Below are positions 1 to 64,000 of a stretch of DNA of 64,000 nt, piece after piece; the stretch's first letter is position 1; each line of letters begins with the position of its first letter. The notes beneath the pieces are model-generated. The model saw only the letters and a list, made by a program, of their open reading frames with translations. It had not been told where the DNA came from and ran no database searches. The position numbers and the translations under genes were made by a program. This DNA is from a virus (Duplodnaviria; Caudoviricetes), in IMG/VR virus record IMGVR_UViG_3300028048_000002, positions 32,001 to 96,000 of that record, one strand, 5' to 3'.

Positions 1-380
1 TAAATTGAAGGCAATACAGAAACATCATTTCCTAACATAAGATTTGAAGAGGGAATTGACCCTTCAAGTTGGTCAGACACATATAAATAATTAGAAAATG
101 TGTTTTTTGCCGATAAGATTTTCCATGTATTAGAATCAGCTAAAGCTGCATGTTCATATACATCTGAATTATCGATAAACTGGTTTAGTATGCTTATTTT
201 TCTAGAAGCTGTAACTTCTTGTTCTTCCTTTAACTGATTACATATAGCTTCCCATTGTTTTCCAATTTTAGGAGTTCGAGTAAGTCCGTTATCAGCTAGA
301 ATTTGGTCAACATTTTGAACTCCAACTCTTTCTGTTAAATCGCTTAAAGTATCTGCAGGTGATATAGAAACATATTTCAT
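1..380 (-). CDS. Baseplate/tail protein with possible LysM-like N-terminus (runs off window edge)
   Basis: ATG at 380; MKYVSISPADTLSDLTERVGVQNVDQILADNGL resembles a LysM-type start; open to the edge; in the tail module. Confidence 0.45.
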   Translation of the reverse strand, partial: MKYVSISPADTLSDLTERVGVQNVDQILADNGLTRTPKIGKQWEAICNQLKEEQEVTASRKISILNQFIDNSDVYEHAALADSNTWKILSAKNTFSNYLYVSDQLEGSIPSSNLMLGNDVSVLPSI

Positions 381-382
381 AT

Positions 383-1018
383 TTAACCTACTTCATTTAA
401 TCTAATCAATTTAATGACGTGAGGTTCACCGAACATGGTAGGAGGTCTATTAATTAATTTTCCGTCATTTCTAAGAGTTACACCCCATTTTTCAAATTCT
501 TTATAAATAATTTCTTGATCTTCTGCTGAGTATTTAGTCAACAATGTGGGGATACTAACCTCTTTCAAACTTTTGTTCAATTTATTCACGTATCTTCTAG
601 ACATATTAAAACAAGCTAGCTGAGCTTTAGGTGTTATAATATCTTCTATGTTGTCAGTGTTTAAACCTACTAGCAGATAGTGTCGATCAGCTTGAATACT
701 ATAGTCATTAATAACTTCTCCAAGCATATAACTATGCATCCAATCAGGTATTTCACATCTCCAAGATTCTATTACGGAAACATTCCTAGCAATGTAATAC
801 TTAAACGCATTAATTAGTGTGAAGTAACAAGATTCTAAGGACTGTTGGTCTTTAGAATCTAAATTATCAGTCTTCAATTCATAGGTATCATAAAAGTAAG
901 CATATTCTGAATACAAAAATGCTTCAAACATCTCTTCATCTGAAATAAGATGCGGAGGGTAATTAGGTAGATAACCGTCTTGACTATATTTAATCTTGAT
1001 GTTATATGATGCTAGCAT
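383..1018 (-). CDS. Hypothetical virion-module protein
   Basis: 211-aa ORF tightly packed in the structural operon. Confidence 0.5.
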   Translation of the reverse strand: MLASYNIKIKYSQDGYLPNYPPHLISDEEMFEAFLYSEYAYFYDTYELKTDNLDSKDQQSLESCYFTLINAFKYYIARNVSVIESWRCEIPDWMHSYMLGEVINDYSIQADRHYLLVGLNTDNIEDIITPKAQLACFNMSRRYVNKLNKSLKEVSIPTLLTKYSAEDQEIIYKEFEKWGVTLRNDGKLINRPPTMFGEPHVIKLIRLNEVG

Positions 1019-1028
1019 TGAGTATCAA

Positions 1029-4000
1029 CTATCCTATAGTCCAACCTTTGAATACATGATAACTATTACTTTCCCACCCGTCTATAGGTGTACCTAGCTC
1101 TAGACCGTTTATTGAAATAAAGTGATCAATAAACTCTGCGTTTGATAAGAAAGATATCACACCTAAATCTGTATTATCAGCACTTTCAACATTATACTTA
1201 TGAGTGAGTGCTGTAAATTGAGTTGACATGGTTATGTAACCTTCAGGCTCAGACGTAGCATAAGCTGTAACAAAATCTCCTGTAATTTTAATTTGTTTTA
1301 CTAAACTGGTTTCAGGATAAGACAAGCTAGAACCTTGAGGAAGTTTAAATTGTGCTACCGCTACAGATTTAGTTAATTCAATATTTGCAGTCATATCGTT
1401 TCTAAGATAAATGCCGCATTCAATCATATTAGAATTTTTATCTAAAGTAATACTATGTAGTCCATAATAGTAATGATTGTCGTTAATCACAGCTTCATTC
1501 CAGAGGTCCAAGTCATTTGGAATTATGGGAGTATTTACTTCAGTTACAGTCATATCAGAAACTAGCAAATCAGGATCATCATAATCTTGTTTTTCATACC
1601 ATAAAGACAAACCAGAAATTCCAGTGAACTCTGGATTATAAATTATTTCAGAAGTATCAGATGTAGCTACAACTGATCTCGGACACTTTCTAATATAGTC
1701 GATAACTTCCGAATCATAATATAAACAAGTGTCATATAAATTAATTACAGGACCATACCCTGCAGCTAAATCTTCATCACTGTAATCAAGTGCTAGATTT
1801 ATTCTGAGTTTCTGGCAATTCTTGATATTTATTGTAGTAGTATTAGTAGCTTTACCTGTAATAGATAACAGTACAGAAGTACTCCATCTACTGTCAATAT
1901 TCTTTACTTCAATCGTATTATATGTATCTTCTTCAGATAAATTAATTGTAACTTCAATAACATTTTGATTTCTAGAGTTATTGATAGAAGTTTGAATTTG
2001 AGCCTCAGTAGGAAATGCTACACGTTCGTTTACATATTCATCGAGTTCAGTTTGAATTTCAGCAGCAGTTAAACCTGTACCAAAATCTTTATCTTCCCCG
2101 AGCTGATAAGCTAAAACCCCTGATCTTAATAACGCATAATCTAGTATACGCAAGAACCCTTGTTCATCTCTATATACATATCCAGCATCTAGAGCTGTAT
2201 CTGGTACATTGTAAAAACCTCCAATAGTATCTTCAGTAGCTAATGGAATAGTACCAGTAAGCAATAGAGGATCAGAATATGTTTTTAACCCTATAGTAGA
2301 AGTAACTTTATAATAAAAGTATTTAGTACCTGTAGCAGATTTTCCGTTTAACGTTGTAGGTACTTCTTGAATTTCTAAGCAGAAGTAATCTTGGAATTTA
2401 TATTTACCGCGATACCCCGAATCATTAGGATTAGATGACGGTTCTAATAAAATTTCTGTACTCGTAGTATATTCATGGGTTGTTGGATCTACAAATTTAC
2501 CCACAGCGTATACGCTAGAAGTATCTATTTGACGATAGCTGCCTCTATATTGACTACCGTTTCCTGAAAGGTCGATTCCAAAAATCTGTTTATAATAGCT
2601 ACCATCATGTACACCTGTTGAAGTCTCAGTTACACCTCTATACTGCGATAAAGTTTCTTCAACAGCTTCAGCATCGTCATCTTGAGAACCTGGATAATAT
2701 TCAATAACTCTTGCAACTTCTACACCATCAAACCCAATAGGAGGTTCATCATTACCTACTGCAATGATTTCAGATTCAGTTGCATATCTGATATCACTTA
2801 CAATAGGAGGTAACACTACGTACATTGTTGAAGGAGCTTGAATTAAACTAGAAGAAGTATCTACTACAGAGTTGTCTGTTCTAACAAGTACATAATCTCC
2901 AACAGACCAAGTAGATTGTGAAATTGTAGGTAATCCGACTCGTTGGTTATCCTGTGTTTCAACAGAATCTACAAAAGCTCTTTGTCTACCAGCAGGTAAA
3001 TGGTAAAAATTATTGATAGATTCTTTAATAGCTTTAATAGATTTTGTATAAGAACTAGAAACCGTACCCGGAGTATTTGTAGCAAAATCTGCTTGAGGTA
3101 AATCCATTACTCTAGGTTTATAGTATAACTTTTTACCATCAGCATTCCACATGCTTCCATCTACTTGCTTATGAGGTAAAGTTAAAGTAACTTTTTCAGA
3201 AGATATATCGTATCCAAATTCTGCTTGCTCAACGCTAGGAAGTTCATCTACTGGCTCCCCTAAATCTGAAGCTTTCTGCCAAACAAACAAACTATCTGTT
3301 GAATCACACCAAGTAGGCTTACCGGATAATGTTGTACCATCCTCAGATTTTCCTGCCATGGTATATATCTTTTTTGGATTCAATCCATAATTTGTAACAA
3401 AATGCTCAGCTAAAAGTGAATCAAATTCCCCTATTCTAGAAGCTGAAATAGCTTGTACTTTATAAGGATTTTGACGGATATTATTTCCGTTAATCGCACC
3501 ATCAATATACGAAAATTCTGCTAATTTTAAATGCGCTGTAACTAATTCGTCGGTATCTGGAGAATCCTGAGGTAATACAAAATATCCAGCTTCTATCTTT
3601 CCAATAGGTAATATGACAATCTGAATACCTGTCATCATATTAACGTTATTTTCAGTTTTTAGAGAAGCTGCTAATGTTTGTTCTGTGCTATACATAGCAC
3701 GTAACCCAATAGCTAAACGACCTGTTAAGGGAGTTAAGTCTTTTGTTCGTAATATCTTATTAGCTTCAGCTAAATCTACAACTACATTAGTTAAAGATTC
3801 AAAAAAATGACCGTTTACTACAGCACGACCTGCAGTGATTTCTAAAGTAGTACTAGAAATTTGAATACCATTTTCATCTTTTTGTACATCAACTCTAAAA
3901 TCATCAACCGAATGACAATATGAAGGCCCTATATAATATTTTACTGCTTCAGAAGTAAGTACACTTTCTCTAGAACGTAAATTAAACTCCGTAAGAAGCT

Positions 4001-4070
4001 GTCCTCCGGTTTTACTATTAGCATTGGGAAATATGTTTGTTGTATTAGCAGGAAATCTGACAAAATTCAT
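1029..4070 (-). CDS. Large baseplate/tail structural protein
   Basis: 1013 aa, acidic and beta-rich; LEITAGRAVVNGHFFE is typical of baseplate/tail-fibre-base proteins; downstream of the tape measure gene. Confidence 0.55.
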   Translation of the reverse strand: MNFVRFPANTTNIFPNANSKTGGQLLTEFNLRSRESVLTSEAVKYYIGPSYCHSVDDFRVDVQKDENGIQISSTTLEITAGRAVVNGHFFESLTNVVVDLAEANKILRTKDLTPLTGRLAIGLRAMYSTEQTLAASLKTENNVNMMTGIQIVILPIGKIEAGYFVLPQDSPDTDELVTAHLKLAEFSYIDGAINGNNIRQNPYKVQAISASRIGEFDSLLAEHFVTNYGLNPKKIYTMAGKSEDGTTLSGKPTWCDSTDSLFVWQKASDLGEPVDELPSVEQAEFGYDISSEKVTLTLPHKQVDGSMWNADGKKLYYKPRVMDLPQADFATNTPGTVSSSYTKSIKAIKESINNFYHLPAGRQRAFVDSVETQDNQRVGLPTISQSTWSVGDYVLVRTDNSVVDTSSSLIQAPSTMYVVLPPIVSDIRYATESEIIAVGNDEPPIGFDGVEVARVIEYYPGSQDDDAEAVEETLSQYRGVTETSTGVHDGSYYKQIFGIDLSGNGSQYRGSYRQIDTSSVYAVGKFVDPTTHEYTTSTEILLEPSSNPNDSGYRGKYKFQDYFCLEIQEVPTTLNGKSATGTKYFYYKVTSTIGLKTYSDPLLLTGTIPLATEDTIGGFYNVPDTALDAGYVYRDEQGFLRILDYALLRSGVLAYQLGEDKDFGTGLTAAEIQTELDEYVNERVAFPTEAQIQTSINNSRNQNVIEVTINLSEEDTYNTIEVKNIDSRWSTSVLLSITGKATNTTTINIKNCQKLRINLALDYSDEDLAAGYGPVINLYDTCLYYDSEVIDYIRKCPRSVVATSDTSEIIYNPEFTGISGLSLWYEKQDYDDPDLLVSDMTVTEVNTPIIPNDLDLWNEAVINDNHYYYGLHSITLDKNSNMIECGIYLRNDMTANIELTKSVAVAQFKLPQGSSLSYPETSLVKQIKITGDFVTAYATSEPEGYITMSTQFTALTHKYNVESADNTDLGVISFLSNAEFIDHFISINGLELGTPIDGWESNSYHVFKGWTIG

Positions 4071-4096
4071 AATTTACATACCTTTAACAACGTAAT

Positions 4097-4285
4097 TTAG
4101 TATAAAAGTCTGTCAATGATTATTTCAGCTATATCATCACTGTAACTTCTAAATCTTCCAGAAAAATCAGTGAAGTTAAATAAATCAGTGAAGTTAAACA
4201 AATTTAATTGTGACTCAATATCATAAATCATGAAATCACTTAATGCTTCACCCAGGTCTTCAGAATTAAATGTAAAGTGTCTCAT
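4097..4285 (-). CDS. Small hypothetical protein with an internal 18-bp tandem duplication (LFNFTD x2)
   Basis: AGGAG RBS; duplicated aaatcagtgaagttaaa. Confidence 0.5.
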   Translation of the reverse strand: MRHFTFNSEDLGEALSDFMIYDIESQLNLFNFTDLFNFTDFSGRFRSYSDDIAEIIIDRLLY

Positions 4286-4340
4286 TGTTACTTAACTCCT
4301 AACTGTATAAATAAAAGTAAAATATGTAAAATATATAAGG

Positions 4341-7300
4341 CTACTTATTAAGAGGTGTAGCAGATTTTGTAAATGCCATACCAGTTGATCCAGAAGTTGT
4401 TGTACTAGTTGTGCTTGGTGCTGCACCTACTTCACTAACTGTCATACCTGTAGCTAACGCTGCAATAGCATCAGGTAATTTAAGTTTTCCTTGAGTGTTA
4501 TTCTGTTGGAATATACCTTGTACTACACGAAGTATTTGAGCTAAGAAAACATTTTGTTGAACTGTTGGATCCATAAGATCTTCAATAGGGTTTGTAGTTA
4601 AAGCTTCAGTTAATGCATTTAACTTATCTTCAGCAGTCTTCTTTTCTGCTTTCTTAATAGCATCTAACGCACTGTTATATGCACTGCCTTTTTTATCCAT
4701 GCCAAGTTTTGAATTATAATCTGTATGCTTAATATAATAATTGGTCCAATCAGTTCTAAATCCTTTAAATTCAGTAACCATTTCCGTATGGAATAGATTA
4801 ACATCTGAATCAACTTTATCAAACCAGGAATTCATTTCACCTCTAAAGCCTGTACCACCTACAGTTTTACCTCCTGAAGTTCCATTACTGTCAATATCAC
4901 TTAACCATGAATCAACACCGGGCCAAAAAATACTCATTAAATCGCCTTTATCAAGAACATCGTGAATATTAGTATTAGCAAGTTCCAGCAGACGTTGAGT
5001 CTCACTCCAAAACTTTTCTTCATCTTGCTCTCGTTTAATAGCTTTTTCCGAAGCTGATTGAGATTCTAATCCTGTAAAATAATTCATTACATCTGAAGGA
5101 TCATATCCAAGTTCTGTAAATGCTTCACTTAAATTAGCAATTCCAAATTTAGAAGCTGTAGCAGCCCAAGCTTCATATCCCGATTGACCAAATTTTCCTG
5201 CAGATACAAGTTTACTAATATTTTGTTGTGCAAGATCTGCAGCTTCTAGCAAAGCACTAGACTCCAAATCTTTCTTTACTCGTTCTTTAGTAAGCTCTAA
5301 AGCTCTTTGTTGAACTTCTTGGTTAAATTTACTAAGATTAGAAGCAGCACTAGCATTAGCTAATTTAGAACTATATAGAATATCCGCAATGCCATATTTT
5401 TCAGGATCAGAAAGATATTTTTGAGCTAAAGCATCTATAGTAGATTGTGTAATTTTACCTAAAGCCGATTTAGCTAATCTAGATTTTTCTTTTTCTATAG
5501 CTTCATCAATTTTAGACTTGATGTTAGTACCGAAGAAATTAGACATAGTACTAAGCATCTTGTTAAAGTTTGTTTCTAGTCTTTTTAGATTGATAGCAGA
5601 AGCAATGGACGCTTGAGACATTCCAGAACTAGAACCGCCACCTCCAAATGTGAGAATTTCTCCTCTACTTGAAGTACCTAAGCTGGCATACGCACTTTTA
5701 CCTAAATCTTTCCAAGTATAAGTTACATCTCCTTGAACTAACTTAGATTTAAGTAATTGTTCCAAATAAGTATTTGTAAGCTTAAGGTCTTTTCCTCTAG
5801 TATTTAAAGCTCGTTTAATTGCTTCATTACCTTGTCCAACTTTTCCGGCTTCTAATACTCTAGGAATTCGTCCATACGCATCATCTAATGCTTCAATTCT
5901 GGTTCTTTGAAGGTTATATAATTTAGTTAAATTAGTTACAGGAATTAGAGTATGAAGTATTTGAAGACCAATTTCTACCATTCTATTAAGATGCTCCATA
6001 GCAGCACCACGTAAATCTACTCCATATTCGGCTTCTTGAATCTGTTGAGCTATTTGTTCATCCCACATGTGTTCTTGAATAGATCTTGCAACTTCATTAT
6101 CAAGTACATATGCAAGACCTTCATTCATCATGTATTCGTTTATTTCTCTAATTCTAGCTTGATCTGCATTAGAAGTTGATTGTCCAGAAGCTAAAGCTTT
6201 CATATTTTCAGTCAAAGCTGCATCTGATACATTCATATTATCAATAGCTTTAGACAGATAACTGAAATCTACACGAGCAAAAGCACTAGAATCTAACCCA
6301 AATATATTAGATAATCCTTCAGCAACTTCCATATAATTAGATTCAGACATATTCTGCATTCTAGCAAGATTTTGAAATAAAGTAGAAAATACTTTCTGAG
6401 GAGAAGCTGCAAATTGTTGCAAAAACTCGGTATTTGAAGCATTGATACCTGCTAAAGATCTTAAAGCTACAATTTGACTATTATTACCCCCAACTGCAGA
6501 ATTATAAATAGCATCTACAATACTTGAAGCTAAATCCGGAGCTATAGCTCCAGTTATTGCGGAAACTGAAGTAAGTACACCAGCTAATTGTGAAGGATCA
6601 TTTGTTCTAGCTGCTATTGATATTTCTACAGCTTTAGAAAATAAATCACTGGCATTTTGAAGTCCAGTATTAAAACCACCTGTAAGCTGTCTACTAGCAT
6701 AAGCTACATCACTAGCAAATAACTCTAATTGAGAATTTGCATATGATATTGCATCTGATTGTGATTTTCCAGATTTTACAGCATTTGAAGCTAAAGCAGC
6801 ATAAGCTTCAGCATAACTGAAAAAATCTTGTGTAGGCATTGCTGCATTTAATTTTGTAGCTTGATATGCAAATTCTTCTGCAGCTTTACCTGAAAGACCT
6901 GATTTAAGAACATTAGCTAAACCTTCGGTAATTTCAGCTGAACTTATTACTGCACCTAAACCCTCAGATTTAAGTCTGCTAGAATAAGCACCCATCAAAG
7001 ATTGTAAATCTGCTTTAGAATATCCTTGTGTTTGATTTATTAATCTTAAATTTGAATCCCAAGCTTGATAAACAGCCTCAGCAGCTTTTTGCAAGGTTTC
7101 AAACGGAGCTTTTACAATATCGGTAATATCAGCACGTAAACGTTCATTAGCTAACTCTACTCGTCTAGCTCTAGTAGTGACACCTCTATTACTAGCAGCT
7201 TTCATAGCTTTGAAATATTCAGCCCAAGAAGCAAATATTTTACCCATCCAATCTGTTATTACTTCTAGAGCTATAGGAATAAGCTGTATCGCTATTGCAA

Positions 7301-8120
7301 TTTCTCCTACACCAGGAATTGCAGCTAATATACCTTTAGATACTAATCCGGTTACAGCAGACATACTACCTTTAGATAAAAGTGAACCTGCAGCTTTTGT
7401 TGCGGCTTGTGTTGCAGCTTCACTTGCGATTTTACCTCCAGCTCCTGAAGTAACTTGCTCCAAACCTTGAGATAAAATTTTACTTGCACCAGCTGTAGTT
7501 TTACTTCCGCCTAATTTATCTGTAATAGTTGAAAGTTTATCTAAACCAGATTTTTTCAAAGTTTCGCTTAATTTGCCTTCTAAATTATCTTTTGCAAAAC
7601 TTTTAATTTTATCTGTAGCCATATCTTCAAAATTAGATATAGCTTGATCTTTCCATTTAGAATATTGATCCGTAATTTCTTTAAATGGTCCAACATCTTT
7701 TAAAGCATCTAAAGCAGATTCAGTAAGTCTCTGTCCAAATTGTTTTGGTAAATCTTCAATACTTGTCCCAAGTTCATCTGCAAAAGTATTTAAAAGGTTT
7801 CCAATTTCTTTTTCAAAATCACCTACACCTATTGCTTCTTTTATTGCATCTTCTACACCTGAAGAAAATTGGGAAGCAACAGATGTTGATCTTTTTGAAT
7901 TAATACTAGAATTACGTCTATTATATACAGCCTGAGTTTCTTCAAAAGCAGCATTTTTAGCATTTCTAAAATCTTGTGCTGCGGATTGTGACACATTTTT
8001 AGAAATATCACCTAGAAGTTTTTCAATTCTATCTAATTGTGCTGAAGTACTTTGATGCTCAACTGTAGATGTACTTATTTTAGTTAATGCATCAAATAAT
8101 TTGTCTATATTTTCTGCCAT
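4341..8120 (-). CDS. Tail tape measure protein
   Basis: ~1260 aa, Ala/Ser/Leu-rich and helical with a hydrophobic stretch; directly downstream of the chaperone pair; probable start MAENID at 8120 (AAGGA RBS). Confidence 0.75.
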   Translation of the reverse strand: MAENIDKLFDALTKISTSTVEHQSTSAQLDRIEKLLGDISKNVSQSAAQDFRNAKNAAFEETQAVYNRRNSSINSKRSTSVASQFSSGVEDAIKEAIGVGDFEKEIGNLLNTFADELGTSIEDLPKQFGQRLTESALDALKDVGPFKEITDQYSKWKDQAISNFEDMATDKIKSFAKDNLEGKLSETLKKSGLDKLSTITDKLGGSKTTAGASKILSQGLEQVTSGAGGKIASEAATQAATKAAGSLLSKGSMSAVTGLVSKGILAAIPGVGEIAIAIQLIPIALEVITDWMGKIFASWAEYFKAMKAASNRGVTTRARRVELANERLRADITDIVKAPFETLQKAAEAVYQAWDSNLRLINQTQGYSKADLQSLMGAYSSRLKSEGLGAVISSAEITEGLANVLKSGLSGKAAEEFAYQATKLNAAMPTQDFFSYAEAYAALASNAVKSGKSQSDAISYANSQLELFASDVAYASRQLTGGFNTGLQNASDLFSKAVEISIAARTNDPSQLAGVLTSVSAITGAIAPDLASSIVDAIYNSAVGGNNSQIVALRSLAGINASNTEFLQQFAASPQKVFSTLFQNLARMQNMSESNYMEVAEGLSNIFGLDSSAFARVDFSYLSKAIDNMNVSDAALTENMKALASGQSTSNADQARIREINEYMMNEGLAYVLDNEVARSIQEHMWDEQIAQQIQEAEYGVDLRGAAMEHLNRMVEIGLQILHTLIPVTNLTKLYNLQRTRIEALDDAYGRIPRVLEAGKVGQGNEAIKRALNTRGKDLKLTNTYLEQLLKSKLVQGDVTYTWKDLGKSAYASLGTSSRGEILTFGGGGSSSGMSQASIASAINLKRLETNFNKMLSTMSNFFGTNIKSKIDEAIEKEKSRLAKSALGKITQSTIDALAQKYLSDPEKYGIADILYSSKLANASAASNLSKFNQEVQQRALELTKERVKKDLESSALLEAADLAQQNISKLVSAGKFGQSGYEAWAATASKFGIANLSEAFTELGYDPSDVMNYFTGLESQSASEKAIKREQDEEKFWSETQRLLELANTNIHDVLDKGDLMSIFWPGVDSWLSDIDSNGTSGGKTVGGTGFRGEMNSWFDKVDSDVNLFHTEMVTEFKGFRTDWTNYYIKHTDYNSKLGMDKKGSAYNSALDAIKKAEKKTAEDKLNALTEALTTNPIEDLMDPTVQQNVFLAQILRVVQGIFQQNNTQGKLKLPDAIAALATGMTVSEVGAAPSTTSTTTSGSTGMAFTKSATPLNK

Positions 8121-8137
8121 ATTGATTCCTTGATTAT

Positions 8138-8166
8138 AAAAAGGGATAATCATTTCTGATTATCCC
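8138..8166 (-). terminator. Intrinsic terminator after the tail chaperone genes
   Basis: GGGATAATCA-GAAA-TGATTATCCC followed by TTTTT on the minus strand. Confidence 0.65.
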
Positions 8167-8172
8167 TAGATT

Positions 8173-8475
8173 CTATTTCATCTTCTTGAGATCTTCTTCT
8201 CGCTTCTTTAATTCATTATCTAAGGATTCTACATATTTTTTCCTAATTTGTATTGGTTGATTCATTACCCAATCAGCAGAAATAGCACCTTCAGAAGCAC
8301 GAGCTATAAAAACTACTTCGTCTATTACATTCTCATAAGCTTGTTTTCTTAACTCTAAATACGTTTTACGCTTCCCGTCTACTTCTATCGTCTCGCCATC
8401 TCCGTAAGCAAGCCATGTCTGGACGAAAAAAGCTCTCATCAATAAAAGCAACAAAAGCTGCTTCAGGGTTACCAC
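8173..8475 (-). CDS. Second tail-assembly chaperone ORF (probably reached by frameshift)
   Basis: Overlaps the upstream ORF; YENVIDEVVFIARASEGAISADWVMNQP resembles pre-TMP chaperone C-terminal domains; no good RBS/start of its own. Confidence 0.55.
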   Translation of the reverse strand: MVTLKQLLLLLLMRAFFVQTWLAYGDGETIEVDGKRKTYLELRKQAYENVIDEVVFIARASEGAISADWVMNQPIQIRKKYVESLDNELKKREEDLKKMK

Positions 8476-9148
8476 ATCGGGGACACGCTATTGTACCACC
8501 ACCCCTTAATCCATAATCCTCTAACTCAGAAATTTTTTCTTGTAAAATAATATAATCAGCGGGTTCCATTTCTCTTTGTAAAGTTAACCGAATAGATACA
8601 GGGTCCATTCTCTGACCACCAATTGATTTTATCATATAACAAATTCTAGCGAACCTGCGATTACTTTTACCAAAAGCATCTTGAAATTGCTTGTCTTTTC
8701 TAGAGTTGAGTATTTCTTGAATTGTAGGTAAATGAATTTCTATATCTTTATTAAATGTAATAAACTCTTCTTTAGAAATAGTAATTCTATTCTCAAAATC
8801 CGGTGGAAGAGGTTTACATCCAACAGTTTCTAAATTAGCTAAATATTCACCTCTAGTAGTGGTTTCACATTTATCGCAAAATATAGCACCAATTTTTACA
8901 TAAGGACCGTAATTAATAAATCTTAAACAACGTAAAACCCAATAGTAATCAATTTCTAGAAGATTTTTAGGTTCGATATCTTCTTCAATACATTTAGGAA
9001 GAATTTTAGTTAACATTGTTTCATCAAAATCTTCAGCACCTACATAATCTAATTCAGATCCAGTAGTTACAGAAGTTAGCGTAAGTTCTCCTGGAATCGT
9101 ATCATATACGGATGAGCCTAATAGTTGAATCTTCTCACTGATTGTCAT
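8366..9148 (-). CDS. Baseplate hub/tail assembly chaperone (T4 gp26-like)
   Basis: LLEIDYYWVLRCLR, CDKC and CPRC zinc pairs, ends ..SFFRP; upstream of the TMP; GGAGGT RBS. Confidence 0.65.
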   Translation of the reverse strand: MTISEKIQLLGSSVYDTIPGELTLTSVTTGSELDYVGAEDFDETMLTKILPKCIEEDIEPKNLLEIDYYWVLRCLRFINYGPYVKIGAIFCDKCETTTRGEYLANLETVGCKPLPPDFENRITISKEEFITFNKDIEIHLPTIQEILNSRKDKQFQDAFGKSNRRFARICYMIKSIGGQRMDPVSIRLTLQREMEPADYIILQEKISELEDYGLRGGGTIACPRCGNPEAAFVAFIDESFFRPDMACLRRWRDDRSRREA

Positions 9149-9219
9149 AAATTTACCTACCTCCAAAGGTTTTGAAGTTTTATCACATATGAATGAAAGG
9201 TTTCAAAATATTCAATGAT

Positions 9220-9399
9220 TCAAAATTTACGTTTAAATTGATATGACTGTGTAGTATAAGAAGGTTTATAGCTATACTGCAGTGTTCCTACGAATTTATA
9301 GGATTCACAAGAATTGCTATATGCGAACTTCGGGCCATATTTAAAACAACTTCCAATACTTGTGTTATACCAATAGCAATTTATGCAATGCTTTATCAT
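9220..9399 (-). CDS. Small Cys-rich protein (59 aa; not in the ORF track)
   Basis: MIKHCINCYWYNTSIGSCFKY..; ATGA overlap with the deaminase stop codon. Confidence 0.5.
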   Translation of the reverse strand: MIKHCINCYWYNTSIGSCFKYGPKFAYSNSCESYKFVGTLQYSYKPSYTTQSYQFKRKF

Positions 9400-9935
9400 A
9401 AATCACAACATCCAAACGGTTTATCAAGATGCCCAGTAGTATAATAAACTTTTTGAATTCCCAGGTCTTGAAGAGCGTGTGCACATGCAGGGCAAGGAAG
9501 AGCTAACCCTGTACATCCCTCTAAACCCGGAGCTACTCTAAAAATATACACCTCTACATGCTTCCAATCAAGTTTCTGCATAACTGGATAAGGTATATGC
9601 TTAATTGCATCTATTTCAGCATGTAGACTATGGACTATCAAATTAGAATCATCTGTAATATTCCAATCTCGATATTTTTCATTATATCTTTTTTGTATAG
9701 GATCTGTTTTTAATTTATTGTGACCCTTACCAATTACATGATTCTTATATACTATAACACATCCAAGCTTTGCTGCGCTAAAATCGCTTTTAAAGGCTTC
9801 ATTGCGTGCAAGCAAAAACCATTTTTTTGCATATTGAGGAAATTCCGAAAGTTCAAGCCAGCTATCTAGATGCTTAGAAGTAGTATAAGAAATCAAATCT
9901 ATTTGATATTTAGTCAATCTGCTTGAAGTTCTCAT
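9396..9935 (-). CDS. CMP/dCMP-type zinc-dependent deaminase
   Basis: HAE and PCPAC motifs, LGCVIVYKNHVIGKGHN; start position uncertain. Confidence 0.85.
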   Translation of the reverse strand: MRTSSRLTKYQIDLISYTTSKHLDSWLELSEFPQYAKKWFLLARNEAFKSDFSAAKLGCVIVYKNHVIGKGHNKLKTDPIQKRYNEKYRDWNITDDSNLIVHSLHAEIDAIKHIPYPVMQKLDWKHVEVYIFRVAPGLEGCTGLALPCPACAHALQDLGIQKVYYTTGHLDKPFGCCDL

Positions 9936-10302
9936 CTTTGTCTTCACAAGGTTCAGAATTTGCATTATGCAATCGATTAATAAATTCAAGTACAGCAGAA
10001 TAATCAATACATTCAGAAGTCAAATTACGTCCATAATCAATAATATCATAGACAATTTTTTCTTCTTCAGTTGGTTCAGGATAATGAATTTCTGCATAAT
10101 CAACTAATTGACCATCAACTTCAACATATGCAGATTTATCTGAACCAAAGTATACAGCAGAAATTTTACCTGTAATACATGTATCATCTTCAAAAACTAC
10201 CTTAGCTCGATGCCCTGGAATTACATATTTATTATCAGTGTAGTATTTAGGCCACTGAAATCCTTCAGGCATGAAATTGTTTGAAAGTTTTTCAAATTTC
10301 AT
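9910..10302 (-). CDS. Hypothetical protein
   Basis: 130-aa ORF with GGAG RBS. Confidence 0.55.
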   Translation of the reverse strand: MKFEKLSNNFMPEGFQWPKYYTDNKYVIPGHRAKVVFEDDTCITGKISAVYFGSDKSAYVEVDGQLVDYAEIHYPEPTEEEKIVYDIIDYGRNLTSECIDYSAVLEFINRLHNANSEPCEDKDENFKQID

Positions 10303-10333
10303 AAAATCTCCTAACTGTTACTAATAAAATGTA

Positions 10334-10378
10334 AAGCTGTTAACGATGATAAGAATATTTTACCATCGCTAACAGCTT
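10334..10378 (-). terminator. Hairpin/terminator
   Basis: AAGCTGTTAACGATG...CATCGCTAACAGCTT inverted repeat just after the ORF ending at 10394. Confidence 0.5.
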
Positions 10379-10393
10379 GATTACTAGCATTTA

Positions 10394-10684
10394 CTAATGA
10401 ATATACAACCTATTGTAAGAACTCTGTTTTTGATATGGTGACAAATCTTCACCTAGGACCTCATGAAGTTTAGAAGTATCAAAGTTTCTAGTGATGCAGC
10501 AAGAATAACTAAGGGTATAATTCGGACCTACTACTTTTTCTTTAGGCTGAATTTCATTATATTCGAGATAATCGAAAATCTGTGCTTTAATTTCAGCAAG
10601 TTCAGCATCAAGTGAAGCTTTCTGAGATTGGAGTTTGCGATACCTAGCAATAGCACTTCTAAGTTCATTTTTATTATGACACAT
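10394..10684 (-). CDS. Small early protein (coiled-coil N-terminus)
   Basis: AGGAGG RBS; preceded by a sigma70-type promoter. Confidence 0.55.
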   Translation of the reverse strand: MCHNKNELRSAIARYRKLQSQKASLDAELAEIKAQIFDYLEYNEIQPKEKVVGPNYTLSYSCCITRNFDTSKLHEVLGEDLSPYQKQSSYNRLYIH

Positions 10685-10728
10685 GAGTTCCTCCTTTTGG
10701 ATTATTGATATATCATGTACACACATAT

Positions 10729-10757
10729 ATGATAGTATAGATTTATATGAAAGTCAA
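10729..10757 (-). promoter_or_regulatory. Sigma70-type (early) promoter
   Basis: TTGACT-N17-TATCAT. Confidence 0.6.
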
Positions 10758-10786
10758 TAGCAATATAAACTACCTTTTAATAAATT

Positions 10787-11125
10787 TTAAATTTCATATT
10801 CTTTAAATGTTACAAACTTAGGCAATTTATAATTCCTAATAATACGTTTCTGAATACTTTCGTCTACAAGCATTTTAGGAGTTCCAGAAACTTCAAACTT
10901 ATATTTCTGAGTATCATATTTTACTTCGCCATGGGTGTAATAATCCCAAGGTTTATTTGGTAAGTTGTTAGACTTTCTAACCCTCTCCCAATAATCTTCA
11001 TGCGTTCCAGGGATTTTTATATATCTACCGTCATTAACTACTTCACCTTCATCAAATACTTCTCTAATTCCAAAGATTTGATCATAAACACACCAGAAAA
11101 CTCCTACATACATGCTATCACTCAT
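10787..11125 (-). CDS. Hypothetical protein
   Basis: 112 aa; GVFW..HEDYW..WDYYTHGEVKYD. Confidence 0.55.
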   Translation of the reverse strand: MSDSMYVGVFWCVYDQIFGIREVFDEGEVVNDGRYIKIPGTHEDYWERVRKSNNLPNKPWDYYTHGEVKYDTQKYKFEVSGTPKMLVDESIQKRIIRNYKLPKFVTFKEYEI

Positions 11126-11140
11126 TTGAGGTACTCCTTT

Positions 11141-13159
11141 TTAAGATATCATATCAATAAATTGATCCTCAGAAATTATTTCAATCCCGAGCTCATTAGC
11201 TTTCTTATTTTTAGAAGAAGTAGAGTTCACGTCATTGTTAACGAGATAAGATGTTTTCTTAGAAACTGAAGAACTGACGTTCCCTCCTAACTTACGTATC
11301 ACAGACTCTAATTCTCCTCTGTTCTTATACTTATGTAAAGAACCAGTTATTACAAACGTTTTTCCTTCTAACACATCCAAATCATTAAAAGGTTTTTCAG
11401 GACTAAATTGTAAATGTTGTAGTAACTCTTCAAACTCTGCTACGTTTCTCTCATCATGTAGCCATTTCAAAATACTAACCTCAACGATTGGACCTATTCC
11501 TTTAATAGTTGAAAAAGCTAAATACTTTGCATCTAAAAACTTATTAGGATCATTATTGAAATACTGAGAAATAGCTCGAGATTGTGAGTTTCCAATATTT
11601 GAAATACCAATACCGGAAAGTAAGTTTTCCAAACTTGTATTTCTAGAAATTTGGATACTTTTCCACAAATTATCCCATGATTTAGATCCAAACCCTTCCA
11701 GATTTTTGATTTCTTCTGAATATCTGTCTAATGTATAAATATCGCTAAAAGTTTTTAAATATCCTAAGTTCACAAACTTTGTAATAGTAGCTTCAGATAA
11801 TCCTTCAATGTTCATTGAAGTTCGTTCACAAAAATGCTCAAATTTGTAAATCAGTTTTGCAGGACAATTAGAATTCATACAGTATACAGATTTAACATTG
11901 TCTTTTGATATAGATAAGCTGCCAAGTGTTAAACATGATGGGCATTTAGGCTTAAACTCATCATAGAATGTACTATCAGTATATTCTGGACTTTCAGATA
12001 GATTTTCTACAATCTGAGGAATTATTTTGTTCGACTTGATTACTTTAACAGTATCCCCAATATGCAGATGCATCTTTTCCATGATAGAATAATTATGCAA
12101 AGAAGCTCTACTTACCGTAGTACCTTCTAACTCTACAGAATCAAAAACAGCTACCGGGTTCAATAGGCCGGTACGAGATGGAGACCATTCAATACTTCTG
12201 AGAATTGATTCCCTCTCTTCATCCTTCCACTTTAATGCATACCCACGCAATATATGAGGATGATGTTCAGTACCTTCTAGTTTATCGGTGAATGTCGTAT
12301 CATTATATGCTCCAACTAATCCGTCAACAGGATACTCAAAAGTTGTTGGATCAAATTCATCTATTGCATCTTCTATACTACCATAACCATCAATACCCCA
12401 TACAGAAGTATAAACAAAAGGTACTACACTAAAACAATTTTGCTGCCCAAACAGAAGCCGCTGATAAAAATTCATGCTTTTCATATCAGGATGATCTACA
12501 AGTTCGAACATGAAAAATTGAAGGTGACGATTTTTCACCTCTTCAGAATCTAACATGGTAAGCGTTGCACTAGCTAAATTACGAGGATTCTTAAATTTTT
12601 TATCATCATCTAATTTTGAATTTATAGTTTTAAACCACTCATAAGACATTACAACTTCGCCGCGGACTGTAAACTTATTATCATCAGTAACTGTAATCGG
12701 TATACCTGCAATTTTAACCGCATTGTGTGTTACATCTTGACCAATATACCCGTCGCCACGAGTGACAGCTTGTTGCAACCGACCATGATTGTAAGTAAGT
12801 TGAAGAGTGCAACCATCAAGTTTCCACATAACAACAGCCTTATCTGTGGAATTATGGTTTACTCCAAACACTCCTGCAAATATCAATTTATCTTTTGTTT
12901 TATCAAGAGATTTTGCTGGAAATTCATGTTTCACTTTTTGAAGTTTAGAATCCTTAACTGGTGACCCTACATTATTTGTTGGACTGTCTGGAAGAATTAT
13001 GTTATACTTCTTTTCTAGATTTTGAAGCTCCTCTAGCAAAGAATCATATTCATGATCTGTTAATACTTCACGGCCATTATAATACGCATCTGAAGCTCGA
13101 TTTAAAACGTTCACAAGTTCTTGCATCTTAACTTTAGGTTCTAATTCGAATAATTTCAT
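11141..13159 (-). CDS. ligA: NAD-dependent DNA ligase
   Basis: KLDG adenylation motif, VRGE, OB fold (SRTGLLNPVA, SRASLHN), Cys4 zinc finger, HhH repeats, C-terminal BRCT (FVITG..GG..SVSKKTSYLV). Confidence 0.97.
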   Translation of the reverse strand: MKLFELEPKVKMQELVNVLNRASDAYYNGREVLTDHEYDSLLEELQNLEKKYNIILPDSPTNNVGSPVKDSKLQKVKHEFPAKSLDKTKDKLIFAGVFGVNHNSTDKAVVMWKLDGCTLQLTYNHGRLQQAVTRGDGYIGQDVTHNAVKIAGIPITVTDDNKFTVRGEVVMSYEWFKTINSKLDDDKKFKNPRNLASATLTMLDSEEVKNRHLQFFMFELVDHPDMKSMNFYQRLLFGQQNCFSVVPFVYTSVWGIDGYGSIEDAIDEFDPTTFEYPVDGLVGAYNDTTFTDKLEGTEHHPHILRGYALKWKDEERESILRSIEWSPSRTGLLNPVAVFDSVELEGTTVSRASLHNYSIMEKMHLHIGDTVKVIKSNKIIPQIVENLSESPEYTDSTFYDEFKPKCPSCLTLGSLSISKDNVKSVYCMNSNCPAKLIYKFEHFCERTSMNIEGLSEATITKFVNLGYLKTFSDIYTLDRYSEEIKNLEGFGSKSWDNLWKSIQISRNTSLENLLSGIGISNIGNSQSRAISQYFNNDPNKFLDAKYLAFSTIKGIGPIVEVSILKWLHDERNVAEFEELLQHLQFSPEKPFNDLDVLEGKTFVITGSLHKYKNRGELESVIRKLGGNVSSSVSKKTSYLVNNDVNSTSSKNKKANELGIEIISEDQFIDMIS

Positions 13160-13186
13160 ACTAACCTAACTATCATAACACAATTA

Positions 13187-13666
13187 TTAAGGCAACTTCG
13201 TATAATCTGGGCATTCTAAACTATTTGGAACATAATTTGGATTACTTAAATTTTCTTCCGTATCACAATCTCCATCAATATACGATTGCAAAGGAGTTTT
13301 ACCTTCAACATAAGATTTAACTAGATTATGATCAAGATTCCAAGCATATTTAGTGTAGTCCCAATTTGTAATTTCTGGAAAATCTTGATACGAAGTTTTC
13401 ATAAATTTGTTTAATTCATTTTTCATAGTAGCATTAAGTTTCACTATATGCTTACCTTTATGTGGCTTAACATATTTAGGTGAATCAAATCTAATTCTGG
13501 ATATTGAAGATGAAGATGAATATGAATCACTATCATAAAATTTAAAATAGCAATCACCGATTCTATTTGAGTCAGGATTAACAGCTACCATATATGCTGG
13601 TTTGCTATTCCTGCCAATTGTAGTCATTGCATATACTTCTTCTGGATATCTTATTAACTTTTTCAT
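13187..13666 (-). CDS. Hypothetical protein with a leader-like start (MKKLIRY..VYAM)
   Basis: GAAGGA RBS before the ATG at 13666. Confidence 0.55.
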   Translation of the reverse strand: MKKLIRYPEEVYAMTTIGRNSKPAYMVAVNPDSNRIGDCYFKFYDSDSYSSSSSISRIRFDSPKYVKPHKGKHIVKLNATMKNELNKFMKTSYQDFPEITNWDYTKYAWNLDHNLVKSYVEGKTPLQSYIDGDCDTEENLSNPNYVPNSLECPDYTKLP

Positions 13667-13731
13667 AAGATGTTCCTTCTTAATAAAGTTAATTGACGAT
13701 ATTATGATTATAAAGAAGTATTCATCAAAAA

Positions 13732-14016
13732 TCAATGTCTAGCTAAACAATTTTGGCAATATTTTTGTTTGCTAGATTTTGGAGTATACAATTGACCGCA
13801 ATTTAAGCATGTTTTTTCAGAATATTTAGAATTACTTCTAGCTAATTTGGAACTACAAGATTTTGAACAAGTTTTTGGTTCATATTGAGCTTTAGCATTA
13901 TATGAAAACATTTTTCCGCAAACTACACACTTTTTATAATGTGGACCTGTGCAGTACTTACCACGTCCGTAATCTATGAATTCCTTACCACAAATTACAC
14001 AATGTTTCAATGCCAT
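13732..14016 (-). CDS. Zinc-ribbon protein (homing-endonuclease N-terminal-like, no nuclease domain)
   Basis: Multiple CxxC pairs; KYCTGPHYKKCVVCG is shared with the ORFs at 44595 and 50975. Confidence 0.55.
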   Translation of the reverse strand: MALKHCVICGKEFIDYGRGKYCTGPHYKKCVVCGKMFSYNAKAQYEPKTCSKSCSSKLARSNSKYSEKTCLNCGQLYTPKSSKQKYCQNCLARH

Positions 14017-14048
14017 ATTAAATTCTCATCTACTAGTCATATACTTAA

Positions 14049-14813
14049 TTATTCAGATACATCCGAAGTTTTAATTTCATTATCTATATCCCAAGGCAGT
14101 AAACCTGATTTTCTTTGTTCAAATATTTCATTTATACGCAAATAAGCTAAATATAAATTTTTAGCTTCTTCCAATGTTATTGGGTCTTTATAACCAAATA
14201 ACATATCCAATTCATGTAATACTAAATGCCCACCAGGAACTAAATTAATTAAATTTTCACACCAGTTACCATGATTTAAAGCAGGCATGAAACTATAACG
14301 AAAATCAGTACAGCGCTCCTCTTGTCCAACTGATATAAAGTCAGAATGTCTCCAAGAAGGCTCCTCATATAATTTATCCCAATGTTGCTCTGAACTAAAA
14401 TTATATGAACAATTACTGTAATTAGATTTCAATAGACCTGAAACAGTTACATCTACATAGGATACATGGATACGTTTAGACAAGCGTACTAACCATGCAG
14501 AAAATTCTTTCAAAGTATCATCATAGTATCTATCACGTAGATGGCAATTTAAAGTAATGATATAAGAAGATTGTTTATCAAACCAACCATGATTTTGATA
14601 TCTGTGTAAATTTGAAAATTGACCGAATTCATCATGATTACATGTTTGGTCGTATGAATGAATTACGTTTACATACCAATCCATGCAACCTTCAGATCCA
14701 GTAACTAATGGTAGATGGTCTAATACAGTATTAAGTACAAATGTCTTTGCATGCTGATTGTCCCCTACTGGACAAACTGTTATATTACCTCTAATTGATG
14801 TCCATGCACTCAT
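14049..14813 (-). CDS. Hypothetical phage protein
   Basis: Probable start MSAWTSIRG at 14813 (GGAG RBS); HLPLVTGSEG..LRDR. Confidence 0.55.
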   Translation of the reverse strand: MSAWTSIRGNITVCPVGDNQHAKTFVLNTVLDHLPLVTGSEGCMDWYVNVIHSYDQTCNHDEFGQFSNLHRYQNHGWFDKQSSYIITLNCHLRDRYYDDTLKEFSAWLVRLSKRIHVSYVDVTVSGLLKSNYSNCSYNFSSEQHWDKLYEEPSWRHSDFISVGQEERCTDFRYSFMPALNHGNWCENLINLVPGGHLVLHELDMLFGYKDPITLEEAKNLYLAYLRINEIFEQRKSGLLPWDIDNEIKTSDVSE

Positions 14814-15039
14814 GGCGATCTCCGTTACTCTTATAGCCGTAAATCTTCTGTTCGTATACGTACCTGCATTGATAGCTGTGAATTTCTGCGCCACAGTAGA
14901 TGCAGTGGTACTTCTTGCCGTCTCACGAAACAAGCGGAACATATCTGATATGCTGATCGCAATCAGACGCAATTATGTCTATGTTCGTAAGTCACTTACC
15001 TTGCCAATAGCTGCCTAGCTTGAGATTCGTCCAGATCAT
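14791..15039 (-). pseudogene. Decayed Cys-rich gene at the edge of the GC island (two in-frame TGA)
   Basis: MIWTNLKLGSYWQGK*LTNI..PLVS*DGKKYHCIYCG..; TGA at 14992-14994 and 14923-14925. Confidence 0.5.
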
Positions 15040-15224
15040 CACGCATCACCTCTCAACTCGTCGTACTCTTCTGCAAGCTGTTGGGCCCGTTTGAAAAGCG
15101 CATTCCCATACTTGTAATCGCCAAGCAGATACGCTTGCTCTGCTTCCCTGTTCGCCGCAACGCACATCTTGAGCAGCCTGCGTTCTTCTCGCCTTTTCTT
15201 GAAACGTTCTGACAAACTCATCAC
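15039..15224 (-). CDS. Hypothetical island protein
   Basis: 61 aa; ends RGDA. Confidence 0.5.
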   Translation of the reverse strand: MMSLSERFKKRREERRLLKMCVAANREAEQAYLLGDYKYGNALFKRAQQLAEEYDELRGDA

Positions 15225-15496
15225 GCATCACTCTTCAGCCATTCGATCAGCGCGTCGTAATCGCGTGGCTCGGCACTACTCGGACACGCAGGCGCATCGT
15301 CGAACGGGCAGTTCGGGTAGCACGTGCCGATGTCTTCGCATTCTTTCCGTACCGTTATCATCGTCCGTGCCGCCCGATCAGGCGTTCCGAAAAGCCGCTC
15401 CCAGTTCGTCTCGGTCTTCGGCAGGCCGCACACCGCGATGTCATCTGCCCGATACTCACAGGTCGTGCGCTTGCACGTGTCGCAGATTCCGCTCAT
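15221..15496 (-). CDS. Cys-rich island protein (paralogue of 16285-16638)
   Basis: WERLFGTPDRAART..YDALIEWL. Confidence 0.55.
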   Translation of the reverse strand: MSGICDTCKRTTCEYRADDIAVCGLPKTETNWERLFGTPDRAARTMITVRKECEDIGTCYPNCPFDDAPACPSSAEPRDYDALIEWLKSDA

Positions 15497-15831
15497 ACGA
15501 CTTCCTCCTCCCATTGGCGGTCAGCCCAGCCTTGAATCTCGTCCACGTCCGCACCCTCGCGAATCAGACCGTCGAGCTGTTGCAGGCACGCCTTCACGCC
15601 GTTCTCGAACCCGGCATCGTAACGGGCATCCTCGGCATCTTGCAGCCTGTTCAGCAGGCTGATGATGGTATCGGCGGCTTCCTCCATGCGGCTGGCCGAA
15701 TCGAGCATCGTGAGCGCCATCAGCTCCTTCGTGGACGGCACGACAAGCAGAGAGGCCAGCCCGTCCACGTGCGCCCACAGCAGCTTCGCCTTGTCTCGCA
15801 GCTCATCGGCCTGGTGGCTCAGCATGCTCAT
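15493..15831 (-). CDS. Island protein (N-terminus paralogous to 16635-17048)
   Basis: ELRDKAKLL..RMEEAADTI. Confidence 0.55.
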   Translation of the reverse strand: MSMLSHQADELRDKAKLLWAHVDGLASLLVVPSTKELMALTMLDSASRMEEAADTIISLLNRLQDAEDARYDAGFENGVKACLQQLDGLIREGADVDEIQGWADRQWEEEVV

Positions 15832-16094
15832 TCCGCATCAGTGTTGGTGCTGAACGCTGGGTTTATGCCCGTGCACGTCACCTTCGGAGTGCCGTCCCAA
15901 TTGGTCGGCAGCTTCGTCGTGTCAACCCATGTAGCATGCGGGTACGTGATGCTCGGGTAATTAGACTTCACCCTGTACTCGGTCATCGCATCGAGTATCA
16001 CTTCGCGCAGCGCATCAGAAGCGTCTTTATCGGACTCGCGCATCCTCATGCTCACATAAGCATCGAGGATGTGCTCTGCCTGTTCTCGGTTCAT
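15828..16094 (-). CDS. Hypothetical island protein
   Basis: 88 aa; coupled overlaps on both sides. Confidence 0.5.
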   Translation of the reverse strand: MNREQAEHILDAYVSMRMRESDKDASDALREVILDAMTEYRVKSNYPSITYPHATWVDTTKLPTNWDGTPKVTCTGINPAFSTNTDAE

Positions 16095-16288
16095 TCCGCA
16101 TCCCTCCTCAGCTCCACCTTCACGTCATAGGCGTGAAACCATCCTTGGCTGCTCATCAGCAACTTGCCGCCGCAAAATCGGCATGTCGCGTGTTCGCTGA
16201 TTTCCATGTATGGGAAGTGCTCGGTGCCGCGCAGCGGATACGCCCACCCGAGATGGTCATGCATGAAACGCCTGATTCGCTCCATCAC
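16091..16288 (-). CDS. Small island protein with CxxC
   Basis: HATCRFCGG..SQGWF. Confidence 0.5.
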   Translation of the reverse strand: MMERIRRFMHDHLGWAYPLRGTEHFPYMEISEHATCRFCGGKLLMSSQGWFHAYDVKVELRRDAE

Positions 16289-16638
16289 GCATCACCCCTC
16301 AGCCATTCGAGCAGCGCGTCGTAACCGTGCTTTTCGTCCACCCACGCGCAGATTTCTGGCGGTAGCTCGCACGTTTCACCGTGCTCGTCATGGCAGCACG
16401 GGCAATCGGCGCAGCGTAGGAAACCGCCGCAGTAGTCAATCCACGTCCGCGCCGCCCGCTCGGGCGTCCCGAACAGCTGATGCCAGTGGCTATGCCCGTC
16501 GACGGCCTTGTATTCCTTGTCGGTTTCCCAGGCGTGGATGACCTCCCCACCGCCCCACGGCTTCGGCCCCGCGATGCGCATATCATCGAGCGCAAGGCAA
16601 CAGCCTTCTACACCGCGTATAACTTCGAACTTGCTCAT
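16285..16638 (-). CDS. Cys-rich island protein
   Basis: RIAGPKPWGGG; WHQLFGTPERAART..YDALLEWL. Confidence 0.55.
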   Translation of the reverse strand: MSKFEVIRGVEGCCLALDDMRIAGPKPWGGGEVIHAWETDKEYKAVDGHSHWHQLFGTPERAARTWIDYCGGFLRCADCPCCHDEHGETCELPPEICAWVDEKHGYDALLEWLRGDA

Positions 16639-17048
16639 TCATCCACCACCTTTCTGCCGCAATTTGGGCAGCATAAAAATGGTTTCTCATTCCATGGTTT
16701 AACGTTTCCGTAATACGCCCTAAACGTCTGGTAATCGTCCCAGCACGCTTGAAGCGGCTGCGGGAGATCGGTCATGCATTTCGTGCAAAAATACGCGCCG
16801 TCATACTCTCGGCCTGCGTCGGTGCCATAAGACTCGCCGCGCCACTCTATGCTGCACGTCTCGCCAACCGCTTGTAGCTTATCCCACAAACTCTCGATCG
16901 TGTCGGCGGCTTCCTCCATGCGCACAGCTATATCATGCGCAACAAAAGAGCTTGTTGGGTTGTTGTACCCAAACGAGATGCCGATTTCATTCAACAATTT
17001 TGCTGCTTCACGCAGTTCCACGGACATATGTATCGCCGCCTGTACCAT
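16635..17048 (-). CDS. Island protein with C-terminal zinc ribbon
   Basis: CTKC..CPNCGRKV. Confidence 0.55.
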   Translation of the reverse strand: MVQAAIHMSVELREAAKLLNEIGISFGYNNPTSSFVAHDIAVRMEEAADTIESLWDKLQAVGETCSIEWRGESYGTDAGREYDGAYFCTKCMTDLPQPLQACWDDYQTFRAYYGNVKPWNEKPFLCCPNCGRKVVDE

Positions 17049-17061
17049 TAGACTCGTGCTA

Positions 17062-17421
17062 TCACACCTTCAAAATACGATCATCCATTACATTATTATC
17101 TACAAACGAAGTTAAAACTTGCTTTTGTGGAAGAGTCAAATCTATCCCAAAATATCCTTGAGACCAAACAATGACACAATGAGTCTCTACAGCTAACCAG
17201 TATAGAAAATCAAGATAAAATTCAGGAGGACACAAATCAAGAAACTCTTCTCTAGAAATTCCTCTAAGTTTTGCCCCATAATTAATTAGATATTCTTGAT
17301 GAGAAGGTACAGCGTAATGTACAGAGCCATCCTGATGAATTATAACTTCTAAATAATTGATAAAATGCTTAATGTGTTGTTCTAAATCGAAATCAGAGTA
17401 AACATCATACACTATGTCCAC
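17062..17421 (-). CDS. Hypothetical protein
   Basis: YLEVIIHQDGSVHYAVPSHQEYL. Confidence 0.55.
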   Translation of the reverse strand: MDIVYDVYSDFDLEQHIKHFINYLEVIIHQDGSVHYAVPSHQEYLINYGAKLRGISREEFLDLCPPEFYLDFLYWLAVETHCVIVWSQGYFGIDLTLPQKQVLTSFVDNNVMDDRILKV

Positions 17422-17654
17422 CTACCATCGAACATCTCTTCAATGGTACCGTCTCTATGATAATAATTTTTTCTGATCCAATGGTTATCTTGGTATGTAA
17501 CTAGCACAATCAGATTCTGGAAAATGCTTAGTTGTATATCCTCTCCTTGGGTGTTATTTCCATAAAACGGTTCAGAAGAATCATGATAAGTATCCATTAT
17601 TTCGATAAGATGATCGAGATCATTGTAGTCATCAATGACAATAGTGTTATTCAT
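17412..17654 (-). CDS. Small early protein
   Basis: AAGGAG RBS; downstream of a consensus promoter. Confidence 0.55.
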   Translation of the reverse strand: MNNTIVIDDYNDLDHLIEIMDTYHDSSEPFYGNNTQGEDIQLSIFQNLIVLVTYQDNHWIRKNYYHRDGTIEEMFDGRWT

Positions 17655-17702
17655 ATGTAACTTCTCCTTATCTTCAAGTATTGATGTATCGTTACAATCT
17701 AT

Positions 17703-17731
17703 AGTATAAATTCAGTGAAAAAATTTGTCAA
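17703..17731 (-). promoter_or_regulatory. Sigma70-type (early) promoter
   Basis: TTGACA-N17-TATACT. Confidence 0.7.
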
Positions 17732-17744
17732 TAGATAAATAAGT

Positions 17745-17999
17745 TTAAATTTGACTTCTATTTACTATCTTAAAATCATCAATATAATCTAAAGGTAATT
17801 CGCATCTTATCCAAGAATTCACTTCCGAATTTCTCAGAACTACGGTATATTCATCTGATTTCTCTACAACATAAATTCTGTTTTTTCGAATTTTAGGTAA
17901 ATAAAAATCATTCAAACTATAAATTTTACCATCAACATCTATATTTATTAGTTCAATATCTTTATCAGCTTTAACTAGTTTACCTCTTAAATAATCCAT
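17745..17999 (-). CDS. Hypothetical protein
   Basis: 84-aa ORF in operon. Confidence 0.5.
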   Translation of the reverse strand: MDYLRGKLVKADKDIELINIDVDGKIYSLNDFYLPKIRKNRIYVVEKSDEYTVVLRNSEVNSWIRCELPLDYIDDFKIVNRSQI

Positions 18000-18000
18000 A

Positions 18001-18375
18001 CTAATCTACCTTTAGAACGTCTCCATAATGCTCAACATAAGAAATTGTAGCAAAATCTAAAACATCGACAGATTCAACCCAAGTGTCTTTGTATAATCTA
18101 TGAGCTAATACAGTAGTAAAACTAGGAACTTCAGGTTCGAAGAATCTATTCAAGTATTCAGGTTTAACTAAATATCCAACACATATATCATATTGAATTC
18201 TTTTACCATGTTTAGATTTTAGATCTCTAGCTCTTTCAGTCCATCTGTCACATTTATAACTAGAATTATAATGAACTACTACTAACTCCAACTTTTTGGA
18301 TTTCAAAGATTGGGGAATTCTGCATAGGAAATCTAAATAAGCATCACTAGGTTGTATAATTTTGATATGATTCAT
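18001..18375 (-). CDS. Hypothetical protein
   Basis: 124-aa ORF in operon. Confidence 0.5.
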   Translation of the reverse strand: MNHIKIIQPSDAYLDFLCRIPQSLKSKKLELVVVHYNSSYKCDRWTERARDLKSKHGKRIQYDICVGYLVKPEYLNRFFEPEVPSFTTVLAHRLYKDTWVESVDVLDFATISYVEHYGDVLKVD

Positions 18376-18387
18376 AGTGTATCAATT

Positions 18388-19071
18388 CTATTGCAGTTTA
18401 ACTTTCGGATAAGGGTGTCCACAAGTCATCTTACCTTCTTTGCAGCTACTTAGCACACAATCAGGACCTGCGGTTTCAAACAATTTTGGAGCTACAGATT
18501 TTACACAATTTAACATCATCCAAGCTAGGGTTCTAATTTCTCTTTGTGCCCTGTTGCAACAACGTACATTGAAAAAGTGCCGAAGCTCTCGAGCATTCAT
18601 AGTTACTATGATATTAGTAGTAGCAGCATTAGGTAGAACATATCTTGCATCTTCAGCCGGAATTCCTAAATTTAAAAGATTTTCATATGTTTTTGCGCAT
18701 GTTTGCATACAATTTTCAAATAATTCAAAAGTAGCATCCGAATTATCAATTGAATCAGGTAATACTGTTTCTATAGAATCTTTGTCAAATTTCACATAAC
18801 GTTGAGATTGTTGATTATAACTTGCTATTCTATGCCTAACCAATTGATGAGTTAATGATCTAGAAACTCCACTGATACTAAAAGTAAACACAGCATGTTC
18901 TAATGTAGATAAATGTCCACCAGAAATTACAATATTTAATAGATTTTCAATTTGTTTTTCTGACAAATCTTGAACTAATTGAGATGCATCTAAAGACGAA
19001 TAGCATAACCTAGCAGCTGTAGCTACAATACGCTCAGGTTCCGGAGTATAAGCTATTAAATCTACATGCAT
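18388..19071 (-). CDS. thyX: Flavin-dependent thymidylate synthase
   Basis: GHLSTLEH, SRSLTHQLVRHR..SYNQQSQRYV (ThyX RHRx7S motif), EDARYVLP. Confidence 0.96.
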   Translation of the reverse strand: MHVDLIAYTPEPERIVATAARLCYSSLDASQLVQDLSEKQIENLLNIVISGGHLSTLEHAVFTFSISGVSRSLTHQLVRHRIASYNQQSQRYVKFDKDSIETVLPDSIDNSDATFELFENCMQTCAKTYENLLNLGIPAEDARYVLPNAATTNIIVTMNARELRHFFNVRCCNRAQREIRTLAWMMLNCVKSVAPKLFETAGPDCVLSSCKEGKMTCGHPYPKVKLQ

Positions 19072-19095
19072 AATTTTATCACATCCTAAAGTATA

Positions 19096-19179
19096 TTATT
19101 TCTTTAAATTATCAGGCATGGAATCAGAGACTAAATAAATTACAATACTTACAACAATAATTAACCCTAAAATATACAT
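19096..19179 (-). CDS. Small membrane peptide (27 aa; not in the ORF track)
   Basis: MYILGLIIVVSIVIYLVSDSMPDNLKK with GGAG RBS. Confidence 0.4.
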   Translation of the reverse strand: MYILGLIIVVSIVIYLVSDSMPDNLKK

Positions 19180-19192
19180 AATTGCTCCCTTA

Positions 19193-19573
19193 TTAACACG
19201 TTAAAGAGTCTTCAATAAACTTAAATCTGTTATTTAAATCTATTGTGTTAAATAACAATGAATATAACCCGTTATCTAACTCTGGTAATTCACGCTGATT
19301 ACTAACTTGCTCAACTTCAACTTGTTTAAATACTTTACCAATATCAAAGTATTCATAACATTTATTTTTATAATATAACTTAGCACTTATTCTAATAGGC
19401 TTGTTTTTAGTGTTTAAATAATGGCCTTTAAATAGTATACATCCTATTTCTTTACTTAAAGGGTTTAATAAGGGTTTAAACTTTAATGAAATTTCATTAG
19501 ATTGAATCTGGTTAAACTCTGTAAGTACTAAAGTTTCTTCATTAGGAATTCGAAAGTTATCCATATAAAACAC
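19193..19573 (-). CDS. Hypothetical protein
   Basis: 126-aa ORF. Confidence 0.45.
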   Translation of the reverse strand: MFYMDNFRIPNEETLVLTEFNQIQSNEISLKFKPLLNPLSKEIGCILFKGHYLNTKNKPIRISAKLYYKNKCYEYFDIGKVFKQVEVEQVSNQRELPELDNGLYSLLFNTIDLNNRFKFIEDSLTC

Positions 19574-19652
19574 CTAAAAATAAATCGTTACAATATAACT
19601 ATTATAACGATTTAAATGAAGTTGGTAATGTTAATAGAAAATAGATAAGTAA

Positions 19653-19913
19653 TTATTCAATATCTTCATCATCTACAGCATTAGATAAATCATCACCTGC
19701 TAATGATAAATCATCACCCAATCTATAAAAGTATTGGCCTAAATCATAATATGTATTACAATCCGTATTTGCGCCTCTAACTAGATGTTTGATTTCATAT
19801 TCTGCATTTCGTAATACTTCTAAGATATCCATAATAGACATCATTTCTTCATTTAAATCTGGATCCCATCCATCATCATAAATTTGATCACTAGCTACTA
19901 AAACCTTTTTCAT
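19653..19913 (-). CDS. Acidic leader-family protein (paralogue of 38815-39078)
   Basis: MKKVLVAS start; GWD..YEIKHLVRGANTDCNTY versus YELKTCVRGAYTYCSTY. Confidence 0.6.
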   Translation of the reverse strand: MKKVLVASDQIYDDGWDPDLNEEMMSIMDILEVLRNAEYEIKHLVRGANTDCNTYYDLGQYFYRLGDDLSLAGDDLSNAVDDEDIE

Positions 19914-19924
19914 GATAAATCTCC

Positions 19925-21169
19925 TTAACTTGCATCAGGAATAGAACTTTCTTCTTTACTTTCATATGAAATAACTAAATCAGATCCATCAAATCCTATA
20001 CTGAAAATTCCGTTTTTTATAAAATTAGAATTCCAAAAATTTTCGGATTGACGATAATACCCAGGTAGTTTAGAAATATTCAACCCATATGGATGTTCTT
20101 TATCAGGAATACCGTCAATTTCAGGATATTCAATATATTCAGTATTAACTTTATCGTAAGCTATATCAAATAAATAGCCAGAAGAAGACTCAGAATCAAT
20201 TGCTACAACTTTTAAAGGTATAATTCCTCCAGGTACAGCAATTTGTAGTAAATTATTGAATTTACTATTATAAACCGTATTATGAATACTATCGTCTAAT
20301 TGTAATGATCCATATATATAATCACCTATATTTAGGTTTTGAGGTACATTGTTTAATTGACATTCAAATATCTGATAAGGATTCTCAGATAAGGTAAAAC
20401 TGCAATTGATATCAAAATCACATTTTAATGAATCATCGGATTTTTGAGTGTTTACATTTTCTAAATTAACCGGAACAACAAGTAATTCAGATATAACAAC
20501 ACTTGAAGGTCCTGAATTATGTAAGGCATTAGCATCTGTAACAACAAGAGAAATTCCAGCATCTATACTTTCATTAAAATATACAGACAGGAATCCTGAA
20601 ATAGAATGAGATATTGATACAGAAGTTTCAGTAGTTTCCGGTAATAGAATTTCATCACAGCACTGTAGTTTTTCAGATAATTCATTATCACTATTCTGTG
20701 TATATGCATTTATTTGAACATTATAAGTAGCACCTTTAAATTCTTTTGGAACATCAAATAGTACATTAGCACTCACAAAATAAAGTTTTTCAGCTAAAGT
20801 AGGGTCATAATCTTCATATAAACTTATATGTTGTGGGTCCAATGTAGGTACAACAAAACTCTGTATATATTTTCTAGGCTCGTCATAAAGATTGGCTTTA
20901 TGAGTAACATTCAATACACCTTCATTAGAAATTTCTAACGTATTACCTACTTTTATTAATCCTAAATCATCAGAAGATGCAATACCTACAGTGTAATTAT
21001 TAGAAACCACGCCATCTACTACACGTAGTCCTTGACCTATTTTGCATATACCATATTCTGTAGTTGAAGCTTTAGGAAAATCATCATAATTAGATAATAG
21101 TTTATCATCAATATACTCTCTAATACGTCTCCAAGCATATACTAAACCGTTTTCATCTAAGTATCCCAT
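19925..21169 (-). CDS. Fibre/adhesin protein
   Basis: N-terminal MGYLDENGLVYAWRRI anchor; ASxxxLGxIKVG fibre repeats. Confidence 0.6.
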   Translation of the reverse strand: MGYLDENGLVYAWRRIREYIDDKLLSNYDDFPKASTTEYGICKIGQGLRVVDGVVSNNYTVGIASSDDLGLIKVGNTLEISNEGVLNVTHKANLYDEPRKYIQSFVVPTLDPQHISLYEDYDPTLAEKLYFVSANVLFDVPKEFKGATYNVQINAYTQNSDNELSEKLQCCDEILLPETTETSVSISHSISGFLSVYFNESIDAGISLVVTDANALHNSGPSSVVISELLVVPVNLENVNTQKSDDSLKCDFDINCSFTLSENPYQIFECQLNNVPQNLNIGDYIYGSLQLDDSIHNTVYNSKFNNLLQIAVPGGIIPLKVVAIDSESSSGYLFDIAYDKVNTEYIEYPEIDGIPDKEHPYGLNISKLPGYYRQSENFWNSNFIKNGIFSIGFDGSDLVISYESKEESSIPDAS

Positions 21170-21187
21170 GATAACTCCGTGAAATCA

Positions 21188-21448
21188 TTAATTATTTACA
21201 GGTGCTTCTGAAGAATTTGAAGGTTCAAATTGTAATAAATCATTATTGATTATATTTATGATATCATCAGTTAGATTTTCTGCTAAAGTCGGAGTAATTT
21301 CATTATTAATATAATTTTTAACCTCATCAGAAACATCTTCTTTAATAGCATCTAATTGTGTTGTTACTTCAGATTCTAGCTTACCATCTACGTAATCTCT
21401 AAGCTGCTTCCATATATAAACTAGCCCATTTTCATCTAAGTAACCCAC
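21188..21448 (-). CDS. Short protein consisting mainly of the fibre anchor motif
   Basis: MGYLDENGLVYIWKQL, near-identical to the start of 19925-21169. Confidence 0.55.
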   Translation of the reverse strand: MGYLDENGLVYIWKQLRDYVDGKLESEVTTQLDAIKEDVSDEVKNYINNEITPTLAENLTDDIINIINNDLLQFEPSNSSEAPVNN

Positions 21449-21506
21449 TATTACTCCTTAGGATAAAAATTCAGTTACATACGTAAATAAGGTGATGTAA
21501 TTGAAT

Positions 21507-22889
21507 TTAAAGCATTGCATATAATCCAGTTAAATTCTTTGACGCTGAGGAAGAACTTGCTGAACCCACATTATGAACGCCTCCTGCAGCATAAGTACAA
21601 GTTCCATCAGAACTGACTTTAACTGTAGCTAATGCTACTTGTGCTCCATTACCCGGATCATAACCTCCAACAAAGTTTATATTACCTGAAGCTGATCGAA
21701 ACCCTACTAATGAATATCCACCAGATAATGTTAACAAGAAAAATCTATATTTTAAAACATCGGGTAATTTTGTAGAACCTAATTGGTTACCTTTTGCTAC
21801 ATTCCCTGTAAATATAGTTTTATAAGTTAAGCCACCTAAATTCTCACGATTAATACCTAAAGCTGCGCGGGCTTCAGCTGCTGTTGTTTTTCCTGTTCCC
21901 CCTTTAGCTATGCTTACTACAGGTAAATCTGCATTCACTAACTTTCTAAAAGACGAAGAACCTTTTGATCCAGATGCAGGCCCTGCAAATACAGTATTTA
22001 TAGCAATACTATCATTATTTACTCCAGTACCTCCGCTAGTTTTAGGAGCAATTCCCAAACCAGCATAAGTTATTCCAAGATCTTGTTTAAATTTAGCAGT
22101 ATCAGAGCAACTATAAAATCGGGTACCATCAGCATTTACACCTACTGAAAATTGATTAGTAATTAATGTATTAGAGCTATTTTCACCATAAGCTTCAATA
22201 CTACTATACTTTTTACCATCAGATTTAGTTTGTCGAACTTTATAGCTACCAATTAATTTGTCATTTAAATCTCTAACCCCAAAAGCACGTAGATCATCTA
22301 CACTAGATTTTTTATTATAACCTCTATTCATGCTGATAGAATCTAAATACATGTTTCCTTCTGTATTAAATATTCCATGCTTAAGAATTGACGGATCAGT
22401 AGAACTTGTAGCTTTGGAATAAAAATGTATTACAGAATCTGAAGTTAAAATTAAATCTTTTCCTGAAGCTAAATTAAAATCAGACAAGTATCCATTTGAA
22501 ACTAAAGCTTCTAAATTTTGAGGGCTAGCTCCTCCGCCTATAATCATATCCCCACCAGATTTAACAAGCATGTTATACCAATTGCTTGAACCTGTATAAT
22601 TTGTCTGCGGATATACCCTAATATAACTATAATATGTAGGATCCGCATCAATATCACTTGAACTAGAAGCTACAGATAATTGTAATTCAGATAAATTTTG
22701 ATCTGTACCGTTTATTACAACTTTGTTTCTAGCATAAAGAAACCCTTTAAGTTTCCCTCCAGTTATAGGAAAATATTGAGACAATGTACCATCCGGCAAA
22801 GTGTGTAACTCAATCTGCTCTTGTACATACGTTTTGATTTTTTCCCAGAATGCTTGAAGACCTGGTTGAATTGTTCTATTAGTAGGCAT
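21507..22889 (-). CDS. Tail fibre (paralogue of 23363-24697)
   Basis: GLQAFWEKIK anchor; PITGG; VFAGP..FRKLVNADLP..IAKGGTG shaft motif. Confidence 0.7.
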   Translation of the reverse strand: MPTNRTIQPGLQAFWEKIKTYVQEQIELHTLPDGTLSQYFPITGGKLKGFLYARNKVVINGTDQNLSELQLSVASSSSDIDADPTYYSYIRVYPQTNYTGSSNWYNMLVKSGGDMIIGGGASPQNLEALVSNGYLSDFNLASGKDLILTSDSVIHFYSKATSSTDPSILKHGIFNTEGNMYLDSISMNRGYNKKSSVDDLRAFGVRDLNDKLIGSYKVRQTKSDGKKYSSIEAYGENSSNTLITNQFSVGVNADGTRFYSCSDTAKFKQDLGITYAGLGIAPKTSGGTGVNNDSIAINTVFAGPASGSKGSSSFRKLVNADLPVVSIAKGGTGKTTAAEARAALGINRENLGGLTYKTIFTGNVAKGNQLGSTKLPDVLKYRFFLLTLSGGYSLVGFRSASGNINFVGGYDPGNGAQVALATVKVSSDGTCTYAAGGVHNVGSASSSSASKNLTGLYAML

Positions 22890-22919
22890 TTTACCTCTCT
22901 TAATGACTTTATCGTAAAG

Positions 22920-23348
22920 TTATACTTCTTTAACTACTTTTTCCCAATATTTTGAAATAGTTGGAACAGTTTTTGGAGTACTATTATGCGAAACAATGCA
23001 TTTGTATAAAACATCATCATACGACACTATTGAATCTTTTGCATAATATTCAGTTTCTACCCAATCAGGAAAGAAATTATACATTCTAGAAACTACATCA
23101 TCTGGAAGTAAAGGTAGAACAGTTTGTGGTGAATTTTGTACCAAAGCACTAATTACATCTGAAGCACTTGCAGGTTGCGAAGTAGATTCAATAGGTTGTT
23201 TTACAAATTCGTCACCAATTAATACATAATCTTCAAAATTTTCTGGAAACTCTAAAGTAGTGTAAGTCCATAAATTTGTATCTTGAATTGGAGGTTCTTC
23301 ATATCGTAAACCTATTACTCTGTTTTCAGCATTTAATTGATACCACAT
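22920..23348 (-). CDS. Fibre-associated protein with a C-terminal CBM5/12-like module
   Basis: WVETEYYAKDSIVSYDDVLYKCIVSH..P..W. Confidence 0.6.
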   Translation of the reverse strand: MWYQLNAENRVIGLRYEEPPIQDTNLWTYTTLEFPENFEDYVLIGDEFVKQPIESTSQPASASDVISALVQNSPQTVLPLLPDDVVSRMYNFFPDWVETEYYAKDSIVSYDDVLYKCIVSHNSTPKTVPTISKYWEKVVKEV

Positions 23349-23362
23349 ATTTCACCTCTAGT

Positions 23363-24697
23363 TTAAATTAACCCAAATAAACCTGTAATATTTCTAGCTT
23401 TTGATAACGCAGTACCTGAACCTACACTATGTTCACCACCAGCTATATACGTACATTTACCTTTAGTATCTACAGCAATTTGGGCAAGTTCTACATGAGC
23501 GCCATTTCCTAAGTCTTTACCACCTACAAGATATATATTACCAGAAGCTGATGTAGATCCTGTACGATAACCATAAGTATAACAGCCATTTGTTAAAGTA
23601 GCCATGAAATATCTGTAGTTAAAAACAGCAGTATTTGTACCTATTACTCCACCTGAAGCTACGTTTAAAGAAGAAAATACAGTTTGATATGAAATACCAC
23701 CTAAATTAGCACGAGTAACGCCTAAAGCTGAACGGGCTTCAGCTGCTGTTGTTTTTCCTGTTCCACCTTTTGAAATAGGTATAACTGGTAAATCATTAGC
23801 TACTATTGCTCTAAATGTAGCATTCCCAGCATTTCCAGAAGATGGGCCTGCAAAAACTTTATTTATTGCAACACTATTATTGTTAACTTGTGTTCCACCT
23901 TGTGCTCTGGGCACTATACCTAGTGTAGAATAATTTATACCCATATCAGATCTAAATTTAGTTTTATCTGAACATGTATAATATCTAGTTCCTGTTTTAT
24001 CAACACCTACACAAAACGAATTCCACACACCTGTATTAGTAGAATTAAAACCATAAGCTTCAAGCATTGCAAGTTTACTGCCATCAGATTGTTGTCTGCC
24101 AGTAAATCTACCTACTACTTTTTTATTTTTATCATATACAGCAAATACTTTTGAGTAATTTTGATCTAATGTAACGTTATAGGTATTATCCATATCATTA
24201 GAATATGTATACATACTACCATCAGTACCAATCAAAAGATGATTTCTTGAACTGAAAGTATTGCAATTAGTGTATACATGGATTGCATTATCAGCACTTA
24301 ATGCTAATGCTTCAGATGTTTTTGAAAAATCTGTTAACGTTCCATTATTAACTGCATCGTAGATAGCACTAGGTGACTCTCCCCCACCTATTATTATATT
24401 GCCACCAGATCTTATCACCATGTTATGTCCAGCAGCGGGTGATAGTCCTTGATCATAAGCTTGTATGTAACTTACATAGTCGTTATTTGAAGTAGTAAAT
24501 GCTAATTTAGGTTGAGAGTTTTTTATGTCCAACAATCCGTCAACTTGTAGATTACCAGTTACTTCTCCACCAGAAATTGGCAAAAAATCACCTGAAGCGC
24601 CACCACCGTGCTGATTAACATAATTGGCAACATATTGCTTTATTTTTGACCAAAAAGTTTCTAAACCCTGATAATTTAGATATTTATCATCAGCCAT
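23363..24697 (-). CDS. Tail fibre
   Basis: KYLNYQGLETFWSKIK anchor; LPISGG; ISKGGTGKTTAAEAR. Confidence 0.7.
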   Translation of the reverse strand: MADDKYLNYQGLETFWSKIKQYVANYVNQHGGGASGDFLPISGGEVTGNLQVDGLLDIKNSQPKLAFTTSNNDYVSYIQAYDQGLSPAAGHNMVIRSGGNIIIGGGESPSAIYDAVNNGTLTDFSKTSEALALSADNAIHVYTNCNTFSSRNHLLIGTDGSMYTYSNDMDNTYNVTLDQNYSKVFAVYDKNKKVVGRFTGRQQSDGSKLAMLEAYGFNSTNTGVWNSFCVGVDKTGTRYYTCSDKTKFRSDMGINYSTLGIVPRAQGGTQVNNNSVAINKVFAGPSSGNAGNATFRAIVANDLPVIPISKGGTGKTTAAEARSALGVTRANLGGISYQTVFSSLNVASGGVIGTNTAVFNYRYFMATLTNGCYTYGYRTGSTSASGNIYLVGGKDLGNGAHVELAQIAVDTKGKCTYIAGGEHSVGSGTALSKARNITGLFGLI

Positions 24698-24764
24698 ATT
24701 ACCTGATACCCTTCAAATCAAATTATATACGAAACAATTAGATTGAAGGTTTCATATTAGCTAG

Positions 24765-25751
24765 CTAAAGATTTTCAATAAAATTTAACCAATCCTCTAT
24801 AGTTATTGACTCCATAGGCATACCTTCGAGAACACTTCTAGATCTAACATTATTAGAAATCATCATTTTATCTTGATCTTTAAGCTCATCCCATAGATAC
24901 TTGTATTTTTTTAAATATGATTTGAATCTACGATCTACTTGATGCCTATAATCAGCATTAATTGTATCAATCCACTCTTTTTTATTCATGGTATAATATG
25001 CATCAAATATCATTACAGCAGAATGAAATTGAGCTTTTTCAAATAATTTTCTATAAAGAAGTTCTGATACTAATGCATCATTAGAGTCAATCATATTTGA
25101 ATATGTTTTTAGTATGTACTTTGGGTCATGCCTACACACGCTAGCGTCACGCCATTTCCACAAATAAAAAGCTGTAGGACAATATTTTGCTCTATTCGGA
25201 TTTGCAATACTTTGAACCAACACATTAAAATAGCTATCTTCATGTACAGTTAAGTTCGGATTAAACTTTAAATTATTTTGCATTAAAAACTTTCGTCTAT
25301 GTACTTTACCATGAACAAAAGTTGAATCCATTTCATGGTTTACATACACGGGTTCACCTGTTTCAGGATTACGAGTTTCTTCTATAAACATGGATGTAAG
25401 TGTATCAAATCCAGCTTCTATCTCATTAAAAATGATATATAATCCACAAACATGACAAAACATATCATCAGCATCACAAAACATAACATAATCGGCTTTT
25501 GCAGCTCTTAATGCAGCATTACGAGCTTCACTTACTCCGAGTTTTTCGGGTAAACTTACTTGTTTAACCTCAAAGGAGTAAGAATCATTCCATTCAGATA
25601 TAGGGAGTTCAATAGCTTTTGGACCATCATAAGCTATGATAACTCCAACTTCTGCTAAATCAACTGATTGTTGTATAGAAATTGAATTTAATAAATTTTC
25701 AATTTCATTATATGCTTCATCATAATGGGGGATTAATATCTGTAATTTCAT
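24765..25751 (-). CDS. Glycosyltransferase family 2
   Basis: ILIPHY, GVSEARNAAL, YVMFCDADD (DxD), HED motif. Confidence 0.88.
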   Translation of the reverse strand: MKLQILIPHYDEAYNEIENLLNSISIQQSVDLAEVGVIIAYDGPKAIELPISEWNDSYSFEVKQVSLPEKLGVSEARNAALRAAKADYVMFCDADDMFCHVCGLYIIFNEIEAGFDTLTSMFIEETRNPETGEPVYVNHEMDSTFVHGKVHRRKFLMQNNLKFNPNLTVHEDSYFNVLVQSIANPNRAKYCPTAFYLWKWRDASVCRHDPKYILKTYSNMIDSNDALVSELLYRKLFEKAQFHSAVMIFDAYYTMNKKEWIDTINADYRHQVDRRFKSYLKKYKYLWDELKDQDKMMISNNVRSRSVLEGMPMESITIEDWLNFIENL

Positions 25752-25759
25752 TTATATAC

Positions 25760-27574
25760 CTATTCTGCAACAGAGACAATACGTGAAGAAATTAAAGACC
25801 AATTTAAACCTCCTATAAATTGATAATATAAAGAAGCAGGTACATATACTGAACCGTAAGTTCCTGCAACATCAATATATCCTCCAATAGGTGTATTTGC
25901 AAATGCTGTCGAGGTAATTAATGAACATAGCTTAGAAACATTTTCTAGATGTAACTCAGTCAAACGAACGCATCCGTCAAAAGCACGAGAATAAATTGTA
26001 GTAGCTTTAGAAAAATACACTGCTTCCAAATTCGTGCACCCATTAAATGCACTACTTCCAGTTGCAGTAACAGCTGGAAAAGTTGCTGATGTTAAACTTG
26101 TGCACCCTTGAAATGCAGACCATTGAATTGTCGTAGCTGTTGGAAAACTTATTGTTGACAAATTCGTACAATTCCAAAACGTACCCATTGCAATTGTCGT
26201 AGCAGTGGGGAAATACGCCGCTTTCAAATTCGTACACCCATCAAAGGCATAGCTTCCAGTTGTCGTAGCGGATGGAAAGCTTACTTCCTCCAAACTCGTA
26301 CACATTCGAAATGCAGACCCTTGAATTGTCGTAGCAGCTGGAAAACTTATTGTTGACAAATTCGTGCACCCAGAAAAAGCAAAAGGTCCAATAGATGTAG
26401 CTAAAGGGAAAATTGCTTCTGACAAACTTGTACACCCTTGAAATGCACTACTTCCAATTGTAGTAACAACTGGAAAACTCACTGATGTTAAACTCGTACA
26501 TCCTTGAAATGCATATCCTTGAATTGTCTTAGCGGATGGAAAGTTCGCTGATAATAATCCTCCGCACTGAGAAAATGCATTATTTCCAATCGTAGTAACC
26601 GCCGGGAAACTCACCTCTGATAAACTCGTACACTTGGAAAATGCATAAGATCCAATTGTAGTAACAGCTGGAAAACTTATTAATTCTAAACTTGCACAAC
26701 TATGAAATGCTTGGGTTGGAATCGAAGTTAAAGATGGAAAATCTACTGTTTTCAAACTCGTACAATCCTTAAACGCGCTGCTCCCAATTGAAGTAACCAA
26801 AGGAAAACTTGCTTCTGACAAACTTGTGCACCCATTGAACACATCCCCCTGAAATGTAGTAGCAGAGGGAAAACTCACTGATGTTAAACTCGTACACCCT
26901 TGAAATGCATCTTGCCCAATTGAAGTAACCAAAGGAAAACTTGCTTCTGACAAACTTGTGCAAAGTTGAAATGCATAATTACTGATTGTAGTAGCTACTG
27001 GAAAACTCACTGTTGTTAAACTCGTGCACCCATTGAACGCACTGCTTCCAATTGAAGTAACCAAAGGAAACCTTGCTTCGGCCAAACTCGTACAAAGTTG
27101 AAATGCATAAGGACCGATTGTAGTAGCTACTGGAAAACTCCCTGCAGTCAAATTAGAACACCTATGAAATGCATAATTACTGATTGTAGTAGCTGCTGGA
27201 AAACTTATTGTTGACAAATTCGTACACCCAGCAAATGCATCTTGTCCAATTGAAGTAACAGAGGGAAAACTCACTGTCGATAAACTTGAACAGCCACTAA
27301 ATGCATAATTACCAATTGTAGTTGCAGAAGAAAAACTCACTGTTGTCAAATTCGTACAATCATAAAAAGCATATTTTTTAATTGATGTTACTGAAGCATT
27401 TTCAACTTCAGTAATACTTCCGTCAATTAAAGCACCAATATTACCACCTGTTGATATTGATGCAATTTCATTAGGCATTTCATCAACAGTCATTGTAGCA
27501 CTTTTACCAGTTTTTAGTCGTATAGCATTTGCGATTGATGTTAATTTTGAATCATCAAGATATCCTATAGTCAT
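25760..27574 (-). CDS. BspA-type leucine-rich repeat (LRR_5) protein
   Basis: ~20 tandem 22-aa repeats FPxxTxIGxxAFxGCTSL; N-terminal LTSIANAIRLKTG. Confidence 0.88.
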   Translation of the reverse strand: MTIGYLDDSKLTSIANAIRLKTGKSATMTVDEMPNEIASISTGGNIGALIDGSITEVENASVTSIKKYAFYDCTNLTTVSFSSATTIGNYAFSGCSSLSTVSFPSVTSIGQDAFAGCTNLSTISFPAATTISNYAFHRCSNLTAGSFPVATTIGPYAFQLCTSLAEARFPLVTSIGSSAFNGCTSLTTVSFPVATTISNYAFQLCTSLSEASFPLVTSIGQDAFQGCTSLTSVSFPSATTFQGDVFNGCTSLSEASFPLVTSIGSSAFKDCTSLKTVDFPSLTSIPTQAFHSCASLELISFPAVTTIGSYAFSKCTSLSEVSFPAVTTIGNNAFSQCGGLLSANFPSAKTIQGYAFQGCTSLTSVSFPVVTTIGSSAFQGCTSLSEAIFPLATSIGPFAFSGCTNLSTISFPAATTIQGSAFRMCTSLEEVSFPSATTTGSYAFDGCTNLKAAYFPTATTIAMGTFWNCTNLSTISFPTATTIQWSAFQGCTSLTSATFPAVTATGSSAFNGCTNLEAVYFSKATTIYSRAFDGCVRLTELHLENVSKLCSLITSTAFANTPIGGYIDVAGTYGSVYVPASLYYQFIGGLNWSLISSRIVSVAE

Positions 27575-27575
27575 T

Positions 27576-28439
27576 TTAATAGCTCCCAGAATCTAAGTTA
27601 TTTAGAGTTGTTTCATTAAAGAACCAGTCAAACCCTAAACCATCAATAGAACTAATAGTTTGTTGTATAAGAATTCCATTTACAACAGACAAATTACTAA
27701 ATCTTGCATATGTTGAATATGAATTTTTAGCTGATACAGAAGCAAGTTCAAATAGCATACCATTATATTGTCCAACAACTTTAGCACCTCTATAAAAATT
27801 CTGTACAATATCGTTTCTGCCAAAATGAGTAGATGTTTTCAGATGCCCTGTTGAAGAATCTAAAGTGAATTCCACAAACATAGTACTACATTCATAATAT
27901 GTAGTTTGATTAACTATATCATTAGAATCAATACTGAGTAGCATACTACAAGAATCAATACCGAAATTTGGAATAATATCACCATTCAATAAATAATTAT
28001 AATGATTCTGAAATACAATTTCATGTTTAGAAGTATTGTCTGTCCATTTCATAGCATAATACATGCTTCCAATACTTGAAGAATTATCAGGATCAGGAAA
28101 ATTTACTACTGCTGCTTTACCTGAGTTTAAGTGAGCAAGTATTTCATCAAATGTTTTATCAAAAGTTATAGGTCCGTATTCAGCATACCAATCATCATAC
28201 TCTTGAGTAGCATTGATAATCATTAAATTATCATCACCTTTTGGACCCTGTGGGCCAGGTTCACCTTGTGGACCTTGCGGACCATCAAAAGCTCCCGCAT
28301 CAGCTTGCTCTTGAATATCGGCAATTAAATTATTTAATTGATCTTGTGCTTCAGTTAAAAATAAATGTACATATTCACGTATTTTAGAATAAGTATTAGG
28401 ACTGATATAAACTTTTAAAGGATTAGTTATTAATGCCAT
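27576..28439 (-). CDS. Fibre protein with a short collagen-like segment
   Basis: GPQGPQGEPGPQGPKG. Confidence 0.6.
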   Translation of the reverse strand: MALITNPLKVYISPNTYSKIREYVHLFLTEAQDQLNNLIADIQEQADAGAFDGPQGPQGEPGPQGPKGDDNLMIINATQEYDDWYAEYGPITFDKTFDEILAHLNSGKAAVVNFPDPDNSSSIGSMYYAMKWTDNTSKHEIVFQNHYNYLLNGDIIPNFGIDSCSMLLSIDSNDIVNQTTYYECSTMFVEFTLDSSTGHLKTSTHFGRNDIVQNFYRGAKVVGQYNGMLFELASVSAKNSYSTYARFSNLSVVNGILIQQTISSIDGLGFDWFFNETTLNNLDSGSY

Positions 28440-28460
28440 TATAGTCTTCTTTCATATAAA

Positions 28461-29750
28461 TTACTTAGGAATATCAGAAGATTCTTCAATATATGTATAT
28501 GTACTAGAAGAAGGATAATTAGCTGCGGTTGTGTAAGCTTCTAAACTTCCTGCCGGAACATATATCTTACAATTAGTAGGAAGGTTTGACCACACATTTG
28601 AAGATGCGGTAGGGGGCGTAGCGCGTTTAAATTTGATTTCACCTAAACCATAACAATTTTCAAATGCACGTGCATATATAGAAGAAACACTCTTAGGTAT
28701 TGTTATAGAGGCGAGAGAACTACAAGTTGAAAAAATATCTGAATCTAATAACGTAATACCTTGAGGTATTGATATATTTCGCAAATATCCACAATTTTTA
28801 AAAGCATACATGCTAATAGTATTAATTGTATAAGGTAAAGATATAAATGAAATTAAACTGTTTTCAAAAGCATACCGGTCAATAGTAGTAATACCTACAG
28901 GTAAAGATATAATAACTGAAAAAGTCGAAGCAAAAGTTGAACTTCTAATAATTGTAACACCTTTCGGTATTGTTACAAATTTGAGCCTAGCGCATGAGCC
29001 AAAAGTACTACCAGCTATATCATCAAGTGTATATGGAATTGTTAAAGTTTCAAGATGATAACAATTAGACAACCCATACCCTTGAAACTTCATAGAATCA
29101 CCAAGTCTTACAGCTTTTATGCAATTTCCGTAAACTCGATTGTAAGATGCTGAAGAAAAATTTCCATGCATAAAAGGCTTAGCATATTCAGATCTAATTG
29201 CTGCTTCTCCAGATTTTACATGAATTTTAATTGTGTAATGTCCTGAAGTTGCATAAACATGCGGTATATACAAATTAGTACCTATTGAAGTTCCTGTAAT
29301 AGTATCAACGCTAGATTCATCATCCCAGTTAATTTCTACTTCACCATTTATGCCCAATGTTAGATACGGAGATAATCGACCGTCTAGCATAATTACATCA
29401 ATTTCAGTATCACCACTCTCTGTGATGTACATCTGGCCAACGTCACACGTACCCATAGCTAAGAATTGCTCTTCTACTTCTTCAAGCGTATAATTCCATC
29501 CTTGAGCTACAAGCCCCTTATGCTGAGGATTTTTGGGCAATGAATCAGGTGGAACTTTATAACTTGCTACTAATGTACCATCATAATCAAAAAATCTAAT
29601 AGGGTCTTCAATAGAACCTATAGGTATTACAGGTTTAGGCCCTCTACCATCGGGAAAATCTTCAATATTATCTATAACTACATGAATTTCATCATACATG
29701 TTTACTGGCATATTACCTAATGCAGTACCTGATATATCATTTATAGACAT
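28461..29750 (-). CDS. Protein with Ig/PKD-like and BspA LRR domains
   Basis: FFDYDGT..GWN; HVYATSGHYTI; IPxGITxI..AF repeats; KIYVPAGSLEAY cap. Confidence 0.75.
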   Translation of the reverse strand: MSINDISGTALGNMPVNMYDEIHVVIDNIEDFPDGRGPKPVIPIGSIEDPIRFFDYDGTLVASYKVPPDSLPKNPQHKGLVAQGWNYTLEEVEEQFLAMGTCDVGQMYITESGDTEIDVIMLDGRLSPYLTLGINGEVEINWDDESSVDTITGTSIGTNLYIPHVYATSGHYTIKIHVKSGEAAIRSEYAKPFMHGNFSSASYNRVYGNCIKAVRLGDSMKFQGYGLSNCYHLETLTIPYTLDDIAGSTFGSCARLKFVTIPKGVTIIRSSTFASTFSVIISLPVGITTIDRYAFENSLISFISLPYTINTISMYAFKNCGYLRNISIPQGITLLDSDIFSTCSSLASITIPKSVSSIYARAFENCYGLGEIKFKRATPPTASSNVWSNLPTNCKIYVPAGSLEAYTTAANYPSSSTYTYIEESSDIPK

Positions 29751-29781
29751 ACTACACACCCAAACTCTAAAAAAGTTATTG

Positions 29782-30393
29782 CTATTCAATATTACTAGCA
29801 TTTCCAAAGTAAATATAATTTACATCATCCGCAAACAAGTCATCTAGCACAATCAGTTGAAATGAACCTAAAAATTGAGACGAATCTTCATCAGATTGTA
29901 TTTTACATGAAATATATTTTGATTCATCTATTAAACCTGATTTGTATTCGATATAAGAATAATAACTTGTATCAGCATTTCCTACATATATGTGATCTTC
30001 AGAAAAACCGAAAGAATCACCAGAACCTGCAGCAAATAATAAATAGTTTAAAGGTGCTGAAAAGGTTATATCTCCGGAACCTATACAGGAAAAATCACAC
30101 AACATTAAACTCTCTGAATGAACAATAGACAATAAATTATCAAATGAACCAAAACTACAAGAAAAATTATTAAGTTTAACAGTTTCATTTATATCATAAA
30201 GAAGTTCAGAATTAATAGGTAACACTGCAACTTCATAATAATCACAAGATGAACTATGGAATTTTGCAAAATTTAATGACTCAAGTCCGCCTGCAGGTTT
30301 AAGCTCCTCAGCATTATCAACTACAATATGAAGAGGTTCTGGAATATTTAAAGCTATATTACCTAAAGTTGTGTTTGCTATGTATTTATCCAT
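29782..30393 (-). CDS. Protein sharing its N-terminus with 28461-29750
   Basis: IANTTLGNIALNIPEPLHIVVDNAE versus ISGTALGNMPVNMYDEIHVVIDNIE. Confidence 0.55.
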   Translation of the reverse strand: MDKYIANTTLGNIALNIPEPLHIVVDNAEELKPAGGLESLNFAKFHSSSCDYYEVAVLPINSELLYDINETVKLNNFSCSFGSFDNLLSIVHSESLMLCDFSCIGSGDITFSAPLNYLLFAAGSGDSFGFSEDHIYVGNADTSYYSYIEYKSGLIDESKYISCKIQSDEDSSQFLGSFQLIVLDDLFADDVNYIYFGNASNIE

Positions 30394-30470
30394 GTTAATC
30401 CTTAAGATCTACACGTATATTATTAAACTAAATACAAAATTCATAAGAATATAAATGCAAAATTGGTTAT

Positions 30471-31460
30471 TTATTCTGCTTTTATTTGAATAGCTTCAAT
30501 AGCACACCCTATACCTACTGTACCAGTCATATATCCTGCAGATACCCATCCAGTCCAACCATAATTACTCAAATGAACTCTATAAGATACTTTAAATTTC
30601 TTTGGATTTTTAACAACATCAATTTCTATTGCTTCAAGTTGTTGAGATTTTCCAACACTACCTATGATAGGATCATGGACACTGCTCTCTTCTCCACTAT
30701 TTTCTGATCCATCAATATATTTCCAAGTTCTCCATCCAACATTCTCACAATGAGCTTTAACAGTTAATTCCATACCTTTAGGGGGGCTTATCTTTAAAGC
30801 TTCTATTGCATAACCATTTCCTGTAGTTCCTGCAGTTTGTCCATCTCTTACAGAAGAACACCATCCTAAATTAGCTACATGTGCACGATAATAAAACCCA
30901 TTATTGTTTACAGGTTTTCCAGGTTGTTGTTTATTTACATGAGAATCTTTTACATCTGCTTTACCGTTATAATGAAGTATACCATCCCAAGGATAATTGT
31001 AATATGCGTGGACAGCTGCTTCCCCTCCAGTTTGATCTCCTCTTTTACCGTAAACTCCACCTGTTTCACTTATGCAGAATTCTGTTAAAATATCAGGAAC
31101 TTGAGTATAGCACATAGCTACATGTGAACTCTCATTAAGATACAAATCACCAGGTTGAGCTAGGAAACTCATAGGTTTCCATTCAAATAAACCACTGGCA
31201 AGAAATATCTTTTTCATATTTCCCGTATACGTAGCATTATCTAAAGAATTAGCATACTTTGTACCTAATAGAGCTTTTCTCCAAGCTGTAATAGTAGATG
31301 AACTACAATCATAATCTCCTACAGCAATAGTAAATTTATGACCATCAACTGTCCAAGTTTCATTATGAGCTCCCCATCGTTCTGCCCAAGAATATCCAAA
31401 TCTATTATCATCTACCATTCTACGGTGAATATCTCTTGCTATTATATTTTTAGTTGCCAT
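30471..31460 (-). CDS. Endolysin: NlpC/P60 (CHAP-like) peptidase plus ChW-type cell-wall-binding repeats
   Basis: YDCSS, TYTGNM, GDLYLN..HVAM; YRAHVANLGW, YRVHLSNYGW, IEAIQI repeats. Confidence 0.85.
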   Translation of the reverse strand: MATKNIIARDIHRRMVDDNRFGYSWAERWGAHNETWTVDGHKFTIAVGDYDCSSSTITAWRKALLGTKYANSLDNATYTGNMKKIFLASGLFEWKPMSFLAQPGDLYLNESSHVAMCYTQVPDILTEFCISETGGVYGKRGDQTGGEAAVHAYYNYPWDGILHYNGKADVKDSHVNKQQPGKPVNNNGFYYRAHVANLGWCSSVRDGQTAGTTGNGYAIEALKISPPKGMELTVKAHCENVGWRTWKYIDGSENSGEESSVHDPIIGSVGKSQQLEAIEIDVVKNPKKFKVSYRVHLSNYGWTGWVSAGYMTGTVGIGCAIEAIQIKAE

Positions 31461-31572
31461 ATGAATTCTCCTTTGATAGCAGATATAACATTCTTGTATA
31501 GATAAAAGATTTATAAGAAATTATTTGATTCGGACTGTCGTTATATAGCCGTATGTGCTAAGCGCTGCTCCA

Positions 31573-31692
31573 CTATTTTACCATCCGACGAGAGACGCTG
31601 CGCTGCTCCTTTACGAACTTGACCAGGTAGCTGAGCGTGCCGGTCGCGATCGCCACGAGCACGGCGTCCACCACGACTTGAAAGCTCTCCAT
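31573..31692 (-). pseudogene. Truncated high-GC holin-like gene co-transferred with the fibre C-terminus
   Basis: MESFQVVVDAVLVAIATGTLSYLVKFVKEQRSVSRRMVK*; one TM helix; GC-rich; ends where sequence returns to AT-rich. Confidence 0.45.
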
Positions 31693-31703
31693 CGTTACAC
31701 CCC

Positions 31704-33029
31704 CTAACGAATCCTCACGGCCTGCACCACGGCGGTAACGCTGAGGTTCCCGCCGCTGTTCTGCCAGCTCGTGAGGTAGTACTTCGTGCTAGCCGACGGG
31801 GTGAGCACGCCAGTTACCCTGACGCGGGTGACGGCACCAGATAAAGCAGCCTCGGTCGCCCTCCATTGCACCGATATACCACTACCGCCAGCTGTGGTGT
31901 TGAGCGCGGCGACACGCCGCCCAGTCCCGTTTGCGGCAAACTCTAAGTTAGCGAATACCATCCACGTCCCCGCCGCCAGAGTGAAGTTGAACAAGTCCTT
32001 GTAGACGCTCGTTGCCGTGCTGACGTTCGTCGCGCTGTTGGTCACGTAGTCGCCCACGTGCAATACCTCGCAGAACGCGGCTGGGTCGCCCACGTCATAC
32101 GTCCGCTCGCCGTTGGCGGTCACTATGGAGCCGAGTCGGTTCCACACGTCGTTCCCATTGGCGTCGTACCCATGCGACTCGAAAGACGCCATGCGCCGCC
32201 CGTCCGCAGCCTGCCTGAGCAGCAGGCGCGAGACCTGCCTGTCGTCCGAGTCCATCATGCGAACGACTCGCGAGACGTTCGCACCCATTGACGGGACACC
32301 GCCATAGCTGGCATCGAGGCGCGAGTCGTGCATGCTGATGTGCTTGTCATCCGTGGTCAGGTCGAGCTCGCCGCCGATTGTGGCGTCTCCCGTCACGTTC
32401 AATGTGCCACCTAAAGTAGCATTTCCGTCAACTTCAAATCTTTTTGTACCTCCAGAATCTATAGATAATTTTAATGTAGAATATACATCACTTCCAGAAA
32501 TTTCTCGTTTAGCTCCCATCGCCATAATAACTTTATCATTAGCTGTATATTGTATATGTAAATATCCTACAGTAGTTCCTTGAGAATCTTCGAAGCCACC
32601 TATTTTACCATATTGTATTTCTGACGGAACAGTACCAATAGTTATATTATCTGCAACAACTGGAAATGCAGAATCACCTTCTAGCGTCTCAGCCCATGTT
32701 CCATCATTTCGCAAAAACGTTGATGTAGATGTTCCAAATGCAATTCCGCTACGTTTCACCGCATTATTACTCGATGCATCTATTATAACTAATTTATCAC
32801 CACTTGCAACAGTCGTATCACTTCCTATTGTTCCAGTACTAGAAATAGAACCATGTGAATGCGATGATGATGCATATCCACTATGTGTATGATTACCTAG
32901 TGGTACAGTTGTACTTGTACTTCCAATAGGTAAATCGTAAATTGTATGTTGATGAGAGATTGAAGCAAACCTCAATTTAAGGTCCGCACATACACGAGTG
33001 ATAATTCCTGCAAGATCTAAATCTGCCAT
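31704..33029 (-). CDS. Tail fibre with a high-GC C-terminal half
   Basis: His-rich HxH shaft (HQH, NHTH, SHSH), TFLRNDGTW; C-terminal beta-sandwich (LAAGTWMVFA). Confidence 0.7.
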   Translation of the reverse strand: MADLDLAGIITRVCADLKLRFASISHQHTIYDLPIGSTSTTVPLGNHTHSGYASSSHSHGSISSTGTIGSDTTVASGDKLVIIDASSNNAVKRSGIAFGTSTSTFLRNDGTWAETLEGDSAFPVVADNITIGTVPSEIQYGKIGGFEDSQGTTVGYLHIQYTANDKVIMAMGAKREISGSDVYSTLKLSIDSGGTKRFEVDGNATLGGTLNVTGDATIGGELDLTTDDKHISMHDSRLDASYGGVPSMGANVSRVVRMMDSDDRQVSRLLLRQAADGRRMASFESHGYDANGNDVWNRLGSIVTANGERTYDVGDPAAFCEVLHVGDYVTNSATNVSTATSVYKDLFNFTLAAGTWMVFANLEFAANGTGRRVAALNTTAGGSGISVQWRATEAALSGAVTRVRVTGVLTPSASTKYYLTSWQNSGGNLSVTAVVQAVRIR

Positions 33030-33038
33030 AAATTTTCC

Positions 33039-34586
33039 TTAATCGCCATAATCAATTCCATCATATGTTATTGTACCATTACCTGTAATAGTGTATAAAT
33101 CTTCAACAAATATTGTTTGCCCATCAAAAGCCACTCCACCAGAACATGTAATATTTGAAGAAGTATATGACGCACCCCAACGACCATCTATTAATATTGC
33201 AAGTTTTTCATATACATCAGATTCAAATACAACAATTGTACTACCTGTTGGAGTTGATATTCCCCCAATAGGTGAACCGATTATTGATCCATTTGAATAT
33301 CCGTATATTGAACAGCTACGAAAATCATCTGGAGATATAGGATTAATTAAAGAAACTGTAACTCTTGCCCCGGGAAATGCTGCATCTACAGCATTATCTA
33401 CTTCAGCATCAGTCATACTGACAGAACCACCTACAGTCATATCGCCACTTCCAAGAAGCGATGATCCATTGATTGTCTTGATGTTTGTCCCACTCACGAG
33501 CGTTGCCTGTCTGCTCGTATCTGTTGGGTGTACGTGGTCTTCGCGTGCATACTTCGCGCTGCTGCCCACCGCCGCAGTGCCGTCCATGCTCGGTGTTGCC
33601 GTAGCTGGATCTACACTACTAGAAGGCTCTGACCCTGTCCAAATACGAATACCTGTTCCGTCATGCCAATACACAGGATGCTCTATTTGCAACTCCATGG
33701 ATGTAGCTGAATATGCAGTTCCTAAATGAATGTAAATTTTACCATCTTTAGAGCTTGGCAAGGATTGAACAATATCATTCATTAAAGCACTACCATCAGA
33801 TTGTGGAGTACACCTAAGATATACAGAATCAGCTGCAGTCAAAGAAAACCCAGAGGCCATATAAGAATATCCGATACTACAAGTATACTGTTGCCAGATA
33901 CCTGTTGCACCTAAACCTGTACCAGATGTACAAGTACCATTAGTAGCACGATAAACTATTGGACCAAACGGATCAATTGGACGAGTATTTAACGTTCTGT
34001 TACTTGTAGCATTTGTAGACGTAGAAGTATTTATAGGAACCCATTTAGAACCATCCGAACTTGTAAGCCAAATACGGTACTTATACCCTGTATCACTAGC
34101 AACTTTATTACTGCTATTAGTTCTAAGCTGATACCCAATAGTATTAGTATTTGAATCATACCCTCTATAAATCCACCATCCACCCGCATTGGAGTCTAAA
34201 GTAGAATCATAGATAAACATCATAGTATATGCAGTGTTAAAAATTGTAGACTCTTGAGTTGCATTTGTTAAATTACTGTAACACTTTTTAGCTCCTAAGT
34301 TATTTATATTCACTGTAAACCCAGAAGCGCTTGTAACTACACCATTATGTAAAATGATACATGTTCCGTCTACTAATTGATCTAATCCAGAAACAGAAGC
34401 TGTGTATGCTGTAGAAGTGCTAGTATTATCTACTGTTCCATACAAAAGAGCATTTGATTTATTTGCATTTCCTTGATATCCTTGGGCATAATCTGAATCT
34501 GCTTGAGTCTTAAAAGCTGAGATTAGATTTTTTATTTTTAACCATACTTCAGCTAAAGAAGTTGGACCCAAATATTTATCTGTCAT
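33039..34586 (-). CDS. Tail fibre
   Basis: KYLGPTSLAEVWLKIK anchor; YAREDHVHP and LVSGTNIKTINGSSLLGSG fibre motifs. Confidence 0.72.
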   Translation of the reverse strand: MTDKYLGPTSLAEVWLKIKNLISAFKTQADSDYAQGYQGNANKSNALLYGTVDNTSTSTAYTASVSGLDQLVDGTCIILHNGVVTSASGFTVNINNLGAKKCYSNLTNATQESTIFNTAYTMMFIYDSTLDSNAGGWWIYRGYDSNTNTIGYQLRTNSSNKVASDTGYKYRIWLTSSDGSKWVPINTSTSTNATSNRTLNTRPIDPFGPIVYRATNGTCTSGTGLGATGIWQQYTCSIGYSYMASGFSLTAADSVYLRCTPQSDGSALMNDIVQSLPSSKDGKIYIHLGTAYSATSMELQIEHPVYWHDGTGIRIWTGSEPSSSVDPATATPSMDGTAAVGSSAKYAREDHVHPTDTSRQATLVSGTNIKTINGSSLLGSGDMTVGGSVSMTDAEVDNAVDAAFPGARVTVSLINPISPDDFRSCSIYGYSNGSIIGSPIGGISTPTGSTIVVFESDVYEKLAILIDGRWGASYTSSNITCSGGVAFDGQTIFVEDLYTITGNGTITYDGIDYGD

Positions 34587-34595
34587 AAAATCCCC

Positions 34596-36995
34596 TTAAA
34601 CACAGATAGCATCTACTTCTGCAGCTGTTAATTCTAGCATTGCATCTTGTTTTGCATTTAATTGAGTAATTGTAGCATACCCAGAAAGATCAATATCCGT
34701 TGTACCTATTTTTTCAAACGAACCGGTACTTCCTGATGTAATCCAAATATACTCATCATAAACATTTGACCCACTACCATTATTGCTTATAAGGTATATA
34801 GTGCCTTTAACCCCAGAAGCAGGTAAAGATTCAACAATTTGAAAATCTATTCCAGTAATTTGCGATATTTCACTAGCTATTTCAGCTATTACGAATGCTG
34901 TAGTAGCAATTTGTGTAGTATTTGTACCAACCGCAGCTGTGGGTGCAGTTGGAGTACCTGTGAGCTCTGGGCTTGCCTTCGGCGCTGCCGCTGCCGCGAG
35001 CTTGTAGGCCATCTGCTGAAGGTAGCCGCTGCCCATGTGCACCCACAGCGAGCCGTCGTACGTGAAGATGAGCGTCTCGTATGCGCCCCACGAATTGTAG
35101 GTAGTGCCGTTGTTTATGGTAGACGTAGTTGCACCCGACGGGATGGCGATGTTCTTAGCACCAGTGGAATTGACATTGAGGGTCGGCGAGGCGGCGCTGT
35201 TGCCATACTGGAACTGCACGGCCACCATGACGCCGGCCGCGAGGGCGAAGTCGGTGCTGTCATCCAGCGTCGCGACCTTCGCGGCAGTGCTGGTAGCTGT
35301 GGTGCACTTGGCGGTATAAAGCTTCGACTTCAGGCTCTTGGTCGCATTGGCTTCGATGCCCTCCAACTTGGAGTAGTGAGCTGCTGACATGGAACCTTGT
35401 TGAGAGGCTGTTGCGGATTTAACGTCAAGTAAGACGATGCCGCTCATTGCGCTTACCGTCATCGCTGATGTCGCACTTGCTGGCTCGATGGTTATTGAAC
35501 CGTTGCTATCAGTTGCCGTGAAGCTCTCTCCATCACCATTGTCCAGCTCGAAGAAGCCGAAGTTCGCTCCCGAGTCGATGCCGTTCAGCTTGGTCTTGTC
35601 CGCTGCGGTCATCAACCCGTGGGCGCTCGTGGTGGCGTCAGAATACGTGGTGTCCGTGGCTGCGATTGTAACCTTGTCGTTCGTTGCATCGGGTGTCAGC
35701 GTCACGTTGGAGCCAGCTACCAGTTCCAGAGTGTCAGTCTTTGCGTCCGCTGCAACAGTGGTGCTACCTACCTTCACATTGGAGAAGGCATTTTGGTTAA
35801 CCTCTGCACCAGTTGCAATTCCATTGAGCTTAGTCTTATCAGCACCTGACATTAAGCCACTTGCACCGCCCGCTACTACATCTGAATACGTAGTATCTGT
35901 AGCAGCGATAGTAATTTTGTCGTTTGTATCGTCGGGTGTTAATGTTATATTAGAACCGGCATATAATTCTAAAGTATCTTGCTTAGTATCAGCTGCAACT
36001 GTTGTATTTCCTACCTTTACATTGCTAAAAGCATTCTGATTTACTTCAGCACCTTCTGCTATTCCATTTAGCTTCGTTTTATCATCAGAACTCATTAAAC
36101 CTGCAGCAGTTGTTGAGGCTTCTATACTAGGAATAGTAACAGTATGTTCTGAAAAAGCAGTCAAGTGCCCTGTAGCATTTACTGTACCTGACAAAGCTTT
36201 AAACGTCCCGCCAAACCCTGGAGTTTGATTTGTGGTATCACCTTTAGAAGCAGCTGTAACTCCGGAAGTAGCATGACTTAATGCGACAGAACCAGAAGTA
36301 CCTGAACCAGATAACGGAGAAGTTGTAGTTATTCCTGTTATTGTACCTACATTATTTGTAGCTGTAGTAGCAATAGTTATTTTATCTTCTGTTGCATCTG
36401 GGGTTATAGTAATTAAGTTTCCAGCAACAATTTCTAAGGTATCTTCTTTAGCATCGGCTTCTATTGTAGTTGTACCACTTTTGATTTTACTGAAAGCATT
36501 CTGGTTTACTTCAGCTCCAGTAGCTATACCATTCAACTTAGTTTTATCTGAACCTGTCATTAAACCTGACGTAGCACTGCCTGCTACAACATCACTATAC
36601 GTGGTATCTGTTGCTGCAATAGTTATTTGATCATTTGTAGCATCAGGTGTTAAAGCTACGTTAGCACCTGCTACAAACGTTAAAGTATCACTTACAGCAT
36701 CTGCTTGAATGTTAGTAGAGCCAATAGTTATATTAGAAAAAGCGTTCTGATTAGGTTGAGCTCCACTAGTAATTCCGTTTAATTTAGATTTATCATCAGC
36801 ACTTAAAGCACCAGCAGCAGTTGTAGTAGCAGCTGGAAAAGTAGCCGCACTTCCTAAATTTTCCCCACTTGCGTTTTTAAGCTGTAAACTAACTGTAGTT
36901 GTAGTTGTAGATACTCCAATACTTCTACCAAAATTGGCTTTAATCTTGGACCATACTTCAGCAAGAGCATTTGAACCAACATATTTATCTGTCAT
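34596..36995 (-). CDS. Long tail fibre with repeated GLMSxxDKTKLNGIAxGAEVNQNAF units
   Basis: KYVGSNALAEVWSKIK anchor; LTGTPTAPT..NTTQIATTAFV; YDEYIW..FEKIG; C-terminal LTAAEVDAIC. Confidence 0.78.
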   Translation of the reverse strand: MTDKYVGSNALAEVWSKIKANFGRSIGVSTTTTTVSLQLKNASGENLGSAATFPAATTTAAGALSADDKSKLNGITSGAQPNQNAFSNITIGSTNIQADAVSDTLTFVAGANVALTPDATNDQITIAATDTTYSDVVAGSATSGLMTGSDKTKLNGIATGAEVNQNAFSKIKSGTTTIEADAKEDTLEIVAGNLITITPDATEDKITIATTATNNVGTITGITTTSPLSGSGTSGSVALSHATSGVTAASKGDTTNQTPGFGGTFKALSGTVNATGHLTAFSEHTVTIPSIEASTTAAGLMSSDDKTKLNGIAEGAEVNQNAFSNVKVGNTTVAADTKQDTLELYAGSNITLTPDDTNDKITIAATDTTYSDVVAGGASGLMSGADKTKLNGIATGAEVNQNAFSNVKVGSTTVAADAKTDTLELVAGSNVTLTPDATNDKVTIAATDTTYSDATTSAHGLMTAADKTKLNGIDSGANFGFFELDNGDGESFTATDSNGSITIEPASATSAMTVSAMSGIVLLDVKSATASQQGSMSAAHYSKLEGIEANATKSLKSKLYTAKCTTATSTAAKVATLDDSTDFALAAGVMVAVQFQYGNSAASPTLNVNSTGAKNIAIPSGATTSTINNGTTYNSWGAYETLIFTYDGSLWVHMGSGYLQQMAYKLAAAAAPKASPELTGTPTAPTAAVGTNTTQIATTAFVIAEIASEISQITGIDFQIVESLPASGVKGTIYLISNNGSGSNVYDEYIWITSGSTGSFEKIGTTDIDLSGYATITQLNAKQDAMLELTAAEVDAICV

Positions 36996-37060
36996 ATAAA
37001 TACCTCCAACGGATGTAGAAATCTAAATTCATTAAAGGTGATAATATGAAAATAAATGAT

Positions 37061-37321
37061 TCAACACATAGTATGATTCCAAAAATCAAGCAATAACTTC
37101 CTATGTAAAATTCCACGATCATAAGGAGAAAATTCAACCTGAATAACTTTATTATTCAATGTAGATAATTGTTTTTCAGCAAAGAACTTACTAGTCCAAT
37201 TACTAATTGTTCCTACAGGAATTTTAAGTTGTTTTGAAATATCTAAAGATGTTTCTCCTGCAAGTATTCTATTGATGGCTTCAGTTCTAATTTCTTCAGA
37301 ATATATGTAATTTCTACCCAT
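37061..37321 (-). CDS. Helix-turn-helix protein
   Basis: YSEEIR..GETSLDISKQLKIPVGTISNW. Confidence 0.6.
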   Translation of the reverse strand: MGRNYIYSEEIRTEAINRILAGETSLDISKQLKIPVGTISNWTSKFFAEKQLSTLNNKVIQVEFSPYDRGILHRKLLLDFWNHTMC

Positions 37322-37467
37322 AACAATAAATTAGTGTTACAAAATAATAGATTCCATAAAATAAAATTTTACAGAATCTATTAACGAAATGAAATATAAC
37401 TTGTAATTTAAATAGTTGATATTATGGTAACTTTATATTGAATGACTTTGAAGCTCTTACATAGCAG

Positions 37468-37758
37468 TTAATAATCATATCCAAGTCTTTTATGATACTT
37501 AAGATAAGCATCAATGTCAGCTTTAAGCTCAGCTAAATTATAAGAATGACCACTTACTGTCTCTTGCAATTCATCATCTTCATCCGGATCCATCGACCAC
37601 CAATAAGATACTCCATCAATATCTCTATCTTTATACAACTCCGTCAATCTAACTTGTTGATATTTTGGAAGATTTTTAGCTACAGATTGATCTACATCAG
37701 GATTAGATGAAACTTGTATAGGTTTCCTACCTCTAGCAGCTTTGATAACTCGTTTCAT
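37468..37758 (-). CDS. MKRYIK-leader family protein
   Basis: MKRVIKAA start at 37758. Confidence 0.6.
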   Translation of the reverse strand: MKRVIKAARGRKPIQVSSNPDVDQSVAKNLPKYQQVRLTELYKDRDIDGVSYWWSMDPDEDDELQETVSGHSYNLAELKADIDAYLKYHKRLGYDY

Positions 37759-37762
37759 AATT

Positions 37763-38044
37763 CTATCCTTCATATAGTAACAAACCGTTTTTATGATCTA
37801 TATATCCAGAATCTTCGAGACTTTGCATGATGTCTTCATAAAGTTTATCTTCAAGCGCCTCTGTAAGAGTTGCATGAGTAGTGTAAAAATAATCTTGAAT
37901 TTGAGCATAAGTTTCAGATACTACATCATCATAACTAAAAGCTTCTCCACTTTCAATAAAATCTATAGTATTACTTAATGCTTCTTAATAACAAGCATCA
38001 TATACAGATTCGTTTAAACTGCTAGATTTAATATATCGTTTCAT
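37763..38044 (-). pseudogene. MKRYIK-leader gene with an in-frame TAA at codon 20
   Basis: MKRYIKSSSLNESVYDACY*EALSNTIDFIESG..LEDSGYID; TAA at 37985-37987; frame stays open to 37763. Confidence 0.65.
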
Positions 38045-38071
38045 ACCGCACCTCTAATATCTATAATTTTA

Positions 38072-38287
38072 TTAATATTGTTTATCTATCATATCCTCGT
38101 AACAAGCTGAAGTGAGTTCTTCTAGAAAATCAGCAGTTTTATCATCCCAACCACTTGAACCACTAAACCATTCAAGACATTCAACTAAAAGACGACCATA
38201 ATCTTCATAAGTTGTGCAAATTTCGATGATAGTGTCATACATATCACCATCATATTCTTCTACTACTTTATCAAGCATTCCACGCAT
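38072..38287 (-). CDS. Small acidic protein
   Basis: AAGGAG RBS; 71 aa, D/E-rich. Confidence 0.55.
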   Translation of the reverse strand: MRGMLDKVVEEYDGDMYDTIIEICTTYEDYGRLLVECLEWFSGSSGWDDKTADFLEELTSACYEDMIDKQY

Positions 38288-38340
38288 TATACTTCTCCTT
38301 AATAAGAATGTAACAACAACTTAAAAATGATATAATCTTT

Positions 38341-38796
38341 CTAGTTAATATATCCTTCAAGTTCTAGTTGATCTAATACAGCATCTTCTATTTCATCCAT
38401 GTCATCAATATCTAGGTGCCCTGCAACTTTTGCAACTTGAGCATAAACTTCATGCCGTATTTCATATTCATCTGCAATATCACCGTAATCGATAGCAGAA
38501 GAAACATTAAGCACAATTTCTTCAATAAGCTGCTGTTTATTCATTGTTTCGTAATAGGTGGATGCTTTAACAGCTTTACCTTTACTTTTAAGATAATCGT
38601 AGTACTTAATAATATCTACAATACTCTTAAAATCAGAATCAGAAATAGTAGGACTGTTATTGTATTCTTGCCACCATGTAAGGATATCATTTGGATCAAG
38701 AGACAATATACCAGCATCATACGCTTCACAAACATGATTTCGGAATTGTGAATCCCACCAACGTGGCTTTCTAGCACATGCAATATATCTTTTCAT
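38341..38796 (-). CDS. MKRYIK-leader family protein, two-domain
   Basis: MKRYIACA start; internal KAVKAS. Confidence 0.6.
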   Translation of the reverse strand: MKRYIACARKPRWWDSQFRNHVCEAYDAGILSLDPNDILTWWQEYNNSPTISDSDFKSIVDIIKYYDYLKSKGKAVKASTYYETMNKQQLIEEIVLNVSSAIDYGDIADEYEIRHEVYAQVAKVAGHLDIDDMDEIEDAVLDQLELEGYIN

Positions 38797-38814
38797 AAGT
38801 ATTATCCCCTTTAG

Positions 38815-39078
38815 CTAAAACAAAGATTCATCATCTTCCGCATCATATTCATATGCTGCTTCTTCAAGTTCCTCAGCTGCACGAACAAGATTTTCTCCGA
38901 GAGTTCCGATGTAATTTGCAAGCTCAGTATACGTAGAACAATATGTATATGCACCTCTTACACAGGTTTTAAGTTCGTAAGAAAGATTGTATATATCATC
39001 AAGAACTTCAAAAACTTGATCTAAATACTCTTCATCCCAACCTTCAAGGGAATTTGAAGCTTTAATTGACCTTTTCAT
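38815..39078 (-). CDS. MKRYIK-leader family acidic protein
   Basis: MKRSIKAS. Confidence 0.65.
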   Translation of the reverse strand: MKRSIKASNSLEGWDEEYLDQVFEVLDDIYNLSYELKTCVRGAYTYCSTYTELANYIGTLGENLVRAAEELEEAAYEYDAEDDESLF

Positions 39079-39124
39079 ATTAACTCCTGTTTAAAAGACT
39101 TAAAACTTATAAGCGAATATAAGA

Positions 39125-39319
39125 TTAAACGCTAATGTATGCATTGTAATTAAGCGATTTGCAGAAAACCTGACATGAATCTGCTTCAACATCAGTAATG
39201 AGAATATCATGTCCACAGATACAAGTTATCGTGCAGTTCAAGGCATCTTCAAGAGATTCAATATCAGCATGAGTAGAACAATCATGATCACAAACAGGAC
39301 AATGGAAGTAAAATTTCAT
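39125..39319 (-). CDS. Small zinc-binding protein
   Basis: CPVC..CICG. Confidence 0.5.
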   Translation of the reverse strand: MKFYFHCPVCDHDCSTHADIESLEDALNCTITCICGHDILITDVEADSCQVFCKSLNYNAYISV

Positions 39320-39331
39320 ACCTGCTCCTTC

Positions 39332-39518
39332 CTACCAATACTCTATGCTAAGCTTTTCCCTAATCATAGACCACAAGACACATTCATCATCACCGTAGCT
39401 ACCATCAGGCCATTTCTTATTTGCAATCAGATCCAAAACATCTTCAATCTGCTCAAAGGAAAAAACTTGATCATTCTTGATAGCTTCTCGCCTATTATCA
39501 AACGTGGTCTTGCGCATA
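39332..39518 (-). CDS. Small hypothetical protein
   Basis: Probable start MRKTTF after AAGGAG; start coordinate approximate. Confidence 0.45.
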
Positions 39519-39527
39519 TTGAACTCC

Positions 39528-39743
39528 TTAAAAATACATAAACAATGTTTGCTCAGATACTCCAAACTTTTCACAAAAGAACTTTACGCGTTTATCTAAT
39601 ACTTCAAGCCAATACTCTGCATTTTCCTTATCATAATCATTTCGATAAATGAAATAGTTAAACCAAGCTTGGCGAATGCTCTTGTTAGCCTTGATGAAAT
39701 TTTCTTCAATAGGAGCGTACAGATCTTCAAATTCTTCAGGCAT
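39528..39743 (-). CDS. Small hypothetical protein
   Basis: Probable start MPEEFE. Confidence 0.45.
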   Translation of the reverse strand: MPEEFEDLYAPIEENFIKANKSIRQAWFNYFIYRNDYDKENAEYWLEVLDKRVKFFCEKFGVSEQTLFMYF

Positions 39744-39745
39744 TG

Positions 39746-40090
39746 TTAGACCACCTTCCACATCTTTTTAGGTTCAACACCTTGAGGCAGATAACTCCAC
39801 AAGAAATTAGGTTCTTCACAATTGAGAATAGCTTGAGCTTCATCGAGTTTATTTTCGCAAACAAGACGAATAACTTCACGAAGAGCTGCCAACTGGCAAT
39901 TAACAAGTTCTTGTTCTTTAGACAAATAAAACCCGCAGTAACGAGAGCAACCTTCGTAGCGATAAACAAAACCAGGGCTCTTAACTTTCCCACGACAATC
40001 CTTGGGAGGTGTGAGTTGCCCGCGCTTGAATACTTTATACAGAAGATTGCACTGCTTGCGGGTGAAGTAATCGTAACTGAGATAACTCAT
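39746..40090 (-). CDS. Early protein
   Basis: AAGGAG RBS; downstream of the promoter at 40131-40159. Confidence 0.55.
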   Translation of the reverse strand: MSYLSYDYFTRKQCNLLYKVFKRGQLTPPKDCRGKVKSPGFVYRYEGCSRYCGFYLSKEQELVNCQLAALREVIRLVCENKLDEAQAILNCEEPNFLWSYLPQGVEPKKMWKVV

Positions 40091-40130
40091 GATAGTCTCC
40101 TTTTGGATCTTTGATTTCTATCATGTAATT

Positions 40131-40159
40131 ATTGTATAGTAAGTTGTTGAAAAAGTCAA
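40131..40159 (-). promoter_or_regulatory. Sigma70-type (early) promoter
   Basis: TTGACT-N17-TACAAT. Confidence 0.7.
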
Positions 40160-40180
40160 TAGAAAGTTTACATTAATCTG

Positions 40181-40411
40181 CTAATACTCTAATAGTTCCT
40201 CAAACACTCTACGTGTAGCTTCTTGATAACTATCAGACGTTTCATAAGCATTTCCAAACATAACCTCTCCTAGATTTTGAATATTTTCATCATTTCTAAT
40301 ATCTTGAAGAGTCCTCCAATTTGAAAATTGATTATTTCTTATATCTAAAGCTCTATCAACAAAAGAATTAATACTGTCAAATTGATAGTTACTCCTAATA
40401 TAACGTTTCAT
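40181..40411 (-). CDS. MKRYIK-leader family protein
   Basis: MKRYIRSN. Confidence 0.65.
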   Translation of the reverse strand: MKRYIRSNYQFDSINSFVDRALDIRNNQFSNWRTLQDIRNDENIQNLGEVMFGNAYETSDSYQEATRRVFEELLEY

Positions 40412-40414
40412 AAT

Positions 40415-40765
40415 CTACCTAACTTGCGGAATCAAATTGTCATCTAATTCATATGGGCCGTAAATAGTATACATCGTACCGTCATCTATAATGATGGTTT
40501 TGATGTGTTGTTTCTTAAACTTACTGAGGTCAATAGGTACTGTTTCATCTGCATAGAAATATTTGCCATCTTGATACTCTATATAGACTGAACCGTCCCC
40601 GCCGTATCCATCAACCCATGATTCTACACATTCAATCGCATATTGAAGAGCACGTTTTCTAGTAACTTCATCTACATGTGCTTCAAATTCACCATCAGTA
40701 TAAATCTTGAGTCCATCCTCTTCTCGCAACTCTAAGATATTTGATGAATTGATATATCGCTTCAT
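40415..40765 (-). CDS. MKRYIK-leader family protein
   Basis: MKRYINSS start at 40765. Confidence 0.65.
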   Translation of the reverse strand: MKRYINSSNILELREEDGLKIYTDGEFEAHVDEVTRKRALQYAIECVESWVDGYGGDGSVYIEYQDGKYFYADETVPIDLSKFKKQHIKTIIIDDGTMYTIYGPYELDDNLIPQVR

Positions 40766-40850
40766 TACTTCTACCAATCTTAAATATGCTGCTTTTTATT
40801 ACAAGCTTTTCACTCATCTATTCATATATGAATGTTAGGAATTGATTACA

Positions 40851-41210
40851 TTATCTATATCCGTAATTTTCACGAGGTGGATTCCATTCATCTTCCACAG
40901 CCCTACGAACCTGTTCTTTTGTAGGCTCTTTAAAATTCCACCATTCATGAGAATTCAAATAATCTACCGCCTCCTGTGCAGTTTTAAATCCTCCAACACC
41001 TCCGGTATAACCTGAGGGATACGTAAAAGCTATAGAATAAGGATAATTACTAAATCCCATATATATCTTTATACGATATCCATCAATTTTCAACTCATAT
41101 TCAATGCAATGCTGTTCTGCATACTTAGTTTTAAAATCATACTCGTTTACATCAAACATATCAAGAGTCAATAACTTGGTAGAAGTAGCTGACTTTATAT
41201 ATCTTTTCAT
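40851..41210 (-). CDS. MKRYIK-leader family protein
   Basis: MKRYIKSA. Confidence 0.65.
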   Translation of the reverse strand: MKRYIKSATSTKLLTLDMFDVNEYDFKTKYAEQHCIEYELKIDGYRIKIYMGFSNYPYSIAFTYPSGYTGGVGGFKTAQEAVDYLNSHEWWNFKEPTKEQVRRAVEDEWNPPRENYGYR

Positions 41211-41219
41211 GAAACTATC

Positions 41220-41591
41220 CTATCTTATGCTATTAGGAAAAATATGTTCATTATTTTTTAGGTGGAACCAAGCTCTCCCACAAAAATCTACTGCATCATA
41301 TGGTTCAAACATAAAATCTATGTCACCAGTATCTCTTTGTACTGCCGTTTCAAATCGTTTAAACAGATTCTTTACGAAAGAATATTCATAAAATTCAGAA
41401 GAACCTATATACTCATTGTAATCCGCTAACCAGATTAAAACAGAACCTTCTACACCATCATCTTCAACACGATAATGAAAATCACAATCATCAAAAAGTT
41501 CTAATTCCGTATTTTTAGAGTCTGCAATAGCTCGATCTAGATGAGGTAATCTCATTTTTAACTCTTTTGCAGCTTTTACATATCTTTTCAT
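41220..41591 (-). CDS. MKRYIK-leader family protein
   Basis: MKRYVKAA. Confidence 0.65.
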   Translation of the reverse strand: MKRYVKAAKELKMRLPHLDRAIADSKNTELELFDDCDFHYRVEDDGVEGSVLIWLADYNEYIGSSEFYEYSFVKNLFKRFETAVQRDTGDIDFMFEPYDAVDFCGRAWFHLKNNEHIFPNSIR

Positions 41592-41639
41592 ATTAACGCC
41601 TTTCTTATTAATTTAAAATTTCAAACGATATTAAATTAA

Positions 41640-41852
41640 TCAACATCTAAAAAGAGAATATACAGCTTGCGCAAACCCTGATTTATATGCATTTGTTGCA
41701 GTTGCATAATCGGGATCTTTTAATGAAAGCTCATATATTCGTCTGCTACTATCATACATATATGTATCGCCTTTACTAAGGGTCATTGCTTTATCCCATC
41801 CAGCGTTAAATTCTGAATTGGTATCACGAGAAGATTTGATATAAATTTTCAT
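41640..41852 (-). CDS. MKRYIK-leader family protein
   Basis: MKIYIKSS. Confidence 0.6.
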   Translation of the reverse strand: MKIYIKSSRDTNSEFNAGWDKAMTLSKGDTYMYDSSRRIYELSLKDPDYATATNAYKSGFAQAVYSLFRC

Positions 41853-42054
41853 ACTAACTACTCCTTACATAAATTTTATCTTAATTGGTATCCTATTTCA
41901 TAATTATCAAGTTGGATCATTTAAATATGATCTATTTGATTTAATATATTTTCCCTCTAGTTCTCCTTATTTAATAATTTAGCAACTTAACTTACAAATA
42001 CCATAAAGTATAATAGTTACAAAGTCAATAGTAATTGAAATATCTTATTTCAAG

Positions 42055-42387
42055 TTATTCTGAATCTTCGTAATATCCACAATTTGCGCATGCTTTAGAT
42101 TCTGAATCATAATAATCTGCAACACCACATTGAGGACAAGGTGTTAAATCAACAGATCTAGAATTTCTAAACCGATTAATAGCATATTTAATAAACTTGT
42201 CAATGCAATCTCTAGCTCCAGATTCTACTTCTGTTTGAGTATAACCAAAACCCGAAGCTTTAATAGATTTAATGTCTATAGCATCAGGAACTACAAATAC
42301 ATATCCTTTATTTTTAGGCGCAATCACATATTCAATTCCAAAATATTCGGACTTAAAAGATTTTGATGCTTTAATGTATCTTTTCAT
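42055..42387 (-). CDS. MKRYIK-leader family protein with a C-terminal zinc ribbon
   Basis: MKRYIKAS; CPQCG..CANCG. Confidence 0.65.
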   Translation of the reverse strand: MKRYIKASKSFKSEYFGIEYVIAPKNKGYVFVVPDAIDIKSIKASGFGYTQTEVESGARDCIDKFIKYAINRFRNSRSVDLTPCPQCGVADYYDSESKACANCGYYEDSE

Positions 42388-42402
42388 TTACACCTCCAAA
42401 CA

Positions 42403-42714
42403 TTACAAAACTAATTTTTCATATTCTATATTATTTGCATCTAGTAGATGTTCAAGATCAACAATATAAAGGAGTAATTTTCTATTTTCTTCTTTTACTT
42501 CATCTAGAAGTTCTTGAGCTTGTTCAAGCTTCTCTGAAGTATTTTGAAACTGTATCATAGCAGCTTCTTTTAGTTTTAACGCATCTTCTATATTTGAACT
42601 AGCAACATCTGCTTTAGTTTTATTTCTATTTACAACCGCATTTATAACAGCAACAATCGCACCGCCTCCACAAGCGGTTAAAATAGATACTAAAAATGTA
42701 ACATCAGAACTCAT
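42403..42714 (-). CDS. Holin-like membrane protein (N-terminal TM plus coiled coil)
   Basis: FLVSILTACGGGAIVAVINAVV followed by heptad repeats. Confidence 0.5.
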   Translation of the reverse strand: MSSDVTFLVSILTACGGGAIVAVINAVVNRNKTKADVASSNIEDALKLKEAAMIQFQNTSEKLEQAQELLDEVKEENRKLLLYIVDLEHLLDANNIEYEKLVL

Positions 42715-43163
42715 TCAGAACCCTCGTTATTTATAAATTCATCTGTAAGAACTTTTTTGTATCGTTTAATGTCTTCATGGGTATTTTTCACATATAGATA
42801 TTCATCTACAAGCAAAAATATTAGTAAAAACTGACCAAAGGCATCAAGCAGTATATAATACAATACCGGATTAAATAAATCTAATATTTCATAGTCTAAA
42901 AGTACCTGAGGGATGAAACTAAAAATTTCAATAACAATAATGCTAAAAAGCAATTTATCATACGGACCTCGACCTTTAATTCTAGCTAAAATTAGTTGTC
43001 CGTATAGCACAAATCTAACTACACATAATATTCCATTAAGATGTGCAAACATTTCTCCATAGAAACTTTGCATTAATGTAAATACATTAGATACCATTAA
43101 TAAGCTATATAAGAAAATGAATCCATATTTTCTTATTCTAAACCATTTTAAATAGCGTGACAT
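42711..43163 (-). CDS. Multi-pass membrane protein
   Basis: About 4 hydrophobic helices; ATGA-coupled to the holin-like gene. Confidence 0.55.
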   Translation of the reverse strand: MSRYLKWFRIRKYGFIFLYSLLMVSNVFTLMQSFYGEMFAHLNGILCVVRFVLYGQLILARIKGRGPYDKLLFSIIVIEIFSFIPQVLLDYEILDLFNPVLYYILLDAFGQFLLIFLLVDEYLYVKNTHEDIKRYKKVLTDEFINNEGSE

Positions 43164-43227
43164 ATCACCCTCACATAGTTATGACTATGGTGTATCTTAT
43201 TGATATATATGGTTACAAAAATTAAAA

Positions 43228-43258
43228 AAATCGTAAGAAAATATGCTTCTTACGATTT
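43228..43258 (-). terminator. Intrinsic terminator
   Basis: AAATCGTAAGAA...TTCTTACGATTT with a T-run on the minus strand. Confidence 0.6.
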
Positions 43259-43285
43259 AAATATATAGTATATCTTAGGATATAC

Positions 43286-43507
43286 TTAGTCATAATAATG
43301 TCTAACAGATCTCTTAGTTGCTTCAATAGCTGTATCTAAAATCTTATCAAGCCAACGTTTAAACTCAGGTTTCTGATCCTCTAATTCAATTCCCAATCTA
43401 AGGTAATTATCTTTAAGTTCTATGCATAAAAGATCAATAATTTCATCTTCTGCTAGAAAATCATGTTTAGTGGGTGTTAGTTTTTCTGAAGAAACGATGT
43501 ATTTCAT
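43286..43507 (-). CDS. Leader-family-like small protein
   Basis: MKYIVSS start. Confidence 0.55.
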   Translation of the reverse strand: MKYIVSSEKLTPTKHDFLAEDEIIDLLCIELKDNYLRLGIELEDQKPEFKRWLDKILDTAIEATKRSVRHYYD

Positions 43508-43510
43508 TAT

Positions 43511-43990
43511 TTAATCCTTAACTCTTTCATACCAAGTATTTTGATACCTAACTGCAGTAACTTCACCATTTTGTAATTCAACATCTTGCAGTAAATAATA
43601 ATTATCGTTAGAATAGGCTGAACAATCAACATGTTGTGAATTTTCAGCTCTATGCTTTACCCCATCTTCATCTACCCATATATTTCTACTTATAGCTAGC
43701 ACTTGCTTATATTCATCCATAACAGCTGGATCCAACATCATGTCACCGGGAAATATAGGAATGCCTTCACAATCAACAGGTACTGCTTCATACTGTACAC
43801 CAAAAACATCAAGAGGTTGTCTATGTTTTGCTACTTTTTCGACTCTTTTACAGAAATCGAATAACTCAAAAAACTCATCTTCAACATCATCTACAAGAGT
43901 TTCCAAAACATGCTGGGTATGACTTGATAAAGTAGAATTATAAAGCCTGTTACGAAGCTTATCAATGCTTTTCATATTCACCCTTAACAC
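43511..43990 (-). CDS. Hypothetical protein
   Basis: VPVDCEGIPIFPGD motif. Confidence 0.55.
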   Translation of the reverse strand: MLRVNMKSIDKLRNRLYNSTLSSHTQHVLETLVDDVEDEFFELFDFCKRVEKVAKHRQPLDVFGVQYEAVPVDCEGIPIFPGDMMLDPAVMDEYKQVLAISRNIWVDEDGVKHRAENSQHVDCSAYSNDNYYLLQDVELQNGEVTAVRYQNTWYERVKD

Positions 43991-44072
43991 CTAGGTATTA
44001 TACTGATATAATTAAATTTCTACGAAGCTGCATATACACGTTTTATGATATATCCTAACTGTCTATACTAAA

Positions 44073-44489
44073 TTACACTACCGTAAGTTTTCCAAAAGAT
44101 TTTGCTTCAAAAACAGCAAGTTGAAACTCTTCAGAAGCCAATTTAGATTTCAAATTTGCTATCCTAGATTTAATCAACTCAATTGCAAGATTCTTAGCTT
44201 TATCTTCATTGTCCTCATTCAAGGTTACATAAATGGCTTTTCCAGCACCTTTAGCCTTATCCAAGATAACGTCATCAGCACCGATAAACCCACCAATAGC
44301 TTTACCACTCTTATAAATTACTTTAGAATCTTCCAAGCACTTAAAATTAAATTTTACTTTATCAAATGGGCCATATTCAAAAGTAGGCTGCTTAATAGCG
44401 GTTACTTCAAATGTGTACTTAGTTACTTCCAACTTGCCTTGAACAGCTTCGAAAGAATACCTATAAATACGATCACCTACGTTAAACAT
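44073..44489 (-). CDS. Early protein
   Basis: GGAGGT RBS; consensus promoter upstream. Confidence 0.6.
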   Translation of the reverse strand: MFNVGDRIYRYSFEAVQGKLEVTKYTFEVTAIKQPTFEYGPFDKVKFNFKCLEDSKVIYKSGKAIGGFIGADDVILDKAKGAGKAIYVTLNEDNEDKAKNLAIELIKSRIANLKSKLASEEFQLAVFEAKSFGKLTVV

Positions 44490-44526
44490 GCTATCTACCT
44501 CCTACTTATAGATTATCTATAAACCG

Positions 44527-44555
44527 ATTATAACCTATCTAAATAAAAAAGTCAA
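44527..44555 (-). promoter_or_regulatory. Sigma70-type (early) promoter
   Basis: TTGACT-N17-TATAAT. Confidence 0.72.
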
Positions 44556-44594
44556 TAGTAGTTTAATAAATACAAAACTATTATGTACACCGTA

Positions 44595-46289
44595 TTAACG
44601 TAGATCAGAAGATGTTAAGCAAATTACAAACTCAGAACTTTTTCTAAAATGAGATTGATATTTCAGTTCTTCTACAATATTAGCTTTATATTTATAAGTT
44701 TTATCAACTACAAATAAATAATATTTGCATTTAAATCTAGATATAATGATATCAATCCATTCATCGCAAGATTTAGTTATTTGATTATTACCTGTTAAGT
44801 ATATTTCGGAATTTCCATAAGGAGGACATGTAAATAAACTTTCATATTCTCCCCTTGAACTAAAAATATCTTTACATTTAAGTCTTACATCTATATTGTG
44901 AAACTTACAAAGTTGCTTGCTTTCTTCTATAGTTTCTGCTCTAATATCTTGCCCAATGTAAGATTTACCTAAACTAGCAGATCCTAGTAATCTTCCAGAA
45001 AACCCAGAAAACGGATCAAAGATTTCTACTACATTATTAAGATATTTTGATATTAAATATTTAGCTAAAACTGGATTAAACACAGATACTTTTGGTGCAA
45101 TTTTAGAAATATTAAAACCTTGTAAAACTTTAGATGGATCTACATTATCAATATATACTAATCTATTTGCAATAGATTTTTTTAACAACTCATCATCATA
45201 CCATGCATCATAAACAGATGGTTTATTGTATACATGACAATGCCAAATAGATTTATGAAATTGTCGAATAGAGGATAATCCATACCAACAACCTGATTTG
45301 TAGTTAGCAGTGTCATAGCTTATTAATTTTGCATAGTCTTTAAGTAACCTAGAATCTGAATAATTTGGATACGGAAAATCTATACTCCTGCACCATGTAA
45401 AGATTTCACCTTCATAATTAAATATATCAAGCTTTTGAGTTATCAATACAAGTAATTGATTTAATCCTCTCTCAAAATCATCTTCTTGTATAATTAAAAA
45501 CTTAGTACCTTCAGGTACAAGTTCTAATCTACGAATATCATTTTCAGGTAACACCCATAAACCATCAGGATCATCTAAATACCCGTGATAAAAACTCCCA
45601 TCGCAATCTATAAGAATTTTATACTCAGGAATATATAAATCAAATGAATGGGTAAAAGTCTCTCCTTGTATTATATATTCAGTTTCATATACGATTTTAT
45701 ACTCATTTAAAATAGCATGTAACCGTTTCTCTAAACTGCTAGGATTGTTTTTATACGCCAAGGCTGCTTTGCTACGTACTTCTTTACTCCCTATAGGTGC
45801 AACACTACCATATCTTTCAAGATTAGTCTTTTGCATTTTATCATTACGTCCAGGAATCTGAGAAGTATACTCCACTCCGTATTTATTTAAGCACGTTTGT
45901 TTACATTTTTCTTGAAACCAATTTGCTTGTACTGGCCAATCTACTCCATACTTTTCTCTAAAAATCTGTTTAGATTTTTCTTTAATCAAATCCGATTGAG
46001 CTGCATGCTTTACTCCATATCGCTTTAAATTAGTTTGCTCTTTCTTCTTCTGAAGTTCTTCAGATTGTTGAGAAAACGGGACACCAAATCTTTTGACCAT
46101 TGTGCGTTCTCTAAGTAACTCGGCACACTTTGTAGAACACGTTTGTTTATCTTTATTGACCCAGTTTATTTCAAACCGATTACCACAAACAACACAATCT
46201 TTATAATGAATATTATCACAATATCTTTGAGCATTATAATTAGGTATGAATTCTTGTCCACACAATTTACATATTTTCTTTTTTGGCAT
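44595..46289 (-). CDS. Homing-endonuclease-like protein (Zn ribbons, KYGV repeats, PD-(D/E)XK/Vsr-like domain) fused to an amino-DNA-methyltransferase-like domain
   Basis: TNLKRYGV-type repeats; SFDLYIPEYKILIDCDGSFYH; FDPFSGFSGR (SAM motif I) and FTCPPY (motif IV-like). Confidence 0.65.
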   Translation of the reverse strand: MPKKKICKLCGQEFIPNYNAQRYCDNIHYKDCVVCGNRFEINWVNKDKQTCSTKCAELLRERTMVKRFGVPFSQQSEELQKKKEQTNLKRYGVKHAAQSDLIKEKSKQIFREKYGVDWPVQANWFQEKCKQTCLNKYGVEYTSQIPGRNDKMQKTNLERYGSVAPIGSKEVRSKAALAYKNNPSSLEKRLHAILNEYKIVYETEYIIQGETFTHSFDLYIPEYKILIDCDGSFYHGYLDDPDGLWVLPENDIRRLELVPEGTKFLIIQEDDFERGLNQLLVLITQKLDIFNYEGEIFTWCRSIDFPYPNYSDSRLLKDYAKLISYDTANYKSGCWYGLSSIRQFHKSIWHCHVYNKPSVYDAWYDDELLKKSIANRLVYIDNVDPSKVLQGFNISKIAPKVSVFNPVLAKYLISKYLNNVVEIFDPFSGFSGRLLGSASLGKSYIGQDIRAETIEESKQLCKFHNIDVRLKCKDIFSSRGEYESLFTCPPYGNSEIYLTGNNQITKSCDEWIDIIISRFKCKYYLFVVDKTYKYKANIVEELKYQSHFRKSSEFVICLTSSDLR

Positions 46290-46338
46290 AATATACCTTT
46301 CAAAAATAATCATTGACAAGTATATTATAGTATATATG

Positions 46339-46387
46339 AATATAAAACTAAAGTTGAGACTTCATATCCCAACTTTAGTTTTATATT
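46339..46387. repeat. 18-bp perfect inverted repeat
   Basis: AATATAAAACTAAAGTTG / CAACTTTAGTTTTATATT with a 13-nt spacer. Confidence 0.8.
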
Positions 46388-46503
46388 TCATCAGGAACTT
46401 TAAAATATTCCTAACTTAGTGTTTAATCCGATGGTACAGGTACTGGACCTGCAGGAGAGCGGGGAGGGTAAATCCTTAATTTAATACACATATAATTTCA
46501 AAT

Positions 46504-46755
46504 TTATAAATCCCACGAATCATCTTCCCAAGGATCATGCAACGAATTAAATAACGGATATTCACAATCTTCATCATAAACTATGAAATACTCTCCATCT
46601 TGTAATTCGTAAAAACTATTTTCAATTACTTGACGAAGTGTAAGGTTATAACAATCTCTGGCAACTTCTCTATCAGTATTTATATCGCAAAATTGAACAT
46701 TATACCAATTTCATGTATCGTAATATTCATCAGATGATTTAATATATCTTTTCAT
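46504..46755 (-). pseudogene. MKRYIK-leader gene with an in-frame TGA at codon 15
   Basis: MKRYIKSSDEYYDT*NWYNVQFCD..PWEDDSWDL; TGA at 46711-46713. Confidence 0.65.
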
Positions 46756-46819
46756 TTTAACCTCGTATTAATTTTCATTCATGTATTACTGAATTAAAAA
46801 GTCAATACCAATATAATAG

Positions 46820-46846
46820 GGGCCAGTGATATTAAATTACTGGCCC
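46820..46846 (-). terminator. Terminator after the tail tube gene
   Basis: GGGCCAGTAAT..ATCACTGGCCC hairpin. Confidence 0.6.
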
Positions 46847-46863
46847 TGTTTACTAATTTAATA

Positions 46864-47409
46864 TTACTGAAGATCCGATGACGTTAGATAAATGGCTTTA
46901 GAAATGTGGAACGGTACACTTACTTTAACAACTTCTCCACCTTGTTGATTATAATCACCGTTATCTAATTGGCCAATCCAGGTACCCGGACACCTGATAC
47001 CATCTCTAATATTTCCTTGTCCATCATACCTTAAGAAGTAAACTTGACGCATATATTCTGACGGTAACCCCATACGCTCAGTCTGAGGATCATATATCTG
47101 TCTACGCCATTCTCTCAAGCTTTCGAGAACATTAGGTTCACAGAAACAGTTAAGCGTCCAAGTTACTTCACCATAATCTACTTTTCCTGGGAATTTAATT
47201 AAACCGTTACCATAATGGACAGTAATTGCATCTTGAGATTCAGAAATATTTCCAACAGTATCAGTTGATAACGTTAGAAGATCACTAAACTCAGTAGGTG
47301 AGCTTCCGTCCATGTTATAAATACGTACCTCGAAATTATTAGTCGTTAGGGGCACATAATTGTCAATACCTAACATATGATTTGTGCCTAGGTAAAGGGG
47401 AGTAAACAT
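46864..47409 (-). CDS. Tail tube protein (T4 gp19-like)
   Basis: NNFEVRI..ITVHYGNGLIKFPGKVDYGEVTWTL..LREWRRQIYDPQT..MGLPSEY..GTW. Confidence 0.75.
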   Translation of the reverse strand: MFTPLYLGTNHMLGIDNYVPLTTNNFEVRIYNMDGSSPTEFSDLLTLSTDTVGNISESQDAITVHYGNGLIKFPGKVDYGEVTWTLNCFCEPNVLESLREWRRQIYDPQTERMGLPSEYMRQVYFLRYDGQGNIRDGIRCPGTWIGQLDNGDYNQQGGEVVKVSVPFHISKAIYLTSSDLQ

Positions 47410-47584
47410 ATTCTTTCCTTTCATTTCAATATATTGAATACTGAAATAATGTAAGATTACATATCATAAATTATTATATAAAAGTTAGATATTATTACAT
47501 ATGTTGAATTTAGAAACCGATTAATTCAATACTGTATACCTAATTTAGATATTCACATTAATACATCGTTAGAAAATTTAACTA

Positions 47585-48259
47585 TTAGTACTCTTCATCA
47601 TCGATAGCATATTGAGAATCATTTAGAATATTTTCCAAATATTGTTTGTACATTTTTTTAAATGTTGCTTTAGTTTTAGATTGAATAGCTAATTCAATTA
47701 CATCTTCATTAAACATCTGATAATCATAATTTTCAGCAAGCTTTTGTTTAAAATCTGATGAATAAAACCAAATACCTCCCATACCCATTTGTGTGGAAGG
47801 TTCTAACACAACTCCTAATGTATCTTCAACTTCTTGTTGTATTTTTTCTAATTCCTCCCCAGCATCAGTTTGTGAATACAATGAATCAATTCCATCATTA
47901 GATTCTTGTTCTAGTTGATTACGCAGACCTTTCCATCCCCCTATAGGTATTTCCATTTGTATATAAAAATACAAAGAGTTAGAATAAAGACCTTGACCAG
48001 CTTCAATATTTGGATCATCTGTATATTTTAATAATTCAGATTTTAACTGTTCATCATATATTTTTTTATCGTGTTGAGATAAAATAATATCAGTAGAATA
48101 GTCATACCCAGTAAATTTTTTTCCTTTATCTGTATATGTATATTTTTTTATATTCTTTAACTCTATAGTACGACCTAAAACTTTAGAAAATAAATTTGCA
48201 ATTTGTTCTTTAGTTAATGGAATTGATTTAGATTGATTTGCTTTAATATATCTTTTCGT
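47585..48259 (-). CDS. MKRYIK-leader family protein with an ACG start codon; C-terminal 'EPS-Q-G-GG' domain
   Basis: ACG AAA AGA TAT ATT AAA GCA at 48259, open and in frame with track ORF 47585-47974. Confidence 0.6.
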   Translation of the reverse strand, partial: TKRYIKANQSKSIPLTKEQIANLFSKVLGRTIELKNIKKYTYTDKGKKFTGYDYSTDIILSQHDKKIYDEQLKSELLKYTDDPNIEAGQGLYSNSLYFYIQMEIPIGGWKGLRNQLEQESNDGIDSLYSQTDAGEELEKIQQEVEDTLGVVLEPSTQMGMGGIWFYSSDFKQKLAENYDYQMFNEDVIELAIQSKTKATFKKMYKQYLENILNDSQYAIDDEEY

Positions 48260-48321
48260 GTTTTACTCTCACCCCGTTTTCAAGTCCAGAAAGAATTCTA
48301 AAAATCTGAAGCCAATCACTA

Positions 48322-48633
48322 TTAATATTCTTCATTGTCATCAAAATCATACCAATCATAATCATAATAATGATTATGAACTATAGATCTAACAGAATTA
48401 CAAAATTCTTTGTTATCATAATCGGCAAATGGCAGCAAACTTTCGTAAATTCCGTCATCATCCATTTCAGTTATAATCAAAATGACATGCTCAAGTGTAA
48501 CTTCATATGCATCATCTTCACAATATTCTGGATAATTCTCCCAAATTTGATAAAGAATATCCAACGTAAGATCTTCTAGTAATTTTTCAGATATTCTGTT
48601 ATCACTGTTTGCAGCTTTGATATATCTTTTCAT
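48322..48633 (-). CDS. MKRYIK-leader family acidic protein
   Basis: MKRYIKAA. Confidence 0.65.
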   Translation of the reverse strand: MKRYIKAANSDNRISEKLLEDLTLDILYQIWENYPEYCEDDAYEVTLEHVILIITEMDDDGIYESLLPFADYDNKEFCNSVRSIVHNHYYDYDWYDFDDNEEY

Positions 48634-48679
48634 AGCTTATTCCTACTCAAATACGTATTCATTAAGAACAACTTATCAT

Positions 48680-48966
48680 CTTACAAAGCCTTCAAAGCTC
48701 GATTTACCCCTCTAGATATCTTACGCATGCCAGCATCAATTTCACCTTCGGTATCATCACCGTAGAAGTCAAATTCCGAATAAGATTTTCCCTATACCCA
48801 TTGACCATTTACACTTACATCAAACTCATAATGCAAGTTACCATCAGACCCAAAGTATGGTATCCCACGTAGGATTTTTCTCTTCTAATCTTTCACAAAT
48901 TTCATTAGGAACTAACGCATCTGGCACTTGTCCACTTACTTTTGAAGCTTTAATGTATCTTTTCAT
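48680..48966 (-). pseudogene. Frameshifted MKRYIK-leader gene
   Basis: MKRYIKASKVSG.. stops after 40 aa at 48844; coding-like continuation in another frame (PYFGSDGNLHYEFDVSVNG) carries a further stop. Confidence 0.5.
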
Positions 48967-48985
48967 GTTTTTCCTTAAACTAAAG

Positions 48986-50013
48986 TAACATTACTTATTT
49001 ATTAAAAATTATTTTTAAGTCTTCATAATGATCTAGATCAGATTTTATATCTCGAATTTTTTCATCAAGATATTCAGATACAAGAAACTTTGCTTTTTCT
49101 TCATCATTTTCTTTTAGAAGGACGTAAATGATGTAATTAGAAATTCTCTATTTATCTATAATAGTAATTATTTAAATTAAAATGTTAACAGTTTAATACT
49201 CCTCATCGTAATCTTCATCATAATAACCATAATCCGAAATATCGTCATAGAATTTAGCTTCTACGTCATCGTTGATTTCATCTCCAGGGAACTTATGCTC
49301 CATGTCTTTTTCAAACAATTCAAAAGCTTTATCATGAAAATCAGATCCAGAAAGCTCCCAATAAGCTGGATTATCGTTTACTATTTCAACATACTTAACA
49401 ACATCAAACTCATTTCCAGTTGAATCCGGTAATCCATGTATTACATAATCTTCAATAGTCTTTGCATATGCTCTCCTATTACGTTGTCCATTACGTTGTG
49501 GTTGAGGTGTTTTTTCTTTAAGAATTTCACGAATCTTCTTCATCTGTTCCTTACCGTATCCTGATTTGAGAATTTGATGAATCTGCCACATCTGAAGATT
49601 ATCGTATTCCGGGTCTGCATACCAAGATACGTCAACACCTTCTTCGAGGCCTCTGCGAATCTCATACATCTGATCCTTATCGTATTTCGGATCTGCGTAC
49701 ACAGATACGTCAAGGCCGTCTTCGAGACCATCGCGGATTTCTTTCATCTGCCACTTATCAAACACACCCATATTTTTGTAATCTTCAATTGTTTTTGCTG
49801 CTTTGATATATCTTTTCATATTTTTATCCTCCATAAGATAACATTACTCATTTATTAAAGATTGAGTTTTAGATTTTCATAATAATTTAGATCAGATTTT
49901 ATATCTCGGATTTTTGTATCAAGATAATCAGATACGAGCGACTTTGCTTTTTCTTCATCGTTTTCTTTTAGAAGGACGTATATGATGTAATTAGAAATTC
50001 TCTATTTATCTAT
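48986..50013. repeat. ~175-bp imperfect direct repeat (48986-49159 and 49839-50013)
   Basis: Near-identical blocks, each upstream of a leader-family gene. Confidence 0.8.
49193..49819 (-). CDS. MKRYIK-leader protein with YADPKY repeats and a unique C-domain
   Basis: MKRYIKAAKTIEDY; ~2 repeats of QMxEIRxGLExGxDVSxYADPKY. Confidence 0.7.
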   Translation of the reverse strand: MKRYIKAAKTIEDYKNMGVFDKWQMKEIRDGLEDGLDVSVYADPKYDKDQMYEIRRGLEEGVDVSWYADPEYDNLQMWQIHQILKSGYGKEQMKKIREILKEKTPQPQRNGQRNRRAYAKTIEDYVIHGLPDSTGNEFDVVKYVEIVNDNPAYWELSGSDFHDKAFELFEKDMEHKFPGDEINDDVEAKFYDDISDYGYYDEDYDEEY

Positions 50014-50089
50014 TTAAAATAAACAAGTTAACTGAGAAAATTCATTAAATTGAAAAATTCATCATATCAATATCAGAAAATTGATATTA

Positions 50090-50839
50090 TCAATACTCTA
50101 CATCGTCATAAAAATCATTCAAACTATATTCATCATCGAAATAAATAGGTTCAGATGTTCCTGCAAACTTCTCACGCATATATTTAACTTCATCTATCAT
50201 ATCAGGTATTTCAAATGCATGATGAGATCCTACGGATTCAAAGCAAACGTCAAGTGCCGCATCTTTAATCTGAGATATATCTGTTGGATCATCATAATAA
50301 TCAGGATCTTCTATAAACGATTTAACTACATCCTTTAAGTATGCCCACGAATACAAATCCAATTCCTGTGTAGCTACTTCAATTACCTTATCTCCGAGTA
50401 AAGCGCAATATTCAGAATCCAAACCATCTGATTTAATGGTTTGAATAATCTTAGATTTTACATCTTTTGCTTCTTTAGAAGTTTCACCTACTCTATTTTT
50501 CTTTTCTTTAAGGTTTTCACGAAGCTCCTTCATCTGCTTCCAACTATATTTCGGATCTGCATATACCGAAACATCAAGACCCTTTTCGAGACCTTGATAA
50601 ATCATGAGCATCTGGTATTTATCATATTTTGGGTCTGCGTACCAAGATACGTCAACACCATTTTTGAGTCCTACAAAAATCTGAAGCATCTGGTCTGCAT
50701 TATATTTCGGGTCTGCATATATAGATACATCAACCCCCTCTTCGAGACCTCTACGGATCCAGCGCATCTGGTCATCATCAAAAACACCCATCTGTTCATA
50801 ATCTTCAATTGTTTTTGCAGCTTTGATATATCTTTTCAT
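50090..50839 (-). CDS. MKRYIK-leader protein with YADPKY repeats and a unique acidic C-domain
   Basis: 3 repeats. Confidence 0.7.
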   Translation of the reverse strand: MKRYIKAAKTIEDYEQMGVFDDDQMRWIRRGLEEGVDVSIYADPKYNADQMLQIFVGLKNGVDVSWYADPKYDKYQMLMIYQGLEKGLDVSVYADPKYSWKQMKELRENLKEKKNRVGETSKEAKDVKSKIIQTIKSDGLDSEYCALLGDKVIEVATQELDLYSWAYLKDVVKSFIEDPDYYDDPTDISQIKDAALDVCFESVGSHHAFEIPDMIDEVKYMREKFAGTSEPIYFDDEYSLNDFYDDVEY

Positions 50840-50974
50840 GTTTTGTCCTTTCATAAGATAACTTTGCTTATTTATTAAAGATTACTTCTCACACCTTCAT
50901 AATAAGCTAGTGTAGTTCCCTTCTCTTGAAGTTTTGATATTTATTACTACATACATATTATATAATATGTTACA

Positions 50975-52081
50975 ATGAAAGTTGGTGAGAACATGAAAAA
51001 ATGTCAATACTGTAATAAAAAATTTGAACCTAGAAATAATAGACAAAAATACTGTGAGGGTCCTCATATTAGAATCTGCCCTGTATGCAAGAACGAATAT
51101 TTAGAGAAAGACAATTGGCAACTTCAATTTCCACCACATGCTTGTTCTTATAAATGCAGGGGAATTCTACAGTCTCAAACTAAAGCTAACAAACCTAAGA
51201 AGAAAAGAAAGCTTATCCAACTATTAGAAGATAATCCTCAATATATAGATAAATTTGATTCAGCTAACATATTAAATAGAGGTAAACTAATATATGAACT
51301 TGAAAAACTTCTTCAAGATAACAACATTCAATATATGCTGCCTATCCATATTGAGAATGAAAGATATGACGTTTGGTTAAAAGCTTCGAATACTGTTTTA
51401 TTTGTAGCGGAGTTTTCAGAAGACATCAACCACAATCGTAATAAAGTAAAATTAGCAGAATCAAAAGGATACAATTGCTTCATTATCTACCCTTGGGATG
51501 ATTTAAATAAAATAGTTCAACAATTTAGACCAAAAGTGAAAGTTGATTTAGACAAATGTTCACTATTCAGACTGAATAGAAAACCTTCAAACGAGTTTTT
51601 AAATAATTATCATCTACAAAATTCATGTAGAAATCAATTATCGTTTTGGGGTATTGTTAGAGAGAATGAAATCCTTCAGATAATAACATTTGGTAAACCT
51701 AGATTTTCTAAAAATCACTCTATTGAGATAATGAGATATTGCACCAAACCTGAAATTAAAATTGACGGTAACTACATAAACTTGTTTTATGGAGTCCAAG
51801 CACTGCAATATTTGCAAAATGTAGTTGGATATGAACAAATTGGAAGGTTCCAGGATTTTAACTTCGAGCAACTTGGATTCATCTTACAAAAAACAACCCC
51901 ACCACAAGAAGTATGGTCAAAAGAAAACAAGCACATAACAGCTTCTTTGCTACGTGCTCGCGGATACGATCAATTATTTAGTACTAATTACGGGAAGGGT
52001 GTTAGTAATGAGATGTTGATGTTACAGAATGGTTGGTTACCTGTTTACGATTGTGGGCAGAAGGTTTTTGTATTTAGATAG
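50975..52081 (+). CDS. Hef-like free-standing homing endonuclease-related protein
   Basis: N-terminal Zn ribbons; FLNNYHLQ, ITFGKPRF, EIMRYC, VYDCGQKVF; the only sizeable plus-strand gene. Confidence 0.65.
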   Translation: MKVGENMKKCQYCNKKFEPRNNRQKYCEGPHIRICPVCKNEYLEKDNWQLQFPPHACSYKCRGILQSQTKANKPKKKRKLIQLLEDNPQYIDKFDSANILNRGKLIYELEKLLQDNNIQYMLPIHIENERYDVWLKASNTVLFVAEFSEDINHNRNKVKLAESKGYNCFIIYPWDDLNKIVQQFRPKVKVDLDKCSLFRLNRKPSNEFLNNYHLQNSCRNQLSFWGIVRENEILQIITFGKPRFSKNHSIEIMRYCTKPEIKIDGNYINLFYGVQALQYLQNVVGYEQIGRFQDFNFEQLGFILQKTTPPQEVWSKENKHITASLLRARGYDQLFSTNYGKGVSNEMLMLQNGWLPVYDCGQKVFVFR

Positions 52082-52113
52082 GATTAAATTTACAACAACC
52101 TTAATCCTATCTA
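52075..52113. terminator. Bidirectional terminator between convergent genes
   Basis: TAGATAGGATTAA / TTAATCCTATCTA. Confidence 0.6.
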
Positions 52114-52134
52114 TAAATGCATCTTTTTTTACTC

Positions 52135-52911
52135 CTACTCCTCAAATGCGTACTCGTTGAGAATATTCTCGAGATAAGCTCGATACTTCTTTTTGAACTC
52201 AGTTTTGTTTTTGGATTCAATGGCTATATCTATTGTTTCGTTGTTAAAGGTTTGGTAATCATAATTGGAAGCTAGTGTACTGTCATCTTCATTAGACAGG
52301 AACCAAATACCTCCTTGCCCGCCCTGTATTGAGGGTTCTAGCCAAATTCCGAGCGCGTTTTCAACTTCTTGTTGAATGGATTCAAGTTTTTCACCCGCCT
52401 CTGTTTGCTCATACAAGGGATCAATTCCGTCTTCAGCTTCACGTTGTAAGTTATTTACAAGTGATTTCCAGTTAATGCGTTTTGATTTACCTGCACCTTC
52501 TAATTCTTCACGGATTTGCTTCATCTGCTTATTATCATATTTCGGATCTGCATACTGGGAAACATCTAAACCTGAGGAGAGGCCGTAACGAATTTGCCTC
52601 ATCTGCTTCCAACTATATTTCGGATCTGCGTACACAGATACATCAAGACCTTTTTCAAGACCCTCACGGATCTCCCACATCTGCTCCCAATCGTATTTTG
52701 GGTCTGCGTACACAGATACATCGACACCGTCTTCAAGTCCTTGAAGAATCTGACCCATCTCCATAGATCCAAATTTCTTAGGGTCTGCGTACACAGATAC
52801 ATCAAGACCCTTTTCGAGACCATCACGAATCTTCTCCATCTGGTACCTATCAAACACACCCATGTTTTCATAATCTTCAATTGTTTTTGCGGATTTTATG
52901 TATCTTTTCAT
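52135..52911 (-). CDS. MKRYIK-leader protein: 4 YADPKY repeats plus 'EPS-Q-G-GG' domain
   Basis: MKRYIKSAKTIEDY..WKSLVNNLQREAEDGID. Confidence 0.72.
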   Translation of the reverse strand: MKRYIKSAKTIEDYENMGVFDRYQMEKIRDGLEKGLDVSVYADPKKFGSMEMGQILQGLEDGVDVSVYADPKYDWEQMWEIREGLEKGLDVSVYADPKYSWKQMRQIRYGLSSGLDVSQYADPKYDNKQMKQIREELEGAGKSKRINWKSLVNNLQREAEDGIDPLYEQTEAGEKLESIQQEVENALGIWLEPSIQGGQGGIWFLSNEDDSTLASNYDYQTFNNETIDIAIESKNKTEFKKKYRAYLENILNEYAFEE

Positions 52912-52965
52912 TTTTACCTCATATAAATGTCGAATCTTATACGAAATTTATACGCATATTTAAGA

Positions 52966-53127
52966 TTATTTTATCTGAATAACAACTTCATCTGGTTTAT
53001 CATATGGATAATTTGAATCAACCCAAACTGTTTCGATTACTTCTTCAATATTTAGCATATAGTCATCTACAACTCGTAAATTTGGATTAAATTCCTGCAG
53101 CTTTTCAATAAGGTCTTTGACTTTCAA
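52966..53127 (-). CDS. Small phage protein (53 aa; not in the ORF track)
   Basis: TTG start; MKVKDLIEKLQEFNPNLRVV. Confidence 0.45.
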   Translation of the reverse strand: MKVKDLIEKLQEFNPNLRVVDDYMLNIEEVIETVWVDSNYPYDKPDEVVIQIK

Positions 53128-53212
53128 TTTAAAGCCCTAATTCTTCAAGTGTTTGATAACAATCAGATGCATTTATATATCCATCTTTAGATAATTTAGC
53201 CATTCATAACGT

Positions 53213-53764
53213 CTACTTAGTCATTTTTTTAATCCAACCTTGTACTTGATCATCAATATCTTCAATTGCATCTAAATATGAATTATAGATTTTATTATTT
53301 ACAATAATTGTTTTAGCATAGGGGATTAAACTTTTTCCATGTGTAAATTTGAGTAATTCTGGTGATTTTAATTCTTCCTTTTTGTTCTTCTGCTGTTTTT
53401 TAGTTCTATGTGCTTTATGATTTGAAATTCTTAAACGTAATCTAAATTTTAAAACTATATTACCTGCATTATCTTTAGCTAAGAAATTATAGTAATATGA
53501 ATTATTTTCAGAAGTATCAAAATATGTAAGTTCTAATCCGTAATTATCTATCAACAAGTCTTCTACAGACTCAACAAAATCTTCATAATCAGCAAGAAGC
53601 TGCTCAGAAATTATCGCATCTTTATCTCCAGGAATTACTTCACCATCAGGAATATACAAACCTTTATAGCTAGCAGATAAAATTTCAAAATCTTGATAAG
53701 CTTGTATTACTACATCAATCTCTTTTATTTGAGTTTGTATATTAGATTTAATATATCTTTTCAT
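53213..53764 (-). CDS. MKRYIK-leader family protein
   Basis: MKRYIKSN; AAGGAGG RBS; LRISNH motif. Confidence 0.68.
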   Translation of the reverse strand: MKRYIKSNIQTQIKEIDVVIQAYQDFEILSASYKGLYIPDGEVIPGDKDAIISEQLLADYEDFVESVEDLLIDNYGLELTYFDTSENNSYYYNFLAKDNAGNIVLKFRLRLRISNHKAHRTKKQQKNKKEELKSPELLKFTHGKSLIPYAKTIIVNNKIYNSYLDAIEDIDDQVQGWIKKMTK

Positions 53765-53880
53765 CTTAACCTCCTTAGCGGTTTAGCAATTGATAGAAGT
53801 AATCTAGCATCTAAGGCTACTAGAAATCTGCGTCCAGACTGTCCTTCTATCAATTGTTATTAACGAAGATTGAGATTAAA

Positions 53881-54531
53881 TTAATATTTTTTAAATTCTG
53901 ATCTTAAATTACGGCGATACTCAGACAAATTCTTAGATTTTAATATTATATTCATCATAGTATATAACCATTCTTGATAATCTAGTTCATATAACGCTTC
54001 ACCATATTTATTCATTACTAGCATAACCCCTTCACCAGCTTGAGTGCTTCCTTCAAAGTATATCCCTAGATTATTTGCTTCTGTATTTATTATACCATTA
54101 AAATAATTAGCTTCTTCTGTATCATCATCTAAACCATAATCAGAATTTTCTAAGGCTTGAACCATTGTTATCCATTTACTTGATTTACTTTTATTTTTAT
54201 TTTCTAATGATAATTCTTTACTATCTTCTCTATTTTTCGCAGCACGATATGCATTCAATATATCTGAATATCCGCAACTATCATAAAAATTTTCGGATCT
54301 TTTATATACTTCAGGAAAATCTTGCATAAAAAGTTCTTTTGCAAGAGTTCGTTTACTAAACATAATTATATCATAGATGCTATCCTCTGAAATATTAGGA
54401 TATTCTCTAAGTATTTCTGATTCTAATGTTTCGAAGTCAGGAAAAGGCGTATCATAAAGTATATTATTTTTTACATATTTTTCAAGTCCTTCATATACAA
54501 AATTTTCTGAAGCTTTGATGTATCTTTTCAT
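53881..54531 (-). CDS. MKRYIK-leader protein with a diverged 'EPS-Q-G-GG' domain
   Basis: MKRYIKAS; LGIYFEGSTQAGEG..DYQEW..SKN. Confidence 0.68.
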   Translation of the reverse strand: MKRYIKASENFVYEGLEKYVKNNILYDTPFPDFETLESEILREYPNISEDSIYDIIMFSKRTLAKELFMQDFPEVYKRSENFYDSCGYSDILNAYRAAKNREDSKELSLENKNKSKSSKWITMVQALENSDYGLDDDTEEANYFNGIINTEANNLGIYFEGSTQAGEGVMLVMNKYGEALYELDYQEWLYTMMNIILKSKNLSEYRRNLRSEFKKY

Positions 54532-54534
54532 AAC

Positions 54535-55314
54535 TTACTCCTCAACTGCATATTCTTCGAGAATATTCTCGAGGTAAGCCTTATAACGTTTTTTATACTC
54601 AGTCTTATTTTTAGATTCAATAGCCATGTCTACCGTGTCTTCGTTGAAGGTTTGGTAATCGTAGTTGGAAACTAATGTGCTATCATCTTCACTCGATCGG
54701 AACCAGATGCCGCCCCTCCCAGCTTGTACTGAGGGTTCGAGCCAAATTCCGAGAGCATTTTCAACTTCTTGTTGGATTGATTCAAGTTTTGAACCCGCAT
54801 CTGTTTGCTTATACAGGGAATCAATTCCGTCTTCAGCTTCACGTTGTAAGTTATTTACAAGTGATTTCCAGTTAATGCGTTTTGATTTACCGGCACCTCC
54901 TGATTCGAGACCTTTACGGATTTCAAGCATCTGTTCCCAATCATATTTCGGATCTGCATACTGGGAAACATCTACACCTGAGAAGAGGCCATAAAGAATT
55001 TGCCTCATCTGTGATCTAGCATATTTCGGATCTGCATACCAGGAAACATCTACACCCATATTGAGGCCGGACCAAATTTCGTGCATCTGTTCATAATCGT
55101 ATTTCGGATCTGCATACACCGATACATCTAAACCCTTTTGAAGTCCATAACGAATTACCTTCATCTGTTCCCAGTCATATTTCGGATCTGTATACCAGGA
55201 AACATCTACACCGTCTTCAAGGCCTATACGGATTTCTCTCAGCTGCTTATCATCAAACACACCCATAGCTTCATAATCTTCAATGGTTTTTGATGCTTTA
55301 ATGTATCTTTTCAT
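54535..55314 (-). CDS. MKRYIK-leader protein: 4 repeats plus 'EPS-Q-G-GG' domain
   Basis: Close paralogue of 52135-52911. Confidence 0.72.
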   Translation of the reverse strand: MKRYIKASKTIEDYEAMGVFDDKQLREIRIGLEDGVDVSWYTDPKYDWEQMKVIRYGLQKGLDVSVYADPKYDYEQMHEIWSGLNMGVDVSWYADPKYARSQMRQILYGLFSGVDVSQYADPKYDWEQMLEIRKGLESGGAGKSKRINWKSLVNNLQREAEDGIDSLYKQTDAGSKLESIQQEVENALGIWLEPSVQAGRGGIWFRSSEDDSTLVSNYDYQTFNEDTVDMAIESKNKTEYKKRYKAYLENILEEYAVEE

Positions 55315-55380
55315 GTTTTTCCTTACTTACTTAATAGAAGGTATTTGTTTATGAATAAACTAACTACCTGTAAATGCATC

Positions 55381-55950
55381 TTAATATTGTCCATAACCTT
55401 CAAATACATCAGCTAAGTATGATTCAATATCATCTGGATACTCAATATTTGCTGCATCTAGCTTCTCAAGCATTTCATCAATACAAGCATCTTCAAATTC
55501 GTCATCCCATAAATCTGTAGTGTCATTAAGATATGAAATAACTTCGTCTTTATAGCGATTTACAAACTGCTCAACATCTTCTCCAGGCCAATCTTCATCT
55601 TCATCATCCGAAGCACAGATGTTAGTTGATGCAGAAACCCATGTAAACTGTTTCAATTGATCTATAATCGCTTGAGGATTAGAAATTTTACTTCTATTAG
55701 CATCTTCAAGTATATCGATATATTCTTCAAGTCTAGCGATCAAATTCTCAGATTCTGAAATACTATATCTAATCTTTCTCTTAATATCATCCTCAGCTTG
55801 ACGATATTTTTTCGGATCTGAAATTGTAATTAGATTTTCTAGCTCATCTATAATCCGCTGTCTAGATGCTGTATAATTTCTAGGAGCTGGATTATTATAA
55901 TATCTTCCATATGCACGACCAGAAGCTGATTTAATATATTTTTTCATCAT
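55381..55950 (-). CDS. MKRYIK-leader protein with a C-terminal 'NDTTDL' acidic domain
   Basis: MMKKYIKSAS; internal NICAS; KDEVISYLNDTTDL shared with 59566-60447. Confidence 0.65.
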   Translation of the reverse strand: MMKKYIKSASGRAYGRYYNNPAPRNYTASRQRIIDELENLITISDPKKYRQAEDDIKRKIRYSISESENLIARLEEYIDILEDANRSKISNPQAIIDQLKQFTWVSASTNICASDDEDEDWPGEDVEQFVNRYKDEVISYLNDTTDLWDDEFEDACIDEMLEKLDAANIEYPDDIESYLADVFEGYGQY

Positions 55951-56031
55951 TAAAATCTTCCTATCTTTTAACTGGTACATCTATAATTACATAAGGTTAC
56001 ATAGCTATATTCACATCTAGAAAACATCTTT

Positions 56032-56451
56032 CTAAAGTTTATATACATAGTGTCCGTTTTCATCTATTCGACCACGACGACGAAGTTCATCAATAGTAGA
56101 TTCATCTCCCCCTAAATCAAAAATCGCATCATCGATGTCAACATCACTCATACCTGAATCAATCCAGTCGTCTAATTGTGAGTCTACTATATCTACTATA
56201 AGAGACGATTCCGATTTATTTACAACATTCGAAAGTAAATGTGTCAGTTCTGCAATTATATTAATAAGTTGTTGTTTATTAACTCCTGTAAGAAATCCGT
56301 CAGGTCCTTCATCGCTTTCCTGCGCACCATTATCAATTAAGATTTCTTCGACTAACTGAGTATCGCAATATTGCATTGCATAGTCATAAACAAACATCAC
56401 AGCATCTTGTAAAGCCGAAATGCTTGAAGCAGCTTTAATATATCGTTTCAT
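56032..56451 (-). CDS. MKRYIK-leader family acidic protein
   Basis: MKRYIKAAS. Confidence 0.68.
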   Translation of the reverse strand: MKRYIKAASSISALQDAVMFVYDYAMQYCDTQLVEEILIDNGAQESDEGPDGFLTGVNKQQLINIIAELTHLLSNVVNKSESSLIVDIVDSQLDDWIDSGMSDVDIDDAIFDLGGDESTIDELRRRGRIDENGHYVYKL

Positions 56452-56568
56452 ATCTATCTTCTTTCTTACTACTTGAGCCTAGTCAAAAACTTCCGTTGAT
56501 TTAATATAAAGATTATAAATTATGAAATTACAACAATTATCACTTCTTATTATTTTTATATGTTGGAA

Positions 56569-57336
56569 TTAGATAAACGTTAATTCAATATTACCTGTAC
56601 CCGAAGATAATTTCAATACATAATTATCAGAATTAAATTTTTCTAGTATTGAAAGTACGTATTCTTTTATTTTTCTATTGTACCTTTTTGCTAAATGTTG
56701 ATTTTGACTGCCGAGATCTATATAACCTGTCCACGTTAATCTGAAATTATAATTATTTAATTGATCTATTTCTTCTGGTAAGAATACATTGTTGTAATTA
56801 ACAGCACTTAGAAGAGTTTTACCTGTATATGTTTTATCACCTGTAGGTATTTTCGGTCCACTTAAAATAAATTTGTTTTTATTCTTTTTAGTTACTAAGG
56901 ATTCATCAAAAGGCTTATCTGAAATAACGTTAAATATTTCTTCTAAAATATCTAACGCTTCTTCAAATTTATCATTTTTAGAATTTACTTTTAGATATTT
57001 TTGACGTAATAGTTGTCTTTTTCGATTAAACTCACTTCTAGACATATGACCTCTAGCAGTTGTTATGTATTCATAATTATCATAGTCAGCTAAACCAAAT
57101 TCAACTACACTATCATAGTCATAACCAGAATTTAAAGATTCTTCTAAATAAGCTTTTAAATCATCTACATATGCGTAATCTGCCCAAATATCTCCAAGGT
57201 CTTCGTCATTATATATTTCTATACCACCGTTTTTAATTGAAATTTTACATCCTTGGTCTCGTTTAAACTTGATCGCATCTTTAAATAACGTATCAATATA
57301 TTCATATTCAAATGATGCTTTAATGTATCGTTTCAT
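56569..57336 (-). CDS. MKRYIK-leader family protein
   Basis: MKRYIKAS start at 57336. Confidence 0.68.
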   Translation of the reverse strand: MKRYIKASFEYEYIDTLFKDAIKFKRDQGCKISIKNGGIEIYNDEDLGDIWADYAYVDDLKAYLEESLNSGYDYDSVVEFGLADYDNYEYITTARGHMSRSEFNRKRQLLRQKYLKVNSKNDKFEEALDILEEIFNVISDKPFDESLVTKKNKNKFILSGPKIPTGDKTYTGKTLLSAVNYNNVFLPEEIDQLNNYNFRLTWTGYIDLGSQNQHLAKRYNRKIKEYVLSILEKFNSDNYVLKLSSGTGNIELTFI

Positions 57337-57632
57337 TATTTCCACCAATCATCGCTATTTTGCTTTTTATTCCAGGCTTTCCAATCCTCTAGTTCTAATG
57401 CAGTCGTATTAGAAGGAATCCAGAAACCTTGAGATGTATATTTAAGCTTAGACCATTTATCTCCTAAATTAGCCCATAATGAACCATCGTTACTCTCATA
57501 TACTTGTAAATCATCATAATTCTTTCCCCAATAAGAAAACGATACAGTTTCATTTGTAGGTTGTAATTCAACTTCTTTATTACCATGAAATTGAGTTTTA
57601 ACTGTAATTGATGATCTTATGTATAGTTTCAT
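57336..57632 (-). CDS. MKRYIK-leader family protein
   Basis: MKLYIRSS start at 57632. Confidence 0.62.
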   Translation of the reverse strand: MKLYIRSSITVKTQFHGNKEVELQPTNETVSFSYWGKNYDDLQVYESNDGSLWANLGDKWSKLKYTSQGFWIPSNTTALELEDWKAWNKKQNSDDWWK

Positions 57633-57713
57633 ATGATTAATCATCTCTCTACTAAATCTAAAAGATGGTGTTCTCGAGCACCTAAGCTATTAGAAACCAC
57701 CAAAGATTATCTT

Positions 57714-58448
57714 TCACATCCTATCTGCGCGGGTGTTCCATGCAGTTATAGCTTCGGCTTCAGATGGATAATTGTCTATGAAATGCCCGTGGCTTTGTTC
57801 GCTCTGCAAATCCGATTCGCAGAAAACACCATAGACCTTACAATCATCGTCGTATTCGAGCACTTTCACGCTTGCTTCTCCCCCGCAGAAAGGACAAAGC
57901 TCCGTTACCTTCCTTCCACAGCCTAGCTCGGCGATTCTCGCAATCGCGTCATCTGATGTGTGTCCGTCCCATTCGGGCGCGTACTCACGCTCCTTGCAGT
58001 CGAACATCTCCCAGTACGGGTCGAGGTCGTAGTGGTACGTGGCCTGGCCTTTCGGAGTATCGATACCGACTATGAACATGCCGTCGTACATCGTGCCGTC
58101 GTGGTGCTTGAGAGCTTTCCACGCAAGCTCTCTATGGTCGCGTACAATCACACTGAACAGCACCGCCCTGTGATGGTACAGCTCGTTGAACGTGTGGTAT
58201 CCGTCACTCGTGTTACCGTTGATTTCGCTCCCCAGCGTCGCGGCTATGGCCTGCTCGGGCGTGACCGCCATTATCAGCTTCGCGCTAGGTGTGAGCTGCA
58301 TGGCTGTGAAGCCGTTCCAGCTCGTCTCGCACGCGCCCATGTGGTCGTTCGTCGTGTACTCGATGCCGCGCTCTGTTAGCTTGGCACGCAGCTCGGTCGT
58401 TCGGTTGTCGATCATCGCGCTACCTCTCAATAAATAACAACAGTCCAA
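57714..58448 (-). CDS. High-GC fusion protein: WDGH-type domain plus Lar-like (restriction alleviation) zinc domain
   Basis: SDGYHTFNELYHHR..WDGHT; LCPFCGGEA..EAITAWNTR. Confidence 0.6.
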   Translation of the reverse strand: MDCCYLLRGSAMIDNRTTELRAKLTERGIEYTTNDHMGACETSWNGFTAMQLTPSAKLIMAVTPEQAIAATLGSEINGNTSDGYHTFNELYHHRAVLFSVIVRDHRELAWKALKHHDGTMYDGMFIVGIDTPKGQATYHYDLDPYWEMFDCKEREYAPEWDGHTSDDAIARIAELGCGRKVTELCPFCGGEASVKVLEYDDDCKVYGVFCESDLQSEQSHGHFIDNYPSEAEAITAWNTRADRM

Positions 58449-58495
58449 TAAAGTTCAAAGCGCATATCAACAAAGCGATGATTATTGCGATCGCG

Positions 58496-58729
58496 CTAGG
58501 CTTCGCACACTTCTATGTCTATTACGCGTGTATTCCATTTCTTTGCAGCTGCTTCAATAGCGTCTACGGGTGTCTTATATCCACATCTGCTTGTTTCAAG
58601 ATTGAAATTACATTCTGGACAATGTGTGTATGCTGACCACGATTCATCACCTAACACATTTGTCCATCGTTTTGGCAAAGGTTCCCCTACTTCGTTTCCA
58701 CAAAACGGACACGGTTTCAGCTCGATCAT
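58496..58729 (-). CDS. Lar-family restriction-alleviation-like protein
   Basis: LKPCPFCG..CPEC..AAKKWNTR. Confidence 0.65.
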   Translation of the reverse strand: MIELKPCPFCGNEVGEPLPKRWTNVLGDESWSAYTHCPECNFNLETSRCGYKTPVDAIEAAAKKWNTRVIDIEVCEA

Positions 58730-58792
58730 TCGCTCTCTTCTTTCACCTCGACCTCAAAAGAATTCGCGTTATATTTACTTACCCATTTTTCC

Positions 58793-59563
58793 TTACAGTC
58801 TACATAAATTCGTAAGATAACTCTCGTAGCTTGATTTGAATTCAGCTTCATTTGAAGCGTTTGCGGCTAAATAAAAGATGTCATTGTTGAAATCATTATA
58901 ATCATAATCTTCCACCAAAGCTTCATCAGTAGAATTATCCCAAATCCAAACGCTACCGACTCCAGCTTGAACTGAGGGCTCTACGTAAATATCGAGTCTT
59001 TCTTCTACTTGCTTACATAAGCTGTTTAAATACCTTCCAGCTTCTGTTTGTTCATATAAAGAATCAATACCGCTTTCAGCTTCACTTTCTAACTTATCGA
59101 AGAGTGATTTCCAGATGGGTGTTGATTTTTTCTGAGGCTTGAGCAAACCCTGCAGCTCCCAACGAATTTGCTGCATCTGCGACCAACTATATTTCGGATC
59201 TGTATATAAAGATACGTCAACACCGGATTCGAGACCTTTGCGAATTTGCTCCATCTGATGGTCATCATATTCCGGATCTGCATATTGGAAAACATCTATA
59301 CCGGATTCGAGGCCTCTACGAATTTCCCTCATCTGCGACCAACCATATTTTGGATCTGCGTACTCAGATACGTCAATACCGGATTCGAGGCCGCGACGGA
59401 TTTCAATCATCTGCGACCAATCATATTTCTTTGGATCTGCGTACACAGACACATCAACACCGTTTTTGAATCCTTCACGAATCTGATCCATCTGATTTCT
59501 GTCAAAAACACCCATATTTTCGTAATCTTCAAGGGTTTTTGATGATTTTATATATCTTTTCAT
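58793..59563 (-). CDS. MKRYIK-leader protein: 4 repeats plus 'EPS-Q-G-GG' domain
   Basis: MKRYIKSSKTLEDY..EPSVQAGVG. Confidence 0.72.
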   Translation of the reverse strand: MKRYIKSSKTLEDYENMGVFDRNQMDQIREGFKNGVDVSVYADPKKYDWSQMIEIRRGLESGIDVSEYADPKYGWSQMREIRRGLESGIDVFQYADPEYDDHQMEQIRKGLESGVDVSLYTDPKYSWSQMQQIRWELQGLLKPQKKSTPIWKSLFDKLESEAESGIDSLYEQTEAGRYLNSLCKQVEERLDIYVEPSVQAGVGSVWIWDNSTDEALVEDYDYNDFNNDIFYLAANASNEAEFKSSYESYLTNLCRL

Positions 59564-59565
59564 AA

Positions 59566-60447
59566 TTAGTATCTTTCAAACATATCAACTAAGTAAGATT
59601 CAACATCATCGGAAACATACAAGCCTTGCTTCTCTAACATATCAATCATCTTATCTATACATTCATCTTCAAAATCCTCATCCCCAAGGTCTGTTGTATC
59701 ATTTATGTAAGAAACAACTTCATCTTTATGTTTTTCTGCGAATGCAATTGCTTCTTTATAATCTTCATCTCCGTTGAGAATATTCTCGAGGTAATCCTGG
59801 TAACGTTTTTTGAACTCAGTCTTATTTTTAGATTCGATAGCCATATCTATTGTGTCTTCGTTAAACGTTTGGTAATCGTAATTGGAAGCTAGTGTGCTGT
59901 CATCTTCACTCGAATAGAACCAGATACCTCCCCTCCCAGCTTGTATTGAGGGTTCTAGCCAAATTCCGAGAGCATTTTCAACTTCTTGCTGGATGGATTC
60001 GAGTTTTGAACCCGCATCTGTTTGCTTATAAAGGGAATCAATTCCATCTTCTGCTTCTCTTTGTAGCTGATTTACAAGTGATTTCCAGTTTAAACGTTTT
60101 TGTTTTGTGGGTTTTTCGAGGCCTTTACGGATCTTGCTCATCTGCTCCCAATCGTATTTTAGATCTGCGTACACAGAAACATCAAGACCTTTTTCAAGAC
60201 CCTCACGGATCTCCTCCATCTGCGCAGAATTAAATTTCGGATCTGCATACCAAGATACGTCAACACCTTTTTCAAGGCCTTCGCGAATCTCGCTCATCTG
60301 TGCCCAAATGTATTTTGGATCTGCGTATACAGATACGTCAACACCTTTTTCAAGGCCTTCGCGGATCTCGTTCATCTGATACTCATTAAATACACCCATG
60401 TTTGCATAATCTTCAATTGTTTTTGCTGCTTTTATGTATCTTTTCAT
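59566..60447 (-). CDS. MKRYIK-leader protein: 3 repeats, 'EPS-Q-G-GG' and 'NDTTDL' domains
   Basis: MKRYIKAAKTIEDY. Confidence 0.72.
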   Translation of the reverse strand: MKRYIKAAKTIEDYANMGVFNEYQMNEIREGLEKGVDVSVYADPKYIWAQMSEIREGLEKGVDVSWYADPKFNSAQMEEIREGLEKGLDVSVYADLKYDWEQMSKIRKGLEKPTKQKRLNWKSLVNQLQREAEDGIDSLYKQTDAGSKLESIQQEVENALGIWLEPSIQAGRGGIWFYSSEDDSTLASNYDYQTFNEDTIDMAIESKNKTEFKKRYQDYLENILNGDEDYKEAIAFAEKHKDEVVSYINDTTDLGDEDFEDECIDKMIDMLEKQGLYVSDDVESYLVDMFERY

Positions 60448-60492
60448 TTTTACTTATCCTTTTTATTTATTAAACCAAGCAATTTCATCTAG

Positions 60493-60873
60493 TTATGCAT
60501 AATCTTTTAAATAATATTTAGCTTCATCCCACTTCCTAATAGCTTTATCATATCCATATAGTAACCAATATCTGATAGCTTTCATTTTTCTCCAAGTATA
60601 TTTAGGATTCATATATTCTTCTACATCTACACCATCAATTAAACCCATACGAATCTGACCCATTTGTTTTGCATCAAATCTTGGATCTGCATATATATCA
60701 ACATCTACATTATCTGAAAGTCCTAATTTAATTTGATGCAATTGATCTTTTGTAAATCCTTGTTCTTCATATTCAGACATTATCATTTTATACCCAGCAG
60801 ATTTTTCTCTACTAGATAATTCTGGAAAAGGCTTATTCCAATTACGATAAGATGCTTTAACATATATTTTCAT
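60493..60873 (-). CDS. MKRYIK-leader protein with 2 diverged repeats
   Basis: MKIYVKAS; QIKLGLSDNVDVDIYADPRF. Confidence 0.65.
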   Translation of the reverse strand: MKIYVKASYRNWNKPFPELSSREKSAGYKMIMSEYEEQGFTKDQLHQIKLGLSDNVDVDIYADPRFDAKQMGQIRMGLIDGVDVEEYMNPKYTWRKMKAIRYWLLYGYDKAIRKWDEAKYYLKDYA

Positions 60874-60910
60874 ATAGTACCTTCTTCTATATATAGCATT
60901 TATTATACTG

Positions 60911-60939
60911 ATTGTAAGTTATAACACAATATAAGTCAA
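60911..60939 (-). promoter_or_regulatory. Sigma70-type promoter
   Basis: TTGACT-N17-TACAAT. Confidence 0.6.
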
Positions 60940-60955
60940 TACTAAACTAAAAAAT

Positions 60956-61438
60956 CTAATCTACTTCATTATCCGTACAGTAGTATATTCCATCAGAAGG
61001 AATTAATTCTTTTGCAATATCTTGATAAAGTGTAGAAGTAAGCCCATGCAGATCTCCAGCATTATCGCTATAATACTGAACTACTTCCTTCTTGAATGAT
61101 ACAAAACACATAGGATTAGATAATTCATCAAATTCAATGGTTTGAATATCTACAACAGCTGGATTCCCTTCAAAAGCTTTCTTTACTATTGAAGCTTTCC
61201 AGTTATCTAAATTTGCCGGAATTACATTAATTAATACTTCTACATTACCAAACTGCTTAGTCATAGGAAGCAACTGAGCAATAGCTTCAGCTTTAGAGGC
61301 ATTATCTACATAAACTTTTAAAATTAAATTATCATCATCAAACTCTACATTAACTTCAGGATCAACTCCAAACAAAGCATCAACTTGACGATAATATACC
61401 TCCCAAGGTGCAGAAAGACTTAGATTCTCATTAAACAT
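60956..61438 (-). CDS. Conserved-looking phage hypothetical protein
   Basis: LSAPW..LFGVDPEV..FGNV..FKKEVVQY. Confidence 0.6.
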   Translation of the reverse strand: MFNENLSLSAPWEVYYRQVDALFGVDPEVNVEFDDDNLILKVYVDNASKAEAIAQLLPMTKQFGNVEVLINVIPANLDNWKASIVKKAFEGNPAVVDIQTIEFDELSNPMCFVSFKKEVVQYYSDNAGDLHGLTSTLYQDIAKELIPSDGIYYCTDNEVD

Positions 61439-61470
61439 TGTTACTCCTATCTTATATTTTTGAAATTATT

Positions 61471-61707
61471 CTAGAGTCTATCATACACAGACTTTACGTG
61501 ACCATTTCGTATATACGATTTAGCCTGACCTATTAAAGCTTTAAAATAATCCATACACGATTCAGCAGCTTCATCTAAAGTTAGCCCATAATCCTCACAC
61601 AAATTTAATAAATTGCCTTCAATATCTTCTAGAAGGTCTTCTTCAGATAATAAATTTCTAGGATCAGTTTCTACATATCTTGTATTTGCAAAAACTTTTT
61701 TCTTCAT
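61471..61707 (-). CDS. Small acidic protein with a leader-like start
   Basis: MKKKVFAN; AAGGAG RBS. Confidence 0.55.
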   Translation of the reverse strand: MKKKVFANTRYVETDPRNLLSEEDLLEDIEGNLLNLCEDYGLTLDEAAESCMDYFKALIGQAKSYIRNGHVKSVYDRL

Positions 61708-61728
61708 AATAAACTCTCCTTAATAGTA

Positions 61729-62622
61729 TTATTCTGTAACAGCAGGTCCAATCGTAATGACTGGTCTTACACCATTAGATTCATTAGCTGATCTAGATCC
61801 TAATTGACCATATTCATTTATGCGATAAAATTGTGTATCCGAACGAATAGTTCTAAGCCAGAATCCTGTTCTGGATTCGGCTTCTGGCATTAACAATTGA
61901 GGATCAAATGCAAAAGCTGGAAATTGAGTGGAATCTGAACCTACTTCAAAATGCGGTCCCAAATGCACTCCCAAAATTTCAATAACTGAAGGGATACGAA
62001 TATCCCCACGATACCAGTCACCTGCAGTTGCCTCCCCACCACTTGAGGCAGAAGTTAGATAATGCTTAGAAGAAGATAAAGACATTCCACAGTTAAGATT
62101 AAGCAAATAACTAGAAATAGCTGAACTATAAGAATCTAAAAGAGCACTATAAATGGTAGTACCAACATACCCACTAGTTGTAGTGGAAAAAACATCATTC
62201 ATAGGTAACGTACCTATGGGTGCATCTGGCATTAATGTTATAGTATGTCTAGTTATAGGTGAAGAAATTTGAGATTGCCCTCTATTGAATTCTAAATCTA
62301 ATCCAACAATCGTATATTTTACTTCAGTTCTTGAATCTACAGTGCAGCTGTAAACTATGGTCTGGTCGATAACTTCAGAAGTAAGCTGGAATTTTGGAAA
62401 TCTAAAATAATCACCTACAAATACATCATTAAAAAGATTTGATGCATCTGTTAAAGAATCATATAGCCGAACTGTAGAATCACTAGAAATTAAATATGAT
62501 ACATCTTTTCTTCTATAGATAGAATTATGGGCTGCTGCAGTTTTTGGCATCCAAGGATTAATATCTTTAATAGCATTCCAGACTTTATTCAATCCGGGTT
62601 CATCTAAAAATCTTAAAGACAT
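61729..62622 (-). CDS. Fibre/adhesin with a C-terminal C-type-lectin-like (DUF6273-type) domain
   Basis: FLDEPGLNKVWNAIK anchor; FWLR..F..I...G....A...GVRP. Confidence 0.6.
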   Translation of the reverse strand: MSLRFLDEPGLNKVWNAIKDINPWMPKTAAAHNSIYRRKDVSYLISSDSTVRLYDSLTDASNLFNDVFVGDYFRFPKFQLTSEVIDQTIVYSCTVDSRTEVKYTIVGLDLEFNRGQSQISSPITRHTITLMPDAPIGTLPMNDVFSTTTSGYVGTTIYSALLDSYSSAISSYLLNLNCGMSLSSSKHYLTSASSGGEATAGDWYRGDIRIPSVIEILGVHLGPHFEVGSDSTQFPAFAFDPQLLMPEAESRTGFWLRTIRSDTQFYRINEYGQLGSRSANESNGVRPVITIGPAVTE

Positions 62623-62676
62623 AAATAATATACCTCCAGATACTATTGTTTCATTGATTTAAGTACAATGTCTGCC

Positions 62677-63858
62677 TTATGATGTACTTACATCTGTATA
62701 TTTACCAACATTTCCAGAACTTACAGGTTTTACTGCGCCGAAAGCTACCCAATTTACAGAAACAGAAACGTTATCGGTAGTTGAAGCATTATAAACTCTG
62801 ATCTTAAAACTAGAAGTAGAAGCAGAATGCACAGATATTGATAGCCCAGCACTAACTTTAGCTGCTTCCTCAGCAGAACCTCCGGACGCTGTACCAGAAA
62901 AACAAGCAAGAACAACAGGAGCAGCAGCATAAGTAGGTATATATGCTTTTCCTGTATATGATGTACTATTAATTGTTGTACCAACATCTGCTTGATTTGA
63001 AAACGTTACTGTTACATCTTTATATGTATTTTTATCTACATCTGAAACTGTAACGTTGCCATATCTAATACCAGCCAACTCCGGAAATAGAGGTACTGAT
63101 TGATAAAATGCAGTAGAATCTGAAACCCTATAAGTTCGTCTATGAACTCCAGGCCAACCTGAACCCTCTTTAGTTACAAATACACCTAGTTCATTAGTTG
63201 TTGAGTAATTATCATAGTAATTTGTTACAGACATACCAGAAAACGTAGGTCCAGATTTCTGTATTAATGTTCTAAATCGTCCTACCACATGATCTTCAGA
63301 ATCACGAGCCTCTATAATTATAGACTTATCAACATCATCCGTTATGCCGTTATAGATACTGGTAGATCCATCAGAAACTGTTCTAGCTTGTATATTAGCT
63401 TTTGAAGTATATCCAATAAGACTATGGCTAGCATTTTCAGCAGCATCTATTTTAGAAATTCTAGTAATCGTCCCAGAAGTTATCTTAGAAGCTGGTAACT
63501 CGGGTATCAAAGAAGTTGTAAAAACTCCAGAAGTTATCTTAGAAGCTGGTAAATTTGGAATTCTATTTATATTCAACGTACCGGATGTTATTTTAGAAGC
63601 ATCAAATCCTGAAGTTTCTAAAGATGCAATTCTTGCTTCAATACTAGAAATACTTAAAAGTTTATTTCCCTGTCTAATACCTAAAAACTGCGATTCTCCC
63701 GAAGCATTAGTAGACTGCACAATTAATGCATTATAAATTCCTCTAAATACTTCTTCAGAAGTTATTTTTTCATCAGAGTTAGAATCTAAAGACATTACCA
63801 CTTCAGCTAATTGCCTAGACGTAAATTCAATTTGATTCAACTCATCTTGTGTTGTCAT
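62677..63858 (-). CDS. Tail fibre with ASKITSG repeats and a C-terminal H-type-lectin-like domain
   Basis: IPxLPASKITSG repeats; VTF..YAAAPVV..FKIRVYN..VNWVAFG. Confidence 0.65.
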   Translation of the reverse strand: MTTQDELNQIEFTSRQLAEVVMSLDSNSDEKITSEEVFRGIYNALIVQSTNASGESQFLGIRQGNKLLSISSIEARIASLETSGFDASKITSGTLNINRIPNLPASKITSGVFTTSLIPELPASKITSGTITRISKIDAAENASHSLIGYTSKANIQARTVSDGSTSIYNGITDDVDKSIIIEARDSEDHVVGRFRTLIQKSGPTFSGMSVTNYYDNYSTTNELGVFVTKEGSGWPGVHRRTYRVSDSTAFYQSVPLFPELAGIRYGNVTVSDVDKNTYKDVTVTFSNQADVGTTINSTSYTGKAYIPTYAAAPVVLACFSGTASGGSAEEAAKVSAGLSISVHSASTSSFKIRVYNASTTDNVSVSVNWVAFGAVKPVSSGNVGKYTDVSTS

Positions 63859-63924
63859 AAAATACCTTCCATCAAGAACTACTATAGTATGATGGAAGGT
63901 TGGTGAAAGTTGATTTATGAAATA

Positions 63925-64000
63925 TTATAAATCTATATCATTATCTAGAATATTGGGATCTGGAGATTCTTCTTTATCCTGGAAGTGATCGGGGTATAAC
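63925..64000 (-). CDS. 3' end of a gene entering from beyond the window
   Basis: ..LYPDHFQDKEESPDPNILDNDIDL*. Confidence 0.4.
   Translation of the reverse strand, partial: LYPDHFQDKEESPDPNILDNDIDL

Follow-up and report, generated by a model that had tools for sequence, protein, structure and literature searches.

Two arrays of genes with a shared N-terminal peptide

The window analysed here is a stretch of 64,000 nucleotides, positions 32001-96000 of a 162,817-bp IMG/VR record, and the whole record was scanned for the leader. The record derives from an uncultured phage of the cattle gut with a ~163-kb genome; its clade has no cultured member. A peptide of 7-8 residues with the consensus MKRYIK-A/S-A/S opens ~30 mostly unrelated proteins (Table 1). 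In a six-frame translation of the whole genome, the strict pattern M-K-[RKIL]-[YSV]-[IV]-x-[ASC] occurs 30 times, always on the minus (coding) strand and never on the plus strand, and reversed-pattern controls gave about zero matches. A slightly wider pattern defines 31 leader genes. The strict matches are grouped in two zones, at genome 4.2-5.4 kb and 69.8-92.9 kb, and the large array sits in the structural region, flanked by the sheath gene and tail-fibre genes. As to the concern, raised in the sequence-only reading of this DNA, that the motif might be equally common on metabolic genes, the leader is absent from the start of every replication, metabolic and major structural gene.

Twenty-six of the 27 starts listed in that reading carry the motif when the minus strand is read from each coordinate. 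The exception is 48259, where ACG replaces ATG, leaving the gene without a start codon. The frame at 38044 stops after 19 codons and that at 46755 after 14, and in both the same frame stays coding-like beyond the stop; these two are probably decaying copies, bringing the broken genes among the listed starts to three. Three of the looser versions proposed earlier (43507, 61707 and 19913) end in a compatible word, but the fourth, at 13666 (MKKLIRYP), does not.

Table 1. Leader genes and looser members, in window coordinates
Leader	Length (aa)	Position	Strand	Remark
MKRVIKAA	96	37468..37758	-	
MKRYIKSS		37765..38044	-	in-frame TAA at 37987; probable pseudogene; 73 further coding-like codons in frame
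MKRYIACA	151	38341..38796	-	
MKRSIKAS	87	38815..39078	-	body like looser member 19913 (by eye)
MKRYIRSN	76	40181..40411	-	
MKRYINSS	116	40415..40765	-	
MKRYIKSA	119	40851..41210	-	
MKRYVKAA	123	41220..41591	-	
MKIYIKSS	70	41640..41852	-	
MKRYIKAS	110	42055..42387	-	
MKYIVSS	73	43286..43507	-	looser member; leader one residue shorter, end still I-V-S-S
MKRYIKSS		46506..46755	-	in-frame TGA at 46713; probable pseudogene; 69 coding-like codons after stop
TKRYIKAN		47585..48259	-	leader-type, ACG for ATG; 224 open codons, start codon lost
MKRYIKAA	103	48322..48633	-	
MKRYIKAS	40	48844..48966	-	
MKRYIKAA	208	49193..49819	-	helical-repeat paralogue family
MKRYIKAA	249	50090..50839	-	helical-repeat paralogue family
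MKRYIKSA	258	52135..52911	-	helical-repeat family
MKRYIKSN	183	53213..53764	-	
MKRYIKAS	216	53881..54531	-	in repeat-family cluster (BLASTP)
MKRYIKAS	259	54535..55314	-	helical-repeat family
MKKYIKSA	188	55381..55947	-	in repeat-family cluster
MKRYIKAA	139	56032..56451	-	
MKRYIKAS	255	56569..57336	-	
MKLYIRSS	98	57336..57632	-	
MKRYIKSS	256	58793..59563	-	helical-repeat family
MKRYIKAA	293	59566..60447	-	helical-repeat family; query for homologue search
MKIYVKAS	126	60493..60873	-	in repeat-family cluster
MKKKVFAN	78	61471..61707	-	looser member
MKKVLVAS	86	19653..19913	-	looser member, among tail genes

The leader is written in varied codons for Arg (AGA 13, CGA 5, CGT 4, CGG 1, AGG 1), Ile (ATT 11, ATC 10, ATA 7) and Tyr (TAT 17, TAC 8). 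Their choice tracks genome-wide synonymous usage, and GCN and TCN codons vary at positions 7-8. The DNA upstream of the leader genes shows no conservation except the ribosome-binding site. Since the synonymous codons vary as in the rest of the genome, selection acts on the peptide, as had been proposed.

Protein bodies behind the leader

With the first 8 residues removed, BLASTP sorts the 31 leader proteins into 22 clusters, namely one family of nine helical-repeat paralogues, one pair and 20 singletons. The earlier description of at least 27 unrelated proteins is therefore only partly right and puts the diversity too high, given the nine paralogues and the three broken genes. Similarly, the bodies described as D/E-rich are indeed acidic (pI 4.1-5.3 for most), but so is the proteome at large (median pI 5.1), and the trait is therefore not distinctive. 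For the 52135..52911 product, the AF2 model shows residues 1-10 as an unstructured tail (pLDDT 59) and the rest as a confident fold, with five helical repeats followed by a C-terminal alpha/beta domain. Repeats of BspA-type LRR and LRV type are present in relatives. No cargo protein matches any known effector family; the cargo could, speculatively, comprise anti-defence proteins or DNA mimics.

The leader is modular at the sequence level, as the same body also occurs leaderless or behind a longer propeptide. Bacterial homologues of the repeat family, retrieved with the 59566..60447 product, lack the leader and begin directly at the repeat, whereas the phage versions carry it. Other homologues have a 25-35 residue propeptide whose end, ...I-[TK]-A-A, falls on the same junction, ahead of T-Y-N-G-F-D. 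Among close relatives the number of leader genes ranges from 0-5 up to about 30, and the peptide is kept in relatives with capsid proteins of about 60-67% identity. In several relatives, the head-gene cluster includes a small leader gene that precedes the protease gene and lies ~2 kb upstream of the capsid gene. A sister phage encodes, between its capsid and neck genes, three proteins that share a second leader (MKRKFTAIPGKGIFA...).

A candidate cleavage word in the head proteins

The capsid protein is gp23-like (Pfam Gp23 match, 1.3e-14). The head maturation protease (PHROG 207, 3.8e-21) occupies the N-terminal part of a single protein that continues as a coiled-coil scaffold. Modelled with AF2 (pLDDT 90), the protease domain has T4 gp21 as its best fold match (5jbl; TM 0.68, E 5e-6), followed by the KSHV, PrV, HCMV and HSV proteases; the predicted fold is that of gp21 and assemblin.

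Processing sites of the form I/V-x-A/S had been suggested for the head proteins, and observed and expected counts of the word [IV]-x-[AS]-[ASGN] were compared. Copies of the word exceed expectation about 5-fold in the phage's own scaffold part (10 observed, 2.0 expected, p=2e-4) and about 9-fold in residues 1-70 of the capsid protein (4 against 0.45, p=2e-4), with no enrichment in the protease domain or the mature capsid part. Scaffolds of 51 distinct relatives contain 446 copies where 115 are expected. When every pair of residues spaced two positions apart is ranked without bias, I.A, V.A and I.S come out on top, with the T4-type L/I-x-E at expectation. In a control, the scaffold of Bacillus phage HSE3, a distant cultured relative, [LIV]-x-E is enriched (23 vs 13, p=0.002) and the small-residue word is not (2 vs 1.9).

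The word is also conserved in position. Of 52 sequences, 49 have F-T-x-I-A-A-S at the end of the protease domain, 46 have [IV]-C-[AS]-[AS] at a fixed position, and 44 have V-T-A-S-T ~50 residues before the scaffold C-terminus. Apart from islands of the word, the capsid propeptide varies; it ends in [IV]-[TM]-[AG]-A-T-N-T exactly at the onset of strong conservation. In 33 relatives, the N-propeptide of the acidic core protein is basic and ends in [IV]-x-A, and the tail of the protein, also basic, carries 1-3 V-x-A-S words. The suggested sites are thus enriched and position-conserved in the scaffold, capsid propeptide and acidic core protein across ~50 relatives. With L/I-x-E not enriched, the leader end Y-I-K-A↓S fits the putative cut site.

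Two observations weigh against this assignment. The characterised gp21-family proteases all cut after Glu (PMC9026906), so that a small residue at P1 would be unprecedented in the family. Moreover, the word is a low-information motif, which counts against a capsid leader, and the cargo bodies contain it no less often than expected (22 observed vs 13.8 expected). Proteins exposed to the protease might be expected to avoid the word, although folded domains can shield such sites.

Proposed pathway and alternatives

We favour, with moderate confidence, the reading of the shared N-terminus as a capsid-targeting and processing propeptide. The leader proteins are most likely loaded into the capsid and clipped because the tag ends in an apparent head-protease motif, and every sequence-level test able to contradict the T4-like leader originally suggested agreed with it. 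Each cargo protein would be made with a flexible 7-residue tag, M-K-R-Y-I-K-(A/S), that by analogy with T4 would draw it into the assembling prohead core. There, the phage's own gp21/assemblin-fold protease would cut it at [I/V]-x-[A/S]↓[S/A/N...]. The same enzyme would free itself from the scaffold at the conserved I-A-A↓S, trim the scaffold C-terminus at V-T-A↓S and fragment the scaffold, remove the ~66-residue capsid propeptide at I-T-A↓A, and excise the acidic core peptide. The clipped cargo would remain in the head and presumably enter the host with the DNA. We infer that the word is the actual cut site, with the bond cut as marked, that the tag serves for targeting in addition to being cleaved, and that the cargo stays in the head, is injected and then acts on the host.

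It is unlikely that the leader is a tag for other machinery (a degron by which a host or phage unfoldase or protease would time the turnover of takeover proteins, or a signal for a RiPP-like modifying enzyme or a localisation factor) whose likeness to the head word is coincidental. Short N-terminal tags do serve as ClpX-type degrons, and strong sigma-70-like promoters at genome 8082, upstream of the smaller array, and 76555, within the large one, could signal early expression, which would count against capsid cargo. The arrays also house a non-leader WDGH+Lar restriction-alleviation gene, which gives the region an accessory or takeover character, and the bodies do not avoid internal cut words. 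However, the genome has no radical-SAM gene, and a tag of this kind leaves unexplained the match of the last four leader residues to the head-protein word, the long capsid-propeptide-like extension replacing the leader at the same junction, and the leader genes inside the head-gene cluster of relatives.

Alternatively, the cargo may be targeted and clipped but serve as core or filler, expelled or degraded on DNA entry like scaffold, rather than as effectors. Most of it is acidic, a trait shared with the internal peptides and scaffold fragments of T4 but not with its internal proteins, which are basic (PMC8442874). Many bodies hold internal cut words, so some may be cut further, and the absence of matches to known effector families is also in line with filler. 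We nevertheless regard this as quite unlikely: 22 unrelated folds, some of them repeat-type domains that mediate binding in other proteins, are hard to explain as filler, and a copy number that varies, with some copies broken, is typical of rapidly changing accessory genes rather than of assembly components.

It is highly improbable that the shared start is a feature of expression, either a 5' coding region that is AT-rich and unstructured or a nascent peptide that is favourable, or that it was left behind by common descent or by gene conversion between tandem duplicates and has no part in targeting. In favour of this reading, initiation benefits from AAA as second codon and from AT-rich early codons, and the arrays are tandem with nine true paralogues. 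Against it, the residues are fixed although their synonymous sites are free to vary (GCN/TCN at positions 7-8 included), upstream DNA is unconserved, the presumably highly expressed capsid and sheath genes lack the leader, the bodies are unrelated by BLAST with one family also leaderless, and the peptide persists in relatives with diverged capsid proteins.

Comparison with known systems

[quoted passage not shown] In this sequence, MKTYQEFIAE, residues 4 and 7 act in targeting (Tyr4 being important) and residues 8 and 10 in processing (PMC8442874); T4 relatives bear tag-like leaders on varied proteins, and the cargo set differs between relatives there (PMC9026906), as it does here. Both systems place a short N-terminal tag starting M-K-x-Y on otherwise unrelated proteins, ending (here putatively) in a cut motif of a gp21-fold protease, in phages with a gp23-like capsid protein. 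Unlike T4, the tag has 7 residues rather than 10, the putative P1 is Ala/Ser rather than Glu, the protease forms one protein with the scaffold instead of having a gene to itself, and the host, judging by the lysin domains, is probably Gram-positive. Two further differences count against a capsid leader: the cargo is acidic rather than basic, and less obviously compatible with co-packaging beside DNA, and about 30 cargo genes in two arrays, or 31 cargo species, compare with 3-5 in T4.

At its end, Y-I-K-A↓S, the leader closely resembles the site of release in HCMV, Y-V-K-A↓S. The phage protein shares with herpesvirus assemblin (UL26/UL80) the predicted protease fold, the fusion of an N-terminal protease to a C-terminal scaffold, and conserved sites right after the protease domain and near the scaffold C-terminus, corresponding to the layout protease-R site-scaffold-M site (PMC4498786). 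The putative word [IV]-x-A↓S matches the herpesvirus (V/L/I)-x-A↓S, as in PrV YLQA-T and VQA-S (PMC4498786). The protease domain is, however, nearer to T4 gp21 than to the herpesvirus enzymes (TM about 0.5), and the likeness in cut specificity could be convergent. To our knowledge, herpesviruses do not use the cut site as an N-terminal address tag on many cargo proteins.

In the giant phages phiKZ, 201phi2-1 and SPN3US, a gp21-like protease processes many head and ejection proteins; the head holds dozens of internal proteins, which lose N-terminal propeptides, with several cut sites per propeptide (PMC9026906, PMC10052503). The same features are predicted for the phage described here. The proteases of these giant phages cut S/A/G-x-E, and their propeptides are long, with no single shared short tag; the genome here has 163 kb, and the capsid-protein search for relatives found no phiKZ-like phage. 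If the capsid-targeting reading is true, the leader would represent an enlarged version of the T4 capsid-targeting signal, with a herpesvirus-like cut site.

The phage and its clade

The record totals 162,817 bp (window, bases 32001–96000), with a GC content of ~32% and 201 of 216 called genes on the minus strand. A long terminal repeat carrying early genes is ruled out, since the terminal repeat is only 127 bp long. The structural region runs in the order terminase, portal, sheath, large leader array, tail fibres, baseplate, protease and capsid.

Among sequencing runs, the nearest come from bovine-gut metagenomes. Megablast with 12 kb of the array found no match among GenBank phages, and tblastn with one cargo protein matched only three unannotated faecal contigs. 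Cultured phages (Listeria LIS04, Bacillus HSE3 and Streptococcus GXN1) are matched by the capsid protein only at ~27% identity, whereas capsid proteins ~60–67% identical are found on 57 IMG/VR contigs, which indicates a sizeable uncultured clade.

Several other features of the window were recorded. A full-length NAD-dependent DNA ligase is encoded at 11141–13159 (minus strand; PHROG 3869, 1e-164), and the match of a further protein (contig L011:8633-10156) is confined to the C-terminal part of the ligase. The sole cluster of plus-strand ORFs lies in a GC-rich island (0.44–0.46) at 14000–18000, which may be a foreign insertion; its ORFs of 263 and 307 aa have no Pfam match. Three large genes in a row (441, 515 and 799 aa) occupy a GC-rich stretch (0.44) at 31704–36995 on the minus strand. 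The last two both begin with MTDKY.G and the largest matches tail-fibre PHROGs, so that from their sequences these genes look like paralogous tail fibres.

Occurrence of the leader and selection on the peptide

The leader, a shared N-terminal MKRYIK-A/S-A/S peptide of 7–8 residues, had been listed at 27 starts by the sequence-only reading. Translation of the minus strand at each coordinate recovers the motif at 26 of the 27; at 48259, ACG is found in place of ATG. Genome-wide, the strict motif occurs 30 times, on the coding strand only, at 4.2–5.4 kb (zone A) and 69.8–92.9 kb (zone B, the large array). A slightly wider pattern yields 31 leader genes, and looser variants bring zone A to ~11 genes. 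None of the genes for replication, nucleotide metabolism, tail or major head proteins begins in this way.

Leader codons vary synonymously, their choice tracks the synonymous usage of the genome, and upstream of the leader genes the ribosome-binding site alone is conserved. Selection thus acts on the peptide, as the earlier reading had stated. The consensus of 141 leaders from six genomes is M, K, R>K>L/I/V, Y, I>V, K>R, S~A, S~A>N. Positions 6 (80% K/R) and 8 (87% S/A/N/T) are strongly biased, and neither was constrained by the search pattern.

A literature search with the literal leader string gave no result. Read directly, the sequences lack a hydrophobic core (at least 7 residues) after the basic N-region, as sought for a Sec, Tat or lipoprotein signal; what follows MKRYIK[AS][AS] is polar or acidic, and variable. 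A RiPP-like leader recognised by a radical-SAM maturase was rejected because the genome is negative for PF04055, for which the 14 control genomes are positive.

Three leader genes of the large array are broken (table), and in all three the frame stays coding-like past the lesion. Recoding of the two in-frame stops was rejected: the codons differ (TGA and TAA), and the eight phage tRNAs include no suppressor. On this basis the genes starting at 38044 and 46755 are probably decaying copies. The three broken genes suggest recent decay, with birth-and-death turnover of the array.

Coordinates of head genes, broken leader genes, tRNA genes and repeat-containing leader proteins of relatives (L-numbers, contig labels)
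Feature	Location	Strand	Details
gp23-like capsid protein	L015:2065-3519	-	Pfam Gp23 1.3e-14
Protease-scaffold gene	L015:3532-4998	-	Directly upstream of capsid gene; PHROG 207 (head-maturation protease) 3.8e-21; Peptidase_S77 weak
Broken leader gene	window 37765-38044	-	In-frame TAA at 37987; frame closed after 19 codons from 38044
Broken leader gene	window 46506-46755	-	In-frame TGA at 46713; frame closed after 14 codons from 46755
Broken leader gene	window 47585-48259	-	ACG replaces start codon at 48259
Eight tRNA genes (Leu, Gly, Met, Gln, Thr, Ser, Lys, Arg)	L012:8796-12626		Suppressor absent
BspA-type LRR_5 (five) and LRV-repeat (one) among largest leader proteins of relatives	L088:4406-7387, L109:17564-19201, L075:16988-18271, L105:15903-17333, L110:6174-7490		Listed loci

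No enrichment over shuffles was found in a scan for consensus promoters and terminators. K-mer searches returned a few sigma-70-like sites and the word TTCGTTAAT but assigned the genes to no expression class; sigma-70-like promoters are located ahead of zone A and within zone B. Exact-match contigs from one bovine-gut RNA library cover parts of several leader genes, with DNA carry-over possible.

Leader genes in relatives

Whole-record scans reveal 0–5 leader genes in most relatives, against 17–31 in this phage and at least five others. None lies off the coding strand, and controls yield ~0. Several relatives encode a leader protein of 62–108 residues ~2 kb upstream of the capsid gene, within the head-gene cluster and before the protease gene; other leader genes come directly after the capsid gene. 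Of the ten largest such proteins tested in relatives, five are of the BspA-type LRR class (LRR_5) and one has LRV repeats. The spread in gene number, the repeat proteins of relatives and the broken copies together fit a rapidly changing set of accessory genes.

Head protease, scaffold and capsid

The capsid gene is preceded by a gene whose product combines a protease domain with 320 C-terminal residues (from about residue 170) that are coiled-coil-like, with ATG16 and Lebercilin matches. A profile of the protease domain had no match among the sequences of solved structures, and a fold search was therefore needed. The AF2 model of residues 1–165, based on a 35-sequence alignment (pLDDT 90), retrieves T4 gp21 first in Foldseek (5jbl, TM 0.68), followed by herpesvirus proteases. 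His56 and Ser111 are invariant in this alignment, which contains one invariant His only; the catalytic triad of herpesvirus assemblins is Ser-His-His. The PHROG 207 match, the coiled-coil-like C-terminus and the predicted gp21/herpesvirus fold point to a phage protease made as an N-terminal fusion to its scaffold. Many relatives' proteases have an N-terminal extension containing [IV]-K-[AS]. The protease domain was also modelled together with the N-terminal 45 residues of a cargo protein from the repeat family (nine helical-repeat paralogues among the leader proteins); the predicted complex scored 0.04, which speaks neither for nor against the reading.

Downstream of the capsid gene (L015:572-892, minus strand; genome 12572–12892), we observe a 106-aa protein that is strongly acidic in the middle and basic at both ends, with I-A-A-S, V-M-A-D and V-K-A-S as boundaries. 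The layout recurs in 33 relatives, where a basic N-propeptide ends in [IV]-x-A and a basic tail carries 1–3 V-x-A-S words. An acidic internal peptide resembling those of T4 is likely excised from this protein.

A presumed small-residue cut word in the head proteins

The cut word [IV]-x-[AS]-[ASGN], the presumed site of the head-maturation protease, was derived without using the leader and compared with shuffles. It occurs 10 times in the scaffold part (2.0 expected, p=2e-4) and four times in capsid residues 1–70 (0.45 expected, p=2e-4), with no excess in the protease domain or the mature part of the capsid protein. No other protein of 100 residues or more has a cut-word density as high as that of the protease-scaffold protein. 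Scaffolds of 51 distinct relatives contain 446 cut words against 115 expected.

When all residue pairs two apart are ranked, I.A, V.A and I.S come out on top, and the L.E and I.E of T4 are at expectation. Likewise, the Glu-type site [LIV]-x-E is at expectation in the scaffolds of this phage and its relatives. The scaffold of HSE3, a distant cultured Bacillus phage used as a control for the Glu code, shows the reverse: [LIV]-x-E is found 23 times where 13 are expected (p=0.002), compared with two small-residue words for 1.9 expected.

The positions are conserved as well. F-T-x-I-A-A-S directly follows the protease domain in 49 of 52 sequences (I-A-A-S at residue 151), and fifteen residues later comes [IV]-C-[AS]-[AS] in 46. 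V-T-A-S-T is located ~50 residues from the scaffold C-terminus in 44 of the 52 (V-T-A-S at residue 436). Apart from islands of cut words, the capsid propeptide varies; it ends with [IV]-[TM]-[AG]-A-T-N-T, exactly where strong conservation starts. Of the places where the sequence-only reading proposed to look for I/V-x-[AS] sites (capsid, scaffold and protease), the capsid propeptide and the scaffold show enrichment and conserved positions, and the protease domain shows no excess. The leader consensus fits the cut word: Y-I-K-A↓S (arrow, cut, here presumed) has Ile at P3, a small residue at P1, and Ser or Ala next.

Putative cargo bodies

The bodies following the leader had been described as unrelated and often rich in D/E. 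With the first 8 residues removed, 31 proteins fall into 22 BLASTP clusters; 20 are singletons, but the family of nine and one pair are related. The bodies are indeed acidic, a trait they share with the proteome at large (median pI 5.1). For 33 leader proteins, neither PHROGs nor Pfam yielded a significant family. Inside the bodies, the cut word is slightly enriched (22 observed, 13.8 expected) and not depleted.

The AF2 model of one repeat-family protein (pLDDT 92) predicts an unstructured tail at residues 1–10, a five-repeat helical array and an alpha/beta domain; Foldseek against the PDB gave nothing better than E 0.6. Homologues of this family are widespread, and bacterial and other versions begin at the first repeat. 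The leader is present in 32 of the 120 homologues listed. Another set carries a propeptide of 25–35 residues (MKRKFTAIPGKGI...) that resembles the capsid propeptide and ends in ...I-[TK]-A-A. This long propeptide and the short leader (...I-C-A-A) end at one junction, preceding the T-Y-N-G-F-D body.

Some neighbouring genes were also observed. In a sister phage (Logan contig L111:10001-13826) that encodes one of these long-propeptide homologues, three proteins between the capsid and neck genes share the long propeptide as a second, longer leader (MKRKFTAIPGKGIFA...), and a DUF7487/Mom-like gene follows the capsid gene. The array region of the window holds a 574-aa DUF7487 protein (44595–46319, minus strand). 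A leaderless 233-aa protein with a WDGH domain (4e-41) and a Lar restriction-alleviation domain (3e-7) is encoded at 57714–58415 (minus strand), in a GC-richer island (0.43) within the array. A lone plus-strand ORF of 368 aa (50975–52081) starts with MKKCQYCNKKF, has no family match and is accompanied by terminator-like hairpins near its 3' end.

Comparison with T4 and herpesviruses

The T4 tag is MKTYQEFIAE (PMC8442874), in which residues 4 and 7 serve targeting and residues 8 and 10 processing (PMC9026906). T4 places its short tag on unrelated proteins of one phage; here, 31 proteins in 22 clusters all begin with MK[RK..]Y[IV]x[AS], and the M-K-x-Y start is common to both. A gp21-family protease and a gp23-like capsid protein are both present. 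As in T4, the tag would end in the motif of the phage's own protease, judging from the sites in its head proteins. In contrast, T4 cuts after Glu in L/I-x-E, for which the scaffolds here show no excess, and T4 internal proteins are basic while the cargo is acidic.

Herpesvirus release and maturation sites read (V/L/I)-x-A↓S, and the HCMV release site is YVKA↓S. By sequence, I-A-A-S (151) and V-T-A-S (436) appear to correspond to them in position. As in this phage, the herpesvirus protease (assemblin) is made as an N-terminal fusion to the scaffold, and PrV sites are YLQA-T and VQA-S (PMC4498786).

Interpretation and significance

The T4-like reading put forward earlier holds up, in that head machinery, cut word, modularity and gene context appear to agree. 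A capsid-targeting/protease leader is the best-supported explanation, and we consider it reasonably probable. Weighing against it are the shortness of the cut word, its lack of avoidance within the bodies, and an acidic cargo where the internal proteins of T4 are basic. Of the known systems, the T4 tag comes closest, its Glu cut here presumably replaced by a herpesvirus-like Ala/Ser cut, which makes the leader a candidate variant of the T4-type tag. The novelty lies in this Ala/Ser code, the assemblin-like site layout and the clade itself. The putative cargo of the clade includes LRR, LRV and new helical-repeat proteins, and their repeat architecture suggests binding roles.

More tentatively, this clade of gut phages (cattle, human) with T4-like head genes may combine a gp21-family protease cutting after Ala/Ser and an assemblin layout with a 7-residue tag that loads up to ~30 rapidly changing proteins into the head, to be injected as weapons against the host. 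If so, a small P1 residue would be a first among gp21-family prohead proteases, and phage and herpesvirus maturation would be linked by substrate code as well as fold. The leader together with [IV]-x-[AS] words in the scaffold would provide an annotation rule for the clade's processed head proteins and cargo. The tag would be a minimal 7-residue address; with it, foreign proteins could be loaded into capsids of phages whose hosts are Gram-positive bacteria of the gut, much as is done with the T4 tag in E. coli. Some 30 dark-matter genes per genome, and hundreds clade-wide, would become candidate virion-delivered effectors for anti-defence and host-takeover screens.
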